A stretch of 64,000 nt of DNA. It comes from a candidate division FCPU426 bacterium. GTDB lineage: Bacteria > Oederibacteriota > Muellerivitia > Muellerivitales > Muellerivitaceae. The position numbers were made by a program, and so were the translations under genes. This document shows positions 1-64,000 of the stretch, one piece after another; positions within the stretch are counted from its first letter, which is position 1, and every line of letters starts with the position of its first letter. Under the pieces are notes generated by a model. The model was given only the letters and a program-made list of their open reading frames with translations. It had not been told where the DNA came from and made no database searches. The stretch lies in NCBI GenBank assembly GCA_963771075.1, contig CAVYSE010000005.1, forward strand, positions 1-64,000, given 5' to 3'.

Positions 1-7
1 GCATCTA

Positions 8-965
8 TTGTTAGCCGAACGTGAAAAAATCTCTATTTGGAAGGCTCAAGGCCTTTCCCTGCGAAAAATCGCCAAACGCCTTGGCCGTGATGTTTCCAGC
101 GTTTCCCGAGAGTTGAAGCGCAACGCCCCTCCCTTACGTCCCGGCCGGTATCTTCCTGCCAGGGCTCACGATCGGGCCATCTTGCGCAACCAGATCTCTC
201 GAACTCACTTTCGGCTCAAGAAATCCTGAACTGCGCCGGTATGTCTTGCGTAAACTTCGGCAAGGTCTTTCACCCGAACAAATCGCCGGTCAACTTCACC
301 AGGAGAAATCCAAAATCTCCATTTCCCACGAGGCCGTCTACCAGTTCATCTATAGCAAAGCTCGGCATCTCATTCCCTTCTTGGCTCGCTCCCATCGAAA
401 ACGACTTCGGCGATGGCATTCCCACAATCACCGCAAAAGCCATATCCCACAACGCGTTTCAATCACCCAACGCCCTGCCATCGTCAAGGCACGGGACCAA
501 TACGGCCACTGGGAGATGGACACTATCATTTCCAGGCAGAGCAAAGCTTCTATCTTGGTCATGGTCGAAAGAAAGAGCCGACTGGTAAAACTTGCTTGGC
601 TGCCCCAGAAATCCGCGTCAAATACCCGTATGGCTATCAATCGTCGCCTCGGTCAATTTTCCAAGGGACTCCGCAGGACCATCACCTATGACAACGGCTC
701 GGAGAACGTCGAACACCTCCAGGTCAATGCCGTTTTGGGCACTAGGTCTTTCTTCTGCCTGCCATTCCACAGTTGGGAAAAAGGCACCGTGGAAAACACC
801 AACGGTTTGATTCGACGCTTCTATCCGAAGAAAACCGATTTTGCTAACATAACCCCAGCTCAAGTCAGGCGCGTGGAACGGATTCTCAATGGTCGTCCCC
901 GCAAGTGTCTTGGCTTCAAAACGCCGGAGCAAGTCTTTCGCCTAGGTGTTGCACTTACTGGTTGA
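8..965 (+). mobile_element. IS30-family transposase (5' end at window edge; +1 frameshift near 220)
   Basis: HTH 'SLRKIAKRLGRDVSSVSRELKRN' (8..229), then DDE domain 'GHWEMDT..TITYDNGSE..WEKGTVENTNGLIRRFYPK..LNGRPRKCLGFKTP' (246..965). Ends in IS30-like terminus GTTGCACTTACTGGTTGAATTC (~948-969). Confidence 0.92.
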
Positions 966-1061
966 ATTCAGCGATTATAATCGGTGAAAGCGGTTTAATG
1001 TAATTTCTGCCATGGAAGGGAATATTTTCCCTTCGAACGGTACTAAGTATAAGGAGAACCA

Positions 1062-1580
1062 TTGGATGAGCGGCTCCTAGTCAAGCGGGTCCTGAAGGGC
1101 GAAGAAAAGGCCAAGCTTGAGTTCTACCAAACCTATCAGCAAAAGCTTTACAGCTTTTGCGTGTATTTCATGGGCTCCAATGACCCTGAGATCGAGGACA
1201 TCCTACAGGAGGTGTTCCTGAGGGCGTTCCAGAAATTGGGCCAGTTTGAGTTTAGGTCCAGCTTGAATACCTGGCTGACCCAGATTTGCATCCACAAGTG
1301 CTACCGGCATTTTCGAAAGCGGGGCCGGATGGTGGTCCAGGAAGAAGAAGATTTGGAGACCCGCCTTCAGGCCAAGGCTATGGAAGCCTCCGACCAGGCG
1401 GCCGTGGACCTGGATCGAAAAGCGAAGAAAGAAATGATTGAGAGGGCCCTCGCGAAAATGGGGGATCCTTGCAAAAGAATGCTTCAATTGAGGATGAAAG
1501 AAGACGCGAGTTACATGCAAATGGCGAGGAGCATGAAATTGCCCAGAAAAAATAGGGTCAGGCCAACACATAACACTTAA
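1062..1580 (+). pseudogene. ECF sigma-70 factor, 3'-truncated in region 4 by the adjacent element
   Basis: Region 2 'EDILQEVFLRAF..F..RSSLNTWL' and region 4 start 'SYMQMARSMKLP'. The frame then reads into the inverted repeat; the recognition helix is missing. Confidence 0.8.
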
Positions 1581-2568
1581 CAACCAATTCGGTATTTGAT
1601 AAGATTTTGCCATGCCCCGAGCAAAAAGAATCCATTATGAAGGCGCTGTTTATCACGTCACTTCCCGAGGGAATGAACGAAGAAAGATCGTGTTTGATGA
1701 TTCAGATCGTTGTTTATTCCTAAAAATACTCGCTGAAGTTGTGGAAGAACATCATTTGCACTGCCATGCCTGGGTCTTGATGGACAATCACTATCACTTA
1801 TTGTTGGAAACCCTCGCCGCCAACCTTTCCATGGCCATGAAGCATTTAAATGGGCTTTATACCCAAAGGTTCAATCGAAAAAGGGGACGAGTGGGGCATT
1901 TGTTTCAAGGCCGGTTTAAGGCCATCCATGTAGATAAAGAAAGTTATTTGAAGGAATTGTGCCGGTATGTGGTCTTAAACCCCGTAAGGGCCAAAATGGT
2001 GAAGCATCCTAAAGAATGGAAATGGAGCAGTTATCGGGCTACGGTTGGCATGGAAAAAGCCCCATCCTGGTTGGAAACGAAGTGGTTATTAGGATTATTT
2101 GATAAAAGGTTAGGTTCAGCGCAAAAGGCCTATCAAGGGTTCGTGGACGATGGGCTCCAAGCGGGAACCAGCCCTTGGGATGAGTTGAGGCATCAGGTTT
2201 ATTTGGGGAAAGATGAATTTTTGGAAAAGATGAAGGGCCTGATATCAGGCAAAGAAAACCTGGATATGCCGAAATACCAAAAGAAAATCATGCATCCTCC
2301 GGTGGAAAAAGTGCTGGCGAAGGTAGCGGAAGTTTACGGGGTGAAGAAGGAAGAAATCGTAAAAAGCCGAAAGAAGGAAAATGAAGCCAGGGACGTGGCG
2401 ATTTATTTGTTAAAGAAAACGGCGGGAATAAGCTCAAGAGAAACGGCAAAAGTGTTGGGGGTGAGTCCATCGGCGATTGGGAATCGATGGGCGGTGATAA
2501 AAATACGCGTGGAAAAAGACCGGCGATTGGAGAAGATGGTCCATAAGTGTCAAGTGTTGTCCTGACCC
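1555..2568 (+). mobile_element. RAYT/Y1-transposase element with 25-bp imperfect terminal inverted repeats
   Basis: 1555-1579 GGGTCAGGCCAACACATAACACTTA vs reverse complement of 2544-2568 GGGTCAGGACAACACTTGACACTTA (22/25). Visibly more AT-rich than most genes here. Confidence 0.85.
1612..2565 (+). CDS. REP-associated tyrosine (HUH/Y1) transposase with C-terminal HTH
   Basis: 'YHVTSRGN', HUH 'LMDNHYHLL', 'LFQGRFKA', 'YVVLNPVRA', 'WKWSSY'. Confidence 0.92.
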   Translation: MPRAKRIHYEGAVYHVTSRGNERRKIVFDDSDRCLFLKILAEVVEEHHLHCHAWVLMDNHYHLLLETLAANLSMAMKHLNGLYTQRFNRKRGRVGHLFQGRFKAIHVDKESYLKELCRYVVLNPVRAKMVKHPKEWKWSSYRATVGMEKAPSWLETKWLLGLFDKRLGSAQKAYQGFVDDGLQAGTSPWDELRHQVYLGKDEFLEKMKGLISGKENLDMPKYQKKIMHPPVEKVLAKVAEVYGVKKEEIVKSRKKENEARDVAIYLLKKTAGISSRETAKVLGVSPSAIGNRWAVIKIRVEKDRRLEKMVHKCQVLS

Positions 2569-2569
2569 C

Positions 2570-3014
2570 AATTTATTTGTTTACCGACTACCTGATCGAA
2601 AAATTCACGCCTGAAGAGGCCGAGGCCGTGCTGGCCCATGAGATCGGGCATATCAAAAAGTTTCACCAATGGTTTTATGTGGTTTTGGTTTTAGTTTGGG
2701 CGTTTGTCACCAAGCCGGCGGTCGAGGCGGTTTATCCATACCTGCAAAGTTCAGGCATCCCGATCGTGTTCTTTATCCTGGCGTGGGTTTATTTTTTTTA
2801 CGGCATCCTGATCAAATTCTTCTCGCGCTTCTTCGAGCGTCAGGCCGATGCCTATTGCATCCAATTGACGGGGAAAAAGGAAATTTATATTTCGACCCTC
2901 AACAAGTTGGCGGAGGTCAATTTTTCCACCCGGCGCTGGTCAGCCCTGGACCGCATCCTCAAGACTCATCCCGATATCGCGGCCAGGGTCAAACGCATTC
3001 AGGAAATGCATTAA
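2570..3014 (+). pseudogene. C-terminal fragment of an M48 (HtpX/Ste24-like) zinc metalloprotease
   Basis: 'EAVLAHEIGH', 'FERQADAY', 'THPDIAARV'. No N-terminal half or proper start; begins at the right inverted repeat. Confidence 0.8.
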
Positions 3015-3161
3015 CGGAACATAGACGGCCTTTATTACAAAACTAGGTTTTCACCAGCCTGAACCCTTATTTATTTCCAAGCTCCCGAGATGATTAGGGC
3101 CCGCCATTCGTCAAAAGAAGGTACTGAATTCCAGATATTCCTGTATTTAGGAGCTTCGATT

Positions 3162-4184
3162 ATGAAAAGAAAATGGTTCATCCTGTCTTCGCTGGCCATA
3201 ACCCTATTGGCCTGGTCCTGGTCTTGTGGCAGTTCCCCCACCTCTTCTTCATCCGGGAATTACATCCCGAACCGCTCAGGGAGCGGGCCGACCAATACCC
3301 CGGGCGTGACCAAGGTCCCTCCCACCCTGCTTTCCAGCCTGAATACCGCCTACGGCCCCAACGGATTGGCCGTGGCCGGCGGCGTTACTTATGTGGCCGA
3401 AGCCGACTCGCCGGGCTCGTCCGAGATGGAAGTTTTTAGTTCCACCTCGCCCGCGGGAACGACCTTCAGCACGATCACCTTCGACTACCTGCAGTCGGTG
3501 GCTTGCAACAGCGCGGGCACGACCCTCTTCGCCCTGGAAGCGGGGGACGAGCTTTCCGACGGCGTCCAGGACGGGACCGCCACGGTTTACGGTTTCACCA
3601 GCGCGGGAACCACTTTCGCCGCCTGGACCGGTTATGGAAGCACCCCCTTCTACGCACCCGACGCTTTGGCGATGGACGCCCAGGGCAATGCCTATGTCGC
3701 CGACTCCGGCAACGCCGACGTGGAAGAATTCGGGCCGACCGGGTCCCTGATCACCACCTGGAGCGCGTACAACGGGACCGCCTTCGCCGCCCCCTACGCC
3801 CTTGCGTTCGACGGGTCCGGGAACCTCTACGTCGGCGATTACGGGCCGACCACCAGTACCTCGGACGTGGTTTATGAGTTTTCGGGCAACAATTCCACCG
3901 GGCCCACGAAAACCGGGGCCAATGCATGGAACATGGTCCCCAACTGCTACATGACCGGCCTGGCGGTGGATGCCTCGGGAAACCTTTACGTTGCGGATTA
4001 CGGCGACGGAACCTCGGACGCGGGCAACGGACTGGTGGAGGTATTCGCCCCCAACGGCGGCAATGTATTCCAGGAATGGGCCCCCTCGAACCCCACGGTT
4101 TTCGGGGCCAATTGCTTGCTTTACACCGGCGGGAACCTGCTCGTGGGCGATTGGAATAATAATATGATCGATCTTTTCCAGTGA
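3162..4184 (+). CDS. NHL-repeat beta-propeller lipoprotein
   Basis: Signal peptide with lipobox-like WSWSC, Ser/Thr linker, repeats 'P.ALA.D..GN.YV.D'. Confidence 0.8.
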   Translation: MKRKWFILSSLAITLLAWSWSCGSSPTSSSSGNYIPNRSGSGPTNTPGVTKVPPTLLSSLNTAYGPNGLAVAGGVTYVAEADSPGSSEMEVFSSTSPAGTTFSTITFDYLQSVACNSAGTTLFALEAGDELSDGVQDGTATVYGFTSAGTTFAAWTGYGSTPFYAPDALAMDAQGNAYVADSGNADVEEFGPTGSLITTWSAYNGTAFAAPYALAFDGSGNLYVGDYGPTTSTSDVVYEFSGNNSTGPTKTGANAWNMVPNCYMTGLAVDASGNLYVADYGDGTSDAGNGLVEVFAPNGGNVFQEWAPSNPTVFGANCLLYTGGNLLVGDWNNNMIDLFQ

Positions 4185-4347
4185 CGACCGGGTCGGAAAT
4201 TCCGCCTCTTATTAAAGGTCCAAGGACCGCCTATTTCGTGGTGTAACCCGGGGCCTAGCCTCGTTTCTTCCCTTCAGGAAAGAACCAATCTTTTTACCCC
4301 TCATTCCGCTTAAAATCGACCGGCCTTTACCTTTCAGGGAGATCGAG

Positions 4348-5112
4348 ATGACCAAGAAACTTTTAGGAACCGGACTCTTCTTATTATTACTGGCGGCATT
4401 CCCGCCCCGGCTCCCGGCCCAAACCCCGGTTCCCACTCCCGGGACGGCCGCCACGGCCACACCCGGAGAAACCCCCTCCCCCACGGCAACGGAATTGGTA
4501 AACGCCCCCACCCTCGACGACCTCAAGGCGGCCCAGAAGGAAATCGGGGATTTAGAGGTGAAGCGGGATGAAACCTTCATTCAATACGGGGTCACCCTCC
4601 TGAAACAGGTGAAGGCCCTGACCCAGCAAACGGCCCGGATGGCCAAAAGTTCGGGCGACAAGCGCCAGGCGCGCGAACTGCTCAAGGGGATCGATGAATT
4701 GGAGGCGGTCCAGGAAAGCCAGGTGGACCAGGACCTGATCCTGCTCGAGAAAAGGTCCAATTTAAAACAACTCAACCTGGACCGGCTCCTGGTATACAAC
4801 CAGAGCCTGGCCGACAAGTTCCAGGTGGAAGGAAATACCAGGAGGGTCCAGGAAATCAACGAGGGCGAGGAATTCCTGAACCAAATGAAAATTCTGCTGG
4901 TCCAACAACTTGAATTGGACAAGGCCCTGCTACGCTCCCGGATGGCTTGCGATTTCAAGACCGCGGGCGAGATCCGCAAAAAGCAGGAGGATTTGAAGAA
5001 CCAAATAGAAGAACTGAACAAGCAAACAAAGGTCAGATTGCAGACGCTGGAGGAGCAGGGCCAGCCGAGAAAGGAGGACCACCTCGACCAAGAGGGGCAG
5101 GAAAACCTGTAA
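4348..5112 (+). CDS. Secreted coiled-coil hypothetical protein with Pro/Thr linker
   Basis: RBS GGGAGA, signal peptide, 'TPVPTPGTAATATP', helical Q/E/K/L-rich body. Confidence 0.7.
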   Translation: MTKKLLGTGLFLLLLAAFPPRLPAQTPVPTPGTAATATPGETPSPTATELVNAPTLDDLKAAQKEIGDLEVKRDETFIQYGVTLLKQVKALTQQTARMAKSSGDKRQARELLKGIDELEAVQESQVDQDLILLEKRSNLKQLNLDRLLVYNQSLADKFQVEGNTRRVQEINEGEEFLNQMKILLVQQLELDKALLRSRMACDFKTAGEIRKKQEDLKNQIEELNKQTKVRLQTLEEQGQPRKEDHLDQEGQENL

Positions 5113-5193
5113 GCGGCGCGGGGTCACCAAATAAATGGGCCAGGCCTCAAATTATCCAATAAGTACGTTTGGCCCTTCTAAGGTGTGATCCGC

Positions 5194-5982
5194 TTAGTTT
5201 TGGGGCCCGCAGTTGGGGTCGACCGATTGGGCCTGCCAGAGACGAATTTGCGCCAAATGCGATTTCAGGTACCTTTCCCCCTTGATCCCCTCCAAAGGCA
5301 AAAGCGAGTCCAGGTAACCCAGAGCCTGGAACTGTTTTTGGAATTTCACCGCCAGTGGATAGTAGCTCCAGTGCCAATGCTCGTCGGTGATGATGCCCGA
5401 TTCGCCCCTGTAAACCCGGCAAAACCCGAACCGGGGCGCGTTGGCCTCCATCCACCGGTAATAGGCCTTGACCCGGGGGGAAGGGTCCTCCGATGAGGCC
5501 TGCAAGAGCCCCCTCAAGCTCTTCTCCGAAATGTCCAACTCGCTTCCCCAGTGGTGCCTGGAAAGCCCCGGCAGGGAAGTGTAGTGAAGCATGGCCCGGA
5601 CCTTTTCCTCCTCCGTTTCCGTTCCCCGGTCGTCGTAAAGCGAGTTCCATAAATTTTTCTGGCTGACGAAGGATCGGTATCCCGAAATGAGAACCAGGTT
5701 CCAACCCGCCTTCGCGGCTTCCGCGCGCAGTTTTTTATAAGCCGCGATCACCTCGGGCAGGGCGGCTTTGCCCGAAAGGGGGTCCACGTCGAGCCGATCG
5801 GGAGGCACCAAACCGGTCAATTGGCGGGGGGTGAGGGATGGGCTTTCGGCTCCCGAGATCAGGGAGGGCAGGGGGCTTTTAAGCGAAGCGCAGCCAAGGG
5901 CCAATAGGGCGGCCAAAAAGAAGCCCCTTCTTCCAATCGAAAGAGGGGGCTTCGGCTTTACGTCCTCAGTTAAATCGGGCAA
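5194..5982 (-). CDS. M15B (VanY-like) D-Ala-D-Ala carboxypeptidase
   Basis: 'ISGYRS', 'PGLSRHHWGSELD', 'EHWHWSY'; N-terminal signal/lipobox. Confidence 0.85.
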   Translation of the reverse strand: MPDLTEDVKPKPPLSIGRRGFFLAALLALGCASLKSPLPSLISGAESPSLTPRQLTGLVPPDRLDVDPLSGKAALPEVIAAYKKLRAEAAKAGWNLVLISGYRSFVSQKNLWNSLYDDRGTETEEEKVRAMLHYTSLPGLSRHHWGSELDISEKSLRGLLQASSEDPSPRVKAYYRWMEANAPRFGFCRVYRGESGIITDEHWHWSYYPLAVKFQKQFQALGYLDSLLPLEGIKGERYLKSHLAQIRLWQAQSVDPNCGPQN

Positions 5983-5989
5983 TGGCGTC

Positions 5990-6613
5990 CTAACGCAGGT
6001 CCTTGGAGGATAAAACCTTCATGTTGTTATCCATCTCATAGACGCGGGGGATGCCCGTATCCAGGTTCAGGGCGATGACCTGTTCTTTCGTCAACCCGTC
6101 CAGGAACATCACGATGGACCGCAGGGAATTGCCATGGGCCGCGACCAGCACGTTCTTGCCCTGTTTCAGGTAGGGGACGATGTGGGACTCGTAGTAGGGA
6201 AGGGTGCGGGCGGCGGTGTCCTTCAAGGATTCGGAATAACCGGTGCTGTCCTTGGGAGGGGGCACATCGTAACTGCGGCGCCAGATCTTCACCTGCTCGT
6301 CCCCGTACTTTTGGGCGGTTTCAGCCTTGTTCAGGCCCTGCAGGCCGCCGTAATGGCGCTCGTTCAAGGCCTGGTCCATATAGACGGGAATGTCCTTCAT
6401 CTTGCCGACCTGGAAGATGATCGCCAGGGTTCGCTGGGCACGCTGGAGAGCGGAGGTAAAGGCCACGTCGAACTTATAAGCTTTCAACTTTTCACCCGCT
6501 TCCCAGGCTTCCTTCTCCCCCAGTTCGGACAGGGGCACATCCACCCAGCCGGTGAAACGATTTTCCAGGTTCCATTGGGATTGACCGTGACGCACGAGCA
6601 CCAGTTGGGACAT
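5990..6613 (-). CDS. gpmA: 2,3-bisphosphoglycerate-dependent phosphoglycerate mutase
   Basis: 'LVLVRHGQSQWNLENRFTGW', 'LNERHYG', 'AHGNSLR'. Confidence 0.95.
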   Translation of the reverse strand: MSQLVLVRHGQSQWNLENRFTGWVDVPLSELGEKEAWEAGEKLKAYKFDVAFTSALQRAQRTLAIIFQVGKMKDIPVYMDQALNERHYGGLQGLNKAETAQKYGDEQVKIWRRSYDVPPPKDSTGYSESLKDTAARTLPYYESHIVPYLKQGKNVLVAAHGNSLRSIVMFLDGLTKEQVIALNLDTGIPRVYEMDNNMKVLSSKDLR

Positions 6614-6787
6614 ATAAAACCCCTTTCCGACGAATGAGAATTTCCAATCCGAGCCAAGGGGTAAGGCATATCCCCGCGGCGGGATGGCCCCGGACCTTCT
6701 CTCCCCAAGGCCCAAGGTGCGGCGATTTTAACCTTGGCTTGTTCATTAGGGAAGGATTTTGGCGGCGGGTTGTGTCTCCATTTGGGT

Positions 6788-7047
6788 GTCATGACGAGGA
6801 ATGCCCCGCGAATAGCGGGGCGGTTAGGGCGTGGTAATCCCGGTTTCAATAAGCCTTTATAGACAAAGGCTAAAGGCGAACTGAGATTGCCACGGTTCAT
6901 GCCGCTTTACAAATAAAGACAAAGGGTTAGCGGCATAGTCCTGATTTACGTTGCCCAATGGGCAACGTAGGACATAACGCCCCGACCCTTCGAAAGCCTC
7001 AGGGCCCTGAGCAAAGTCGAAGGGTTGGGGCTGAACCTCGCAATGAC
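6788..7047. repeat. Paired palindromic repeat (GTCATnnCGAG..CGTGGnAATC / GAGATTGCCACG..CTCGCAATGAC) with nested inserts
   Basis: Left unit 6788-6840 is approximately the reverse complement of right unit 6883-7047. The right unit contains a CCCTTCGA..CTCAGGG/CCCTGAG..TCGAAGGG palindrome (6986-7024). Confidence 0.7.
6899..6973 (+). repeat. ~75-bp two-hairpin element, copy A
   Basis: ATGCCGCT..AGCGGCAT-AGTCCTGATT-TACGTTGCCCA/TGGGCAACGTA-GGAC. Confidence 0.7.
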
Positions 7048-7148
7048 GGCAAAATCATTTACTTGGTAACTAAGACACTGCCGGGCGGCGGGAAGGATTC
7101 GATGGAACCGGATAGGAACTATGCACATGGCATAGCTGGCAAAATAAA

Positions 7149-7320
7149 CCCTCTCCCCCTGAGGGAGAGGGCTAGGTGAGGGGTGCTTAAGTGGTGGTAC
7201 CCCCTCATCCCTATCCCACATTTCTCTTTTGGGTATATAAAAAGGACATGTGGGATCATACCGACTTCTATAAATGCTAAATGGAAGGTCGGCATACCTT
7301 CTCCCTCGAGGGGAGAAGGT
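7149..7320. repeat. Pair of CCCTCTCCC-type palindromic repeats, the second interrupted
   Basis: CCCTCTCCCCCTGAGGGAGAGGGCTAGGTGAGGGG (7149-7183) and CCCCTCATCCCT[insert]ACCTTCTCCCTCGAGGGGAGAAGG. Confidence 0.75.
7213..7295 (-). repeat. Two-hairpin element, copy B
   Basis: Minus strand ATGCCGACCTTCCAT..GAAGTCGGTAT-GATCCCACAT..ATGTGGGAT. Confidence 0.65.
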
Positions 7321-7492
7321 GAAAATAACCCAACCCAACTTAGTTATGGTTGTGCTTCGTCAAAGCCATAGTTTCAAACCGGATTAAAGGGCCTGGAACG
7401 GTTGAATGGAGGCGATCCATCGACCATACTTGTTAATCAACATTTAGAATCACTACCAAAACCCAATATTTACCACAGAGACACGGAGACAC

Positions 7493-7567
7493 ATGCCGAC
7501 TATCCATGAGACATTAAATGGGGTCGGTATTGTCCCGATTTCTTTCGCCTTTTGGGCGAAAGGGGAC
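7493..7567 (+). repeat. Two-hairpin element, copy C
   Basis: ATGCCGAC..GTCGGTAT-TGTCCCGATT-TCTTTCGCC/GGCGAAAG-GGGAC, inside a CACAGAG repeat. Confidence 0.75.
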
Positions 7568-7630
7568 AGAGTAAATCTGGACAATAGGGTTAAGATTTCT
7601 TGAATGAAGAAAGGTTTTCTCTGTGACTCT

Positions 7631-7703
7631 GTCCCTTTGGCCCTAGGGGCCAAAGAGAACTGGACACTACCGACCCCCTTAGGGATTTATGGTAGGTCGG
7701 CAT
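7631..7703 (-). repeat. Two-hairpin element, copy D
   Basis: Minus strand ATGCCGACC..GGTCGGTAG-TGTCCAGTT-CTCTTTGGCCC/GGGCCAAAG-GGAC followed by AGAGTCACAGAG. Confidence 0.75.
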
Positions 7704-7774
7704 GTGGCCGCCAAAGGCGGCCTGTGGTGAATTTAGGTTTTGTTATAGTCTTTTAGATTCGAGACAGGTGACCC

Positions 7775-8872
7775 TTGAAAAAAACAGACCTCCATTGGAT
7801 GAAACGGGCCCTCGACCTGGCCCGTTTGGGCGGTCCGCTGGTCAATCCCAACCCCAAGGTGGGGGCTGTTCTGGTCCGCAACGGCCGCAAGGTCGGCGAG
7901 GGCGCCCACATGAAATTCGGCGGCCCCCACGCGGAGATCCACGCCCTGCGGCAAGCCGGGAAAAAAGCCAAGGGCGCGACCCTTTACGTGACGCTGGAGC
8001 CCTGCTCCCATCGCGGCAAGACCCCTCCTTGCGTGGAAGCACTGATCCAGGCCGGCATCCAACGGGTGGTGGCCGCCCACCTGGACCCTTTTCCCCTGGT
8101 GAAGGGCAAAGGTTTCGCCAAGCTCCATTCCGCCGGGATATCCGTCGAGGTGGGACTCTTGGCCAAGGAAGCGAAGGCCTTGAACGAGAATTTCCTCTTC
8201 AGCGTCACCCGGGGAAGGCCCAAGGTGATCCTGAAGGCCGCCCTGACCTTGGACGGCAAAATCGCCACCCGCACGGGCGCCTCAAAGTGGGTGACGGGGG
8301 AAAAATCCAGGTTGAAGGCCCATGAACTCCGCTCCCGGGCGGACGCCATCCTGGTCGGGATGGGAACGGTCCTGGCGGACGATCCGTCCCTCACGGTCCG
8401 TTTACCCGGTTACCGCCGGGAAGACGGTTGGCCCTTGCGGGTGGTCTTGGACGCCCATTTAAGCCTTTCGACGAAAGCCAGGGTGTTGGAGGGAAGCCCC
8501 CGAACCCTGGTCTTTACCTCCCGCCAGGCCTCAGCGAGCCGGCAAAGGGCCTTGGAAAGCCGGGGGGCGGTTGTTTTCCGGGTTCCCGGGGCTAAAAAAA
8601 TGTTATCTTTACGGGCTGTATTGAAAGAATTGCACCAGTTCGGGGTTCGAACCCTGTTGGTGGAGGGCGGGGGCTTGGTGCACGGCTCCTTTATAAGAGA
8701 ACATCTCGCGGATGAGGCGGTGCTGTGGATCGCCCCGAAAATTTTCGGGGAAGGGCCCGCCTGGGTCCGGGGAGTGGCTTACCTGAATCCCCAGCAGACG
8801 CCCCGGCTGAAGGGCGCGAGGTTGGAGCCCATGGGCGAGGACTTTGTCTTGACCGGCAATTGGGAGGAATGA
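7775..8872 (+). CDS. ribD: Riboflavin biosynthesis deaminase/reductase
   Basis: 'PNPKVGAV', 'HAE', 'TLEPCSH.GKTPPC', 'LVEGG'. Confidence 0.95.
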   Translation: MKKTDLHWMKRALDLARLGGPLVNPNPKVGAVLVRNGRKVGEGAHMKFGGPHAEIHALRQAGKKAKGATLYVTLEPCSHRGKTPPCVEALIQAGIQRVVAAHLDPFPLVKGKGFAKLHSAGISVEVGLLAKEAKALNENFLFSVTRGRPKVILKAALTLDGKIATRTGASKWVTGEKSRLKAHELRSRADAILVGMGTVLADDPSLTVRLPGYRREDGWPLRVVLDAHLSLSTKARVLEGSPRTLVFTSRQASASRQRALESRGAVVFRVPGAKKMLSLRAVLKELHQFGVRTLLVEGGGLVHGSFIREHLADEAVLWIAPKIFGEGPAWVRGVAYLNPQQTPRLKGARLEPMGEDFVLTGNWEE

Positions 8873-8873
8873 A

Positions 8874-9485
8874 ATGTTCACCGGATTGATCCAAGAGGTG
8901 GCTTCGGTGGAGAGCGCGAAACTGCGTGACGGCCTTATGCGCCTGACCCTGCGCGCGCCGCGAACCGCCGGAGGGGTGAAAATCGGGGATAGCGTGGCGG
9001 TCAACGGCTGCTGCCTGACGGCCGTGGAGGTCGCGAACCCGCTGGTGTCCTTTGAGGCGGTGCCCGAAACCTTGAACCGAACCGCCCTGGGGGGGCTGGC
9101 TTCCGGCCAGGTGGTCAACCTGGAGAGGCCCTTAAACTTGGGGGATGGCCTGGGGGGGCATTACGTGCAGGGCCACGTGGATGGAACCGCGGAGGTCATT
9201 TCCCTTGAGCCGGAAGGCGAAGGATGGCGCTTGCGGGCGCGGCTGCCCCATGCCCTTTCCCGGTACGTGGTGGAGAAGGGAAGCATCGCCCTGGACGGCA
9301 TCAGCCTCACGGTGGCGCTGATCGAGGGGGATGAGATGGAGGCCGCCCTGATACCGCACACCATGCAAAACACCAACTTGAGGGATAAAAAGCCCGGCGA
9401 CCGGATGCACGTCGAGGTGGATATGCTGGCCAAACACCTGGAAAAGCTGGCCGAAGGATACCTTTCTTATATGGGGAAAAAATGA
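8874..9485 (+). CDS. ribE: Riboflavin synthase
   Basis: 'MFTGLI', 'SVAVNGCCLT', 'GGHYVQGHVDG'. Confidence 0.95.
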   Translation: MFTGLIQEVASVESAKLRDGLMRLTLRAPRTAGGVKIGDSVAVNGCCLTAVEVANPLVSFEAVPETLNRTALGGLASGQVVNLERPLNLGDGLGGHYVQGHVDGTAEVISLEPEGEGWRLRARLPHALSRYVVEKGSIALDGISLTVALIEGDEMEAALIPHTMQNTNLRDKKPGDRMHVEVDMLAKHLEKLAEGYLSYMGKK

Positions 9486-9913
9486 AGATCGAACCGCTGG
9501 GGGAAGACGCCTCCCCGCAAACCGAGCCACTCCTGCCATCCCTGACCCCGCTCATCCAGGAAAGGGTCAAGAAGATCCAGGACCCCGTCCTGCGGGACCA
9601 ACTTTCCCGCCTGATCGGCGACGTGGAGGAAAAGGGCAAAAAACTTTTCAGCTCCAAGGCCCGGCAGGAATTCGAGGACTATAAAACCTCGGTCAAGCAT
9701 TTCATGCAAAAGGTCATCCAAGGCTCCTTTAAGCTCGAGGAAAAACAGAGCCGGAAACGCGACGGGAATTTCGTGGTTTACCTCACCACCCAAAAGGTGG
9801 ACGAGGCGTTGGACCATTTGGGACAGATGCTGTTGGCGGGCCAGCAGGATTCCATGCGGGTATTGGCCGCCCTGGACGAGATCCGCGGGATGTTGTTGGA
9901 CCTTTACCTGTAG
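9482..9913 (+). CDS. YaaR/DUF327-family protein
   Basis: 'YKTSVKHFM', C-terminal '[13 protein letters not shown]'. Confidence 0.75.
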
Positions 9914-9962
9914 CGCGAACCAAAACCTGGGGCGGCGGACCGCCCCGAACGGAAAAAGAGAA

Positions 9963-11175
9963 ATGAACCAAGTGGAAAAGGCGATCGAGGATATCCGGCA
10001 GGGCCGGATGGTGATCGTGGTGGATGACGAGCACCGCGAGAACGAGGGCGACCTGGTCATGGCCGCCGAGAAAGTGACCCCCGAGGCGATTAATTTCATG
10101 GTCCGGGAGGGCCGGGGACTGGTTTGCGTTCCCATGATGTCCGAGGACCTGGACCGGCTGGGCCTCCCCCTGATGGTCAACCAGCAGGAAGACCATTTCC
10201 GCACTGCCTTTACGGTCTCCGTGGACGCGCGCAAGGGGGTGACCACCGGCATCTCGGCCCAGGACCGGGCCAAGACCATCCAGGTCATGGCCCATCCCGT
10301 TTCCCAGCCCCGGGACCTGGCCAAACCCGGGCATGTCTTTCCCCTTCAATACCGGCTCGGGAGGGGTGCTGCGCCGCGCCGGGCATACGGAAGCCGTGGT
10401 GGATCTGGCCCGCCTGGCGGGCTTGCGGCCCATGGGGGTCATCTGCGAGATCATGAAGGACGACGGAAGCATGGCCCGCATGGATGATTTGAAAACCTTC
10501 AGCGAAAAACACGGGATGAACCTGATCACCATCGCGGACCTGATCCAATACCGCCGGGAAAAGGAAAAACTCGTGAAGCGGGTCCTGGAGCTGATGCTCC
10601 CCACCGAGTCCGGCGAGTGGAAGGTGATCGTGTACAAGGCCTCGACGGAGGATGACGACAGCCTGGCCTGGGTCAAGGGGGACCTGGCCGGCGGACCGGT
10701 GCTGGTGCGGGTCCACTCCGAATGCCTGACCGGGGACGTGTTCCATTCCCTCCGGTGCGATTGCGGGGCCCAACTCCACGCGGCCATGAACCGGATCGAC
10801 CAGGAGGGCCGGGGCGTCGTCCTATATATGAGGCAGGAGGGCCGGGGCATCGGTCTGCTCAATAAATTGAGGGCCTACCAACTGCAGGACCAGGGGTTGG
10901 ACACGGTCGAGGCGAACGAAAAGCTGGGCTTTCCCGCGGATTTGAGGGATTACGGGATAGGGGCCCAGATCCTGGTGGACCTGGGCGTGCGGGAAATCCG
11001 CCTCCTGACCAATAACCCGAAAAAAATCGTCGGGTTGGAAGGTTATGGATTAAAGGTGGTGGAGAGGGTGCCGATTGAAATCGATCCCAACCCAGTAAAT
11101 AAGAGGTATTTGGAGACGAAAAGGGAAAAAATGGGCCATTTGTTCTCGAAAAAAAAACAGGCAAAGAAAGATTGA
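9963..11175 (+). CDS. ribBA: Bifunctional DHBP synthase / GTP cyclohydrolase II (one +1 frameshift near 10355)
   Basis: '[11 protein letters not shown]', then a shift into '[12 protein letters not shown]', '[16 protein letters not shown]', 'QEGRGIGL'. Confidence 0.93.
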
Positions 11176-11184
11176 GGCATTAGA

Positions 11185-11655
11185 ATGGCGCCCGCTATGA
11201 TTCAAGGAAAACCCGAGGGGCGCGGCAAACGAATCGCGGTGGTGGTCAGCCGCTTCAACGACCTGATCGGCCGCAGGCTTTTGACGGGCGCGCTGGACAC
11301 GTTCAAGGAACGGGGCGTACCGGAGGAAAATATCGAGACCGCTTGGGTTCCCGGGGCCTGGGAGCTGGGCGTGGTGTGCGCCAAACTGGCCCGGACGGGA
11401 CGTTTCAACGGGGTGGTCGCCTTGGGCGCCATCATCCGGGGGGAAACGACCCACCACGAGGTTTTGGGGCGTCAAATCGCCGAGGACCTGGGGGCCTTGT
11501 CCCGGGAGACGGGGTTGCCGATCGCTTTCGGGGTCCTCACCACCGAAAATCTGGACCAGGCTTTGGCCCGGGCCGGGGAACAAAAGGATAACAAGGGGGC
11601 CGAGGCGGCCCTTCACCTGTTGGAGACCATGTCGGTGCTGGACCAAATTCGATAA
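11185..11655 (+). CDS. ribH: 6,7-dimethyl-8-ribityllumazine synthase
   Basis: 'VVSRFN', 'VPGAWE', 'IRGETTH', 'FGVLT', 'NKGAEAA'. Confidence 0.95.
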   Translation: MAPAMIQGKPEGRGKRIAVVVSRFNDLIGRRLLTGALDTFKERGVPEENIETAWVPGAWELGVVCAKLARTGRFNGVVALGAIIRGETTHHEVLGRQIAEDLGALSRETGLPIAFGVLTTENLDQALARAGEQKDNKGAEAALHLLETMSVLDQIR

Positions 11656-11739
11656 AGGCGGCTCACGGTTCCCAGTTGGCAGTTGGCGGCTTTCGTTGAA
11701 CCGCCCACCGCGAACGGGGGATAGCGAACTGAGGGTAAT

Positions 11740-12156
11740 ATGGGACTCAAACGCCGGACCCGGGAACTGGCCCTTCAAATGCTTTTCCAGATGGACCTGG
11801 GAACGGTCCAACTGAAAGATTTGGAAGAAAACTTCCTTCCCAACGCCAGCGCTCCCGAGGCGGCCAAGGAAATGTCCCTGGAACTGGTGAAAAACATCTG
11901 GGATCGGGTGTCGGAGATCGATTCCAACCTGCGGAAATTCACCCAACACTGGGATTTGAGCCGCATGGCGGGCGTGGACCGCAACGTCTTGAGGCTGGCG
12001 GCCTACGAGATTTTGTTTGACGCCGAAATCCCGAAATCCGTGGCCATCAACGAGGCGCTGGAAATCGTGAAGCGGTACAGTACCGAGGAGTCCAGCCGTT
12101 TCGTCAACGGCATCCTGGACAAACTGGACAAAAAAGAGGCAGGGGCCGGAACGTAA
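11740..12156 (+). CDS. nusB: Transcription antitermination factor
   Basis: 'RRTRELALQMLF', 'DRNVLRLA', 'INEALE', 'FVNGILD'. Confidence 0.95.
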   Translation: MGLKRRTRELALQMLFQMDLGTVQLKDLEENFLPNASAPEAAKEMSLELVKNIWDRVSEIDSNLRKFTQHWDLSRMAGVDRNVLRLAAYEILFDAEIPKSVAINEALEIVKRYSTEESSRFVNGILDKLDKKEAGAGT

Positions 12157-12248
12157 GTCCGGGCATGGGCCCGGGAAAGACCATCCCAAAAGGATGAGGG
12201 GAGACTGAATGACGATGAATCGGTTTAATTTGGAATCGGAAATATAAA

Positions 12249-12599
12249 ATGGAAATGGATTTTTCACCCGAGATCAAGGCGTTCCTCGACGAGGTGGTGG
12301 ATTCCTTCGCGATGTGGGATCTCCTGATCTTTTTCTCGAAAAAGTCGGAAGAGATGGAAACCCCGGACCGAATGGCCAAGATGTTGGGCCGTCAAACCCC
12401 TGAGCTGGAAAAACCCCTGGATAAACTGGAAAAAATGGGGCTCCTCACCCGGGTCAAACGGCTGGATGGGGAAACCGCCTGCCAATTGAACCGGGGCGGG
12501 GCCCTGTTTCCCAGCCTTGAGAAGTTTTGGTCTTTTAATGAAAGCCAGGAAAACCGGCTGAGAATCCTCAGCTACCTTCTGCGAAATAGGGCCCATTAA
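12249..12599 (+). CDS. Hypothetical winged-helix-like protein
   Basis: Coding-like ORF; HTH-like 'TPDRMAKMLGRQTPELEKPLDKLEKMGLL'. Confidence 0.55.
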   Translation: MEMDFSPEIKAFLDEVVDSFAMWDLLIFFSKKSEEMETPDRMAKMLGRQTPELEKPLDKLEKMGLLTRVKRLDGETACQLNRGGALFPSLEKFWSFNESQENRLRILSYLLRNRAH

Positions 12600-12685
12600 G
12601 GGGCTTGTCGGCCCATAACTCCATGGGTTTCCCCCTCCCGCCATGTTAAAATAACCCTCGTTTCCACCTCTCCGAATGGGGCCTC

Positions 12686-13419
12686 ATGCGATACGGCATT
12701 TTTTCCGACATCCACAGCAACCTGGAAGCCATGACCGAAGTGGCGAAGGCCATGAAGGCCGAAGGCGCGGGCGAGTACCTTTGCCTGGGGGATTTGGTGG
12801 GCTATTACGCCAACCCGAACGAGGTGGTGGAATTGATCGATGTCCCTCCGGTGTTGGAAGACTGGTCATGGGCAACCATGACTCGGCGGTGATAGGGCAA
12901 ACGGACCTCTCGAAATTCAACCCGCCCGCCGCGGAGGCGGTCCGATGGACCCAAAAGAGGCTGAAGCCCGGGAATATGCAATTGCTTCAAAACCTGCGGT
13001 TAAGGGAGGAAATCGGCGAGATCCAGTTGGTCCACTCGTCCCCTTTCCAAAGCGAGGAGTGGCATTACCTCAGCCAGCCGGATGATATCGAGCGGAATTT
13101 CCGGTACTTCCAGGGCGCGGTTTGTTTTTTCGGCCATGTCCATAAGCCCTTCATCGCCGAGCAATCCAAGGGGGGCGAGGTCAGGATGGTACCGGGCCAG
13201 GAGGTATCCCTTCAACCCGACTGCCGCTACCTGGTCAACGTGGGAAGCGTGGGCCAGCCGCGCGACGGCGATCCCCGGACCTGCTATGTTATCTACGATT
13301 CCCAAAGCCGCCAGCTTTCCATCCGGCGTATTCCCTATGATTTTGAGGCGACCTACCAGAAAACCATCGCGGGGGGGTTGCCGGAGTACCTGGCCCAGCG
13401 TTTGAGGTCGGGAAAGTAA
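12686..13419 (+). CDS. Calcineurin-like metallophosphoesterase (frameshift near 12850)
   Basis: 'SDIHSN', 'LGDLVGY' in one frame; 'GNHD', 'GHVHKP', 'NVGSVGQPRDGDPR' in another. Confidence 0.88.
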
Positions 13420-13464
13420 CAGCCTACCCGTTTTACGGAATCCTATTTCTTGAAGGAGATTGGC

Positions 13465-16514
<3,050 letters not shown>

Positions 16515-16558
16515 CCGTAACTGTTCAGATCAGGCAGACCCACGGCCAACACGAAGCC

Positions 16559-16592
16559 ACCCCATATGATTCACCCGTGAATCATATGGGGT
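16559..16592. repeat. Perfect 16-bp-stem palindrome (REP-like hairpin)
   Basis: ACCCCATATGATTCAC-CC-GTGAATCATATGGGGT. Confidence 0.8.
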
Positions 16593-16715
16593 AGTACCGC
16601 CATCGTTAAACCAATCAAATGGAGGGGCGGCACACAAAGAAAGACAAAAAAGCCTGGATTTCAGATTTTTTAAAACGACATCATTTTTTTCCGTATTTTC
16701 TTCCTTCCTGTCTTT

Positions 16716-16790
16716 GTCCCCCTTTGCTCCAAAGGAGCGAATGAAAAGGGACGATACCAACCTCTTTATTCCTTGCTACAAAGTTATTCA
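16716..16790 (-). repeat. Two-hairpin element, copy E (first hairpin degenerate)
   Basis: Minus strand AATAAAGAGGTTGGTATCGTCCCTTTTCATTCGCTCCTTTGGAGCAAAGGGGGAC closely resembles the copy at 50118. Confidence 0.65.
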
Positions 16791-16921
16791 CCGGTTTTTC
16801 CCATTGTGCCGTATTAACCACCCTTAACCACGTTCGTAACATGCCCGAAACCTGCGCCGTGGATATTCCTCCCGCTTGTATGTTCCGCATCATCATTCGA
16901 AACTTACGGGGAGGCTGAAAC

Positions 16922-18415
16922 GTGGAAATGTTCGGGCAAACGCTATCGCTGGGGCATGTGGTCTTTCTTCTGTTGGCGCTGGGCTTGGCATTGTCGTTTG
17001 AGTTCGTGAACGGGTTCCATGACACAGCGAACGCGGTCGCGACCGTCATTTACACCCACACCTTGAAACCCTGGATCGCGGTCATTTGGTCCGGATTGTG
17101 GAACCTGACCGGGGTCTTAACCTCCACGGGGATGGTGGCCTTCGGGGTGATCGCGCTCCTTCCCGTGGAATTGGTGATCCACGTGGGTTCCGCCCCGGGT
17201 TTCGCCATGGTGTTTTCCCTTCTCATTTCCGCCATCATCTGGAACGTGGGGACCTGGTACTTCGGCCTGCCCGCCTCCAGCTCGCATACCCTCATCGGAT
17301 CCATCATGGGAGTTGGCCTGGCCAACGCCATGATGAGCCCCGGCCATGTCTTCGGCGAGGGCGTCAACTGGGATAAGGCCAAGGATGTCGGCATGGCCCT
17401 TTTGGTTTCGCCGATTGTGGGCTTCGTGTGCTCAGCCCTGGTGCTCCTCCTCCTGAAGGCCCTGGTCAAGCGCAAGGACCTCTACGAGGCCCCCAAAAAA
17501 GACACGGCGCCCCCCCTGTGGATCCGCGCCCTCCTGGTTTTGACCTGCACGGGTGTCAGCTTCGCCCATGGTTCCAACGACGGACAAAAGGGAATGGGGC
17601 TCATCATGCTCATCCTCATCGGGGTTGTGCCCGCCACCTTCGCGTTGGATTTGAGCACCAACCAGCAGGCCCTGCAGGACCTTTCGGCCACCGCCCAGAC
17701 CATATCCTTCCAGATGGACAAGCACTCCCCCGGCGCGGCCATGGCCGCCGGGCCCATCGCGGACCAGTACATTTCCGACTATTTAAAGGTTGGCGGGAAA
17801 ACTAGTTCGGACACTTTCGCTGCCATCGGCACCAAGTGCCGTGAGATTTCCTCGAAGTTGGAAGGACATAAAAGCCTTAGCGAGTTAAGCGAACAACAGC
17901 GCCGCGATTTGCGTAACGACCTTTACTTGGTCTCGGAAGCCCTTGGAAAAGCCAATAAGCAGAATCTTTTCACGGACCCAGGCGAGAAAAAATCGGCGGG
18001 GGACATCAAGAAGCACATGGATAAGCTGACCAAGTTCATCCCCGTTTGGGTGAAGGTGGCGGTGGCCTTGGCCCTCGGCCTGGGCACCATGATCGGCTGG
18101 AAGCGCATCGTGGTGACGGTGGGCGAGAAGATCGGAAAGTCCCACCTGACCTACGCGCAGGGAGCCTCGGCGGAGCTCGTGGCCTTCGCCACCATCGAGG
18201 CGGCGGATATGTTCGGCCTCCCCGTTAGTACGACGCACGTTCTTTCTTCCGGTATCGCGGGCACCATGGCGGCCAACCGTTCGGGTCTCCAGATGGAAAC
18301 CCTCAGGAATATAGCGCTGGCCTGGGTTTTGACCCTGCCGGTTTGTATGTTACTGGGCGGGGGCATCTTCGCCTTTTTGTTAGATGTGGTTTTCAACCTG
18401 GTGGGTATCAAATAG
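16922..18415 (+). CDS. pitA: PiT-family inorganic phosphate transporter
   Basis: 'NGFHDTANAVAT', 'PASSSH', 'HGSNDGQKGMG', 'PVSTTH'. Confidence 0.92.
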   Translation: MEMFGQTLSLGHVVFLLLALGLALSFEFVNGFHDTANAVATVIYTHTLKPWIAVIWSGLWNLTGVLTSTGMVAFGVIALLPVELVIHVGSAPGFAMVFSLLISAIIWNVGTWYFGLPASSSHTLIGSIMGVGLANAMMSPGHVFGEGVNWDKAKDVGMALLVSPIVGFVCSALVLLLLKALVKRKDLYEAPKKDTAPPLWIRALLVLTCTGVSFAHGSNDGQKGMGLIMLILIGVVPATFALDLSTNQQALQDLSATAQTISFQMDKHSPGAAMAAGPIADQYISDYLKVGGKTSSDTFAAIGTKCREISSKLEGHKSLSELSEQQRRDLRNDLYLVSEALGKANKQNLFTDPGEKKSAGDIKKHMDKLTKFIPVWVKVAVALALGLGTMIGWKRIVVTVGEKIGKSHLTYAQGASAELVAFATIEAADMFGLPVSTTHVLSSGIAGTMAANRSGLQMETLRNIALAWVLTLPVCMLLGGGIFAFLLDVVFNLVGIK

Positions 18416-18457
18416 GAAAAGGGGAGCCGGGCGGAACCGCGTATAAAATGAACATTG

Positions 18458-18495
18458 ATAAAAAAGGGTGGCGCAAAGGTGCCGCCCTTTTTTAT
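18458..18495. terminator. Bidirectional intrinsic terminator
   Basis: ATAAAAAAGGGTGGCGC-AAAG-GTGCCGCCCTTTTTTAT. Confidence 0.75.
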
Positions 18496-18521
18496 TACTC
18501 CAAGGATAGGAATTACCTAAT

Positions 18522-18887
18522 ATGGCCCGTCCCCTGAAATCACGAAAAAGGTCTTCCTCCCCAACTGCTCTAGGGTCGAATGGAAGCCTGAAAACGAGAT
18601 TGAACAACTTTATTTCCAACCTTGAACACTTGCCCTATGCGGCGACCCTGCTTCAAGAGAAAAAATTTGCGCGACGGGTGATGGGCGTGGGTGTGGTCAT
18701 TATGGCGGTGGGGGCGGCGATCTTTTCGGTGGGCTGGAAGCTGAAGGCCACTGGGTGGGTGGAGACGGCCTTTGTCATCACCTTGATCGGGTGGATGATG
18801 GTCATCTTGGGGTTCGCCTTCGGGGTTGTCGGTTGGGCCGCGAAGTATATTCCGATCCGCCCGGGCAAGTTCCGCCTAAAACTCTAA
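18522..18887 (+). CDS. Small two-TM membrane protein
   Basis: RBS AGGA; two hydrophobic segments. Confidence 0.55.
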   Translation: MARPLKSRKRSSSPTALGSNGSLKTRLNNFISNLEHLPYAATLLQEKKFARRVMGVGVVIMAVGAAIFSVGWKLKATGWVETAFVITLIGWMMVILGFAFGVVGWAAKYIPIRPGKFRLKL

Positions 18888-18946
18888 TTTCCTCTTGCCT
18901 CGGGCTTATAATCGGGAAAAATCCAACATGAGGTGGGAAAGATTTC

Positions 18947-19873
18947 TTGACCGGTATTCCCGAAAGTGAAACCAAGCAACGGACGATCCTGAAGACCGGG
19001 TGGTTCCGCCTCTGCCTCGTCTTGATGGTGGCCGCTTTTCCCGCCCTTCTTCTTTTGGGCGCCGGGCTTTTGCAGGCTTTTTTTTACCTGCCCTACCTCC
19101 CCGAGCTTAATTCGAACCGTTCCGTCATGAACCGCCTCCATTTGTCCCAATGGGTGCCCTTGGATCGAATTTCGCCCTTGGCGGCGGAAGCGGTGGTGGT
19201 CAGCGAGGACGACGATTTTTTCCAAAACCAGGGCATCAATTGGAACTCCATCCGAAAGGCCTTCCAAACGGACCTGAGGGCCCGTCGGTTCAAGAGAGGG
19301 GGAAGCACACTGACCCAGCAGGTGGTGAAAAACCTGTTCCTGACCAAGCGCAAAACCTTTTCACGGAAGATCGCCGAGATGGTCCTGGCTTCCCAGGTTC
19401 CGCGTTTCGCGTCTAAAAACAGGGTTCTGGAGATCTATCTCAATTGCGCCCAGTGGGGAGGGAGGGTGTACGGAATTTCCGAGGCATCCCGCCTTTATTT
19501 CAAAAAAAGTCCGGCCCAGCTCGGGGCCAAGGAGGGTGCTTTCCTGGCCATGATGCTTCCCAACCCGATTCGTTATGGGAAATCATTCGAAAATGGCGAA
19601 CTCACTCCCTACGCGAAAAGCGAGATCCAACGGCTTTTGGACCGGATACACGAGGAGGGCTTCTTGTCCGATGGGCAATACGCATGGGAATCGGCCCGGC
19701 CTTTGGCATTCGAGAAAAAAGCCTTGGAATGGGACGCCACCTCCGCCTTGGAAACCCCGTTCGATAGGTTCCCGCCATCCACCCATACAGCGTCCCTCCA
19801 GGGGAAGTTAAACCCGGCTCCTAAACCTGAACCGATCGAACCTGTTGTAAAACCCGCTCCGAAAACCCCTTGA
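18947..19873 (+). CDS. mtgA: Monofunctional peptidoglycan transglycosylase (GT51)
   Basis: 'SEDDDFF', 'GGSTLTQQVVKNLFL', 'RKIAE', 'LEIYLN'; no transpeptidase domain. Confidence 0.85.
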   Translation: MTGIPESETKQRTILKTGWFRLCLVLMVAAFPALLLLGAGLLQAFFYLPYLPELNSNRSVMNRLHLSQWVPLDRISPLAAEAVVVSEDDDFFQNQGINWNSIRKAFQTDLRARRFKRGGSTLTQQVVKNLFLTKRKTFSRKIAEMVLASQVPRFASKNRVLEIYLNCAQWGGRVYGISEASRLYFKKSPAQLGAKEGAFLAMMLPNPIRYGKSFENGELTPYAKSEIQRLLDRIHEEGFLSDGQYAWESARPLAFEKKALEWDATSALETPFDRFPPSTHTASLQGKLNPAPKPEPIEPVVKPAPKTP

Positions 19874-19901
19874 CCCTGGAGTATACTCCAGACCTTATAG
19901 T
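19870..19901 (+). promoter_or_regulatory. MerR-type promoter/operator
   Basis: -35 TTGACC, 20-bp spacer containing the perfect dyad CTGGAGTATACTCCAG (19876-19891), -10 TATAGT. Confidence 0.88.
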
Positions 19902-19918
19902 CATCAAGGGAGTGAAAC

Positions 19919-20293
19919 ATGGATCGAGTCCAATTAAGCCTGCAAATCGGGGAACTGTCGAAGGCGAGTGGTACGCCCATCGACACTATCCGATATTACG
20001 AAAAGGTGGGTTTAATTAAAAAACCATTCCGAAGCGGGGGTGGATTCAGGCTCTACACCGGGGAAACGGTGGACCAATTGAAATTCGTCAAGAAGGCCCA
20101 GGACTTCGGCCTCACTTTGAGGGAGATCAAGCAAATCATGGTTTGCGGGGATAAGGGGTTGGAGCCCTGCTGCGACCTGACCATCAACCTTTTCACCAAA
20201 AAGATAAAGGAGTTCGAGGAGAAGGTTAAGGAGCTTAACCGCATGAAAAGAAAGCTCAAGACGGTCTTAAGCGGGTGGGTGGAAAAAAGTTAA
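19919..20293 (+). CDS. MerR-family transcriptional regulator
   Basis: 'IGELSKASGTPIDTIRYYEKVGLI..R..GGFRLY'; Cys76, Cys84, Cys85. Confidence 0.93.
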   Translation: MDRVQLSLQIGELSKASGTPIDTIRYYEKVGLIKKPFRSGGGFRLYTGETVDQLKFVKKAQDFGLTLREIKQIMVCGDKGLEPCCDLTINLFTKKIKEFEEKVKELNRMKRKLKTVLSGWVEKS

Positions 20294-20304
20294 GGAGAGA
20301 CAGC

Positions 20305-20745
20305 ATGGCCCAAAAAGTTTTGATCCTATGCACCAAGAATTCCTGCCGGTCGCAGATGGCGGAGGGGGTTCTGAAACATTACGGTGGGGATAAGTTCATT
20401 GTGGAAAGCGCGGGGTTGGAACCGACCCATGTCAATAAGAACGCCATCAAGGTCATGAAGGAGATCGGCATCGACATCTCGAAGCAACACTCAAAGAATG
20501 TCGTTGATTTTCTCGGGGAGTATTTCGGCTTCATCATCACGGTTTGTTCCGACGCGGACCAAAGATGCCCTATCTTCCCGGGTGTATCCAGGAGGCTCTA
20601 CTGGCCTTTCAATGATCCTCCTCAGACCGAGGAAGAAACTCCCGAGATATTGGCCGAATTCCGCAAGGTGCGGGATGAGATCGTGGTGAAATTCAAGGAA
20701 GTCGCCGAGAAGGGTTTCCCCGCCATTGCCGAGTCTAAGGGATAA
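20305..20745 (+). CDS. arsC: Arsenate reductase, LMW-PTP fold
   Basis: 'CTKNSCRSQMAE', 'ITVCSDADQRCP'. Confidence 0.88.
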   Translation: MAQKVLILCTKNSCRSQMAEGVLKHYGGDKFIVESAGLEPTHVNKNAIKVMKEIGIDISKQHSKNVVDFLGEYFGFIITVCSDADQRCPIFPGVSRRLYWPFNDPPQTEEETPEILAEFRKVRDEIVVKFKEVAEKGFPAIAESKG

Positions 20746-20767
20746 TAAATTCGTGGAGGAGTTCGTG

Positions 20768-21616
20768 ATGGAAAACAAAACCGCTGATAACGAAAAGATC
20801 AAGACCGCCGTAAGGGAAAGATACGCCAAGATCGCTGAATCGTCCCAGCCCACTTCCTGCTGCGGGATGGAGGAATCCAAGACAGCCTCCACCTGTTGCG
20901 GTGGAGGAGAAGCCAAAGGCGGTTTTTCCTACAGCTTCATTGGGGAGGATTACCAAAAGCTTCCCGGCTACCAGCCCGAGGCGGACTTGGGGTTGGGATG
21001 CGGCCTTCCCACCGAGTTGGCTCAAATGAAGGAAGGCGATCATGTGTTGGACCTGGGAAGCGGAGCGGGAAATGACGCCTTCGTTGCACGACGTATCGTT
21101 GGGGACAAGGGCAGAGTGACCGGGGTAGATATGACGTCCCAGATGATCGAGAAAGCAAAGGCCAATAGCCAAAAGCTTGGATATTCCAACGTTGGGTTCG
21201 TCCTTGGAGAAATCGAATCCCTCCCCCTGCCCGAAAACAATGTGGATGTGGTCATCAGCAATTGCGTGCTCAACCTGGTACCCGATAAGGCCAGGGCATT
21301 TAAGGAAATCTTTAGGGTTCTCAAACAAGGCGGGCATTTCAACGTTTCGGACATCGTCCTGGACGGCGAACTGCCTGAAAAATTACGCGGGGAAGTTGAG
21401 CTTTATGTCGGTTGCGTTTCGGGGGCCATCCAAAAGGCCGATTATTTGGATTTGATCCAAAAGGCGGGTTTCAAGAATGTGAAAATTCAAAAAGAACGCC
21501 GGGTTGAGGTTCCAAAAGAAGTCCTACTCAAGTACATCACCCAGGCCGAATTAAGGGAAATGGAAGCCTGGGGCTCGGGCATTAACAGCGTCACGGTTTG
21601 GGGGGAAAAACCTTAA
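20768..21616 (+). CDS. arsM: Arsenite S-adenosylmethionine methyltransferase
   Basis: 'SCCG', 'LGLGCGLP', 'VLDLGSGAG', 'ISNCVLNL', 'GCVSGA'. Confidence 0.93.
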   Translation: MENKTADNEKIKTAVRERYAKIAESSQPTSCCGMEESKTASTCCGGGEAKGGFSYSFIGEDYQKLPGYQPEADLGLGCGLPTELAQMKEGDHVLDLGSGAGNDAFVARRIVGDKGRVTGVDMTSQMIEKAKANSQKLGYSNVGFVLGEIESLPLPENNVDVVISNCVLNLVPDKARAFKEIFRVLKQGGHFNVSDIVLDGELPEKLRGEVELYVGCVSGAIQKADYLDLIQKAGFKNVKIQKERRVEVPKEVLLKYITQAELREMEAWGSGINSVTVWGEKP

Positions 21617-21634
21617 TCGATAAGGGGGCAAACC

Positions 21635-22005
21635 ATGGGTGAAAATTGCAAAGCAGGGGCGGGAGATACTTTGCTATTCGGCTGTTCGGGAGCCGCCGAT
21701 GTGGGCGCTTTGGCGGACCAGGCGGTCCGGTCCCTGACCCGGCAAGGTATGGGCAAGATGTATTGCCTGGCGGGGGTGGGGGGAAAGGTTCCAGGCATGG
21801 TTGAAAAAACACGTTTCGCGGAACGAAGAGTCGTGCTGGATGGCTGTTCCATGGATTGCGGTAAGCACAGCCTTTTGGGCGCAGGAATAACCGAATTCGA
21901 CCATGTTCGCCTTTACGAGCATGGTTTTGAAAAAGGGAAGACACCAGTGAACGACGAAAATATATCGAAAGTCACCAAGCTCGTGATTTCTACTCTGGGG
22001 GGAAA

Positions 22006-22009
<4 letters not shown>
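21635..22009 (+). CDS. DGC-domain putative metal-binding protein
   Basis: 'CSGAADVG', 'MYCLAG', 'LDGCSMDC'. Confidence 0.8.
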
Positions 22010-23067
<1,058 letters not shown>

Positions 23068-23068
23068 T

Positions 23069-23470
23069 ATGAACAAAATATTGTTCCTGTGCGTCGCCAA
23101 TTCGGCCCGAAGCCAAATGGCCGAAGGCTTGGCGAAGGCTTATTTCGGGGACAAGGCCCTCATCCAAAGCGCCGGGTCCAAACCCTCCAAGGTGAACCCA
23201 TTCGCCATCCAGGCACTCGCGGAATTAAATATCGACATTTCAAAGAACCGTTCGAAGTCGGTGGATGAGATCGACCCTTCCACCGTGGACACGGTCATCA
23301 CCCTTTGCGCGGAGGAAGAGTGCCCGGTATTCTTGGGAAAGGCGGAAAGGCTCCATTGGGGCCTGCCCGACCCGGGTGTGGGGCAAACAACGGACGATGG
23401 AAAATTGCAAAGTTTCAGGGAAATCCGGGATAAAATAAACGCGAAAATAAGGGAGGCGTTTCCGCTTTAG
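23069..23470 (+). CDS. arsC: Second LMW-PTP-fold arsenate reductase
   Basis: '[12 protein letters not shown]', '[10 protein letters not shown]', 'HWGLPDP'. Confidence 0.88.
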
Positions 23471-23484
23471 AACGGGAGGTTCAG

Positions 23485-23916
23485 ATGCGAAAGACCGAGA
23501 CGGCCTTATCTTTGTTTGAAAAGGGGTTTAATTGCTCCCAGAGCGTTTTATGCGCTTTCGGGATGGAGTCGGGTCTCGATCAAGAAACCTGCCTTCGGTT
23601 CGCGGGAAGCTTCGGGGGCGGCATGGCCCGCCGTGCGGAAACCTGCGGGGCGGTCACGGGCGCCCTGATGGTCCTCGGGCTTCGCTACGGCATGGTGAAC
23701 GAAGGGGATTTCCAGGCCCGGAAAATAAATTATGAAGAGGCTGGTAAATTCATGGACGCCTTTAAACAACTCAACGGTTCCATCCTTTGCCGGGACCTGT
23801 TGGGATTCGATTTAAGCACCCCGGAAGGGTCGCGGAGGGTGGCGGATAAAAAATTGACCTCAACCCTTTGCCCCCGGTTCGTCCAAAGCGCTGTTGAATT
23901 ATTGGAAAAGAGGTGA
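23485..23916 (+). CDS. C-GCAxxG-C-C family putative redox protein
   Basis: 'FNCSQSV', 'FGGGM', 'TCGAVTG', 'ILCRDL', 'LCPRFV'. Confidence 0.88.
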   Translation: MRKTETALSLFEKGFNCSQSVLCAFGMESGLDQETCLRFAGSFGGGMARRAETCGAVTGALMVLGLRYGMVNEGDFQARKINYEEAGKFMDAFKQLNGSILCRDLLGFDLSTPEGSRRVADKKLTSTLCPRFVQSAVELLEKR

Positions 23917-23917
23917 G

Positions 23918-24307
23918 ATGGCCCCGCCCAAGGCCCTGAATGTGATTTTAACGCTCGTCCACGCCCTGGCGGGGTGGGCGGTCTGCGGCGCCATCATCGG
24001 AATCGGCCGGTCCCTGACCACAGTCGAAATTACCCTTTGGATCCACGCGATCTTGGTACCGGTCGTCTTTGGGCTGATATCCACCCTTTATTTCTATCAA
24101 TTCAACTTCACCCGCCCCCTGGCGACGGCCTTTATTTTCCTGGCGGTGGTCATGTTCATGGATTTCTTCGTGGTGGCGCCTTTTATTGAAAAAAGTTTCA
24201 GGATGTTCGGGAGCTTTTTGGGAACCTGGCTCCCTTTTTCGCTGATTTTTTTATCGACCTATACCACGGGAAAAATCATAGCGAGTCAAAAATCCAAAGG
24301 ACGTTGA
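23918..24307 (+). CDS. Four-TM membrane hypothetical protein
   Basis: RBS GAGG; four hydrophobic segments; directly follows the ars genes. Confidence 0.65.
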   Translation: MAPPKALNVILTLVHALAGWAVCGAIIGIGRSLTTVEITLWIHAILVPVVFGLISTLYFYQFNFTRPLATAFIFLAVVMFMDFFVVAPFIEKSFRMFGSFLGTWLPFSLIFLSTYTTGKIIASQKSKGR

Positions 24308-24467
24308 GGAAAGCAGCCGTCAAAAACGTGTAAGCCACTCCCACATGCGTTTGGAGTCGCAATCCCCAAGCCTTATCGCCTTGAACCACCTAATTAAAGA
24401 CCCTATACTTATGCCCCTTGAGCCCCAAAAAGGGCTTATTTTCCCCCAATCCCCATAATGAGGACCC

Positions 24468-27158
24468 ATGTTAGAAACCATCCTAACCAAGATATTCGGC
24501 AGTAAAAACGAGCGCATCCTCAAGGCTTTTGAAGCCAAGGTGGCCGAGATCAACGCCCTGGAACCGGCCATGAAGGCCCTTTCCGACGGGGATTTGCAGA
24601 AGAAAACCCTGGAATTCAAGCACCGCCTGGCCCAGGGCGCCACCCTGGACGATATCCTCGCCGAAGCCTTCGCCGTGGTCCGGGAAACCTCCCGCCGGGT
24701 GATGGGGATGCGCCATTTCGACGTGCAACTGGTGGGGGGCATGGTGCTCCACAGCGGAAAAATCGCGGAAATGAAGACGGGTGAAGGAAAGACCCTCGTC
24801 GCCACCCTGGCCCTCTATCTCAACGCCCTGTCGGGCAAGGGCGCCCACCTGGTGACCGTGAACGATTACCTGGCGGAACGCGACAGCTTGGGGCGCGGCA
24901 CCTTCAAGGGCATGGCCAATATTTACAACTTCCTGGGCCTGACCTGCGGGGTCGTGAAGCACGGCATTTCCTACCAGGAACGGAAAGCCGCCTACGCGGC
25001 GGATATCACCTATTGCACCAATAACGAACTGGGGTTCGATTACCTGCGGGACAACATGGCCACCTCCACCGATTACACGGTCCAGCGGGAGTTGAATTTT
25101 GCCATCGTCGACGAGGTGGACAGCATTTTGGTGGACGAGGCCCGGACCCCCCTGATCATTTCAGGCCCCTCGGAAGAATCCACCGACCTCTATTACCGCA
25201 TCGACCGAATCATCCCGGCCCTGAAAAAGGGGCCGGATTACGACATCGAGGAAAAGACCCGCTCGGCCTTCCTCACCGAAGGCGGGGTGAAGCACGTGGA
25301 GCAGCTCCTGAAGGTGGACAACCTGTATGACCATAAGAACGTCCAACTGGTCCACCATGTGAACCAGGCCCTCAAGGCCCATGTCATCTTCAAGAAGGAT
25401 GTGGATTACATCGTGAAGGACGGGGAAGTGGTGATCGTGGACGAGTTCACCGGCCGCCTCATGCAGGGACGCCGCTACTCGGATGGCTTGCACCAGGCCT
25501 TGGAAGCCAAGGAGAAAGTCAAGATCGAGGCGGAAAACCAGACCCTGGCGACCATCACCTTCCAGAACTTTTTCCGCATGTACAAGAAACTGTCGGGCAT
25601 GACGGGTACGGCGGAGACCGAGGCCGCCGAGTTCAAGGACATCTACAACCTGGACGTGGTCTGCGTCCCCACCAACAACCCCATGGTCCGTTTGGACGAG
25701 TCGGACGCGGTCTACCGCACGGTGCGCGAAAAGTTCAACGCCATCGTCGAGGAAATCGCGCGCCTGAACGAGAAAAAACAGCCGGTCCTGGTGGGCACGG
25801 TTTCCATCGAGAAGAACGAGCTTCTCTCGGGACTCCTCAAAAAACGCGGCGTGAAGCACGAGGTCCTCAACGCCAAATTCCATGAAAGGGAGGCCGAGAT
25901 CATCTCCCTCGCCGGCCAGCCGGGGGCCGTCACCATCGCCACCAACATGGCGGGCCGCGGAACGGATATCGTCCTGGGCGCGGGCGTGAAGGAGGTGGGA
26001 GGCCTGGCGGTCATCGGCACCGAGCGACATGAGAGCCGCCGTATCGACAACCAGCTGCGCGGCCGTTCCGGCCGCCAGGGCGATCCGGGGATGTCCCGCT
26101 TTTACGTGTCCCTGGAGGACGACCTGATGCGCATTTTCGGGTCCGACCGGCTCAAGGACCTCATGACCAAGATGGGCATGGAGGAAGGGGAGGTCATTTC
26201 CCATCCCTGGGTTTCCAAGGCCATCGAGAGGTCGCAAAAGGCCGTGGAAGGCCATAACTTCGATATCCGCAAACATTTGCTCGAATATGACGATGTGATG
26301 AACAAACAGCGGGAGCGCATCTATAAGGAACGCAACCGGGTGTTGCGGGAGGGCGATATCCGTTCCCACATGCTCCAGATCCTCGAGGATGTGGCGGCGG
26401 ACGGGGTGGAAACCTATCTCCCGGAAAAGGGCGGACCGGACGCCTGGGATGTGGACGGCCTGAAAAAATGGTACATGGGCATTTTCCAGCAGGCCTTGGA
26501 ATGGAAAACCGACCATCTGGGGGTGGTGGATTCCAAAGCCCTTTTCGAGGGGCTCCAGGAAGAGATGACCAAGGCCTATGTGAACAAGGAAGGCCTGATG
26601 GGGCCTCCGGTCATGCGCAATCTGGAGCGTTTTATCCTGCTGGAGGTCATTGATAACCAGTGGAAGGACCATTTGCTTTCCATGGATCACTTGAAAGAGG
26701 GCATCGGCCTCCAGTCCTACGGCGGGAAAGATCCCCTGATCGAGTACAAGCGGGAAGGCTTGGAAATGTTCCTCGACATGCTCGGCCGGATTGAGGAAGA
26801 GGCCCTGCGGACCCTTTTCCTGGTCCAAACCGTGAAAGCGCCTGAGAAGATCTTTTCCGAGACCCGCCCGGTGAAAATGAAGGAAGAACACCCCGAATTT
26901 GATCCCCGGTCGGCCGCGGCCAAACCCCAGCCCGCGATGGCGGCCAGCCCCGCCGGAATGATGGGGGGGAACGCGCCTCCGGCTTTCCCCGACGGCATGG
27001 CGCCCCCGCCAGGCATGCAGCCCTGGGAAGCGCCTCCCGAGGCGAATGGCCCGGTGGCCAAGGTGGCTCCCATCAAGCGGGAAGGGCCCAAACTGGGCCG
27101 GAACGATCCCTGCTACTGCGGCAGCGGGAAGAAATACAAGAAATGCCATGGAGCCTAA
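24468..27158 (+). CDS. secA: Preprotein translocase ATPase
   Basis: 'EMKTGEGKT', '[21 protein letters not shown]', '[13 protein letters not shown]', SEC-C '[19 protein letters not shown]'. Confidence 0.98.
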
Positions 27159-27332
27159 GCGAAATGGTATTTCGGCCCTGCGCCGAACCTTCAGAGGTGA
27201 GGCGTGAGGTTAGGGTGTGCCGTTCCCAAACTGGAACGGTGCAAGAATGCCACGGTGCTTGAAAGACATTTAGAGGTGAGGAGTTAAGAGTTAGGAGTTT
27301 TAGACCTCAGACTGCCATCAAAAATAGGGGAT

Positions 27333-28979
27333 GTGAATGTTTTGAAAAGCGATTTGGATGTCAAGTTTGGCTCTGGTTTCGTGACGGGCTGTGGCAAGAA
27401 AGACCCCAAGATCTACAGCCAGGACGGCCCCATGGCCGACGGCGACACCCTGATCGAATCTTCCATCGGCGACGCCAAGACCCTCAACCCCGCTTTGGTG
27501 GATGAGAGCACCGGGGGGGATATCGCGGGCCTGGTGTTCAACGGCCTGCTCCGTTACGACGAGAACCTGAAGCTTTCCCCCAGCCTCGCGGAGCGTTGGA
27601 CGGTCACCAACCACGGAAAGACGATCACCTATTACCTGCGCAAAGGGGTCAAATTCCACGATGGGGTGGAATTTACGGCCAACGACGTGCAGTTCACCTA
27701 CCAGGTTTACACCGACCCCACGGTCAAGACCCCCTACGCCGCCGACTACCAGTACATCAAGAACGTGGAGATCCTCGATCCCTATATCGTGAAGGTGACC
27801 TACAAACGGCCCTTCGCGCCGGCCCTTTCCAATACCTTCGGGGCCATCCTCCCGAAACACCTCCTGGAGGGAAAGGACATCAATACGGCCGACTTCAACC
27901 GGCATCCCGTGGGAACCGGGCCCTTCAAGTTCGTCGATTGGAAGACGGACCAGCAGATCGTCCTGGAGGCCAACCCGGATTACTGGGAAGGCAAGCCCCA
28001 TGTGAAACGTTTCGTGCTTCGGATCATCCCCGACCAGTCCTCCGAGCTCTTGAGCCTTTTGAAGGGCGAGACCGACGCCATGGGCGCCTGGACCAGCGGG
28101 TCCCTGTCGCCGGAACAATACGCCCGCCAGACCGATACTCCCCAATTCAAGGACTATTACAACAAGTACCAGGCCGACCAGTTCGTCTACTCCTATATCG
28201 GCTGGAACCTGGGAAATTCCCTCTTCAAGGACGTAAAAGTCCGCCGGGCCCTGACCATGGCCATCGACCGCCAGGCCATCATCGACAACGTGGTTTACGG
28301 GTTGGGTTCCATTTGCACCGGGCCCTTCGTTCCTACCTCTTGGGCCAACAACCCGGCCGTGAAACCGATTCCCTTTGACCCCGCGGGAGCCAAAAAGCTT
28401 TTGGCCCAGGCGGGCTGGAAAACGGGCCCGGACGGCATGCTCTACCGGATGGCCAAGGGGCAGAAAATCCCCTTCGCCTTCAAGCTTTTCACCAACCAGG
28501 GCAATGTCAGCCGTGAGCGAATCGCCACCATCGTCCAACAACAGTTGAAACAGGTGGGAATCGATTGCCAGCCCCAAATTATGGAATGGACCACTCTCCT
28601 CAGCCAGTACGTGGATAAGCGCAAATACGACGCCATGATCATGGGATGGCAATTCGGCCCGGAACCCGACTGCTTCCTTTCCTGGCACTCATCCCAAATG
28701 GGTGAACACCAGTACAATCTGGTGGGTTACAAGAACAAGACGGTGGACCGGCTCTTGGTCGAAGGGCGGGAGACGCTTGACCCCAAACAAAGGGCCAAGA
28801 TCTATCAGCGAATCCACAAGATCCTGAGCGACGATGTCGCCGCCACCTTTTTATATGTGCCCTATTCCTTGCCCGCGGTTCACAAGCGCTTCAAGGGGCT
28901 TTTCATCAACCGAAACGGCATTGGCTGGCATCCGGAGCGATGGTACGTGCCCACCACCCAGCAGAAGTACCCGAATTAA
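27333..28979 (+). CDS. ABC peptide/nickel-family (SBP_bac_5) substrate-binding lipoprotein
   Basis: 'LAERW', 'LRKGVKFHDG..FTANDV.FTY', 'PVGTGPFKF', 'VRRALTMAIDR'; VTGC lipobox. Confidence 0.92.
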   Translation: MNVLKSDLDVKFGSGFVTGCGKKDPKIYSQDGPMADGDTLIESSIGDAKTLNPALVDESTGGDIAGLVFNGLLRYDENLKLSPSLAERWTVTNHGKTITYYLRKGVKFHDGVEFTANDVQFTYQVYTDPTVKTPYAADYQYIKNVEILDPYIVKVTYKRPFAPALSNTFGAILPKHLLEGKDINTADFNRHPVGTGPFKFVDWKTDQQIVLEANPDYWEGKPHVKRFVLRIIPDQSSELLSLLKGETDAMGAWTSGSLSPEQYARQTDTPQFKDYYNKYQADQFVYSYIGWNLGNSLFKDVKVRRALTMAIDRQAIIDNVVYGLGSICTGPFVPTSWANNPAVKPIPFDPAGAKKLLAQAGWKTGPDGMLYRMAKGQKIPFAFKLFTNQGNVSRERIATIVQQQLKQVGIDCQPQIMEWTTLLSQYVDKRKYDAMIMGWQFGPEPDCFLSWHSSQMGEHQYNLVGYKNKTVDRLLVEGRETLDPKQRAKIYQRIHKILSDDVAATFLYVPYSLPAVHKRFKGLFINRNGIGWHPERWYVPTTQQKYPN

Positions 28980-29020
28980 TTCATTCAAAGCCGGAAAATT
29001 CGTTCAAGTCGCGGGGGAAT

Positions 29021-30559
29021 ATGAAAGCAGTCATCGGTTGCGATATCGGAACGTCTGGGACAAAGGCTATCGTGGTATCCGAACAGGGCCGGGTTCTTTC
29101 CTCGGTCACTGTTGAATATCCTCTTTTAACACCCCATCCCGGTTGGGCGGAACAGCATCCCGACATCTGGCTGAAGGCCGCCAATGAGGCGGTTTCGGCG
29201 GCGGTGAAGATGGCGGGTAAGGCTGAAATTCAGGCTATTGGGCTTTCGGGGCAGATGCATTCATCCGTCTTACTGGATAAAAACGGTAAGGTCCTTCGGC
29301 CGGCGCTTCTCTGGTGCGACACCCGCACCCACGCCGAATGCGGGGAGATCACCCGTAAGGCGGGGGAAGGGAACCTTCGCAAGTGGGTTTCAAATCCGGC
29401 GCTGGAAGGGTTCACCCTGCCCAAGATCCTTTGGGTGAAAAAGCACGAACCGAAGGTCTATGCCAGCATCGCCCAGGTGCTCCTTCCCAAAGACTACATA
29501 CGCTACAAATGGACCGGGGAACTGGCAACCGACGTTTCCGACGCGGCGGGGACCCTGTGTTTCGACGTCAAGAACCGTCGCTGGTCCAAGGAACTCCTGG
29601 GTCGTTTGGGCATACCCCTCGCCTGGTTTCCGCGAGTCACGGAGTCGCAGGAAATCTCGGGGGGATTGACGCAGGCGGCTTCCCAAAAACTGGGCTTGTC
29701 CCCCAAAACCCCGGTGGTCGGGGGAGGGGCCGATAACGCCTGCGGCGCGGTGGGAAACGGCATCCTCCAGCCCGGCGACGTGATGGCGAGCCTGGGGACC
29801 TCGGGTGTGGTATTGGCCCATTCCGAAAAGGTTCAGGTGGACCCCCTCATGCGGGCCCACACCTTTTGCGGATCCGTGCCTGAAAAATGGTATCTCATGG
29901 GGGTCATGCTCTCGGCGGGTTATGCCCTTCGCTGGTACCGGGATACCCTGGGCCAATGGGAAAAAGAGGAGGCGAAAAAGAAAAAAATAGATGCCTATGA
30001 CCTCTTGAGCCGGGAAGCATCCCGGGCGCCTGAGGGTAGCGAAGGCCTGCTCTTTCTTCCTTATCTCATGGGCGAACGAACACCCCATAAAGACCCGTTG
30101 GCCCGGGCGGCCTTCGTGGGAGCCGGGGCCAGGCATGGCCGGGAACATTTCGCCCGATCGGTCTTTGAGGGCATTACCTTTGGCATGAGGGACTCGCTGG
30201 AAATCTTCCGTGACCTCAAAATTCCCATCCGGCGGGTGGTGGCCACGGGCGGAGGGGCCGTGAACCCCTTTTGGCGCCAGTTACAAGCGGACATTTATGG
30301 GGAGGAAGTCGTAACGGTCAGCGGAAAGGAAGGACCGGCTTTCGGCGCCGCGATCCTGGCAATGATAGGGGCGGGTGTTTATCCGAACTTGCGGGAAGCT
30401 TGCGGGAGACTTATCCGGATCACAAGCCGAACCTCGCCTCGCAAAGCATCCATGGAGCGTTACCATCAATGGTATGGCGCCTTTCAAAAGCTTTATCCAG
30501 CCCTGAAAGAGCCCTATAAGCAATTGGGGAAAATCGTTGAAAAGATGGGTTCGAAATAG
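29021..30559 (+). CDS. xylB: Xylulokinase (FGGY family)
   Basis: 'DIGTSGTK', 'SGQMH', 'LWCDTR', 'FTLPK', 'PYLMGERTP'. Confidence 0.9.
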   Translation: MKAVIGCDIGTSGTKAIVVSEQGRVLSSVTVEYPLLTPHPGWAEQHPDIWLKAANEAVSAAVKMAGKAEIQAIGLSGQMHSSVLLDKNGKVLRPALLWCDTRTHAECGEITRKAGEGNLRKWVSNPALEGFTLPKILWVKKHEPKVYASIAQVLLPKDYIRYKWTGELATDVSDAAGTLCFDVKNRRWSKELLGRLGIPLAWFPRVTESQEISGGLTQAASQKLGLSPKTPVVGGGADNACGAVGNGILQPGDVMASLGTSGVVLAHSEKVQVDPLMRAHTFCGSVPEKWYLMGVMLSAGYALRWYRDTLGQWEKEEAKKKKIDAYDLLSREASRAPEGSEGLLFLPYLMGERTPHKDPLARAAFVGAGARHGREHFARSVFEGITFGMRDSLEIFRDLKIPIRRVVATGGGAVNPFWRQLQADIYGEEVVTVSGKEGPAFGAAILAMIGAGVYPNLREACGRLIRITSRTSPRKASMERYHQWYGAFQKLYPALKEPYKQLGKIVEKMGSK

Positions 30560-30708
30560 GCCTTTTGCAGCATTCGCTTTTAGGACCTGCCCCGAAATGG
30601 ATAATTTCCCCTCAAAGTTGCTAGCCCCGTGTTAAATAGGAAATTTGTCAATATTTCGATATTATGGCATTTGGCTATTTAAACCTGATATCGACCTAAG
30701 AAGTTTCC

Positions 30709-33700
30709 ATGTCTGAATTTACGAAAATTCTCCGAGCCAAGATCACCGCCGTTTATTTTTTAGGCGGATTTGCCCTCCTCTTTTTCCTGGCGGCCGGTTT
30801 CCAATTTTGGAAGGCGCAGGAACTTAATCCCGAACTGATGTCCCTGGTGCGTGGTGAAGCGGCCTTTGCCATGACGGGGATACTTTCGGCTTTGGGGATG
30901 ATCGGGTTGGGCTATTCCATCGCGCGCGACCTCCGGAAGGCCTGGAGCAACGAAGTCCGCTTTCGGACCTTGACCGAGAAGGCCGAGAGGGATATCCGTG
31001 AGAGTGAGCAACGGCTTCAGCTGTTCGACGATATTACCCAAGAAGCCATCATCATTCACGACCAGGGAATCATCGTGGAGGCTAACCGGGCTTTTGCCCA
31101 ACATCTTGGGTATGACCGCCGGGAAATACTCGGCCGGCATATCGCGGGATTTATGGACCAGGAATCCACAAAGGAAGCCCAGGACCGAATCGAAAAAGGC
31201 TACCCGGACGGAAGCTACGAAATACTCGCCAAACGCAAGGATGGGTCCACATTTCCACTATTGGTCCATGGGCAGGATTTTGAGTTCCATGGCCGTAAGA
31301 TGCGTGCCTCCAGTGGATGGGATATCAGCCAAGTGAAAAACGCGGAACGGGCCCTCATGGAAAGCGAGAGCCGATTCAAGCGTTTCGCGGAGATATCGAC
31401 AGAGGGGATTTATATAGGGAGCGGCGGGAAAATCATCGACCTGAATACAACCTTGGCGAGGATGATGGGATACGAAGTCCAGGAGTTGATAGGAACGGAT
31501 CCCCTTTCCTACGCCACGCCGGAAACCGTGGAATCCGCCCGCGAACATGTTCTGAATAGATACGACGGAGCCTATGAAGTCGTCCTGCGAAGGAAAGACG
31601 GATCCACCTTTCCCGCGGAAATCCATGGACGGGCTTTTACCCTCCAAGGCGTCCCCTATCGGGTGACCAGCGTTTGGGACATATCCGAACGTAAAAAGGG
31701 AGAGGAGGCTTTGCGCCAGTCCGAGGAGAATTTCCGGGCCCTCATCGAATATTCCCCGGACGCTATTTTGGTCCACTGGGGAGGGAAAATCGCTTATGTG
31801 AACCGCAAAGGCGTGGAACTCCTAGGTTTTTCAAAGCCGGAGGATGTGCTGGGCCAAAGCCCTTTCGACCGGGTTCATCCCGATGACCATGAGGAGGTGG
31901 AAAAACGCATCCAGTTGACGCTCCAGGGGGGTGAGAATCCAGTCAGCGAAATTCGGATGCTGAGAAAGGACCAATCGGCTGTTTTGGTGGAAACCCTCTC
32001 CATTGGGATTCGGTTCCGCGGCCAGCCCGCCACCATGGTCATCTTGCGCGATATCGCGGAACGGAAAAAGGCGGAAGATGCACTTCGCCGGTCGGAGGCC
32101 AAGTTCCGGAGCCTTATCGATAATTCCTACGATCTCATCACAGTCGTGGACCGGGAAGGAAGGAGAATTTACGAGAGTCCCTCCCTGGAAAGGGTTTTAG
32201 GGTACAAGCCTGGGGAAAGGCGAGGGGTTACCTTCGATACCCAACCGCCCGAGGACCAGGAAAAGGCACAGGCACTATTTAAAACAGTCTTGGCAAATCC
32301 GGGGTTGCCCATTCAGGCGCAACTGAAGGCGCGCAGGAAAGACGGGAGAATGATCGAGGCGGATATGGTCCTTACCAACCTGTTGGAGAACCCGGCGGTA
32401 GGCGGAATCGTCATTAATGCCCGTGATGTGACCGATCAAAAAAGGGCGGAAGTCGCCCTCCGGCAATCGGAAGCGAAATTCCGCAGTATGATCGAGAATT
32501 CCCACGACCTCATTACGATCGTGGACGCCAATGGGAACCGTATTTACGAGAGCCCCACGATTTCAAAGGTCCTGGGCTATGAAGTCGGCGAGCGGCAGGG
32601 AAACGCCTTTGAGTACCAGGCGCCGGAGGACTTGGAAGAAAATCGGAGATTATTCACCGAGGTTTTGGCGCATCCCGGGGTTCCCTATAAGACTGAAACC
32701 AAGTTTAGGCATAAAGAGGGGCATTTTATCCGCGCGGAGGTGGTCCTCACGAATCTTTTGGATGACCCCGCGGTGAAAGGGATCGTGGTCAACAGCCGGG
32801 ATGTGACGGATAAGTTGAAAGCCCAAGAGGCCCTACGCCATTCCGAGGAATATTTCCGGAACCTCATCGAGAATTCGAACGATGTCATCTCCCTGGTGGA
32901 GGCCGACATGAAAACGCGCTATGTCAGCCCCTCGCTGAAAAAGGTCATGGGTTACGAGTCGGAAGAGAGGGCGGGGAAAAGCTTCCTGGATCTCATCCAT
33001 CCCGAGGACCGGCCCGTGGTGGTGAAACGGTTCGCGAAATTCATGGCCCAACACGGCGCGACCGATACCCTGGAGGTAAGGGCCCTCCACAAAAACGGCA
33101 CCTACCGGCATGTGGAGGCCATCGCCACCAACCTTCTTCATCACCCGGTGATGAAGGCGATTATTTTCAATTATCGTGACGTCACGGAACGGAAGCAGGC
33201 CGAGCAAACTTTGATGAAATTTGAGCGTCTTTCCGCAATCGGCCAGATGGCGGCCGGCATGGCCCATGAAATCCGCAACCCCCTGTCCGCGATCTCCACC
33301 GCCGGCCAGATCCTGAAGCGAAGGGAGGAAAAGACGGGCGAGAAGGGTTTCGGGGAAATGATCGTGGAAAACTCCGAGCGCCTCGAGCGGCTCATCCAGG
33401 ACACCCTGGGCTATGCCCGCAGCGAAAAAACAGTTCCCCAGGAGGCCTTTCCCCTGACGCCCTTGTTGGAAAGCGCGGCGCGTCTTACCCAGATCCAGTT
33501 CGGCCCCTCCCATAAGACGATTAAGGTGGAATGGAAGCTTCCCCCCGACCCACTGACCGTTTTCGCCCCCCCCCAACGCATTCAGCAAATCATGATGAAT
33601 CTCATCTTGAACGCCTACCAAAGCATGGCCCCGGGCGGGACCTTGACTTTGGAATTGAAAAAAGAGGGGGATTGGGCGCTCATCCGGGTGAGGGACACCG

Positions 33701-33900
33701 GCCCCGGCATCAAGGACGTGGATATGGCCCGCCTTTTTGAGCCCTTTTTCACAACCAAAGAGACCGGTTCGGGATTAGGATTAGCCTTAAGCCAGAGGAT
33801 CGCGAAGGAATGTGGCGGGGAAATAAAGGCCGAGAATGGGACCCCGACGGGATCGATATTCACGCTGTGGCTGCCCTTATCTAAGGAAATAAAGGTATGA
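30709..33900 (+). CDS. Membrane histidine kinase with six tandem PAS domains
   Basis: Two TMs; six PAS/PAC units; H-box 'AHEIRNPL'; 'NLILNA', 'DTGPG', 'FEPFFTTK..GSGLGL'. Confidence 0.93.
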   Translation: MSEFTKILRAKITAVYFLGGFALLFFLAAGFQFWKAQELNPELMSLVRGEAAFAMTGILSALGMIGLGYSIARDLRKAWSNEVRFRTLTEKAERDIRESEQRLQLFDDITQEAIIIHDQGIIVEANRAFAQHLGYDRREILGRHIAGFMDQESTKEAQDRIEKGYPDGSYEILAKRKDGSTFPLLVHGQDFEFHGRKMRASSGWDISQVKNAERALMESESRFKRFAEISTEGIYIGSGGKIIDLNTTLARMMGYEVQELIGTDPLSYATPETVESAREHVLNRYDGAYEVVLRRKDGSTFPAEIHGRAFTLQGVPYRVTSVWDISERKKGEEALRQSEENFRALIEYSPDAILVHWGGKIAYVNRKGVELLGFSKPEDVLGQSPFDRVHPDDHEEVEKRIQLTLQGGENPVSEIRMLRKDQSAVLVETLSIGIRFRGQPATMVILRDIAERKKAEDALRRSEAKFRSLIDNSYDLITVVDREGRRIYESPSLERVLGYKPGERRGVTFDTQPPEDQEKAQALFKTVLANPGLPIQAQLKARRKDGRMIEADMVLTNLLENPAVGGIVINARDVTDQKRAEVALRQSEAKFRSMIENSHDLITIVDANGNRIYESPTISKVLGYEVGERQGNAFEYQAPEDLEENRRLFTEVLAHPGVPYKTETKFRHKEGHFIRAEVVLTNLLDDPAVKGIVVNSRDVTDKLKAQEALRHSEEYFRNLIENSNDVISLVEADMKTRYVSPSLKKVMGYESEERAGKSFLDLIHPEDRPVVVKRFAKFMAQHGATDTLEVRALHKNGTYRHVEAIATNLLHHPVMKAIIFNYRDVTERKQAEQTLMKFERLSAIGQMAAGMAHEIRNPLSAISTAGQILKRREEKTGEKGFGEMIVENSERLERLIQDTLGYARSEKTVPQEAFPLTPLLESAARLTQIQFGPSHKTIKVEWKLPPDPLTVFAPPQRIQQIMMNLILNAYQSMAPGGTLTLELKKEGDWALIRVRDTGPGIKDVDMARLFEPFFTTKETGSGLGLALSQRIAKECGGEIKAENGTPTGSIFTLWLPLSKEIKV

Positions 33901-35243
33901 AAATCCTTTTAGTGGATGACGAGAAGTCCATCCGGGAATTGATGATCACCCTTTTGGCCGAATGGGGGCATGAGGTGAGGACGGCCGCCTCGGTGGGCGA
34001 GGGATTGGAACAGGCGGAGGCCTTCAAACCCGAGCTGGTGCTTTTGGACGTGCACCTTCCGGACGGCACGGGCCTGGAATTCCTGAAAGTCATTACCACC
34101 ACCCAACCCTCCACCTCCATCGTCATGATCACGGCCAATGTGGATATCAAGGTGGCCGTGGAGGCCATCAAAAGGGGCGCGGAGGATTACTTGGCCAAGC
34201 CCCTGGACTTGGACGAGCTGGAACTCCTGATCCAACAAATCGAGGAACGGCGGGGCCTGCGGCGGGATGTGGCAGCCCTGAAAAACCACCACAAGGAACT
34301 TTACCGCAAGGATTACCTCTTTTTATCCGATCCCGCCATGAAAAAGGTTTATGAACAGATCGACCAGGCGGCCCAGCACGCTTCGGTGACGGTCCTGATC
34401 CTGGGGGAAACGGGTACGGGCAAGGAACACGTCGCCAAATTGATCCACGTGCTCTCCGCCCGGACTTCGGCGCCCTTCATGGAACTCCATTGCGGGGCCA
34501 TGCCGGAAAACCTGCTGGAGTCCGAACTTTTTGGCTACGAGCCGGGGGCCTTTACCGATGCCCGCAAGTCCAAACCGGGTTTGTTCGAATTGGCCCATCG
34601 GGGCACCATTTTCCTGGACGAGGTCGGCGAATTGCCCCTGACCGTTCAAACGAAACTCTTAAAGGTATTGGAACAAAAGACATTGCGCCGGTTGGGAGGC
34701 GTCCAGGAGATCAAAATCGACGTAAGGGTAGTGGCCGCCACGAACCGGGACCTGGGCCGGGAGGTGAAGGAAGGCCGTTTCCGGGCCGACCTTTACTACC
34801 GACTGAATGTGGCCAACATCAACCTTCCGCCCTTGCATTCCCGCCCCGAGGATATCAAGGGTTTGGCCCAATTCTTTTACACCGACTTGTCCAATCTCTT
34901 CGGAAAAAAGATGAGGCCCCTGACCCCGGCGGTGATGGACGCATTGGTGGCCTATTCCTGGCCGGGGAACGTGCGCGAATTGAAGAATGTCATGGAAAGG
35001 GCCATCCTCTACTCCAAGGGCCCCGTCCTTACCTTGGATGATCTGCCCCCGGAAGTCTTGCGTCCCCCCGAGTCCAAGGAGGAAGGGGCTCCCGGCCGGT
35101 CGATGAGCAAGGAAGAAGCCGAAAAAGAAAATATCCGGCTTGCGCTGGAGACCTTCGGCGGCCACAAGACCAAAGTGGCCAAACACCTGGGTGTTAGCCG
35201 TACGACACTCCTGGCCAAGATCAAAAAATACCATTTGGGATAG
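33897..35243 (+). CDS. Sigma54-dependent (NtrC/AtoC-family) response regulator
   Basis: REC domain; 'GETGTGKE'; 'GAFTDA'; 'WPGNVREL'; Fis-type HTH. Confidence 0.95.
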   Translation: MKILLVDDEKSIRELMITLLAEWGHEVRTAASVGEGLEQAEAFKPELVLLDVHLPDGTGLEFLKVITTTQPSTSIVMITANVDIKVAVEAIKRGAEDYLAKPLDLDELELLIQQIEERRGLRRDVAALKNHHKELYRKDYLFLSDPAMKKVYEQIDQAAQHASVTVLILGETGTGKEHVAKLIHVLSARTSAPFMELHCGAMPENLLESELFGYEPGAFTDARKSKPGLFELAHRGTIFLDEVGELPLTVQTKLLKVLEQKTLRRLGGVQEIKIDVRVVAATNRDLGREVKEGRFRADLYYRLNVANINLPPLHSRPEDIKGLAQFFYTDLSNLFGKKMRPLTPAVMDALVAYSWPGNVRELKNVMERAILYSKGPVLTLDDLPPEVLRPPESKEEGAPGRSMSKEEAEKENIRLALETFGGHKTKVAKHLGVSRTTLLAKIKKYHLG

Positions 35244-35423
35244 GTTTTTTTCTTTCGGTTTTGACCTCTCCCGGTGGAAAAAGTGAGTCGAAATTAGGGC
35301 CCGTAGGAACCCAGGTTCATTATTTTCCCGAATATGACATGAAACAGAAATAGCTTTGTCATCCAAGTGTAAATTGTTCACTTTGCTCGAGCTCTTATTT
35401 CCATTTTCATCAAAGGACCGGCC

Positions 35424-36374
35424 ATGTTTCGCAAGGAAATCAAGGTTTTGGATTGCACCATCCGCGACGGTGGATTGATCAATAATTACCAGTTCTCCGA
35501 GAGTTTCGTGAAGGCCGTTTATGCCGCTGTCGCCGACGCGGGAGTGGACATCATCGAGCTGGGAAAGAAATTGGTGGAGAGCGACGAATACCCCCGGTCC
35601 AAATTCGGCCCCTGGAATTATTGCGACGAGGAACTTTTAAAGCGGATCGTTGGAAGTTACAAGGGAAGCTCCCACCCCCAAGTGGCCGTCATGTTCGACA
35701 TCGGGCGCATTGATTTGAAGGGCATGGTCGCTAAAAAAGACAGTCCAGTGGACATGATCCGCACGGCCTGTTACGTGCCCCAGATCGACAAGGCCCTGGA
35801 CGCGGTCAAACGGTCGAAGGACCAGGGTTACCAAACATCGCTCAACATCATGGCGGTTTCTGCGGCTATCGAGACCGAACTCAACGAGGCCTTGGAGGAC
35901 GTGTCCAAAGCGCCCGAGGTGGATTGTCTTTACCTGGTGGACACCTATGGGGCCTTTTATTCCGAGCAGATCACCTACTACCTGGAACTCTATAAAAAAT
36001 ACGTTCCGGTCGCGAAATTGGGCTTCCACGGCCACAACAATATCCAATTGGCCTATGCCAATACCCAGCAGTGCATCATTGAGGGCGTGAACATGCTCGA
36101 CGCCACGATCAATGGGATGGGGCGGGGCGCTGGCAATTGCCCCCTGGAGCTGCTGTTGGGATTTTTAAAGAACCCCAAATTCAATGTTCTGCCCATTTTC
36201 AAGGTCATTCAGGAGCAATTTGTGCCCCTGCGCAAAGAGATGGAGTGGGGTTTCAATGATATTTACTGCATTTCCGGGTTGCTCAACCAGCATCCCCGCG
36301 ACGCGATCAAGTGGCGTGAGGACAAAGGGAAGATGGAGAATTGTTACGACTTTTACTTGGAAAGTTCCAGCTAG
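35424..36374 (+). CDS. DRE-TIM metallolyase (4-hydroxy-2-oxovalerate aldolase-like)
   Basis: 'LDCTIRDGG', 'GFHGHNN', 'GMGRGAGNCPLE'. Confidence 0.82.
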   Translation: MFRKEIKVLDCTIRDGGLINNYQFSESFVKAVYAAVADAGVDIIELGKKLVESDEYPRSKFGPWNYCDEELLKRIVGSYKGSSHPQVAVMFDIGRIDLKGMVAKKDSPVDMIRTACYVPQIDKALDAVKRSKDQGYQTSLNIMAVSAAIETELNEALEDVSKAPEVDCLYLVDTYGAFYSEQITYYLELYKKYVPVAKLGFHGHNNIQLAYANTQQCIIEGVNMLDATINGMGRGAGNCPLELLLGFLKNPKFNVLPIFKVIQEQFVPLRKEMEWGFNDIYCISGLLNQHPRDAIKWREDKGKMENCYDFYLESSS

Positions 36375-36397
36375 AACCAGGAATAATGGTCCCGCCC

Positions 36398-36434
36398 AAA
36401 AAGGCATGACCCAATCCTTGGGGTTATGCCTTTT
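36398..36434. terminator. Intrinsic terminator
   Basis: AAAAAGGCATGACCC..GGGTTATGCCTTTT just after the stop codon. Confidence 0.75.
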
Positions 36435-36551
36435 GTGTTTTTAGGCTCTATCAAAGGCTTTTACCAGGGGTCCCCTTTGGCGGTCACTGAGGCAAAGTAA
36501 AAAAATATAAATTTATCCCCAAATCTTTGATTCTTTCGTCAGTGCGTGTCT

Positions 36552-36600
36552 GTCCCCCTTTTGCTTAAGGGACCAAAAAAATCGGGAATCGCCGAATTTT
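36552..36600 (-). repeat. Two-hairpin element, partial copy F
   Basis: Minus strand TTCGGCGATTCCCGATTTTTTTGGTCCCTTAAGCAAAAGGGGGAC-AGACAC. Confidence 0.5.
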
Positions 36601-36723
36601 GACGGTTGATCTTAGTCCTTCCCCCAACCAAAAACTGGACATCTAAAACTCAGTTTGGGTCATTTGCCCACTTTAAGATTCTCATGAAAACGTTTTTTTC
36701 CCCGCTTGTGTCATGCTGCGTGC

Positions 36724-36738
36724 TGGCACGTCCCTTGC
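36724..36738 (+). promoter_or_regulatory. Sigma54 (-24/-12) promoter
   Basis: TGGCACG-TCCC-TTGC, exact consensus spacing, ~40 bp before the ATG at 36777. Confidence 0.85.
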
Positions 36739-36776
36739 GATAACAGCCCATAACTTTTTCTGAGTATCAGGAGGGA

Positions 36777-37160
36777 ATGAATGCCGTGTCGATCCGTTTG
36801 TATTGTGTTTCCCGCGAATCGGGGAAAAGCATGACCCAATTCACGCGCAGGGAAGCGATCGTCAAACTTTTAAGGGAACTCAACAGTTTGGGGGCCAAAC
36901 TTATCTTTCGAAAGCCCAACTCCCATGAGGATACCCTTAAATTGATCGCCCTTTACCAGGTCTGGAGCCAGGTGGCGGCGGATGTGGCGGGGGAATGGGC
37001 AAAATCGAACTATGAATTGGCCAAACAATTGGTGGCGGACATGAAGGAGAACGATTCGCCCGAATCGGCCTTGAACCGGCTAACCTTGGCCTTGGCCATG
37101 GCGACCCAACACCTGGAACAGGAATTGGAAACCATCGTTCGTGATTTCAAGGACCCCTAA
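36777..37160 (+). CDS. Hypothetical helical protein homologous to the CheA N-terminal extension
   Basis: RBS AGGAGG; 'TLKLIALYQVWSQVAADVAGEWA' aligns with CheA 'TLKLASLYHTWSQVASQVCGGWA'. Confidence 0.8.
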   Translation: MNAVSIRLYCVSRESGKSMTQFTRREAIVKLLRELNSLGAKLIFRKPNSHEDTLKLIALYQVWSQVAADVAGEWAKSNYELAKQLVADMKENDSPESALNRLTLALAMATQHLEQELETIVRDFKDP

Positions 37161-37456
37161 CGCAAACCCATTCATTTGAAACCATTTTGGGTTCGGGAAT
37201 TCGCCCATCGTCGCGGGGTGATAGGTTTTCCACTCGGAAGGCTGGGCAAGCGAATCTTAACCCTGTGGGGCCCCGGGCTTGAACGGGAGAATCCACCAAA
37301 CCGTTCATCTGTGTCTCTGTGGTTAAAGGTGTTTTTGCCACGGTCCTAAAATTTTAGGCGTTCAGAAACTGGACGGGCGTACAGCACCTGAACAATGAAT
37401 TGCCCCGATATTTTAAAAATTCTCTTTTTTAACCATCAAAAAGGCCAAGATGAATT

Positions 37457-37471
37457 TGGCATAAGGTTTGC
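37457..37471 (+). promoter_or_regulatory. Sigma54 (-24/-12) promoter of the chemosensory operon
   Basis: TGGCATA-AGGT-TTGC, ~45 bp before the ATG at 37515. Confidence 0.75.
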
Positions 37472-37514
37472 GTTAGGACTATTCCGCCATTTTAAAAATG
37501 CTCGGGAGAACTCT

Positions 37515-38003
37515 ATGACGCCTTATCCAGTCAAACCCCAGAAGCGGGAAGAACATCCCCCCGCCGAGATGAACGCCTTGATGGAAGCCATGCGTTACGT
37601 ATTGGAAACCTGGTCCTACCTACCTTCCGGGCATATTGGACAGCCGGTGGAAGGGCCGGCCAAGCTGGGCATGGAAAGGTCCGTCCGAATTACCGGCCGG
37701 GCCAACGCTTTTCTCAACCTTCGCACCCTTCCCGAACTGGGTTCAATTCTTTACCAATATGCCCGCGGGGAAGAAGGAGGCCAGGAAGGGGCGGAGGACG
37801 CCTTTAACGAGTTCGTGAACATCTATTGCGGGCACCTGATGACCTATCTTTGGGGCAAAGACCGGGCCCAATTCAATCCCTACCTGCCTGTCCCAAGCAC
37901 CCCGAAGGACTGGCCCTCCGGGCCGCCTTCCGCGGCCTGTGTCTTTATTACGGAGGACATTCCACTGGAGGTCCGTTTGTGGATCGAACGGGAAACGGCT
38001 TGA
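37515..38003 (+). CDS. CheX/CheC-like phosphatase
   Basis: 'EDAFNEFVNIYCGHL' fits the D-x3-E-x2-N motif; first gene of the operon. Confidence 0.65.
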   Translation: MTPYPVKPQKREEHPPAEMNALMEAMRYVLETWSYLPSGHIGQPVEGPAKLGMERSVRITGRANAFLNLRTLPELGSILYQYARGEEGGQEGAEDAFNEFVNIYCGHLMTYLWGKDRAQFNPYLPVPSTPKDWPSGPPSAACVFITEDIPLEVRLWIERETA

Positions 38004-38004
38004 A

Positions 38005-40020
38005 ATGAATCGAAACGCCCACCGCGAAGCGCAAATCAAGCTCGAAAAAGAGCTTTCCCACCTGGGTGAGAAGTTGATGGCGTCGAAAGGCGCCACGGTG
38101 GAGGAAACCTTGAAATTGGCCTCCCTTTACCATACCTGGAGTCAGGTGGCCTCGCAGGTTTGCGGGGGCTGGGCGCACGAGAACCAGGTCATGTCCCAGA
38201 TGATCGTAAAAGGGCTGGAGGCGGGCCGCCCGGTGACGGCGGTTTTGGAACGTCTTTCCCAGGCCATGACCGAGGCGTCCCAAAATTTGGAGATGGAAAT
38301 CGCCGGGATCGTAATGGCGGCTGAGAATCAACCGTCCCTAGACCCGGCGGATGCCGTGGGAAGTGAAGACTTCACCATCGGGGAAGATAACCTGGACGGG
38401 TTCAATGATTTCGTGACGGAAGCGCCCGAACACCTGGAAGCCATCGAGCGCAATCTCCTCTCCCTTTCCCAAGAGGGTAAGGGCGATGTTTTAGCGGTGT
38501 TTCGCGCCTTTCATACCCTCAAGGGCATTTCGGGTTTTATGGGGTTGACCCAGCTCTCCGCCTTGAGCCACAAGGCGGAGGCGATGCTGGAACCTTTCAA
38601 GCAAGGCCAGGGCCGCCCCACCGAGAAACAATTGGATTGGCTTCTTCGGGTTTGCGACCAGGTTCGGGAACAGGTGAAGGCGATCCACCAAGGCATTCCT
38701 TCCCGTCGTTTTAAGGTGTTCCCCTTTGAGGGGCTTTTTCAATCCGGGCAAGGCCCATCGGCGTCCAGTCCGTCGGCCGAAACCCCGTCCAACGGCGACC
38801 GTGCCGGCGATAACCATTGGGAGGATGCCCGATCGGGCGACGCGTCGATACGGATCAATGTGGAAAAAATGGACATGCTCTTGGAGGCGGTGGGGGAACT
38901 GGCCATTTGCCAGAGCCAGGTTACCGAGGGCATCCTCGATTCCGGCGTTTTGGGCCATTTGGCGGGCGAAGCTTCCCGTTTATCCAAAATTTCCCGCCTG
39001 CTGCAGGAAATCATCCTCTCCCTTCGGATGGTGCCCGTTCACCCGCTGTTCCAGCGCATGAGCCGTTTGGGACGGGACCTTTCCAAAAAAACCGGAAAAC
39101 TCCTGCGTGTTGAGGTCGAGGGCGGGGAAACGGAATTGGACAAGCGCATGGTGGAGGAACTGGTCGATCCCCTGGTCCACCTGATCCGCAACGCCGTGGA
39201 CCACGGTATCGAGGACGCCCAGACGAGGTCGAAAGCGGGAAAACCCGCCGAGGCCCGGGTGGCCTTATGGGCGGGCCACCAGGGCGGGGATTTCATCCTG
39301 AAACTGGAAGACGACGGAGCGGGGTTGAATTTCGGGAAGATCACGGGCAAAGCCCGCCAGGCGGGTTACCTGGGCCCCAACGAGACGCCGACCCAGGACC
39401 AGCTCATTGAGTTCCTGTTCCGCCCGGGCTTTTCAACCGCCGATCAGGTGACCGAATATTCGGGCCGTGGGGTGGGCCTGGACGTGGTTCGCCGAAAGAT
39501 ACAGACCCTCCGGGGCACGATTGTCCTGGAGACCGAACCGGGTAAGGGGACCACTTTCAAACTACGCATTCCCCTTACTTTGGCCCTCATGGAGGCGGTT
39601 TTGGTTCGCGTCGGCAAGGAACGTTTTGTCCTGCCGGCGGCCCAGGTGATGGGTTTCCTGGCCTTGGACGAGACCGAGGAGCACTCCGTGGGCCGGGGGG
39701 CCAAGTGGCTCCACTCCCGGCAGGGACAGTGGCCCCTCATCGACCTGGAAAAAACATTCGGGGACCGGGCGGCCGCCCCAAGGCGGGGCCTGTCCCGCCA
39801 ATCGGTTGTGGTGCAGGTGGAGGCGGAAGGTCAAAGGGCCTGTCTGGTGGTGGATGAGGTGCTGGGCAAGCGCCAAGTGGTTTTGAAGGAATTGGGGGAA
39901 GCGCTTCATGCAATGCGGGGCGTGTTGGGGGGGGCCATCTTGGGCGATGGGAAGGTCGGCCTGGTTTTGGATATGGAATTTCTGATCCGGCCGATGTCGG
40001 GTCCGATTTCAATTAATTGA
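38005..40020 (+). CDS. cheA: Chemotaxis histidine kinase with an extra N-terminal domain
   Basis: Hpt 'FRAFHTLKG', 'IRINVEKMD.L...VGEL', 'HLIRNAVDHGIE', 'SGRGVGLDVV', CheW domain. Confidence 0.95.
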   Translation: MNRNAHREAQIKLEKELSHLGEKLMASKGATVEETLKLASLYHTWSQVASQVCGGWAHENQVMSQMIVKGLEAGRPVTAVLERLSQAMTEASQNLEMEIAGIVMAAENQPSLDPADAVGSEDFTIGEDNLDGFNDFVTEAPEHLEAIERNLLSLSQEGKGDVLAVFRAFHTLKGISGFMGLTQLSALSHKAEAMLEPFKQGQGRPTEKQLDWLLRVCDQVREQVKAIHQGIPSRRFKVFPFEGLFQSGQGPSASSPSAETPSNGDRAGDNHWEDARSGDASIRINVEKMDMLLEAVGELAICQSQVTEGILDSGVLGHLAGEASRLSKISRLLQEIILSLRMVPVHPLFQRMSRLGRDLSKKTGKLLRVEVEGGETELDKRMVEELVDPLVHLIRNAVDHGIEDAQTRSKAGKPAEARVALWAGHQGGDFILKLEDDGAGLNFGKITGKARQAGYLGPNETPTQDQLIEFLFRPGFSTADQVTEYSGRGVGLDVVRRKIQTLRGTIVLETEPGKGTTFKLRIPLTLALMEAVLVRVGKERFVLPAAQVMGFLALDETEEHSVGRGAKWLHSRQGQWPLIDLEKTFGDRAAAPRRGLSRQSVVVQVEAEGQRACLVVDEVLGKRQVVLKELGEALHAMRGVLGGAILGDGKVGLVLDMEFLIRPMSGPISIN

Positions 40021-40036
40021 AGGGGAGCGTTTAAAA

Positions 40037-40513
40037 ATGGAAAAGACGACGCCAATCATTCAGGGCCGGTACATCTTTTTCGCCATCGCGGGACAAGTCT
40101 ACGGCGTGGGAATACACCATGTCCGGGAGATCGTGGACTCGAAACTTTTGGAGGTGGTGGGGGACTCGTCCCTTTCGATCCGGGGTTATTTGGACCTGCG
40201 CGGAAGGAACATTCCGGTGGTGGATTTGAGGAACAAGTTGGGGATGGAAGATACCCCGATTCATCCTTGGAGCTCCGTTTTAACCATGGTGGCCAAGGGA
40301 TGGGACGGCCCCCTTTGGATGGGGCTGTTGGTGGATGGGGTGGAGCAAGTGGTTCAGGTCGCTTCCACGGACGTGGAGGCGGTTCCGGACATGGAGGAGG
40401 ACCCGAGAGGGCCGTGGCTGATGGGTTTCACCCGGCATCAAGACCGGACGGTTTTGCTGTTGGACCTGGATAAGGTGGCGAAAGAGGAAGTGGAATCGAT
40501 TCAACTCGCATAG
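40037..40513 (+). CDS. cheW: CheW adaptor
   Basis: 'VREIV', 'GYLDLRGRNIPVVDLR', 'GLLVDGV'. Confidence 0.9.
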   Translation: MEKTTPIIQGRYIFFAIAGQVYGVGIHHVREIVDSKLLEVVGDSSLSIRGYLDLRGRNIPVVDLRNKLGMEDTPIHPWSSVLTMVAKGWDGPLWMGLLVDGVEQVVQVASTDVEAVPDMEEDPRGPWLMGFTRHQDRTVLLLDLDKVAKEEVESIQLA

Positions 40514-40526
40514 GGAGGAATGAAAG

Positions 40527-42749
40527 ATGAAAAGTTTAAATTCGAGGGAGTTGTCCATGAAAAATATCGGAATGATGAGTCTGATCCTGGCCGTGGGGAT
40601 GGCGACCCCCTTGCGGGCACAATTACTGGAAGCCCAAGCGGCTCCCATGCCGCAGAAAACGGCGGTCACCTCGGCGGTGACTCCCGAGCCCGCCGGGACG
40701 GCCCAGGACCTAAGTTCGGAGAGCCTTCAGCAGTTGATGGGGCTGAATGTGGTGGTCTCCTCCTCCTCCAAGAAGGCGGAATCCCTGAGGGACGCTACCT
40801 CGGCCATCTATGTCATCACTCAGGAAGATATCCAGAGAAGCGGGGCCCAGACCGTGCCCGACCTGCTGGCCATGGTGCCAGGCGTGCAGGTCGCCCGCCA
40901 ATCGGCCAACGAATGGGCCATCAGCGCCCGCGGGTTCAACGGCCAATACAACAACAAAATGCTGGTCCTGATCGACGGCCGAAGCGTTTATGACCCGGTC
41001 ATGGGAGGCGTCAACTGGAACCAGCAGGACGTGATGATGGAGGATATCGACCACATCGAAGTCATCCGCGGGCCCGGGGGAACCCTCTGGGGCTCCAACG
41101 CGGTCAACGGCGTGGTGAACATCATCACCAAGGACTCGAAAGTGACCCAGGGTCTTTACCTGGGACTCGGGGCGGGTTCGCCCCTCTATCCCGCGGGAGT
41201 GAGCGGGACCACTTCCCTCAACGGAACGGGCGCCTTCCGCTATGGCGGAAAAATGGCCGACGACCTCTATTACCGCATCTACGGCCAGGTCAATAACGAG
41301 AACCCCTTCGCTAACGCCGAGGAGGCCTATTATTACGAGACCGGTCTGGGGACCGCCTGGAACGACGCCTGGTACGATTACCGGGCCGGGTTGCGGACCG
41401 ATTGGCATGCCGACCAGGACCAGTTCACGCTGGAAGCGGAGGCCCAGAGCGGCCATTTCAACTACGCCCGACTGACCAACAACGTGACCTCTGTCTTCAA
41501 CCCCGAAACCTTTGTCCAGGCCAACGACCTGAATACGGACATCGACCAGAACGCACATCTGCTGGGCCGCTGGACGAGGGATTTCAAGGATGACTCCCAG
41601 ATCCAGGTCTTGGCCTATTACGACTACAACAACCTGACCACGGCCAACGACAACCGAATCACCAACGTGGGACAGGCGGACCTGGAATTCCAACACCGCT
41701 TCCACTTGGGGGGAGTCAACGAGATCACATGGGGAGGCAGCTACCGGAACGTCTCGGACCAGTTTTACAACCCCATCAACTTCGATTACAGCCCGGAAAA
41801 CCAGAACCTGAACATCTATGCCGGTTTCGTCCAAGAAAAGTTGACGATCGAGGAAGCCCGGCTCTATCTGACGGGCGGGGTCAAGCTGGAGAACAACCCC
41901 TACACGGGAAGCGAGTGGCAGCCTTCGGGACGCCTTCTCTGGACGCCGGATGATACCAACAGCGTCTGGACGGCGGTCTCCCGCTCGGTCCGGATCCCGA
42001 CCCAATATTCGGAATCCGCATACACCTATCTTTACGGAATCCCGGCGAACGCCTATGGGCCCGGCACACCGGCGCAGAACACCTATCTGGGAGTGATTCC
42101 CAATTCCACGCTCGTGGCGGAAACACTGGTTTCCTATGAACTGGGCTACCGGACCAACCCCACCCAGGAAACCTCGGTGGATCTGGCCGGTTTTTACAAC
42201 CACTACGACAACCTGGTCTCGTTCCAGAACTACACGGGCCAGCCCGTGAATACCCCCAACGGAGGCGTCATGGACCCTTCCTGGCTCCAGGTTCTGCAGA
42301 TGCAGAACACGGGCGTGGGGAACATCTGGGGAGTGGAACTGGCGGGGCAGTGGAATCCCCTGGCCACCCTGAAGGTGAATGTGTCCTATACCTACCAGGG
42401 CTACGACCAGAACATGATCAACTCCTCCAACGCCGAACTGGGCGCGCCGCCGCCGCACAACCTGGCGAACGCGCGGGTCTATTTCGATCCCATCCAGGGC
42501 CTGGAACTCAACACCAGCTTCTACTACACCGACGCCACCTTCATGTATGACCCCCAATCGGGCAATACCATCACCTCCGACTACGTTCAATGGAACCTGG
42601 GAGCCAGCGTGAAGCCCGCGGATAACCTGGAAATTTCCCTCTGGGGCCTGGACCTGGAAGGGGCCCATGTGGAGACCCTGCAGTCGGCCTTCATTTCGCC
42701 CGCCGAAGTGGTACCGAGCGTTTACGGCAAAGTCGAGCTGCGCTACTAA
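40527..42749 (+). CDS. TonB-dependent outer-membrane receptor (start may be 40557)
   Basis: Signal peptide; plug 'YVITQEDIQRSG', 'IEVIRGPGGTLWGSNAVNGVVNIITK'; beta-barrel; C-terminal aromatic residue. Confidence 0.92.
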   Translation: MKSLNSRELSMKNIGMMSLILAVGMATPLRAQLLEAQAAPMPQKTAVTSAVTPEPAGTAQDLSSESLQQLMGLNVVVSSSSKKAESLRDATSAIYVITQEDIQRSGAQTVPDLLAMVPGVQVARQSANEWAISARGFNGQYNNKMLVLIDGRSVYDPVMGGVNWNQQDVMMEDIDHIEVIRGPGGTLWGSNAVNGVVNIITKDSKVTQGLYLGLGAGSPLYPAGVSGTTSLNGTGAFRYGGKMADDLYYRIYGQVNNENPFANAEEAYYYETGLGTAWNDAWYDYRAGLRTDWHADQDQFTLEAEAQSGHFNYARLTNNVTSVFNPETFVQANDLNTDIDQNAHLLGRWTRDFKDDSQIQVLAYYDYNNLTTANDNRITNVGQADLEFQHRFHLGGVNEITWGGSYRNVSDQFYNPINFDYSPENQNLNIYAGFVQEKLTIEEARLYLTGGVKLENNPYTGSEWQPSGRLLWTPDDTNSVWTAVSRSVRIPTQYSESAYTYLYGIPANAYGPGTPAQNTYLGVIPNSTLVAETLVSYELGYRTNPTQETSVDLAGFYNHYDNLVSFQNYTGQPVNTPNGGVMDPSWLQVLQMQNTGVGNIWGVELAGQWNPLATLKVNVSYTYQGYDQNMINSSNAELGAPPPHNLANARVYFDPIQGLELNTSFYYTDATFMYDPQSGNTITSDYVQWNLGASVKPADNLEISLWGLDLEGAHVETLQSAFISPAEVVPSVYGKVELRY

Positions 42750-42769
42750 GCGCGGGAAAGGAAAAAACC

Positions 42770-43336
42770 ATGAAAAAACGATCGATTGCTTTTCTCTCCC
42801 TTTCTCTGGGTTTGCTTTTCCTTGCCGCCGGCTCAGGGCCGGCGGCGGGGGAAGTGACCGAGTACGGGGTGAAAGCCGCCTATCTCTACAACTTCAGCCA
42901 GTTCGTGCGCTGGCCCGCGGCGGCTTTCTCCGCCGATGACTCCAATTTCGTGATCGGCGTAGTGGGGGAGGACCCCTTCGGCGCCACCTTGGACGCGGTG
43001 GTGAGCGGGAAAACCGTCGGTGGGCATCCCATGACAGTCAAACGCTTCGGGGCCTTCACCCCGGCCAAGGCGGGAGCCCTGGCGAAATGCCAGATCCTCT
43101 TCATCGCCTATTCGGAAAAAGACCAGGTCAGGGACATTTTGGCGGCCTTGGCGGGGAGCAAGGCGCTCACCGTTTCGGAGATCGAGAATTTTCCGGTCAA
43201 GGGCGGGGCCGTTCAATTTGACCAGGTCGGCCAAAAGATATCGCTGGTCTTGAATGAATCCGCGGCCAAAAAAGCGGGCCTTTCGGTCAGCGCCCAGCTC
43301 CTGCAGGTCGCCAAGCTGTTCAAATCGGAGGAGTAA
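42770..43336 (+). CDS. YfiR/DUF4154-family periplasmic regulator
   Basis: 'EYGVKAAYLYNFSQFVRWP', 'IGVVGEDPFG', 'CQILFI', 'SAQLLQVA'. Confidence 0.9.
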   Translation: MKKRSIAFLSLSLGLLFLAAGSGPAAGEVTEYGVKAAYLYNFSQFVRWPAAAFSADDSNFVIGVVGEDPFGATLDAVVSGKTVGGHPMTVKRFGAFTPAKAGALAKCQILFIAYSEKDQVRDILAALAGSKALTVSEIENFPVKGGAVQFDQVGQKISLVLNESAAKKAGLSVSAQLLQVAKLFKSEE

Positions 43337-43339
43337 ACC

Positions 43340-44872
43340 ATGCCGCGACTCAACTTCAAGAAAATGCCACTTCGGGACAAGATCATCTGGATCACGGGAA
43401 TTTCCACCACGATCTCCCTGATTTTAGCCTGCTTGGTCCTGGCCGTGAGCGAGAGGGTTTCTTATCCCAAGATTATGGCGGCGAACCTGTCCGACCTTGC
43501 CCAGGTGGTGGGGGATAACAGCACGGCGGCCCTGGCCTTCAACGATTCCAAGACCGCCCAAGGCATGCTGGATACCATGAAGGGGAACCCGCATATCGTC
43601 AACGCCACTCTTTTCGACGCCAAGGGACAGATTTTCGCGTCCTATAGTACGGATAAGAACCCCGCGGTGGTCACGGTCAAACCGGAAGGGTATGAGTTTT
43701 CGGGCGGGACCCTCAAACTTTTTCACGCCATCCAGATGGGCGGGTTGAATGAGGGAACCCTTTACCTTGAATCGGACCTGAAGGAAATGAATTCCCGCAT
43801 GGCGGCCTATTTGATGGTCACCCTGCTGGTTCTCATCCTTTCCATATTCGTCTCCTTCCTGACCTCCGCCCGCCTCCAGGCCCAGATCTCGGACCCCTTG
43901 AAAAACATCATCGGGAATTTGAACGACAGCGCCGAGCAGATGGCGTCCAGTTCGAATCAGATATCCACCGCCAGCCAGCAGCTGGCCGAGGGGGCGAGCG
44001 AATCCGCCAGCAGCCTGGAGGAAACCAGCTCTTCCCTGGAGGAAATGGCCTCCATGACCCGGCAAAACGCCGAGAACGCGCAAAGGGCGCGGGCCCTGAC
44101 CGAAGAGTCGCAGGAATCCGTCCTGAAGGGGAACCAATGCGTGGCGGAGACCCTGGCCGCCATGAAGGAGATGAATGAGAGCGCGGAAAAGGTCTCCAAG
44201 ATCCTCAAGACCATCGAGGAAATCGCCTTCCAGACCAATCTTTTGGCCTTGAACGCCGCGGTTGAGGCGGCCCGGGCCGGGGAACAGGGAAGGGGATTCG
44301 CGGTAGTGGCCGAGGAGGTTCGCAACCTGGCCCAACGCAGTTCGGCGGCCGCCAAGGACACGGCGGCTTTGATCGAGGAAAACGCCAAACGGGCCTCCCA
44401 AGGTTTGAAGGTCAGCGAAGAGGCCGGGAAGTCACTCGCCGAGATCGTGGACCGCTCCAAAAAAGTTTCCCACCTCATCCAGGAGATCGCCGGGGCCAGC
44501 GAGGAGCAATCCAAGGGCATATCGGAAGTGAACGGGGCCGTGACCCAGCTGGACACGATCACGCAACGCAACAGCGCCAACGCGGAGGAAATGTCCTCTT
44601 CCAGCGAAGAAATGTCGGCCCAGTCGAAGGTCCTGCGGGAAATGATCGGTTCCCTGGTGATGGTTCTGGAAGGCGACGGGAGGAAAAAAGAAGTTGTCTT
44701 GGCGCGGGATGAAACGATGGACCCGCGGGGGCAGGCGATCCATCACATCGCTCCCGGCAAGACAAAATCCGTCAAACGGTCCTTGTTGGTCCCCATCGGG
44801 GGGATGAAAACGGCCCAGGCCGCCGCCGGAAAGATCATCCCGCTCAGCGACGAAGAAATGCGTAATTTTTAA
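43340..44872 (+). CDS. Methyl-accepting chemotaxis protein with CHASE8 (YfiN-like) periplasmic domain
   Basis: Two TMs around '[11 protein letters not shown]...L......I..A.LFD..G..FASY'; hairpin '[34 protein letters not shown]'. Confidence 0.9.
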
Positions 44873-44882
44873 GGAGCCTGGG

Positions 44883-45410
44883 ATGGAAAAGAGCGAAACG
44901 AAATTCGAGGGCAAATACCTTACCTTCCGGGTGGGTAAGGAGGAATACGGGGTGCAGATCCTCAAGGTTCGGGAGATCGTAGGCCTTTTGGAAATCACCG
45001 AGGTACCCATGACCACCACCCATATCCGGGGCGTCATCAACCTGCGGGGCAAGATCATACCGGTGGCCGATATGCGCCACAAACTGGGGCTTCCCCCGGA
45101 GGTTTCGACCCGGGAGAACTGCATCGTGATCGTCCTGGCCAAAGGTGCCAAGGGAGAATCCCTGGTGGGTCTGCTGGTGGACTCGGTCAACGAGGTTTTC
45201 AACCTGGCCGAAGCCGCCCTGGAGCCGATTCCCCAGTTGGGGGACGGGCGGGCCCTGGACTTCGTGCAGGGGTTGGCCCGCGTCAAGGGCCGCTTGGTGA
45301 TCTTATTGGACGTGGATGAGGTGGTGAGCGCGGAAGAGCTGGATGGGTTGGATCTGTTGAAAAAAGCATCCCTGCCGAAAGACGGGGAAGCGGTGGCGGC
45401 CAAGGTTTAA
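44883..45410 (+). CDS. cheW: CheW adaptor
   Basis: 'YLTF..G.EEYG..I..VREI', 'GVINLRGKIIPV'. Confidence 0.93.
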   Translation: MEKSETKFEGKYLTFRVGKEEYGVQILKVREIVGLLEITEVPMTTTHIRGVINLRGKIIPVADMRHKLGLPPEVSTRENCIVIVLAKGAKGESLVGLLVDSVNEVFNLAEAALEPIPQLGDGRALDFVQGLARVKGRLVILLDVDEVVSAEELDGLDLLKKASLPKDGEAVAAKV

Positions 45411-45431
45411 GGGCAAAGCGGTCGGGGAGGC

Positions 45432-46280
45432 GTGCCGATGGTGGAAATTAAGATAACCGAAATGGGGATCGGGGAGTTTAACCAGCTTTCCCGCCTGGTT
45501 TACGCCCAAAGCGGTATCCACCTGGAGGAACATAAGCTGGAATTGCTCCAGGCCCGCTTGCGCAAAAGGCTCAGGATCCTTTCCCTCGGCTCCTTCAAGG
45601 AATACTACCGGCATGTGGTCAGCGACGAGTCGGGGGAGGAACTGAGGCACATGTTGGACCATGTCAGTACCCATAAGACCGAATTCTTCCGGGAAAACAA
45701 GCATTTCATCCTCCTGTCCCAACGCCTTCTGCCGGAACTGGTGGCGGAGACGGCCCGTCGGATGGATAAAACCCTTCGGATCTGGTGCGCGGCCTGCTCC
45801 TCGGGGGAGGAGGCCTACAGCCTGGCCATGTGCGCCCTTGAATCTGCGGCGGGCGCGGGGGTGAAGGTGAAGATCCTGGCCACCGACCTATCCAACCGGG
45901 TCATCCAAAGTGGCCAGGAAGGTTTGTATGGGCTGGAGAAGGTCCAGCCTATCCCGCCGGCCCTGCTTCAGAAATATTTCATTTCCCGCAAAAGGGACGG
46001 GGAAAAGTTTTATGAGGTCGGGGAAGGCCTGCGCCAGGCGGTCCATTTCCGCCGCTTCAACCTGAACGGGGGGGACTTTTCTTTCCGGAATACCTTTGAC
46101 GTTATTTTTTGCCGCAACGTGATGATTTACTTCGACCGCGAAACCCAGGAGGACCTGGTGAAGCGGCTATCGGGGGCGCTCCGGAAAGAGGGTTACCTCT
46201 TCACGGGTCTTTCGGAGAGCCTGTTGGCCATCCGGCATAAGCTGATTTCGGTCGCCTCGTCGGTATACCGGAAACCCTAG
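45432..46280 (+). CDS. cheR: Chemotaxis methyltransferase
   Basis: 'T.FFRE', 'IWCAACSSGEEAYS', 'IFCRNVMIYFD'. Confidence 0.95.
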   Translation: MPMVEIKITEMGIGEFNQLSRLVYAQSGIHLEEHKLELLQARLRKRLRILSLGSFKEYYRHVVSDESGEELRHMLDHVSTHKTEFFRENKHFILLSQRLLPELVAETARRMDKTLRIWCAACSSGEEAYSLAMCALESAAGAGVKVKILATDLSNRVIQSGQEGLYGLEKVQPIPPALLQKYFISRKRDGEKFYEVGEGLRQAVHFRRFNLNGGDFSFRNTFDVIFCRNVMIYFDRETQEDLVKRLSGALRKEGYLFTGLSESLLAIRHKLISVASSVYRKP

Positions 46281-46352
46281 CAGGCTGCGGTTGGAAAATT
46301 CGATGAATACAAGGCTCGCCGGTGATAAAACGCCCCGGGGGAGGAAAAGAAC

Positions 46353-46856
46353 TTGAACGCGGGAAAAACGGATAAAAAAAACATCGTGATAGGGGTGGGG
46401 GACTATTACGTCAGCTCGGACCCGTCCGATTTGCTCGTGACCTATGCCCTGGGTTCCTGCGTGGGAGTGACGGCCTATGACGCCAGGGCGCGCGTGGGGG
46501 GCATCCTGCATTTCAAGCTTCCCCACTCGCAGATCAATCCGGGAATGGCCTCGACCCATCCCGCCATGTTCGGGGACACGGGCCTGGAGGCCTTCCTGAT
46601 GGGGATGTTCCAGGCGGGGGCCACGAAGCCGAATTTGGACATCAAACTGGCGGGCGGCGCCAAGGGACTGGCCAGCGCCGGGGATTTTTTCAATATCGGG
46701 GAACGTAATCTTTTGATCGCCCAGCGCGTGTTTTGGATGAACGGCTTGATCGTTTCGCGCAAGGACACGGGCGGCAACGATTACCGGACGGTCAAGCTGG
46801 AAATGGCGACAGGCCGGGTCACGATCAAGGACCCTCACAACACTTACGAACTTTAA
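46353..46856 (+). CDS. cheD: Chemoreceptor glutamine deamidase
   Basis: 'LGSCVGV', 'GILHFKLP', 'KLAGGA', 'IGERN', 'DTGG'. Confidence 0.93.
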   Translation: MNAGKTDKKNIVIGVGDYYVSSDPSDLLVTYALGSCVGVTAYDARARVGGILHFKLPHSQINPGMASTHPAMFGDTGLEAFLMGMFQAGATKPNLDIKLAGGAKGLASAGDFFNIGERNLLIAQRVFWMNGLIVSRKDTGGNDYRTVKLEMATGRVTIKDPHNTYEL

Positions 46857-46873
46857 TTCAAGAGGAGGATGAC

Positions 46874-47269
46874 ATGGCGTTCAATTTTTTAGTGGTGGAT
46901 GACTCGGCCACCAGCCGGGGAATCATCAAGAAAACCCTGAAACTGACCCGGCTTCCCTTGGGGGATATTTGGGAAGCGGCCAACGGCCGCGAGGGGTTGG
47001 TGCAAATGCGCGCCAATTGGGTGGACCTGGTCCTGGCGGACTTGAACATGCCCGACATGACAGGGCAGGAAATGATCGCCGAGATGCAGAAGGACCCCCT
47101 CCTGGCCAAGCTTCAGGTGGTGGTGGTGAGTTCGGAGGGGAGCCAGTCGGTCCTGGAAGCCCTCTATCAACAGGGGGTACGCCAAGTGGTGCGGAAACCC
47201 TTTGAGGCCAGCCTGCTGAGGGACGTGATCGAAAAGGCGCTCGGGATACAGGCCGAAGCGAATGGATAA
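46874..47269 (+). CDS. cheY: CheY-like single-domain response regulator
   Basis: RBS GAGGAGG; 'LVVDDS', 'ADLNMPDMTG', 'KPF'. Confidence 0.85.
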   Translation: MAFNFLVVDDSATSRGIIKKTLKLTRLPLGDIWEAANGREGLVQMRANWVDLVLADLNMPDMTGQEMIAEMQKDPLLAKLQVVVVSSEGSQSVLEALYQQGVRQVVRKPFEASLLRDVIEKALGIQAEANG

Positions 47270-48341
47270 GAAGCGGGTGGAAAGCGGAGATATGGAAAAG
47301 GTCAAGGTGCTCATCGTGGACGACTCGACTCTGGTTCGTAAGGCCTTGACGGGCGTTTTCGAGGCGGAGGGTTTGCGGGTGGTGGGGGAGGCCTCGGACC
47401 CTTTTGAGGCCAGGGACCAGATCATCAGGCACCGTCCCGACATCCTGACCCTGGACCTGGAAATGCCCCGGATGGACGGCCTGACCTTCCTGGAGCGGCT
47501 CATGACCCACCAACCCATGCCGGTCGTGGTTTTTTCCAGCTTCACGGAGAAAAACAGCGCTTTGGCCCTGAAGGCCCTGGACCTGGGCGCCGTGGAGGTG
47601 CTGGAAAAACCCATGAAGGTGAATTTTGCCCCAGCCATGGTCAACTTGGTGAGGGTTTTAAAGGAAAGCGCCCATGCCAAACCCCGGCGGAGGGTTACCC
47701 CGGTGGCGCCGGAGGCGGTAAAAAAGATACCCGGGAATCCCAGCCGTTTAGTCACCGCGATTGGCGCTTCCACGGGCGGGACGGACGCGATTTCCACGAT
47801 CTTGCGGGGGCTGCCCGCCCAACATCCCGGACTGGTGATCGTGCAGCATATGCCCCCCTTCTTCACGCGGACCTTCGCCGAGCGGTTGGACCGGGAAAGC
47901 GCGATGCGGGTGAGGGAGGCGGTGGAAGGGGACGTCATCCGGGACGGACTGGCGCTGGTCGCGCCCGGGGGAAAGCATCTGTTGGTGGAAGGGTTACCCG
48001 GCCGGTTCCAAGTGTCCTGTCCTGATGGCCCGCCGGTGAACCATTGCCGGCCGAGCGTGGATGTGTTGTTTCAATCCGTGGCACGCGCAGCCGGGCGCCG
48101 CGCGGTGGGGGTGATCCTGACCGGTATGGGACAGGATGGGGCGAACGGGCTTATGGCGATGAAAAACAAGGGAGCCGTCACGCTCTCCCAGGACGAGGCC
48201 TCTTGCGTGGTGTTTGGAATGCCCAAAGAGGCGGTAGCCCGTGGGGCCGTGGACGAGGTGGTGTCGTTGAGGGATTTGGCCAATATCCTTAAATCGAAAG
48301 CCGAGGGTATTTTGGCGTACAGGGAAGGGAGCGAGTCATGA
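47262..48341 (+). CDS. cheB: Chemotaxis methylesterase
   Basis: REC domain; 'GASTGG', 'QHMP', 'RPSVD', 'LTGMG.DG'. Confidence 0.95.
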   Translation: MDKKRVESGDMEKVKVLIVDDSTLVRKALTGVFEAEGLRVVGEASDPFEARDQIIRHRPDILTLDLEMPRMDGLTFLERLMTHQPMPVVVFSSFTEKNSALALKALDLGAVEVLEKPMKVNFAPAMVNLVRVLKESAHAKPRRRVTPVAPEAVKKIPGNPSRLVTAIGASTGGTDAISTILRGLPAQHPGLVIVQHMPPFFTRTFAERLDRESAMRVREAVEGDVIRDGLALVAPGGKHLLVEGLPGRFQVSCPDGPPVNHCRPSVDVLFQSVARAAGRRAVGVILTGMGQDGANGLMAMKNKGAVTLSQDEASCVVFGMPKEAVARGAVDEVVSLRDLANILKSKAEGILAYREGSES

Positions 48342-49135
48342 CAAAAAACCAGAAAAAAACCATTCTGTTGGCGGACGCGAACGCCACGGCGCGCAAGCTT
48401 CTGGCAGTCCGGATCCAATACATGGAATACGCGACCGTCGAGGCGGGCGATGTGAAAGAGATGGACCAATTGATCTCCGACCAGGCCTTTGACCTGGCGA
48501 TCGTCGACTCAAAACTGGCCGGGCCGGAGGGCGACGCGATCCTTCAAAAGCTCCAATTCAAAAAAACCCCTGTTTTCTTGGTCACGGACCGGTTTCCCCA
48601 GGGAGGGGACGTGGAGGGACAGTTTCCCGTGAAGGCGGTGTTCCACCGCAGTCAGCGGACGGAAATGCTTGCCAAGGTGGAGGCGCATTTCAACGGGCTG
48701 GAAGAACAAAAGCCATCGCCCAAGCCAAAAGATATGCAGATCTTGCTGATCGAGGATTCTCCCACGATCCGGGGTTATCTCAAGCGCATTCTCGTGAAGC
48801 ACTTTCCGGGTTCGACGGTCCGCGAAGCGGAAGATGGAAGGCAGGCCATGACGGAAATGTCCAGCAAAAGGGTGGATATTATCGTCACGGATCTGCAGAT
48901 GCCGGGCATGGACGGCCAGACCTTCCTCAAGATCCTGCACCGGAATCCCATTTTGAAGAATAAGCCGGTGCTGGTCTTATCCGGGTCCTTCACCCCGCAG
49001 CTGCGGGAGGAACTGAAAGCCTATCCCACGGTCAAAACACTGGCCAAGCCATCTTCCGAGGAGGAGATCGCCTCCACCCTCAAGGATTTGATCGCCTTGA
49101 CGGATAACATGCCCCGCCTAGTCGCAGGGGAATAA
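48338..49135 (+). CDS. Tandem receiver-domain protein (first REC atypical)
   Basis: 'ILLADAN..AIVDSKL' then 'ILLIEDS..IVTDLQMPGMDG..KP'. Confidence 0.85.
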   Translation: MTKNQKKTILLADANATARKLLAVRIQYMEYATVEAGDVKEMDQLISDQAFDLAIVDSKLAGPEGDAILQKLQFKKTPVFLVTDRFPQGGDVEGQFPVKAVFHRSQRTEMLAKVEAHFNGLEEQKPSPKPKDMQILLIEDSPTIRGYLKRILVKHFPGSTVREAEDGRQAMTEMSSKRVDIIVTDLQMPGMDGQTFLKILHRNPILKNKPVLVLSGSFTPQLREELKAYPTVKTLAKPSSEEEIASTLKDLIALTDNMPRLVAGE

Positions 49136-49139
49136 AACC

Positions 49140-49490
49140 ATGGCACGAAACATGGACCCAATGAAGGCTTTTTACCTGGACCTGGAACAGGACCTGCATC
49201 TTCTCATTCTGCACTATTCCATGTGCGAGGGGGCTACCGACCCGGAAGTGACCGACTGGGCCCGATTTTTCGTCCGGTGGGCCGAGAAGGCGACCAAGCA
49301 CAGCGGACCCTGGAGCTGGAAATTACTGGAATCGGCGCAGAATATCGTGAAGGAGTTGGAAAAATCAAAAGACGGACGGAAGGGATATGATTCACTGGGT
49401 CAGGCGATGGCGCAGGCCTCCAACAAGTTGAACGCGGAGATCAAAACCTTCTTGTTGAAGGGAAATTCCCTCCTGGACATGATGAAATAG
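49140..49490 (+). CDS. Hypothetical helical protein, distant homologue of the CheA N-terminal extension
   Basis: 'QNIVKELE..LGQAMAQASNKLNAEI' vs CheA 'QMIVKGLE..LSQAMTEASQNLEMEI'; two conserved Trp. Confidence 0.75.
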   Translation: MARNMDPMKAFYLDLEQDLHLLILHYSMCEGATDPEVTDWARFFVRWAEKATKHSGPWSWKLLESAQNIVKELEKSKDGRKGYDSLGQAMAQASNKLNAEIKTFLLKGNSLLDMMK

Positions 49491-49495
49491 CCGGA

Positions 49496-49882
49496 TCAGG
49501 TTAAGTGGAAGAGCTTTTTTGCCTTGGGCACCGTCTCGCACATCAGACAGGGACCGCGGGAACATTGGGGACTGCGACCGCTCTCCAATAATTGAATCCG
49601 ATGATCCCATTGGTTGATCCGGTAAACATGGGGGCCACAGCTGATCAGCAGGTCTTCCGGGACGGCGAATTTGAGGAAATATTCGCTTTTGGAGAAGAGG
49701 TAGACGTTCCGGAAGGTCTGGGCCAGGTTCACCACGTTGCATTGGGTGGGGTCGATATCGATGAAATAGAAACTGCGCCCAAAGGGTTTGTCAGTGGGCA
49801 TCCAATAGGCAGGGGGGATTGGGTTCTTGCCCTTGGAAATGGTCTCGAAAACTCCTGCGGTGGCGTATTGAAACAAGTACAT
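49496..49882 (-). CDS. Hypothetical protein, possible HYD1-type ADP-ribosyltransferase fold
   Basis: RBS AAGGAG; 'LFQYAT', 'FGRSFYFIDIDP', 'EYFLKFAV', 'PHVYRI'. Confidence 0.45.
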   Translation of the reverse strand: MYLFQYATAGVFETISKGKNPIPPAYWMPTDKPFGRSFYFIDIDPTQCNVVNLAQTFRNVYLFSKSEYFLKFAVPEDLLISCGPHVYRINQWDHRIQLLESGRSPQCSRGPCLMCETVPKAKKLFHLT

Positions 49883-50117
49883 GGGAGACTCCTTCTGCTC
49901 CCCCGCAATTAAAATAACTTCAACCCGAAATTTGATTTATGATTTGCGTCAAGGCTTCATTTCGACAAAACAACCGTTCCGATTCAACCGTGGAGCCGTG
50001 AGGGGCCCTAATGGAACCATGATTCTCAAATGAGTGATTTCTTTATAAGCTTTATGGAAAGTCGGCATAGGAATCCCGTGTTTTTCGGTTATTTTTGGCT
50101 ATTAACTTGAGATTGCC

Positions 50118-50191
50118 TTGCCGACATTCAACAAATAAATAATGAGGTTGGTATAGTCCCGTTTTCTTTTGCCCTTTGGACCAAAGGGGAC
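50118..50191 (+). repeat. Two-hairpin element, copy G
   Basis: TTGCCGAC..GTTGGTAT-AGTCCCGTTT..CCAAAGGGGAC, between GAGATTGCC and AATGAC. Confidence 0.7.
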
Positions 50192-50481
50192 AATGACAAC
50201 CCTAAGGTACACTACCGCTTCTTTTGATGGGTCTTTGGTTTAAAAGGCTTGGGTTGAATTTCCGTTCATTTTCTGGTTTCTTTACTGAAAAAAGGTTCTC
50301 TTCTACCTGACTCCTGTAAAATATCGACTACTTTAGCTAACCCAAAGGTGGCTGGGTTTCCGGTTTCAGCCCGGGAAGTAGAGATAAACCTTTCGGCTTT
50401 TAAAGAAAATCGTTGGTTTTCTTCGCGTCTTCGCGGTGAAAAATCCTGATTTTATTCAAATTCTTCGTTCGGAACGGTGAC

Positions 50482-52354
50482 GTGCCTCGTCGAAAACCTC
50501 CCCATCCTAAATATGGCGCCTCGCCCGAGAAGAAGATCAGCGTTCTTCATTCCATCGTGACCATCGCCTTCGCGGCTATCTTTTGCAAGCTGTTTTACCT
50601 TCAGATCCTTAACTATCCGACTTATCGATCCCTATCGGACTCCAACAGCCTCCGGTTGATCTCCGAAAAGGCGCCCCGGGGCATCATCACCGACCGAAAC
50701 GGCGAGATCCTCGCCACCAACATTCCCACCTACTCCCTCTTCTTGGTGCCCGCGGACATCAAAAGTTATGAAAATACCCTTGTCCTCTTGAGCCAGATCC
50801 TGGGAGAGCCCCTCCAGGACTTGGAAATCCTCATCCAAAGCCGCCGTCGAACCCGTAGGTTCGAGCCGATTCGCCTGGAGTCCCACCTGGACGATTCCCT
50901 GATCGCCAAGATCTCGGAGAACCTGGTGCGCCTCCCAGGGATATATATCCAAATGGAGCCTGAAAGGTATTACCCCCATGGCAACCTGGCTTCCCACCTT
51001 TTAGGCTATATCGGCGAGATCAGCGAGGGCGACCTGGCCCGAATGCGGGAGTCGGGATACCAGGTGGGGGATTGGGTGGGTAAAAAGGGGGTTGAAAGAA
51101 CCTACGACAAGATTCTGCGGGGCCAAAACGGCGGGGTGGAAGTGGAGGTGGATGCCTCGGGCATCCAACGGCGCACCCTGGACTACCTCAAACCCATCCA
51201 GGGCCAGACGCTCATGCTGACCATCGACTGGAAGATCCAGAAGCTGGCCGAGGATTTAATGGGGGACCAGGTCGGTTCGATCATCGTGAACAACCCCAAA
51301 ACGGGCGATATCCTGGCCATGGTGAGCAAACCCAATTTCGATCCAAACGACTTTGTCAGCGGCATTTCCTTCAAGGATTGGAACCACCTCTTGCAGGACA
51401 AGAACCGCCCCCTGGAAAACCGCGCCATCCAGGGCCAGTACCCGCCGGGTTCCATATTCAAGCTCATTACCGCTTTGGCGGCCCTGGAGGACGGCGTCGC
51501 CGACTTCGACAAGGTGTTCCTTTGCCGGGGGATCTTCTGGTACAAGACCTGGCCTTACCGCTGTTGGCGCACCTCGGGCCACGGCTGGATGAACCTGAAA
51601 AACGCCATTATCGAATCCTGCGATATTTTCTTTTATCAGCTTGGGTTATTGGTCAAGGTCGATAAGATTTACAAGGTGGCCCGGTCCCTTGGGCTTGGAA
51701 ACAAGACGGGCATCGATCTGGACTCGGAGGTACAGGGCCTGGTGCCCAACCCCCGGTGGAAGGAAAGCACCCAGCACATGCCCTGGTTCCCGGGGAATAC
51801 CATCCAGATGAGCATCGGCCAGGGATACCTGCTCACCACCCCCCTCCAGATGCTGGACGTGACTTCCGGCCTGGCTATGAACGGAAAAATCTATCAGCCC
51901 CACCTGATTTTCCGGGTGGTGGACCTGAAGACAGGACGGTCGATCTATGAAAAGCAGCCCGAAGTATTGCAGGAAGCGGATCTGAACCCCAAATTCCTGG
52001 ATTTCATCAAGGCCACCATGCAGGAGGTGGTGAGTTCGGACCGGGGAACGGGCAAGAAGGCCCGGTTGAAAGGGAGTCAACGTGGCGGGGAAGACGGGAA
52101 CCTCGGAAAACCCCCATGGGGACAATCACGCTTGGTTTACCTCCTACGCGCCGGCGGAAGACCCGCAGGTGGCGGACATCGTGCTGGTGGAGAACGGCGG
52201 GGAAGGCGGCGTGGTGGCGGCCCCCATCGCGAAACGCCTGATGGAGCAGGCCCTCGGGATGGAGGTGACGCCCTGGGAAAATCCTGTCGCTACCCCGGGT
52301 GTCTCCTCGGGTCCCCAGCCCGCCCCGACGGTGGTCATGGGGGTAGCGCCATGA
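50482..52354 (+). CDS. mrdA: Penicillin-binding protein 2 (one +1 frameshift near 52070)
   Basis: 'APRGIITDRNG', SxxK 'PGSIFK', 'SCD'; 'AGKTGT' lies in the shifted frame (52082..52354). Confidence 0.93.
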
Positions 52355-53457
52355 AGAGTTATCTAAGGTCCATGGATTGGGTCTTGATCGGAATGGTTTT
52401 AGCGCTATCGATCATTGGTTCGGTCGTGGTTTATTCCGCCACGATCCACAACCCGGATATTTCCAACCTTTGGAGGAAGCAGATCTTCTGGTTCAGCATC
52501 TCCCTCGCGGTAATGTGGCTATTCTCCCGTATTGATTACCGTTTTTGGATGGAGGCCTCCTACATTTTTTACACTATTTCCGTTATCTCCCTGATCGTGG
52601 TGCTTTTTATCGGGGACGAGACCAACGGCGCCAAACGATGGATCAGGCTGGGCTTTTTTTCCTATCAGCCTTCCGAATTGGCAAAATTATCCATCATCCT
52701 GGTATTGGCCCGTTATATCGGAAGCCGCACGATCGAGATGTTCTACCTGAGGCGCTTTTTCCTTCTCCTCGCCATCCTGGGATTTCCCCTTTTGTTGATC
52801 TTGAAACAACCCGATTTGGGTTCCGCCCTTCTCCTGGTGCCGGCCTCGTTGGTGATGATGTATGTGGGCGGGGTGCAGGGGCGACGATTGATGTGGATGT
52901 TCATCTTGGGGGCCGCTTCCTGCCCGCTCATCTGGCATTTCTTGAAGGATTACCAAAAGGAAAGGTTGGAGGTTTTCATCAGCCCCTCGGATGACCCGCT
53001 CGGCGCGGGGTACAACATCATCCAGTCGGTCATCGCCATTGGTTCGGGGGGGGTGGCGGGGAAGGGGTTTTTGCAGGGCAGCCAGACCCAGCTTTCTTTC
53101 ATTCCCGAGCACCATACGGATTTCATCTTCTCGGTGGTGGGCGAGGAATGGGGATTCGTGGGCTGCCTGGTGGTGCTGGCTATTTACTATTTCATGATCC
53201 AAAAGGCCGTTGAAATCGCCCGCAAGGCCCGTGACCGGGAAGGTTCCCTGTTGGCCCTGGGAATCGCCACCATGTTCGCGGTGCAGGTCATCGTGAATGT
53301 GGGCATGACCCTGGGTCTCCTGCCGGTGGCGGGTTTGACCCTGCCCTTCGTAAGCTATGGAGGGTCTTCATTGGTCTTTAGCTACGCGGCCATCGGGGTG
53401 GTGCTGAATATCTCTTATGCCAACCGCCGGCCGGTTTTGATTGGCCGAAACGCATAA
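52351..53457 (+). CDS. rodA: Rod shape-determining SEDS protein
   Basis: 'GAKRWI', 'QPSELAK', 'QPDLGSA', 'PEHHTDFIFS', 'LPFVSYGGSS'. Confidence 0.95.
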   Translation: MKSYLRSMDWVLIGMVLALSIIGSVVVYSATIHNPDISNLWRKQIFWFSISLAVMWLFSRIDYRFWMEASYIFYTISVISLIVVLFIGDETNGAKRWIRLGFFSYQPSELAKLSIILVLARYIGSRTIEMFYLRRFFLLLAILGFPLLLILKQPDLGSALLLVPASLVMMYVGGVQGRRLMWMFILGAASCPLIWHFLKDYQKERLEVFISPSDDPLGAGYNIIQSVIAIGSGGVAGKGFLQGSQTQLSFIPEHHTDFIFSVVGEEWGFVGCLVVLAIYYFMIQKAVEIARKARDREGSLLALGIATMFAVQVIVNVGMTLGLLPVAGLTLPFVSYGGSSLVFSYAAIGVVLNISYANRRPVLIGRNA

Positions 53458-53471
53458 AACCAAAAGGCGAT

Positions 53472-53611
53472 TTTCACCGCCAAGACACCAAATCACCAAG
53501 AATGGCGAAAATGTTTTTCCGGAAAGTAGAAAAAATCTTAACTCGAATGAATTTTAGACTTAAGCTTTAACCGCATTTTACTTTTGGTTTTCTTAGTGTC
53601 TTGGTGGTAAA
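53472..53611. repeat. Inverted pair of short-period repeats with no gene between
   Basis: TTTCACCGCCAAGACACCAAATCACCAAGAA ... TTCTTAGTGTCTTGGTGGTAAA. Confidence 0.7.
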
Positions 53612-53670
53612 TCATTGGTTTGACCGTAAGCTGTTTGGGTTTGTTATACTTCCCGTCGAACGGAGCAGAA

Positions 53671-54129
53671 ATGGCTGAAACCTATACCCAACTCACCCCT
53701 AAAAAAGGCTGGTTGATCTTTGCCGCTTGTTGGGTAGTTAGTTTTTTCCTTATTTATGGTCTTCGCCAAGCCCTTATCCCTAAGGAAGAGCTGGATTGTT
53801 ACGCCCGGGTCCCGGTTTTCCAGAAGGCGGTGGATGCCTGGAACAAGGCCAATCCGGGCCAATCCGTTACCGAGTTGATCGACGAGAACGCGTTGGTGAA
53901 GGCGGGCTATTTGCCAGCGGGGGACCTGAACTACGATCATGACCGCCATTTCTACTTCGTTGGGCAGACCGCCCATGGGCCCAGGGTGAAGTGCAATAAG
54001 GATGAGGATAACCCGATGATCTTGAAATTAACGGGGGATACCCTCATCGCGGTTCTATTGTTCCTGGTCTATTGCTCAAATAAGAAATATGCGCTGTTTT
54101 CAGACGAGTTGGAATCAGAAAAGCAATAA
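53671..54129 (+). CDS. Two-TM hypothetical protein
   Basis: RBS GGAG; TM-loop-TM with two loop Cys; followed by a terminator-like hairpin (54136-54164). Confidence 0.6.
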   Translation: MAETYTQLTPKKGWLIFAACWVVSFFLIYGLRQALIPKEELDCYARVPVFQKAVDAWNKANPGQSVTELIDENALVKAGYLPAGDLNYDHDRHFYFVGQTAHGPRVKCNKDEDNPMILKLTGDTLIAVLLFLVYCSNKKYALFSDELESEKQ

Positions 54130-54331
54130 GCGATGAACCCACTATTTTTTGATTGTGGGTTTTTATCATGCTTTGTCCGGCTTGTGGTGTGAAGGAATTA
54201 ATTAGAAACAGTACAACTGATTGTCTGAAATGTCATTTGTTGTTAGATGAGTTTATGTACCCATTAATAGAACTGCATCGATATCACTGAGTCGAGTCGT
54301 TTAAGACACTTAATTAAAGAAAGGCAACAAA

Positions 54332-55252
54332 ATGTCCGAAGTTCTCATTGTCGGTTCGGTGGCTTATGACGGTTTGACGACCCCCTACGGCTCAACCCCC
54401 AGGACCCTGGGCGGATCCTGCACCTATTCAAGCCTGGCGTCTTCCTTATATACAAAGACCCATATCGTGGGGGTGGTGGGGCAGGACTTCCGGACGGAAG
54501 ACATCCAGTTGTTGAAGTCCAAAAAGATCGGGATCGAGGGCCTTGAAAGGGCCAAGGGAAAGACCTTCTTCTGGAAAGGGCACTATAAGAAGGAAGACAT
54601 GAACGTGGCGATCACGGAAAAGACCGAATTGAACGTTTTCGCGCAGTTCAACCCTAAGATTCCCGCCCAGGACCGGAAGATCCCCTTCCTTTTCCTGGCC
54701 AATATCCATCCGGCCCTGCAAATGAACGTCTTGAAACAGGTCCAAAAGCCCAAGTTCGCCTTGCTCGACACCATGAACCTGTGGATCAACATCGCCAAGA
54801 AGGACCTGCTGAAGGTCATGAAGAAGGTGGACCTGATGGTCCTGAATGACCAGGAAGTGCGCATGTTGACGGGGGTTTTGAACCTGAAGGAGGCCGCCAA
54901 GGCCGTGTTGAGGCTCGGGCCCAAGCGGGTCATCGTGAAGAAGGGCGAGCATGGGGCCATGTTGATCGGCCCGGAGGGGCTCTTCCTGACGCCCGCCATG
55001 CCCCTGGACAAGGTGGTGGACCCGACGGGAGCCGGCGACACCTTCGCCGGGGGTTTCATCGGTTACCTGGCCAAACGGGGAACCGTGAACCTGGAAAGCC
55101 TCAAGCAAGCCATCGTGGCGGGAACCTTGACCGCTTCCTTCACGGTGCAGGCCCTGGGAGTGAAGGGTGTGGCGGGTTTGACCTTGGGTAAGGTGCGCCA
55201 AAGGGCCAAAGAATTTTATCGATTTGCCAGTCTTCCTCTCATAAAATTGTGA
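54332..55252 (+). CDS. PfkB/ribokinase-family kinase
   Basis: 'VGSVAYD', 'LGGS', 'KKGEHG', 'DPTGAGDTFAGG'. Confidence 0.92.
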   Translation: MSEVLIVGSVAYDGLTTPYGSTPRTLGGSCTYSSLASSLYTKTHIVGVVGQDFRTEDIQLLKSKKIGIEGLERAKGKTFFWKGHYKKEDMNVAITEKTELNVFAQFNPKIPAQDRKIPFLFLANIHPALQMNVLKQVQKPKFALLDTMNLWINIAKKDLLKVMKKVDLMVLNDQEVRMLTGVLNLKEAAKAVLRLGPKRVIVKKGEHGAMLIGPEGLFLTPAMPLDKVVDPTGAGDTFAGGFIGYLAKRGTVNLESLKQAIVAGTLTASFTVQALGVKGVAGLTLGKVRQRAKEFYRFASLPLIKL

Positions 55253-55324
55253 CCCAACCACGCAAATTCAAAGCCTAAGCGCGTAAGGCAAACCCTTCGC
55301 GCTTAAGTTTTATAGGGACCCCCC

Positions 55325-56506
55325 ATGGCCATCCAGACCGAATCCAAACTCATCAAGAACTTTCCGCCTTATATTTTCGCCCGTTTGAACGCCGAAAGGC
55401 TGGCGGCCCGGCAGAAGGGCATCGATGTCATTGACTTCACCATGGGCAACCCGGATTCACCGACTCCCCAGCCGATCGTGGACAAGCTGATTGAGGTGGT
55501 GCACGATAAAAAGTCCCACCGTTATTCCACTTCCAAGGGCATCCCGGCCTATTTGAAGGCGGTCTCCCGCTGGTATGACCGCAAATACGGCGTTTCCATC
55601 AACCCCAAGACCGAGGCCGTGTCCGTCATCGGCTCCAAGGAGGGAATCGCCCACCTGGGGTTGGCGGTCATTAACCGGGGCGATCAGGTCTATGTGCCCG
55701 ATCCAACCTATCCCATTCATCAATACAGCATCGTCATCGCGGGCGGGAAGCTTGTCCGAATACCGCTCTTGGGCGGCCCGGAGGATTTCCTGAAGCGGCT
55801 TGAAAAAGCCACTGCCAAGCGCGGCGCCAAACCCAAGATGCTCATCATTAATTTCCCCCATAACCCCACCACCATGTGCGTGGAAGCGGCTTTTTTTAAC
55901 GAAATCGTCAAGTGGGCCAAGCGCCACCAAGTGATGGTGGTGCATGACCTGGCTTATGCCGACATTGTTTTTGACGATTACAAGTCGCCCAGCTTTCTGG
56001 CGACCCCCGGCGCCAAGGATGTGGGCGTGGAGGTCTTCACCCTTTCCAAGTCATACAACATGGCGGGTTGGCGCATCGGGTTCTGCGCCGGCAATGAAAA
56101 GGTCATCGCTTCCTTGGCCCGAATCAAAAGTTACATGGATTACGGAATCTTCACACCCATTCAGGTGGCCGCCATTACGGCCCTGGATAGCCTGGAGGAA
56201 AACCTCCATAAACTGGCGGCTGTTTACCAGGAACGGCGGGATATCATGGTGGACGGCATGAACAAGATGGGCTGGCCGGTGGAGAAACCCCGGGCCGCGA
56301 TGTATCTCTGGGCCAAGATACCCCGCAAATTCGCCCATATGACCTCGATGGATTTCAGCATGCTGCTCTTAAAGGAAGCCGAGGCCGCTGTTTCGCCAGG
56401 TACGGGTTTTGGGAAGCTGGGTGAAGGCTACGTGCGCATCGCACTGGTGGAAAACAAGGACCGGATTCGGCAGGCCTTGAGGAACATCAAAAAACTTTTT
56501 TCATAA
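55325..56506 (+). CDS. Class I PLP aminotransferase (AlaC/DapL-like)
   Basis: 'IGSKEGIAHL', 'NFPHNPT', 'HDLAYAD', 'LSKSYNMAGWRIG'. Confidence 0.9.
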   Translation: MAIQTESKLIKNFPPYIFARLNAERLAARQKGIDVIDFTMGNPDSPTPQPIVDKLIEVVHDKKSHRYSTSKGIPAYLKAVSRWYDRKYGVSINPKTEAVSVIGSKEGIAHLGLAVINRGDQVYVPDPTYPIHQYSIVIAGGKLVRIPLLGGPEDFLKRLEKATAKRGAKPKMLIINFPHNPTTMCVEAAFFNEIVKWAKRHQVMVVHDLAYADIVFDDYKSPSFLATPGAKDVGVEVFTLSKSYNMAGWRIGFCAGNEKVIASLARIKSYMDYGIFTPIQVAAITALDSLEENLHKLAAVYQERRDIMVDGMNKMGWPVEKPRAAMYLWAKIPRKFAHMTSMDFSMLLLKEAEAAVSPGTGFGKLGEGYVRIALVENKDRIRQALRNIKKLFS

Positions 56507-56530
56507 ACCCAGAGACAAGGCAAACATTAT

Positions 56531-57126
56531 TACCACAGAGGTACAGAGACACAGAGAACGGCAAGAATAATTGGATTTAGATAAACCAGAGGCAGTCACC
56601 CAAGACGGCAAACCTTTTTACCATTGAGACATAAAGAAAGCCCTACATGGCGGAAATCCGGAAACCAATACCTGCAGAACTGAATGGAATTACTGCAAAA
56701 ATAGTAGATGCCGCCTATGAAGTGCATTCGGATTTCAGGCCCTGGTTTGATTGAAAGTATTTACGAATCATGTTTGACCTATGAACTGACCCGCCGTGAA
56801 ATAAGATTCGAGAGACAAAAAACAGTGCCAGTTCATTATAAAGACGTTTCCTTTGATCAAGCTTTGCGCGTGGATCTGTTGGTTGAGGATAAAATCATCG
56901 TTGAATTGAAAGCGGTGGAAAAATTATTGCCGGTTCACGAAGCCCAAATTTTGACTTATTTGAAACTTATGGATTGCAGGGTAGGGTAACTTGTTAACTT
57001 TAATGTGCCTTTACTTAAACAAGGGATCAAAAGAATAGTTTTATAATAATGAGTTCTTCTCTGCGTCTCTGTGGTAAAAATGAGGTGTGGATTTTAAAGG
57101 TTGGTTAATGATTCTCTGTGGTGAAA
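56531..57126. repeat. CACAGAG-type inverted repeats enclosing the GxxExxY gene
   Basis: TACCACAGAGGTACAGAGACACAGAGAA (56531-56558) / TTCTCTGCGTCTCTGTGGTAA (57057-57077), plus TTCTCTGTGGTGAAA (57112-57126). Confidence 0.8.
56647..57046 (+). pseudogene. GxxExxY (PD-(D/E)XK-like) protein, disrupted
   Basis: 'IVDAAYEVH', then +1 shift, 'GPGLIESIYE..RVDLLVEDKIIVELKAV..HEAQILTYLK'; in-frame TAA at 56987 before 'LVNFNVPLLKQGIKRIVL'. Confidence 0.85.
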
Positions 57127-57146
57127 TCTCTTTTTTGAGGTGCAAA

Positions 57147-58313
57147 ATGGAAATCTCGATCCGTATGAAGGGTGTGGCGCCCTCAATGACCCTGGCCATC
57201 GACGCGAAGGCGAAAAAATTGAAGGAAGAAGGCCTGGATATCCTCAATTTCGGCGCCGGAGAGCCTGATTTCAACACGCCCGGCCCCATTTGCGAGGCCG
57301 CCAAGAAGGCCATCGACGAAGGCCACCACAAGTACACGCCGGTTCCCGGCACCGTGGAATTGCGCAAGGCCATTTGCCAATACCTGGAAAAAGAATACAA
57401 GGTTAAATACGAACCGGGGGAGATCGTCGCCTCTTGCGGGGCCAAGCATTCCCTCTATAACGTATTCATGGCGGTGATTAACCCGGGGGACGAGGTCCTG
57501 ATCCCGTCGCCTTTCTGGGTCAGCTACCCCGAGCAGGTGAAGCTGGCGGGAGGGGTCCCGGTTTATGTCGAGTGCCCGGAATCGGATGAGTTCAAATTGA
57601 CCGCCGCGTTCCTTCAATCCAAGATCACTCCGAAGACCAAGGCGCTGGTCCTCAATTCGCCCAGCAACCCGACGGGAGCGGTGGTGGGACGCAAGGCCAT
57701 GGAGGGGATCGCCGAGCTGGTCCTTAAACACAAACTCATCGTCATCTCCGACGAGATCTATTCCAAGCTGGTTTACGGGGAAGAACACGTTTGCTTTCCC
57801 TCCCTCTCAAAGGAAATCGCGGCCCAAACGATTCTGATCAACGGCATGTCCAAGGCCTTCGCCATGACGGGCTGGCGTTTGGGTTACGCGGCGGGACCCG
57901 CCAACATCATGAAGGCGGTCGGCGACCTTCAGGGGCAGTCCACCTCCAACCCCACCTCGATCGTTCAAAAAGCGGGCGTGGCGGCCTTGGCCTTGCCCGA
58001 TTCGGAGATCCAGAAGATGGTGGAGGTATTCCGCAAGCGCCGGGACATGATCGTGGATGGCCTGAACGCTATTCCCGGGATTCGATGCCTGAAGCCGGCG
58101 GGCGCTTTTTACGTGTTTCCGAACATAAAGGGGCTCCTGAAACCAGGGCGGGCCACCTCCATGGAGCTTTCGGAATTTCTCCTCGACAAGGCCAAGGTAG
58201 CCCTTACGCCGGGCATCGCCTTCGGCGCGGAAGGCTATATGCGGATGTCCTATGCCACGAGTGAGAAGGCCATTTTGGAGGGCCTGAAGAGGATCCGGGA
58301 ACATGCCGTGTGA
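57147..58313 (+). CDS. aspC: Aspartate aminotransferase (class I)
   Basis: 'AGEPDF', 'NSPSNPTG', 'SDEIY', 'SKAFAMTGWRLGY'. Confidence 0.88.
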   Translation: MEISIRMKGVAPSMTLAIDAKAKKLKEEGLDILNFGAGEPDFNTPGPICEAAKKAIDEGHHKYTPVPGTVELRKAICQYLEKEYKVKYEPGEIVASCGAKHSLYNVFMAVINPGDEVLIPSPFWVSYPEQVKLAGGVPVYVECPESDEFKLTAAFLQSKITPKTKALVLNSPSNPTGAVVGRKAMEGIAELVLKHKLIVISDEIYSKLVYGEEHVCFPSLSKEIAAQTILINGMSKAFAMTGWRLGYAAGPANIMKAVGDLQGQSTSNPTSIVQKAGVAALALPDSEIQKMVEVFRKRRDMIVDGLNAIPGIRCLKPAGAFYVFPNIKGLLKPGRATSMELSEFLLDKAKVALTPGIAFGAEGYMRMSYATSEKAILEGLKRIREHAV

Positions 58314-58405
58314 GGTTGGCGGTATTGGAGGTGCGCGGAAGGGCCCGGAAGGGCTTTCGCTTGAAGTGAACCCCGTTTTCCCCTAATCTATAACTCCTTT
58401 CCTAG

Positions 58406-58441
58406 AAAACGCCCCAAACTCGCTTGGTTTTGGGGCGTTTT
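58406..58441. terminator. Terminator-like hairpin between aspC and hom
   Basis: AAAACGCCCCAAA..TTTGGGGCGTTTT. Confidence 0.55.
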
Positions 58442-58478
58442 GCTATTTATCCCAATTCGATGGTTCGGAGAAAAAGGA

Positions 58479-59801
58479 ATGGCGGACAACAAGTCAATCA
58501 TCCAGGTCGGTATGATCGGTTTCGGGACCGTAGGCCAGGGGGTTTACCGCCTCCTGGAAAAAAACCGGTCCGAGATCGAAGCCAAGATCGGCGCGCCGAT
58601 CCGGATCAAGAAGATCATCGATAAGGACTGGAGCCTGCCGCGGGATGTCTCCGTGCCTGAGGAAATGAAAGGCACCCAGTTCGACGAGATCGTCACCGAC
58701 CCCGATATCGACATCATTCTGGAGCTCATCGGGGGCTATGAGCCCGCCCGCACCTTCATCCTGGACGCCATGCGCCGGGGGAAGCACGTAGTCACCGCCA
58801 ACAAGGCGGTGCTTTCGGTTCATTGGGATGAGATCATCCAGACCGCCCGCCAGCACAAGGTGGACATTTATTTCGAGGCCGCGGTTTGCAGCGGCACGCC
58901 GGTCATCCAGGCCATCAACGATGGGCTCGCCCCCAACAACATCATCTCCATCTACGGGATCCTGAACGGCACCAGCAATTTCGTGCTCCAGAAGATGACG
59001 GAGGAGAAGAAAACCTTCAAGGAAGCCATCCAGATGGCCCAGAAGAAAGGCCTGGCGGAGGCCGACCCCACGCTGGACATCAACGGCATGGACGCGGCCC
59101 ACAAGCTTTCCATCCTGGCCTCCCTGGCCTTTTCCAAGCGCGTCAAGGTCGAGGACATCTACGTGGAGGGGATCGAGCGGATCTCGGCCCAGGACATCGA
59201 CTTCGCCCGGGAAGAATTCGGCCGGGTGGTCAAATTGTTCGCGATCGCCGAGCTGGAAGGGGACGAGCTGGAGGTGCGGGTGCATCCCACCCTCATCCCC
59301 GCGGACCACCTGCTGGCCAAGGTGGATGGCGAGTATAACGGCGTGTTGGTGAAGGGCGACTGGATCGGGACCACCATGTACTACGGGCTGGGCGCCGGGC
59401 AGAGGCCGACCGCCTCGGGTGTGGTTTCGGACCTGATTTACGTGAGCCGGGCCGTGCATGACAACATCGCGGGCGAGATTTCAAACGCCTGGTTTCTCAG
59501 CGACAACCCGCAGATCAAGCGTATCCGTAAGATGAGCGACGTGAAATGCCGCTACTACCTGAAATTCACCGTGCTGGACCAGGTGGGCGTGTTGTCCAAC
59601 ATTTCCCGCATCTTGGGTGAGCACCAGATCTCCATCGCCTCCGTCATCCAAAAAGAGCAAAAGAAGGGCGACAAGGTGCCGGTGGTGATCGTGACCTATG
59701 AGGCCCAGGAAAAGAACGTCCAGGAAGCCCTCAAGAAGATCAACGGCCTTCCTTTCGTGCAAGAAGAGACCCTCCTCATACGCATGGACCGAGGCGAATA
59801 A
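58479..59801 (+). CDS. hom: Homoserine dehydrogenase with ACT domain
   Basis: 'GFGTVG', 'VVTANKA', 'GILNGTSN', 'AEADPTLD'. Confidence 0.95.
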   Translation: MADNKSIIQVGMIGFGTVGQGVYRLLEKNRSEIEAKIGAPIRIKKIIDKDWSLPRDVSVPEEMKGTQFDEIVTDPDIDIILELIGGYEPARTFILDAMRRGKHVVTANKAVLSVHWDEIIQTARQHKVDIYFEAAVCSGTPVIQAINDGLAPNNIISIYGILNGTSNFVLQKMTEEKKTFKEAIQMAQKKGLAEADPTLDINGMDAAHKLSILASLAFSKRVKVEDIYVEGIERISAQDIDFAREEFGRVVKLFAIAELEGDELEVRVHPTLIPADHLLAKVDGEYNGVLVKGDWIGTTMYYGLGAGQRPTASGVVSDLIYVSRAVHDNIAGEISNAWFLSDNPQIKRIRKMSDVKCRYYLKFTVLDQVGVLSNISRILGEHQISIASVIQKEQKKGDKVPVVIVTYEAQEKNVQEALKKINGLPFVQEETLLIRMDRGE

Positions 59802-60863
59802 ATGGCATTCTGGCGCGGCGTCATCGAAGAATATCGTTCCTACCTTCCGGTCTCGGAGAAAACCCCGGTGGTTACCCTGAAAGAGGGCGACACCCCGCTG
59901 ATCTACGGGCCCCGCATTTCGGAAAAGCTCGGGAACGGCTTGAAGGTTTATTTCAAATTCGAGGGTTTGAATCCCACGGGGTCCTTCAAGGACCGCGGAA
60001 TGACCCTGGCCATGTCCAAGGCCGCGGAAGAGGGGGCGAAGGTGGTGGTTTGCGCCTCCACGGGAAACACCTCGGCGGCGGCCGCCGCCTATTCGGCCCA
60101 CGCGGGCATTTCATGCGCGGTCTTCCTGCCCCACGGCTCCATCGCGTTGGGCAAGCTGGCCCAATCCATGATCTATGGCGCCCAGGTTATTGCGGTGGAG
60201 GGGAATTTCGACCAGGCCTTGACCCTCACCCGGCAGCTGGCCGACCAGTACCCCGTCACGATGGTGAATTCCAACAATCCCTACCGCCTGCAGGGACAAA
60301 AAACCGCGGCCTTTGAGATCATCGATACCCTGGGCGACGCGCCCGAATACCACGCCATCCCCGTGGGGAACGCCGGAAACATTACCGCCTATTGGATGGG
60401 CTACCGGGAATACCATGAAAAAGGCCTTTCCAAGCGGCTTCCTAAAATGTGCGGTTTCCAAGCCGATGGATCGGCCCCCATCGTGAAGGGCCACGTGATC
60501 GAGGATCCCCATACCCTCGCGACCGCCATCAAGATCGGCAATCCATTCTCCTGGAAAAAGGCGGAAGAGGCCCGGGACCAATCCAAGGGCTTGATCGAGG
60601 CCGTGACCGACGAGGAAATCCTGGAGGCCTACCAGATGATGGCCTCGATGGAAGGCATCTTTTGCGAACCGGCTTCCGCCGCGTCCCTGGCGGGGGTGAT
60701 CAAGAAGAACAAAACGGGCTATTTCACCGACGGGGAGCGTCGGATCGTCTGTACCCTGACCGGGCACGGCCTGAAAGACCCGGACCGGGCGGTCATGATG
60801 TGCGCCAAGCCCGAAGTGGTGAAGCCTGAAATGGGTTCTATTCTCAAGGCGTTAAAGCTTTAG
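59802..60863 (+). CDS. thrC: Threonine synthase
   Basis: 'NPTGSFKDRGM', 'CASTGNTS', 'PVGNAGNI', 'TGHGLKDP'. Confidence 0.95.
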   Translation: MAFWRGVIEEYRSYLPVSEKTPVVTLKEGDTPLIYGPRISEKLGNGLKVYFKFEGLNPTGSFKDRGMTLAMSKAAEEGAKVVVCASTGNTSAAAAAYSAHAGISCAVFLPHGSIALGKLAQSMIYGAQVIAVEGNFDQALTLTRQLADQYPVTMVNSNNPYRLQGQKTAAFEIIDTLGDAPEYHAIPVGNAGNITAYWMGYREYHEKGLSKRLPKMCGFQADGSAPIVKGHVIEDPHTLATAIKIGNPFSWKKAEEARDQSKGLIEAVTDEEILEAYQMMASMEGIFCEPASAASLAGVIKKNKTGYFTDGERRIVCTLTGHGLKDPDRAVMMCAKPEVVKPEMGSILKALKL

Positions 60864-60873
60864 AAAAAAACAT

Positions 60874-60951
60874 TTACCAAAGAGGCACAGAGACTCAGGG
60901 AAAACCAAAAGGATTGATTTAACCATAAATTCCTCTGTGGCTCTGTGGTGA
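60874..60951. repeat. Inverted pair of CACAGAG-type repeats with no gene between
   Basis: TTACCAAAGAGGCACAGAGACTCAGGGAAA ... TTCCTCTGTGGCTCTGTGGTGA. Confidence 0.75.
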
Positions 60952-60979
60952 GAGGTTTAGATTTAAAAAGGAAAAGAAT

Positions 60980-62212
60980 ATGGCTCTGATCGTTCAAAAA
61001 TACGGCGGTTCCTCGGTGGCGGACGCGGGCAAGATGCTTGAAGTGGCGCGCCGCATCGCCAAGAACCGCAAGCAGGGTAACGAGGTGGTCGTGGTGGTTT
61101 CCGCCCCCGGGGACACGACCGATGACCTGATCGCCAAGGCGCAGCAGATCACCGACACTCCGGACGAGCGGGAAATGGACGTGCTCCTGGCCACGGGCGA
61201 GCAGCAGTCCATCGCGCTCCTCTCCATCGCGTTGAAAAGCATGAACTGCGACGCGATTTCCTTCACCGGTCCCCAGGTGGGCATCGTCACCGACGACGTG
61301 CATACCAAGGCCCGCATCGTGAAGGTGGGGGATTCCAAGATCCGCGCCGCCTTGAACCTGGGCAAGGTGGTCATCGTGGCGGGCTTCCAGGGCGAGAACA
61401 AGGACCATGAGATCACCACCCTGGGCCGGGGGGGGAGCGACCTGACGGCGGTAGCCATCGCGGCGGCCCTGAAGGCCGACGTTTGCGAGTTTTACAAGGA
61501 TGTGGACGGCGTCTTCACCGCCAACCCCAGCATCGTCAAGAACGCGCGCAAGCTCGACGCGGTCAGTTACGACGAGATGCTGGAAATGGCCAGCGCGGGG
61601 GCCCAGGTCTTGAACGCCCGCTCGGTGGAGTTCGCGAAAAACTTCGGCATCAAGATCCATGTAAGGCCGACATTCAACGAAAAGAAAGGGACCTTCGTCA
61701 TGCGGGAAACCAAAGCGATGGAAAAGGTGGTCATCAGCGGGGTGACCTACAATAAAAACGAGGCCAAGATCACGGTGCGGGGCGTGCCGGACCGGCCGGG
61801 GATCGCCTCCATCCTCTTCTCCAAACTGGGGGCGGCGGGCATCAATGTGGACATGATCATCCAGAACATCGGGGAAAAGGCCCACTCCGACCTTTCCTTC
61901 ACGGTGGACCGTTCGGAGCTGAAAAAAGCCATGAAGGTGGTCAACGACGCGGCCAAGATCCTGAAACCCGCGGGCGTGATCGCGGACGAGAACATCGCCA
62001 AGGTGTCGGTGGTGGGGGTGGGGATGCGTTCCCACTCGGGCGTCGCGGCCAAGATGTTCCAGGCCCTGGCCGAGTGCGAGGTGAACATCCTCATGATCTC
62101 CACCTCGGAGATCAAGATTTCCGTGGTCATCGACCAAAAGGACGTGGCCAAGGCGGTCGCGGCCATTCATGAGAAATTCAAGCTTGGGAAAAAACCAGCC
62201 AGCGAAGGCTGA
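60980..62212 (+). CDS. lysC: Aspartate kinase
   Basis: 'VQKYGGSSV', 'TTLGRGGSD', 'DVDGVFTANP', two ACT domains. Confidence 0.95.
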   Translation: MALIVQKYGGSSVADAGKMLEVARRIAKNRKQGNEVVVVVSAPGDTTDDLIAKAQQITDTPDEREMDVLLATGEQQSIALLSIALKSMNCDAISFTGPQVGIVTDDVHTKARIVKVGDSKIRAALNLGKVVIVAGFQGENKDHEITTLGRGGSDLTAVAIAAALKADVCEFYKDVDGVFTANPSIVKNARKLDAVSYDEMLEMASAGAQVLNARSVEFAKNFGIKIHVRPTFNEKKGTFVMRETKAMEKVVISGVTYNKNEAKITVRGVPDRPGIASILFSKLGAAGINVDMIIQNIGEKAHSDLSFTVDRSELKKAMKVVNDAAKILKPAGVIADENIAKVSVVGVGMRSHSGVAAKMFQALAECEVNILMISTSEIKISVVIDQKDVAKAVAAIHEKFKLGKKPASEG

Positions 62213-62308
62213 AAATTCGGGAACCCCGCGATTCCCGCGGGATCTTCGGGGCGGCAGGTTGATTTATCGCGTCGATACAAGCGATGGCAACCCACGAAAG
62301 GTGGAGCG

Positions 62309-63901
62309 GTGAGCGAGAAAATTGTCCTTTACGACGCCCTCTTGCGGGAGGGCCCCCAGACCCAGGGCATCAACATGTCCGTGGAGGATAAGCTGTTGCT
62401 CGCCCAATCCCTGGATGAGCTCGGCTTGCATTACCTGGAGGGGGGGTGGCCCGGGGCCAACCCCAAGGACACCCTCTTTTTTCAAAAGGCCAAGAAATTA
62501 AGGCTTCGGGCGCGCCTTTCAGCCTTTGGCATGACCCGAAGGGCCAAGCACAAGGCCCACCAGGACCCGAACCTGATCAACCTGGTTTCGGCAGGCGTTC
62601 CCACCATCACGGTGGTCGGAAAGACCTGGGATTTTCATGTGACCCGGGCCCTCAATATTTCCCTCGAGCAAAACCTGGATATCATTTTCGATTCGGTCAA
62701 ATTCCTGAAATCAAGGACGGATGAGGTTTTCCTGGACGCGGAACATTTTTTTGACGGCTATAAACATAATCCCGAGTTCTCCCTGAAGTGCCTGGAGTCG
62801 GCGCTCCAAGCCAAGGCCGACTGCCTGGTGCTTTGCGACACCAACGGCGGGTCCCTGCCCGAGGAGATCGAGGCGGTGGTCACGCGGGTCCACCAGCGTT
62901 TTCCCGGTGTTTCCCTCGGCATCCATTGCCACAACGATTCGGACCTGGCGGTGGCCAACACCCTGGCGGCCCTGTCGGCGGGCGCGACCCAGGTTCAAGG
63001 CTGCGTGAACGGCTACGGGGAAAGGGTGGGCAATACCAACCTGACTTCCCTGATCCCGACCCTGGCCCTGAAAAAGGGCGTTTCCTTCCTGCGGCCCGTG
63101 CGCTTGGAAAAATTAACCGAGGTTTCCCACCGGGTGGACGAGATCATGAACCAGAATCCGCGTCCCAGCGCCCCCTATGTGGGCAAGAATGCCTTCACCC
63201 ACAAGGGCGGCATGCATATCGACGCCATGCGGAAATCCAACAAGGCCTATGAGCATATCAACCCGGAACAGGTGGGGAACCAACGCAAACTTGTTTTGTC
63301 GGACCAATCGGGGCTCTCTGCCGTCCTACATCAGGCGGGCAAGGGCCAAATTAAGATCCATAAGAACACCCCTGAGGCCAAAGCCATCATCGAAGAAGTC
63401 AAGAAGATGGAAAATGAGGGCTACCAGTTCGAGGGCGCCGAGGCTTCCTTTGAATTACTGCTGAAAAAGGCCATGGGCAAGCACCATAACTTTTTCGATC
63501 TCGTGGGGTTTCGCGTGATCGATGAGAACCGGGGGGACGGCCTGCTCGTTTCCGAGGCCACCATCAAGGTCAAGGTCAAGGGAGTCATGGAAAACACCGT
63601 GGGCGAGGGGGACGGCCCGGTAAACGCGTTGGATCAGGCCCTTCGGAAGGCCCTGACCAAGTTTTATCCCTCCCTGAAGGACGTGCGTTTGACCGATTTC
63701 AAGGTGCGCGTTCTGGACGCCAAGGAGGGAACCGCCGCCAAGGTCCGCGTCCTTATCGAGAGCCGGGACGACAAGGCCACCTGGGGCACGGTCGGGGTGT
63801 CGGAGAACATTCTGGAAGCCTCCTGGGAGGCCCTGGTCGATTCCATCGACTATAAACTGCTCAAGGACGAGGACCAAAAACGCAAACGGCGGGCTCGTTG
63901 A
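62309..63901 (+). CDS. cimA: Citramalate synthase
   Basis: 'EGGWPGANPKD', 'DAEHFFDG', 'HCHND', 'AFTHKGG.H', 'WGTVGVSENI'. Confidence 0.9.
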   Translation: MSEKIVLYDALLREGPQTQGINMSVEDKLLLAQSLDELGLHYLEGGWPGANPKDTLFFQKAKKLRLRARLSAFGMTRRAKHKAHQDPNLINLVSAGVPTITVVGKTWDFHVTRALNISLEQNLDIIFDSVKFLKSRTDEVFLDAEHFFDGYKHNPEFSLKCLESALQAKADCLVLCDTNGGSLPEEIEAVVTRVHQRFPGVSLGIHCHNDSDLAVANTLAALSAGATQVQGCVNGYGERVGNTNLTSLIPTLALKKGVSFLRPVRLEKLTEVSHRVDEIMNQNPRPSAPYVGKNAFTHKGGMHIDAMRKSNKAYEHINPEQVGNQRKLVLSDQSGLSAVLHQAGKGQIKIHKNTPEAKAIIEEVKKMENEGYQFEGAEASFELLLKKAMGKHHNFFDLVGFRVIDENRGDGLLVSEATIKVKVKGVMENTVGEGDGPVNALDQALRKALTKFYPSLKDVRLTDFKVRVLDAKEGTAAKVRVLIESRDDKATWGTVGVSENILEASWEALVDSIDYKLLKDEDQKRKRRAR

Positions 63902-64000
63902 GCCTGTCACGGAAAGGCACGCGAACCCGTTCGACGGGGGCTTCCCACCGGCCGGTAGGCATCTTCGACTCGGGGCTGGGGGGGCTGACGGTCGTCAAGG
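63898..64000 (+). CDS. murI: Glutamate racemase, 5' part (runs off the window)
   Basis: 'RPVGIFDSGLGGLTVVK'. Confidence 0.85.
   Translation, partial: MSLSRKGTRTRSTGASHRPVGIFDSGLGGLTVVK

Follow-up and report, generated by a model that had tools for sequence, protein, structure and literature searches.

A gene-less two-hairpin element inserted at CA dinucleotides in Muellerivitaceae genomes, with internal bases complementary to its junctions

What is a sequence of about 75 bases that forms two hairpins and recurs inside other repeats, and how does it reach its sites? The question is raised by a 64,000-nt window (the whole stretch of DNA analyzed, on contig CAVYSE010000005.1 of assembly GCA_963771075.1) from a candidate division FCPU426 bacterium of the Muellerivitaceae. 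The original prediction was a structure-conserved, non-autonomous element or small RNA, with a nearby HUH transposase as candidate mobiliser. In the following, G000 is the label of the window's own genome, and the other G numbers denote the other genomes compared.

Two hairpins joined by one base

The element is 73–97 bases long, with a GC content of 35–55% and conserved arm motifs. It carries no gene and consists of two hairpins with a single base between them, a joint that measured one base in 180 of 181 curated copies. Two-sided changes were found in 9 of 15 stem pairs, a level reached by none of 500 shuffles, and RNAalifold, unaided, gave the same two hairpins; the predicted covariation of the stems was thus borne out. 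Of 134 cells for variant arm positions, 124 were compensated within their own hairpin and 30 by the opposite end of the element. Because covariation lies within the hairpins and not between the ends, these data argue against an inverted-repeat MITE. Among the window copies, five of seven folded well (z −3.6 to −6.8), and those at 16716 and 50118 folded poorly (z −1.3 and −0.3).

About 80–95 copies were present in this genome, the maximum in the family being about a hundred per genome; G014, G024 and G018 are the richest. The element was found in 28 of 30 same-family genomes and in none of 68 other genomes of the phylum. A profile search returned 96 matches in the genome and none in the reversed genome, so the family does not arise by chance. 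All seven copies and the fragment proposed earlier were recovered in the window (Table 1). Their strengths varied, and the five strong ones scored 59–83 bits with a covariance model trained partly on the window copies that it then scored. The remnant at 36552 and the fragment at 50036 were weak on their own, with E values of 0.05 and 0.3 in the covariance model and 0.013 and 0.0025 in the profile, respectively. A further copy, at 16559–16633, had been overlooked; its sister subfamily has six copies in the genome.

Table 1. Copies of the element, their host cassettes and the separate HUH element in the window
Positions	Strand	Feature	Evidence or remark
1555..2569	+	separate element, Y1/HUH gene 1612-2565	DnaA-type HTH; GGGTCAGG...CCTGACCCC inverted repeats
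6788..7047	.	gene-less host cassette, GIY-YIG-type arms	same arm type around G000:C28:276302
6899..6973	+	full copy, GIY-YIG-type cassette arm, CA at both junctions	64 bits, z −6.75
7148..7320	.	gene-less host cassette, DUF559-type arms	arms on both sides of 14/14 DUF559 genes fetched
7213..7295	-	full copy, TA at both junctions, internal T-n-A	63 bits
7472..7728	.	gene-less GxxExxY-type host cassette	arm type found around GxxExxY genes
7493..7567	+	full copy, left arm of GxxExxY-type cassette	83 bits; 10 empty twins
7631..7703	-	full copy, right arm of GxxExxY-type cassette 7472..7728	59 bits; 18 empty twins
16559..16633	+	sister-subfamily copy, near-perfect first hairpin, CA at both junctions	E 9e-5, z −5.1
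16716..16790	-	degenerate copy, first arm decayed	29 bits, E 8e-6, z −1.3
36552..36600	-	remnant, second hairpin only	profile and covariance-model matches
50036..50068	-	fragment, first arm and loop only	profile and covariance-model matches
50118..50191	+	full, ageing copy, GIY-YIG-type arm remnant	66 bits

The small-RNA part of the original prediction was not supported: an Rfam scan gave no match in the window and 13 matches in 14 loci, all below the gathering threshold, and copies showed no orientation bias relative to genes (28 vs 38). Both observations also weigh against an RNA intermediate, in which an enzyme such as that of group II introns would reverse-transcribe a two-hairpin transcript and the product would enter at nicks. 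G-T pairs are tolerated in the stems, the genome has 12 intron reverse transcriptase genes, and a circular RNA could yield tandem arrays. However, the wobble pattern is symmetric between the two strands and the reverse transcriptase genes are not close to copies, so that we regard this route as very unlikely.

Filled sites, empty sites and junction bases

The element is mobile. Long intact empty twin sites were present in the genome for 29 of 64 copies. The rejoined flanks of a copy were found elsewhere for 26 of 63 copies, and for 0–3 of 63 if either end was shifted. The covariation and these exact ends support a structure-conserved, non-autonomous element that inserts precisely. Removal of copies had been claimed to restore three host repeats. 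For the first two, the genome contains intact twins; the third, around 6899–6973, appears uninterrupted in contigs of the X2/X4 runs but has no twin in the genome. The host of the 7213..7295 copy has its empty twin at G000:C21:71098, and the site of the 50118..50191 copy holds no copy in five relatives. Across the genome, the GxxExxY-type cassette occurred in four states: 8 empty, 4 with the left arm filled, 3 with the right arm filled and 4 with both. Head-to-tail arrays of 8, 7 and 4 copies were also found. No excision or circle forms were seen in contigs, including no excision at the same locus.

Most copies lie in other small repeats; the hosts are arms of GxxExxY, DUF559 and GIY-YIG cassettes, and also start codons and a tRNA gene copy. 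Elsewhere in the genome, the arms of the 6788..7047 cassette flank a GIY-YIG nuclease gene. As a resident of the arms of three nuclease cassette types, the element is a parasite of parasites. Its predicted position inside other repeats was confirmed as an enrichment, since another intact copy existed for 16 of 37 distinct target contexts, compared with 15% of random intergenic CA sites. The proposed targeting of hairpin repeats was not supported: 114 reconstructed targets folded no better than the control (−5.2 vs −5.9 kcal/mol, in 65-base windows that cannot see arm-to-arm pairing), and start codons and the tRNA gene copy were also hit. At start codons, the element likely replaces the native ribosome-binding region.

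Part of this distribution could reflect rare old insertions followed by passive spread, in which the element rides host cassettes, gene conversion acts between homologous arms and palindrome repair keeps the stems. Repair alone can make palindromes perfect, with no selection for folding. The element variant follows the target type: near-identical copies (at least 90% identity) shared it in 75% and 100% of pairs, and copies below 70% identity in 2% and 7%. Because near-identical copies almost always share their target type, recent free jumping to unrelated sites appears to be rare. Distant flanks were alike too (23–27 of 44 vs 11–12), neighbouring copies had formed chimeras of their hairpins (G000:C25:2958 and C1:177334), and two copies had the same flanks in two genera. 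As a full explanation, however, passive spread is unlikely. The reconstructed targets comprised 114 distinct contexts, including unique start codons and the tRNA copy, which adjoins its empty twin; one variant occupies both arms of a cassette; and the splint rule described below is left unexplained. Passive spread therefore probably supplements active insertion and does not replace it.

In 174 of 181 curated copies the two junctions carry one and the same dinucleotide. The three bases T-n-G between the hairpins are its complement, and this correspondence between the junction dinucleotide and an internal T-n-G is new here. The frame can be written A..T n G..C and is seen also in the sister subfamily. 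A circular fold closed both junction pairs in 150 of 181 copies. At the target only the −1 base is fixed, with 18 different −3..−1 triplets, and of 103 cases in a separate metagenome set, 102 had A as the free base that follows the element. The internal bases track the junction in the exceptions as well: 7 of 8 CG or TA copies have the altered form, C-n-G or T-n-A, CG junctions carrying C-n-G in 5 of 5 and TA junctions T-n-A in 2 of 3, and one TA copy retained T-n-G. These non-CA copies are few and related, representing about three CG lineages and two or three TA lineages.

Seven of the 181 copies had unequal junctions. Two of these and one metagenome copy fit a cut between the two bases (CA/CC twice and CA/CG once). 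The flanking CA or TA of four copies had been described as a possible 2-bp duplication. The matched dinucleotides stand, but because some unequal junctions fit a cut between the bases, one conserved dinucleotide at both junctions is the better reading. This also bears on the view of the element as an ordinary MITE, in which a DDE transposase, for example that of the IS30 in the window, would act on short terminal inverted repeats and duplicate 2 bases of the target. The element's ends are indeed inverted in a loose way, and a duplication of CA is one way to read the junctions; yet the ends lack mutual covariation (30 of 134), the three unequal copies fit a cut between bases and the end of the window IS30 is unlike that of the element. 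This reading is largely refuted and highly improbable.

Candidate enzymes and a proposed mechanism

The HUH gene at 1612..2565, named earlier as candidate mobiliser, was not supported in that role. Judging by its sequence, 1555..2569 is a TIRtron of RAYT subclass 2.1 type, in which the HUH gene is flanked by inverted repeats of the TIRtron itself; the TIRtron motif is GGGGWSAS in the portions of PMC3733652 and PMC6006769 available. About 30 such HUH genes and fragments are present in the genome, and one IS110 element of the genome targets the TIRtron repeat. Of 82 clusters of the two-hairpin element, 1, 9 and 16 lay within 2, 6 and 10 kb of HUH genes, where 2.7, 6.9 and 9.8 were expected (p 0.94, 0.25 and 0.03; 18 tests, uncorrected). 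Without collapsing, 13 and 23 of 96 copies lay within 6 and 10 kb, compared with 6% and 9%. This proximity is probably a weak island effect. Nor does the HUH gene follow the element from genome to genome: three near-complete carriers (G023, G006 and G021) yielded no Y1 gene, and both same-family genomes that lack the element have them. In the window's genome, every Y1 gene lies between ends of the TIRtron or IS200 kind.

Other searches gave no dedicated gene. Among the 45 largest clusters of neighbouring ORFs beside 390 copies, judged by eye, no recurring mobility gene was seen. An autonomous version was sought at 235 internal junctions, of which 6 lacked the left arm and 4 the right, and no end of a larger element was found within the adjoining 100–120 bases. 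Plasmid and phage collections gave no match; a single exact match to the pattern in viral contigs, lying within an ORF on a GC-rich contig, is read as chance.

The genome encodes eight tyrosine recombinases, three of them judged by tandem layout only and none an integron integrase; four phage-type integrases are sited at tRNA genes. A tyrosine recombinase, most likely the single Xer-like enzyme of the family, might exchange one strand of the folded element in the manner of integron integrase and attC, where a bulge opposite the join could block a second exchange. Some carriers rich in the element (G043 and G045) yielded no tyrosine recombinase but this one, 29 of the 30 family genomes as well as G025 have its gene (G000:C6:114198-115235 in the window's genome), and the palindrome upstream of it has TCGGTATA in common with the element in G000. 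However, the palindrome arms vary by genome (TCGG, CTTC, TTCA and TAG types) and the element arms do not follow, the enzyme is also encoded in the element-less G010, G019 and G025, and the join falls in the middle of the symmetric structure and does not border a 6-base spacer. The Xer-like enzyme, which first drew attention through its upstream palindrome, was kept as a rival only, one that we consider distinctly unlikely.

A recombinase of the serine or IS110 type might recombine double-stranded DNA at a core of 2 bases, and the circle junction would then be an inverted repeat centred on CA. Such a reaction fits the matching cores of the two junctions, the tandem arrays, the symmetric junction and the one serine recombinase gene of the genome (G000:C8:79966-80832), but it leaves the hairpins and the covarying internal splint unneeded. 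Loops matched their own targets no better than a permuted control (4.74 vs 4.70 ± 0.06), so there is no bridge-RNA-like guide. Of 31 genomes, 7 had IS110, and G018, G043 and G003 yielded none; it does not track the element and was rejected as mobiliser. We hold duplex recombination to be distinctly improbable.

We tentatively favor a reading in which the gene-less element, inserted exactly between C and A, moves as a folded single strand whose T-n-G would splint the C and A that are cut and joined, with an enzyme, probably of HUH type, acting in trans. Both ends would be cut between C and A on exposed single-stranded DNA, and the flanks would rejoin cleanly after the element leaves. Closure of the element would give a dumbbell-shaped circle in which a single base bulges opposite the join, and this circle would then be joined into another C|A. 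A C-n-G splint would direct the circle into C|G and a T-n-A splint into T|A. Copies may persist where they are harmless: in other selfish cassettes, within the arms, and at start codons, whose ATG would be restored by the end of the element. Much of the recent copy number may stem from spread within one cassette family or from riding on it. RAYT offers a precedent: in the part of PMC8266576 available, it cuts at CA and CT, set by pairing with GTAG guide bases, CA being chosen by T2 and G4, and guide changes shift the site.

A wider proposal is more doubtful. The element may be a self-splinting dumbbell of about 75 bases whose stems bind the enzyme and whose three-base internal guide programs the dinucleotide, moved by a conserved host strand-transfer enzyme in place of a linked transposase and representing a widespread, unrecognised gene-less class. 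If the splint rule holds, the element would be among the smallest scarless, base-pair-programmed insertion substrates and would point to a strand-transfer enzyme; the rule makes the insertion question an oligonucleotide assay.

Comparison with known mobile repeats

No description of the element was found in the literature, and repeat catalogues in supplements could bear on its novelty. Integron attC sites are folded single-strand substrates with conserved unpaired bases and minimal homology at the crossover. The element would share these features, but has no R/L boxes or cassette gene, and none of the eight tyrosine recombinases of the genome is an integron integrase, three being judged by tandem layout only. 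MITEs, as portrayed in the sections of PMC3184786 available, are likewise small, non-autonomous and multi-copy, with filled and empty sites. In the element, by contrast, the terminal repeats lack covariation, the internal hairpins covary, and a true target duplication is doubtful. TIRtron repeats differ in their GGGGWSAS motif, which only 15 of 181 copies of the element show at the right junction, host bases supplying part of it.

Double-hairpin elements of mitochondria also have two adjacent hairpins and are potentially mobile with no known enzyme, but the accessible text of PMC10085805 places them in fungal mitochondria with a GC content above 75%, whereas the present element is bacterial. 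PATEs of IS200/IS605 resemble it as gene-less two-hairpin elements that are presumed to move in trans as single strands and are removed precisely; their target is a tetra- or pentanucleotide (both according to the portion of PMC7290912 available), while that of the element is a dinucleotide. Three IS200-type copies in this genome have unrelated end hairpins, and no parent IS was found.

REP and REPIN sequences with RAYT are, in the available parts of PMC3116915, PMC8266576 and PMC6006769, short hairpin repeats about as long as the element; like it they lie between genes, encode none, are restricted to lineages, and occur nested and in tandem clusters. RAYT cuts between C and T or C and A with a DNA guide at the hairpin foot (PMC8266576, in the same part). 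The element has no GTAG or CGTC foot, neither tetranucleotide being present at the hairpin foot in position tables of 63 copies, and no RAYT gene was found flanked by element copies. A REPIN, as described in those parts, is one long hairpin of two REPs, whereas the element consists of back-to-back hairpins one base apart, and its proposed guide is internal and would pair with both of its own ends. With a simple rule, hundreds of natural copies and exact empty sites, the element bears on the insertion of REP-like repeats, PATEs and double-hairpin elements.

Structure and copies of the element

All stretches named in the original prediction were found in the window sequence. A covariance model was built from 29 copies of the source genome, of which five were window copies; with this model, trained partly on window copies, five window copies scored 59-83 bits, and the two partial pieces of the window gave marginal scores. 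An iterated profile revealed 96 non-overlapping matches in the source genome versus none in the reversed genome, and a stricter profile gave 79. The curated set contained 181 distinct copies, 62 from the source genome and 119 from relatives, after omission of unparsed matches (21/96), mis-ended or truncated rows (11/75), rows from relatives that carried inserts, were truncated or lay within arrays (8/99 and 2/36), and duplicates.

The element is 71-97 bases long in these copies and consists of hairpin 1 (consensus arms ATGCCGAC and GTCGGYAT, mostly separated by 20-23 bases), a joint, and hairpin 2 of variable length (GTVCC...GGBAC). The joint was a single base in 180/181 copies. Both strands read nearly alike: position 3 was G-T in hairpin 1 of 152/181 copies and A-C, which is G-T on the opposite strand, in hairpin 2 of 80/181. 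The predicted structural conservation was borne out in the 29-sequence alignment, in which 9/15 named pairs had two-sided changes and 0/500 shuffles reached the observed values, a test that kinship among copies may inflate. Slid structures paired at most 46% of cells versus 95%, and RNAalifold predicted the two hairpins unaided. Departures of the first arm from consensus were compensated by its own partner in 124/134 cells and by the element's opposite end in 30/134, indicating that hairpins, not terminal repeats, are conserved. When circularised, 150/181 copies had a predicted dumbbell fold in which the joint base bulges out across from the point of closure.

Junctions, hosts and target sites

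The dinucleotides at the left and right junctions were the same in 174/181 copies (CA 165, CG 5, TA 3, and one TG, equivalent to CA on the opposite strand), counts to be read with the model's short flanks, which favour CA. With a pattern leaving the next base free, A followed the element in 102/103 metagenome copies. The bases flanking the joint were the complement of the junction dinucleotide: T-n-G for CA, C-n-G in 5/5 CG copies and T-n-A in 2/3 TA copies, although these eight copies are not independent, tracing to roughly three lineages for CG and to two or three for TA. Seven copies had unequal junctions. Two CA/CC copies among them, together with an additional CA/CG copy, could have arisen by cutting a non-CA target between its two bases, and the rest look like later changes. 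Loops of the curated copies did not match their own targets.

Small nuclease cassettes host the element in their arms. On both sides of 14/14 DUF559 genes fetched lay the same arms, related heptamer arms were seen at the 13 GxxExxY genes fetched, and a third arm type flanked a GIY-YIG gene in the source genome; rough hand-made motifs placed 108/181 curated copies within such arms. Insertion inside other repeats, as originally predicted, was supported: a second intact copy was found for 16/37 distinct target contexts versus 15% for intergenic CA sites drawn at random, and at least three others for 12/37 versus 5.5%. The proposed targeting of hairpins was not supported as a local preference, as 114 reconstructed targets were not more structured than control, and C and A were both unpaired in 76/114 versus 281/391 other CA steps. 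The register of the element is fixed within host arms, which points to a degree of preference in addition to CA. The distribution of sites does not fully disentangle targeting from survival.

C|AT targets accounted for 86/260 non-tandem copies. The ATG regenerated on the other strand opened at least 100 codons in 24/86 of these versus 12/174 others. One orthologous start codon, of a gene we take to be FtsE-like, was filled at three loci (L092, L093, L075) and empty in the source genome, where another copy lies ~80 bases upstream. The start-codon copy also occurred at metagenome loci L219, L251, L279 and L284 and is thereby spread over several lineages, with loops diverged and arms kept. It was possibly retained because it is now the source of the ribosome-binding site.

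Mobility and search for the enzyme

The element is real and mobile. Its ends are exact: rejoined flanks were present elsewhere in the source genome for 26/63 copies, and for 0-3/63 after one end was shifted by 1-4 bases. Intact empty twins were found for 29/64 copies, many with at least 95% identity over 40-base flanks. The cassette at window 7472-7728 had 19 complete occurrences, 8 empty, 4 filled on the left, 3 on the right and 4 on both sides. The spacer between the phosphoglycerate mutase-family gene and ribD was ~1.1 kb in the source genome versus a few hundred bases or less in relatives, and held no copy in 5/5 relatives. Head-to-tail arrays comprised 8 and 7 copies in the relative G014 and 4 at locus L050. 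Among copy pairs at least 90% identical, 75% in the source genome and 100% in G014 had the same target type, and such pairs were alike in their distant flanks too; recent growth therefore occurred largely within one host family. This speaks against free movement.

Mechanistically, a single-stranded fold would place the C|A junctions of the two ends against the T-n-G splint between the hairpins. One cut per end would free a dumbbell circle and heal the donor site, and the circle would be joined into a new dinucleotide pairing with the splint.

The protein at 1612..2565, originally put forward as candidate mobiliser, is a Y1 HUH protein that carries a DnaA-type helix-turn-helix, and fits TIRYT/subclass 2.1 as described in passages of PMC3733652 and PMC6006769. 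Its candidacy was not sustained. This gene and its many relatives in the source genome lie between their own inverted repeats, and proximity of Y1/HUH genes to element clusters lacked significance within 2 or 6 kb and was of marginal significance within 10 kb. Nor did Y1 presence follow the element: Y1 genes were found in 22/31 genomes, including two with no element matches (G010 and G019), and none were found in G023, G006 and G021 (98-99% complete, 13-40 element matches). IS110 occurred in 7/31 genomes. The sole recombinase found in nearly all carriers was a single-copy Xer-like gene; non-carriers have it too, and its site varies between genomes without the element following. We found no recurring gene beside element copies and saw no longer parent. 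As draft genomes lose repeated genes, none of these negatives is proof that a gene is missing.

Coordinates of the element and of other features (C, contig of source genome G000; L, locus record; TIRtron, Y1/HUH gene element with its own inverted repeats)
Location	Feature	Observation
window 1-975	IS30	occupies the stretch
window 1062-3014	TIRtron and its flanks	TIRtron lies between sigma-factor gene without its end and M48 peptidase fragment; flanks thus probably reflect rearrangement at TIRtron
window 16559-16633	additional copy	sister subfamily
window 16716-16790	copy	29 bits
window ~53475-53610	gene-less cassettes	same kind as 56530-57085
window 56530-57085	GxxExxY gene	broken (frameshift + stop) between ACCACAGAG-type arms
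G000:C25:2958-3039; C1:177334-177399	chimeric copies	hairpins from two neighbouring copies joined at internal junction; hairpins thus shuffle as modules
G000:C3:393859-396206; L138	two copies	sequence and flanks nearly identical in genomes from separate genera, which suggests that a larger mobile region carried the copy across
L127:2930-3416; L143:17765-17911	three G014 copies	different ~62-base insert in internal junction; CAG...CTG ends, apparent TA duplication
L056:450-900	copy in duplicated tRNA-Pro-like gene (named by eye)	splits it between D-stem and D-loop; intact gene adjoins; duplicate holds second, different hairpin insert
G000:C3:100034-101500 and others	IS110	inside TIRtron inverted repeat in the three copies inspected
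G000:C5:77600-98300	gene-cassette array	28-base palindrome as separator (98 sites in G000); group II introns and IS110 inserted at site
G000:C6:114166-115235 (L097)	Xer-like recombinase	symmetric palindrome, 6-base spacer, just upstream; 24/28 loci by palindrome test, 2 more by motif; outer arms differ between genomes; probably dif site

Distribution and comparison with known systems

The covariance model detected the element in 28/30 other genomes of the family and in 0/68 other genomes of the phylum; the two family genomes without it were 97% and 85% complete. Exact-pattern matches came from uncultured bins, one labelled Candidatus Firestonebacteria, and plasmid and phage collections gave no match. 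An Rfam scan returned no match. A literature search, with supplements outside its scope, found no published description, and the element is apparently undescribed so far. It belongs among mobile hairpin DNAs that are non-autonomous, and its targeting rule can be tested directly.

The closest tested precedent for the mechanism is TnpA-REP of Marinomonas, which, in the part of PMC8266576 concerned, cuts at CA and CT picked by bases of a GTAG guide, with guide mutation changing the cut site predictably. By analogy with this precedent we favour a putative HUH-type enzyme acting in trans, a reading to which we give slightly less than an even chance. Its rivals are passive spread, recombinases of Xer or core type, movement by way of RNA, and an ordinary MITE. 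The element resembles REPINs and PATEs in manner of working but fails the defining features of each, and it has its shape in common with mitochondrial double-hairpin elements, from which it differs in composition.

Follow-up and report, generated by a model that had tools for sequence, protein, structure and literature searches.

A putative pseudo-HPt domain fused to CheA and encoded by free-standing genes in a candidate division FCPU426 bacterium

A chemosensory locus of a candidate division FCPU426 bacterium raises the question of what a domain of ~105 residues contributes when it is present both at the N terminus of the histidine kinase CheA and as separate small genes nearby. The locus lies in the first 64,000 nucleotides of contig CAVYSE010000005.1 (assembly GCA_963771075.1), here called the window, and all of the window features described below are on its forward strand. 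An initial annotation of these sequences had proposed a helical-bundle or pseudo-Hpt module through which free copies dock on, titrate, or inhibit CheA.

Copies of the domain and their genomic context

The three segments that had been recognized (36777..37160, 38005..~38310, and 49140..49490) are present with the sequences quoted for them, and correspond to free copy A (36777..37160, with the domain at about 36843-37139 and a GGAGG preceding the ATG at 36777), the CheA-fused copy N (38005..38328), and free copy C (49140..49490). They are related at a significant level, with none of 2000 shuffles reaching any of the local BLOSUM62 scores, which are 189 for copy A and the CheA N terminus (z=30; 42% identity over 97 residues), 98 for the CheA N terminus and copy C (z=16), and 70 for copies A and C (z=7.9). 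All three share the W-x8-G-x-W signature, and of 72 distinct copies, 71 have the first W, 58 have the second, and 43 have the G. The count of three was too low for the genome as a whole, which carries six copies, five free and one CheA-fused, the additional ones being G000:C3:216476, C3:215989, and C3:127298.

The CheA protein (38005..40020) is organized with the domain followed by the canonical Hpt that the initial annotation had noted (P1; Pfam PF01627, residues 135-222, with FHTLKG and His170), a linker of about 45 residues between P1 and P3 in which no P2 match was found, and P3, P4, and P5. The P1, P3, P4, and P5 Pfam matches all exceed the cut-off, and the N, G1, and G2 boxes are present. 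A P2-like identity for the domain itself was considered and rejected, as it is predicted to be all-helical and is placed before P1. The domain is invariably N-terminal in this CheA subclass, and it is retained on five CheAs with a His-less P1 and on three without P1; in three CheA-like proteins it occupies the expected place of P1, and some CheA-like proteins that bear it show no G2 match.

Upstream of the locus are a multi-PAS histidine kinase (30709..33900; Pfam PAS, HisKA, and HATPase_c) and an NtrC-like sigma-54 activator (33897..35243; Pfam REC, Sigma54_activat, and HTH_8), recurrent neighbors that precede many loci of the family. Two sigma-54 -24/-12 motifs follow, one upstream of copy A (36724..36738) and one upstream of a cheX-like gene and the che operon (37457..37471), compared with 0.18 expected in the window (3 of 100 shuffles had two), and it is likely that the NtrC-like gene product drives both. 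An rpoN gene is present in the source genome, and 24 of 55 copies across the family are preceded by such a motif at a distance of up to 1200 nt, versus a background of 0.7%, with some free copies possessing their own. The cheX-like gene (37515..38003) codes for a CheX/CheC-like protein with an intact E-x-x-N motif (EFVN) and a Pfam CheX match that is weak and below the cut-off (E=0.032). The remainder of the operon (40037..48341) codes for CheW, a TonB-dependent receptor, a YfiR-like protein, a CHASE8 chemoreceptor, a second CheW, CheR, CheD, CheY (46874-47269), and CheB. It is followed by a gene for a double-receiver protein (48338..49135) with a degenerate first REC and a canonical second REC of the type that is retained in modules lacking CheA, and copy C begins 4 nt beyond it. 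Several modules resemble truncated che operons, consisting of a cheX-like gene, the domain, and a receiver.

Predicted fold and relationship to HPt domains

A four-helix bundle is confidently predicted, with AlphaFold2 models containing four helices for both copy N (mean pLDDT, 94) and copy C (mean pLDDT, 84). The best natural structural match of the CheA-fused copy is P1 of Thermotoga maritima CheA (1tqg; Z=12.2, root mean square deviation of 2.3 Å over 100 residues) and six further HPt chains match it at Z scores of 10.1 to 11.1, values that fall under the Z of about 13 below which, as the comparison tool warns, matches between bundles are unspecific. With copy C, alpha-catenin, BRIL-containing, FAT, and designed bundles score above 1tqg (11.6 versus 10.3), and Foldseek reported no match at E≤0.001.

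A link to HPt domains is better seen through an intermediate, a His-less N-terminal domain found in a wider group of related CheAs. The profile of our domain (72 rows) matches that of the intermediate (15 rows, chosen by position) at P=75% and E=2.5e-5 over 88 columns, and the intermediate in turn matches HPt (177 rows) at P=88% and E=3e-6 over 90 columns. Neither link was reached by any of 60 block shuffles, the link from the domain to the intermediate was reproduced in a repeat, and all nine control profiles from other domains of the same loci scored at 2.6% or less. Omitting the two most HPt-like rows leaves the links at 73% and 68%, and restricting the intermediate to eight rows from the same phylum lowers both to 23 to 24%. 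A direct comparison of the domain with P1 gives a weak match (P=9%, E=0.004; reached by 3, 5, and 21 of 100 block shuffles) in which His43 of copy N is set on the P1 histidine, and a wider HPt set gives P=12%. No HPt was among the matches when PDB sequences were searched with the domain and intermediate profiles, pairwise alignments of each window copy with P1 of the window CheA are not significant (z of -0.8 to 1.3), the Pfam Hpt model does not match the three window copies, and the Hpt HMM matches none of 57 members at E≤0.1 among the best 25 of 28 families listed. On balance, the domain probably derives from an HPt (P1) domain.

The bundle fold and HPt register put forward at the outset are supported by the predicted fold and the profile links, but the histidine itself is not conserved. 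Within the window only the CheA copy has His at the phospho-His-equivalent position, as had been noted, with Gln in copy A and Val in copy C; among the 72 copies it is present in just one, and the closest orthologue lacks it. The H-x-x-K-G motif conserved on helix B of HPt domains is absent, with Ser and Gln at the Lys and Gly positions in copy N and, across the 72 copies, T, A, L, or S at +3 and mostly E, S, or Q at +4. The domain is therefore very likely a dead pseudo-HPt rather than a functional second phosphorylation site, and mutating this His, as had been suggested, is unlikely to matter.

Distribution and selection

Of 30 other genomes in this bacterial family, 22 carry the domain, which is rare outside it; the domain is an unannotated family that marks one CheA subclass. 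No family model in Pfam or NCBIfam matches it, and a single-sequence search with copy A returned only copy A itself. The ESM Atlas has nothing at ≥0.8 for copy C and no usable match for copy N, every one of the 10 matches listed in a tblastn search of plasmids begins downstream of the domain, and a contig scan of genomes with copy C confirmed no locus. The supplements of a chemosensory survey using Wuichet-Zhulin classes contain no match to FCPU426.

The domain has been set free as separate genes several times, with copy A grouping inside the tree with the CheA-fused copy, and copy C belonging to a clade of 18 free copies with its own conserved residues and with a His in helix A that hardly varies. 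The view that the free copies arose only once was rejected, as at least four changes are needed on the tree, with a borderline AU test (p=0.035; quick tree, L042 omitted). The free copies are under purifying selection and are kept across genera: dN is below dS in all 10 tested pairs, six of which are of this domain, and copy A and its relative in genome G001 have a dN of 0.55 and a dS of 1.2. Copy C is 70% identical to its G001 orthologue, with synonymous sites saturated. One free copy (G004) carries an internal stop.

Possible roles of the domain

What, then, might a His-less HPt do? The explanation that we prefer, tentatively and at somewhat less than even confidence, is that it is a non-phosphorylatable module for docking receivers, with the free copies titrating the receiver partner. 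The His-less bundle of roughly 105 residues would offer a docking surface for a receiver domain, and on a CheA with no detectable P2 it could hold the double-receiver protein or CheY close to P1; P1 alone can bind its receiver via helices A and B in the absence of P2 (PMC2817712). Free copies would engage a partner of this sort and pull it off the kinase, and with many of them behind sigma-54 motifs beside a PAS-kinase/NtrC pair this might constitute feedback. The pathway would be damped, as it is by plant pseudo-HPts (AHP6/PHP). A receiver-containing gene adjoins 20 of 39 free copies, leaving 19 without one, and these receivers are often degenerate; shared gene order may be a matter of inheritance and is no sure sign of binding. 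A predicted complex between copy C and the double-receiver protein's second REC (score of 0.00, mark of 0.32) counts neither way.

Receivers are not the only candidate partners, and a lesser possibility is that the domain tethers the CheX-like phosphatase to CheA and so localizes it to the array, with free copies and dead CheX-like proteins forming competing pairs. A cheX-like gene immediately precedes each of the 20 canonical fused CheAs, 13 of the 39 free copies have one as a neighbor, and three degenerate-CheA operons contain one but no receiver gene nearby. All 21 cheX-like genes that precede a His-intact CheA retain the ExxN motif and none of the 10 immediately preceding a free copy does, yet the one ExxN-less pair tested is under purifying selection; however, the 10 free-copy cases come from few clades and are not independent, so the Fisher p of 2e-8 is set aside. 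There is a precedent in the binding of CheZ by the short form of Escherichia coli CheA, as far as the accessible part of that report goes (PMC2673030). Against this, CheX-like relatives also occur in genomes or loci without the domain (L082, L088, L089, and L091), and the 18-copy clade of copy C has no adjacent cheX-like gene.

The initial suggestion that the free copies act on CheA itself, here taken as inhibition of its autophosphorylation by a pseudo-substrate of P4 or through contact with the fused copy, is rather improbable. With its predicted resemblance to P1 the domain could be accommodated in the P4 site, it occupies the place of P1 in the three proteins mentioned above, and copy A is 42% identical to the fused copy and nested with it in the tree. 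Nonetheless, the domain persists on CheA-like proteins without a G2 match, where inhibition would be useless, and the free-copy modules at seven loci (L001, L002, L037, L039, L047, L048, and L049) have no cheA within the locus. Since most free copies neighbor receiver or CheX-like genes and certain modules have no CheA nearby, we treat docking on CheA as an alternative rather than as the main explanation.

It is a little less probable again that the domain is an output link to the DHp or catalytic domain of the neighboring PAS histidine kinase, tuning sigma-54 transcription. Many loci are flanked by a PAS kinase, frequently accompanied by an NtrC-like gene, and such a kinase lies directly after three free copies and ends several degenerate-CheA operons (L033, L045, L046, L051, and L079), although the pair may merely drive the sigma-54 promoters, and the degenerate-CheA loci L056, L077, and L078 have no PAS kinase in several kilobases of flank. 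CheA action on an NtrC-like system has a precedent (PMC3147164) in the loosely parallel effect of Myxococcus Che3 on CrdS/CrdA, but the target demonstrated for Che3 is the regulator CrdA, which would come under receiver docking. Least probable is an unrelated bundle or structural relic that only spaces or stabilizes CheA, with free copies as remnants of deleted operons, for although the fold match is unspecific, several modules look truncated, and the G004 copy has its stop, the free copies are maintained across genera with dN<dS, the 18-copy clade has conserved residues of its own, and some copies possess their own sigma-54 motif.

Relationship to known systems and implications

The domain shares with HPt and CheA P1 (PF01627; 1tqg, 1i5n, and 3kyj) a similar size, a predicted four-helix bundle, and a register that matches helices A to D and the phospho-His, and differs in its two conserved Trp residues as well as in its missing motif and Pfam match. 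The initial statement that no such component has been described is too strong, as His-less Hpts inside CheA are on record in Pseudomonas aeruginosa ChpA and Cereibacter sphaeroides CheA3, with a role given as undetermined (PMC10782961). Those are likewise HPt-like, non-phosphorylatable, and beside an active Hpt, whereas the domain here is a single N-terminal copy before P1 of a CheA without receiver or P2, outlives P1, and occurs in free genes too. Bipartite CheAs (PMC10782961) similarly have an HPt-type domain apart from the kinase core, but theirs is the missing active P1, whereas the window CheA has its own P1 and the free copies are His-less. The F4-class CheAs of Desulfovibrionales also have extra HPt domains around the active site (Hpt,Hpt,Hpt) in the part of their description available, but these are recognizable by sequence, and none of those proteins matched the profile of our domain. 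Plant pseudo-HPts are stand-alone, His-less, and damping but still recognizable as HPts, whereas this domain belongs to bacteria, has diverged much further, and is linked to a chemosensory cluster. The novelty lies in the free-standing copies and in the modules of pseudoenzymes, and no description of stand-alone bacterial His-less HPts in such modules was found in the literature searched.

The significance of these findings is bounded by a narrow distribution and moderate support for the ancestry of the domain. The small free genes, the CheA-fused form, and the candidate partners all reside in one genome, so the role of the domain is directly testable in vitro. It is possible, if still doubtful, that bacteria possess stand-alone pseudo-HPt regulators and that in this lineage these form the core of a pseudoenzyme branch of chemosensory systems, made up of a His-less HPt, CheX-like proteins without ExxN, receivers that lack an acidic pocket, and CheA pseudokinases with the pseudo-HPt in place of P1. 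Such a branch would signal by binding rather than by phosphotransfer and feed back on sigma-54 transcription. The survival of the domain on CheAs without P1, together with the dead CheX-like and receiver proteins with which it is paired, points to chemosensory signaling by binding alone.

Copies of the domain and their distribution

Translations of the open reading frames (ORFs) at 36777-37160 (free copy A), 38005-40020 (CheA, with the fused copy at its N terminus), and 49140-49490 (free copy C) match the three segments quoted in the initial annotation, and the homology proposed there holds, with all three pairs outscoring 2,000 of 2,000 shuffles (z 30, 16, and 7.9). The copy number given there does not: tblastn and HMM searches of the genome find three extra copies on contig C3, making six in total, of which one is fused to CheA and five are free. 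Neither of the two remaining CheAs in the genome has it, and Pfam and NCBIfam contain no fitting family. A 128-aa ORF convergent on copy C (49499-49882, minus strand) also has no family match.

A 57-row profile finds the domain in 22 of 30 other genomes of the same family and in 1 of 68 from the phylum's other families, the latter on a 3-kb contig; a second case outside the family, a diverged copy on a CheA of genome G039, was found by hand, so the HMM misses some copies. Among 1.84 billion representatives, the domain profile has 69 matches at E ≤ 0.001, six of which are long unrelated proteins aligned over short stretches only, and the remainder are CheA N termini or free proteins or fragments (66 to 218 aa). 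The Pfam scan covered 32 of the 69, and loci were fetched for most, not all, matches. A CheA from a different genome in the phylum bears the source label candidate division FCPU426, probably the phylum of the window as well. The working set comprises 72 distinct copies. Of these, 32 are fused, and the 40 free ones became 39 when locus L042, a frameshifted CheA start, was dropped. The domain is real, conserved, and unannotated.

Absence of a phosphocarrier role

A histidine occupies the phospho-His-equivalent column in only 1 of the 72 copies, the window's own (His43 of the fused copy); Glu is the most frequent residue there, and the subsequent Lys and Gly are missing. P1, the HPt of CheA, is canonical in 20 of the 32 fused proteins, degenerate in 9 (5 without His), and absent in 3, in which the domain runs directly into P3 and the G2 box of the kinase core has no match. 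The domain is not a phosphocarrier, and because it is kept where P1 is degenerate or absent, its role is independent of phosphotransfer and of propping up P1. CheA-like proteins without P1 or a G2 match are encoded at related loci L033:6073-9759 and L079:4437-6233, with two in tandem in genome G006; downstream lie cheW, a chemoreceptor gene, and a PAS kinase gene, or the PAS kinase gene directly.

Probable relationship to HPt domains

AlphaFold2 predicts four helices for both the fused copy (pLDDT 94) and copy C (pLDDT 84). The top natural match of the fused-copy model among 48,161 chains is CheA P1 1tqg (Z 12.2, rmsd 2.3 Å, 100 aligned); a designed binder (13.1) outranks it, BRIL-containing chains tie, and six further HPt chains come next. 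For the copy C model, 1tqg ranks 13th (Z 10.3), below catenin, BRIL-containing, FAT, and designed bundles, and Foldseek returns no significant match for the predicted domain structure. The modeled fold is thus compatible with HPt, but these matches are not proof of it.

Aligned directly with the lineage's own P1 domains, the domain profile places His43 exactly on the phospho-His, with a weak score (P 9%, E 0.004) reached by block shuffles 3, 5, and 21 times in 100. In related CheAs, whose operons include cheD, cheY, cheX-like, and cheB genes, an unannotated ~85-residue N-terminal domain stands ahead of P1, and some of these CheAs have two or three true Hpts. A bridge profile of 15 such N-terminal domains, chosen by position, matches both our domain (P 75%, E 2.5e-5) and 177 HPts (P 88%, E 3e-6) in the same register, and none of 60 shuffles reaches either score. 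The two links stand at 73% and 68% without the two most HPt-like rows and at 24% and 23% with the 8 same-phylum rows alone; the nine controls, profiles built from other domains encoded at these loci, do not exceed 2.6%. Searched against PDB sequences, the bridge profile finds no HPt. We consider it probable that the domain descends from an HPt.

In the wider CheA group, the His-less ~85-residue N-terminal domain is present and unannotated at loci L093, L094, L096, L097, and L101-L104 and in proteins P0106-P0108, P0181, and P0183-P0185, with no Hpt label among the 25 of 29 Pfam families listed; it merits its own family model.

Gene neighborhoods and possible roles

HPt domains contact receivers via helices A and B, and P1 without P2 is enough, according to PMC2817712; no P2 is detectable in the window's CheA. 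The simplest reading, which we favor tentatively, is that a dead HPt has been retained as a receiver-docking surface, with the free, sigma-54-controlled copies as candidate titrators of the partner. Docking to the CheX-like protein instead is unlikely. A cheX-like gene precedes all 20 canonical fused CheAs and adjoins 13 of the 39 free copies, 20 of which adjoin a receiver-containing gene (6 adjoin both). Action on CheA itself is less likely still. Free copies recur in a cheA-less module of a PAS kinase, an NtrC-like gene, a sigma-54 motif, a cheX-like gene, the free domain, and a receiver (L002, L037, L039, L048, and L049). Action on the PAS kinase is a shade less probable again. A PAS kinase adjoins 3 of the 39 free copies, and 9 have no receiver, cheX-like, or PAS kinase neighbor within the fetched flank, some loci being short. 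Least likely is a relic, with dN below dS in 10 of 10 pairs tested, among them free copies, one dead CheX-like pair, and one dead receiver pair.

Genes beside free copies show decay. All 21 cheX-like genes that precede a His-intact CheA encode ExxN, the catalytic motif of CheX-like proteins; none of the 10 preceding a free copy does, and 2 of 7 others have it. The Glu-Asp acidic pair is missing in eight receivers beside free copies and kept in 18 others, one of the 18 lying in a cheA-less module like that above. Since these cases are related by descent, the counts suggest more independence than there is.

Of 55 copies, 24 have a sigma-54 motif no more than 1,200 nt upstream (background, 0.7%). 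The motif occurs twice in the window, and the genome has rpoN; two sigma-54 genes lie at C17:141769-142245 and 162655-163132, the latter divided between frames close to its end. A tree of the copies (104 columns, many weak forks) suggests that fused copies gave rise to free ones several times; the window's CheA copy and copy A nest together, and copy C falls within an 18-member free clade. Members of this clade share a near-invariant His of their own in helix A (H25), in many cases followed four positions later by a Cys; this His might play a structural part, bind a metal, or be a relocated phospho-acceptor.

Several other features of these loci are of note. Elsewhere in this genome (L082:8559-11081, on C11), a cheX-like gene without an ExxN match is followed by a PAS kinase, with neither the domain nor cheA nearby, and at L088:9470-10479 and L089:7488-8504, in two genomes without the domain, a sigma-54 motif, a cheX-like gene, and cheW occur with no cheA between, possibly as operon remnants. 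Copy A is separated from the NtrC-like gene by an HMGL-like (aldolase/synthase fold) gene (35424-36374), which is not seen in that position in the related loci examined. Within the che operon (40527-44872) are genes for a TonB-dependent receptor, a YfiR-like protein, and a CHASE8-domain chemoreceptor. Related operons and the C28 cheA cluster of this genome have the same set, which points to a YfiBNR-type periplasmic input for a chemoreceptor. The genome also has fliM (C7:15935-16501), and C20 encodes another CheA, in which an additional region separates P1 from P3, so the window's cluster need not control flagella. A 991-aa ORF (50482-53457) presumably joins penicillin-binding-protein-2-like and rodA-like genes, with a KTG-motif tail in another frame (52082-52354), and is likely a frameshift or assembly error.

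Plant pseudo-HPts, such as AHP6, are known, and the papers found that mention pseudo-HPts together with bacteria and receiver domains all concern plants, judged by title. The full-text literature searched, which lacks most subscription papers, contains neither a stand-alone bacterial His-less HPt nor this domain family. PMC10782961 describes His-less Hpts in ChpA and CheA3, with a role termed undetermined there, and active Hpts encoded by separate genes; a term search of its supplements gives no match to FCPU426. Further related literature includes PMC3147164 (a CheA acting on an NtrC-like system), PMC2673030 (CheA-short and CheZ), and PMC12471899. As a probable pseudo-HPt, the domain would be of a known kind, and the noteworthy part is its free copies and the pseudoenzyme modules.
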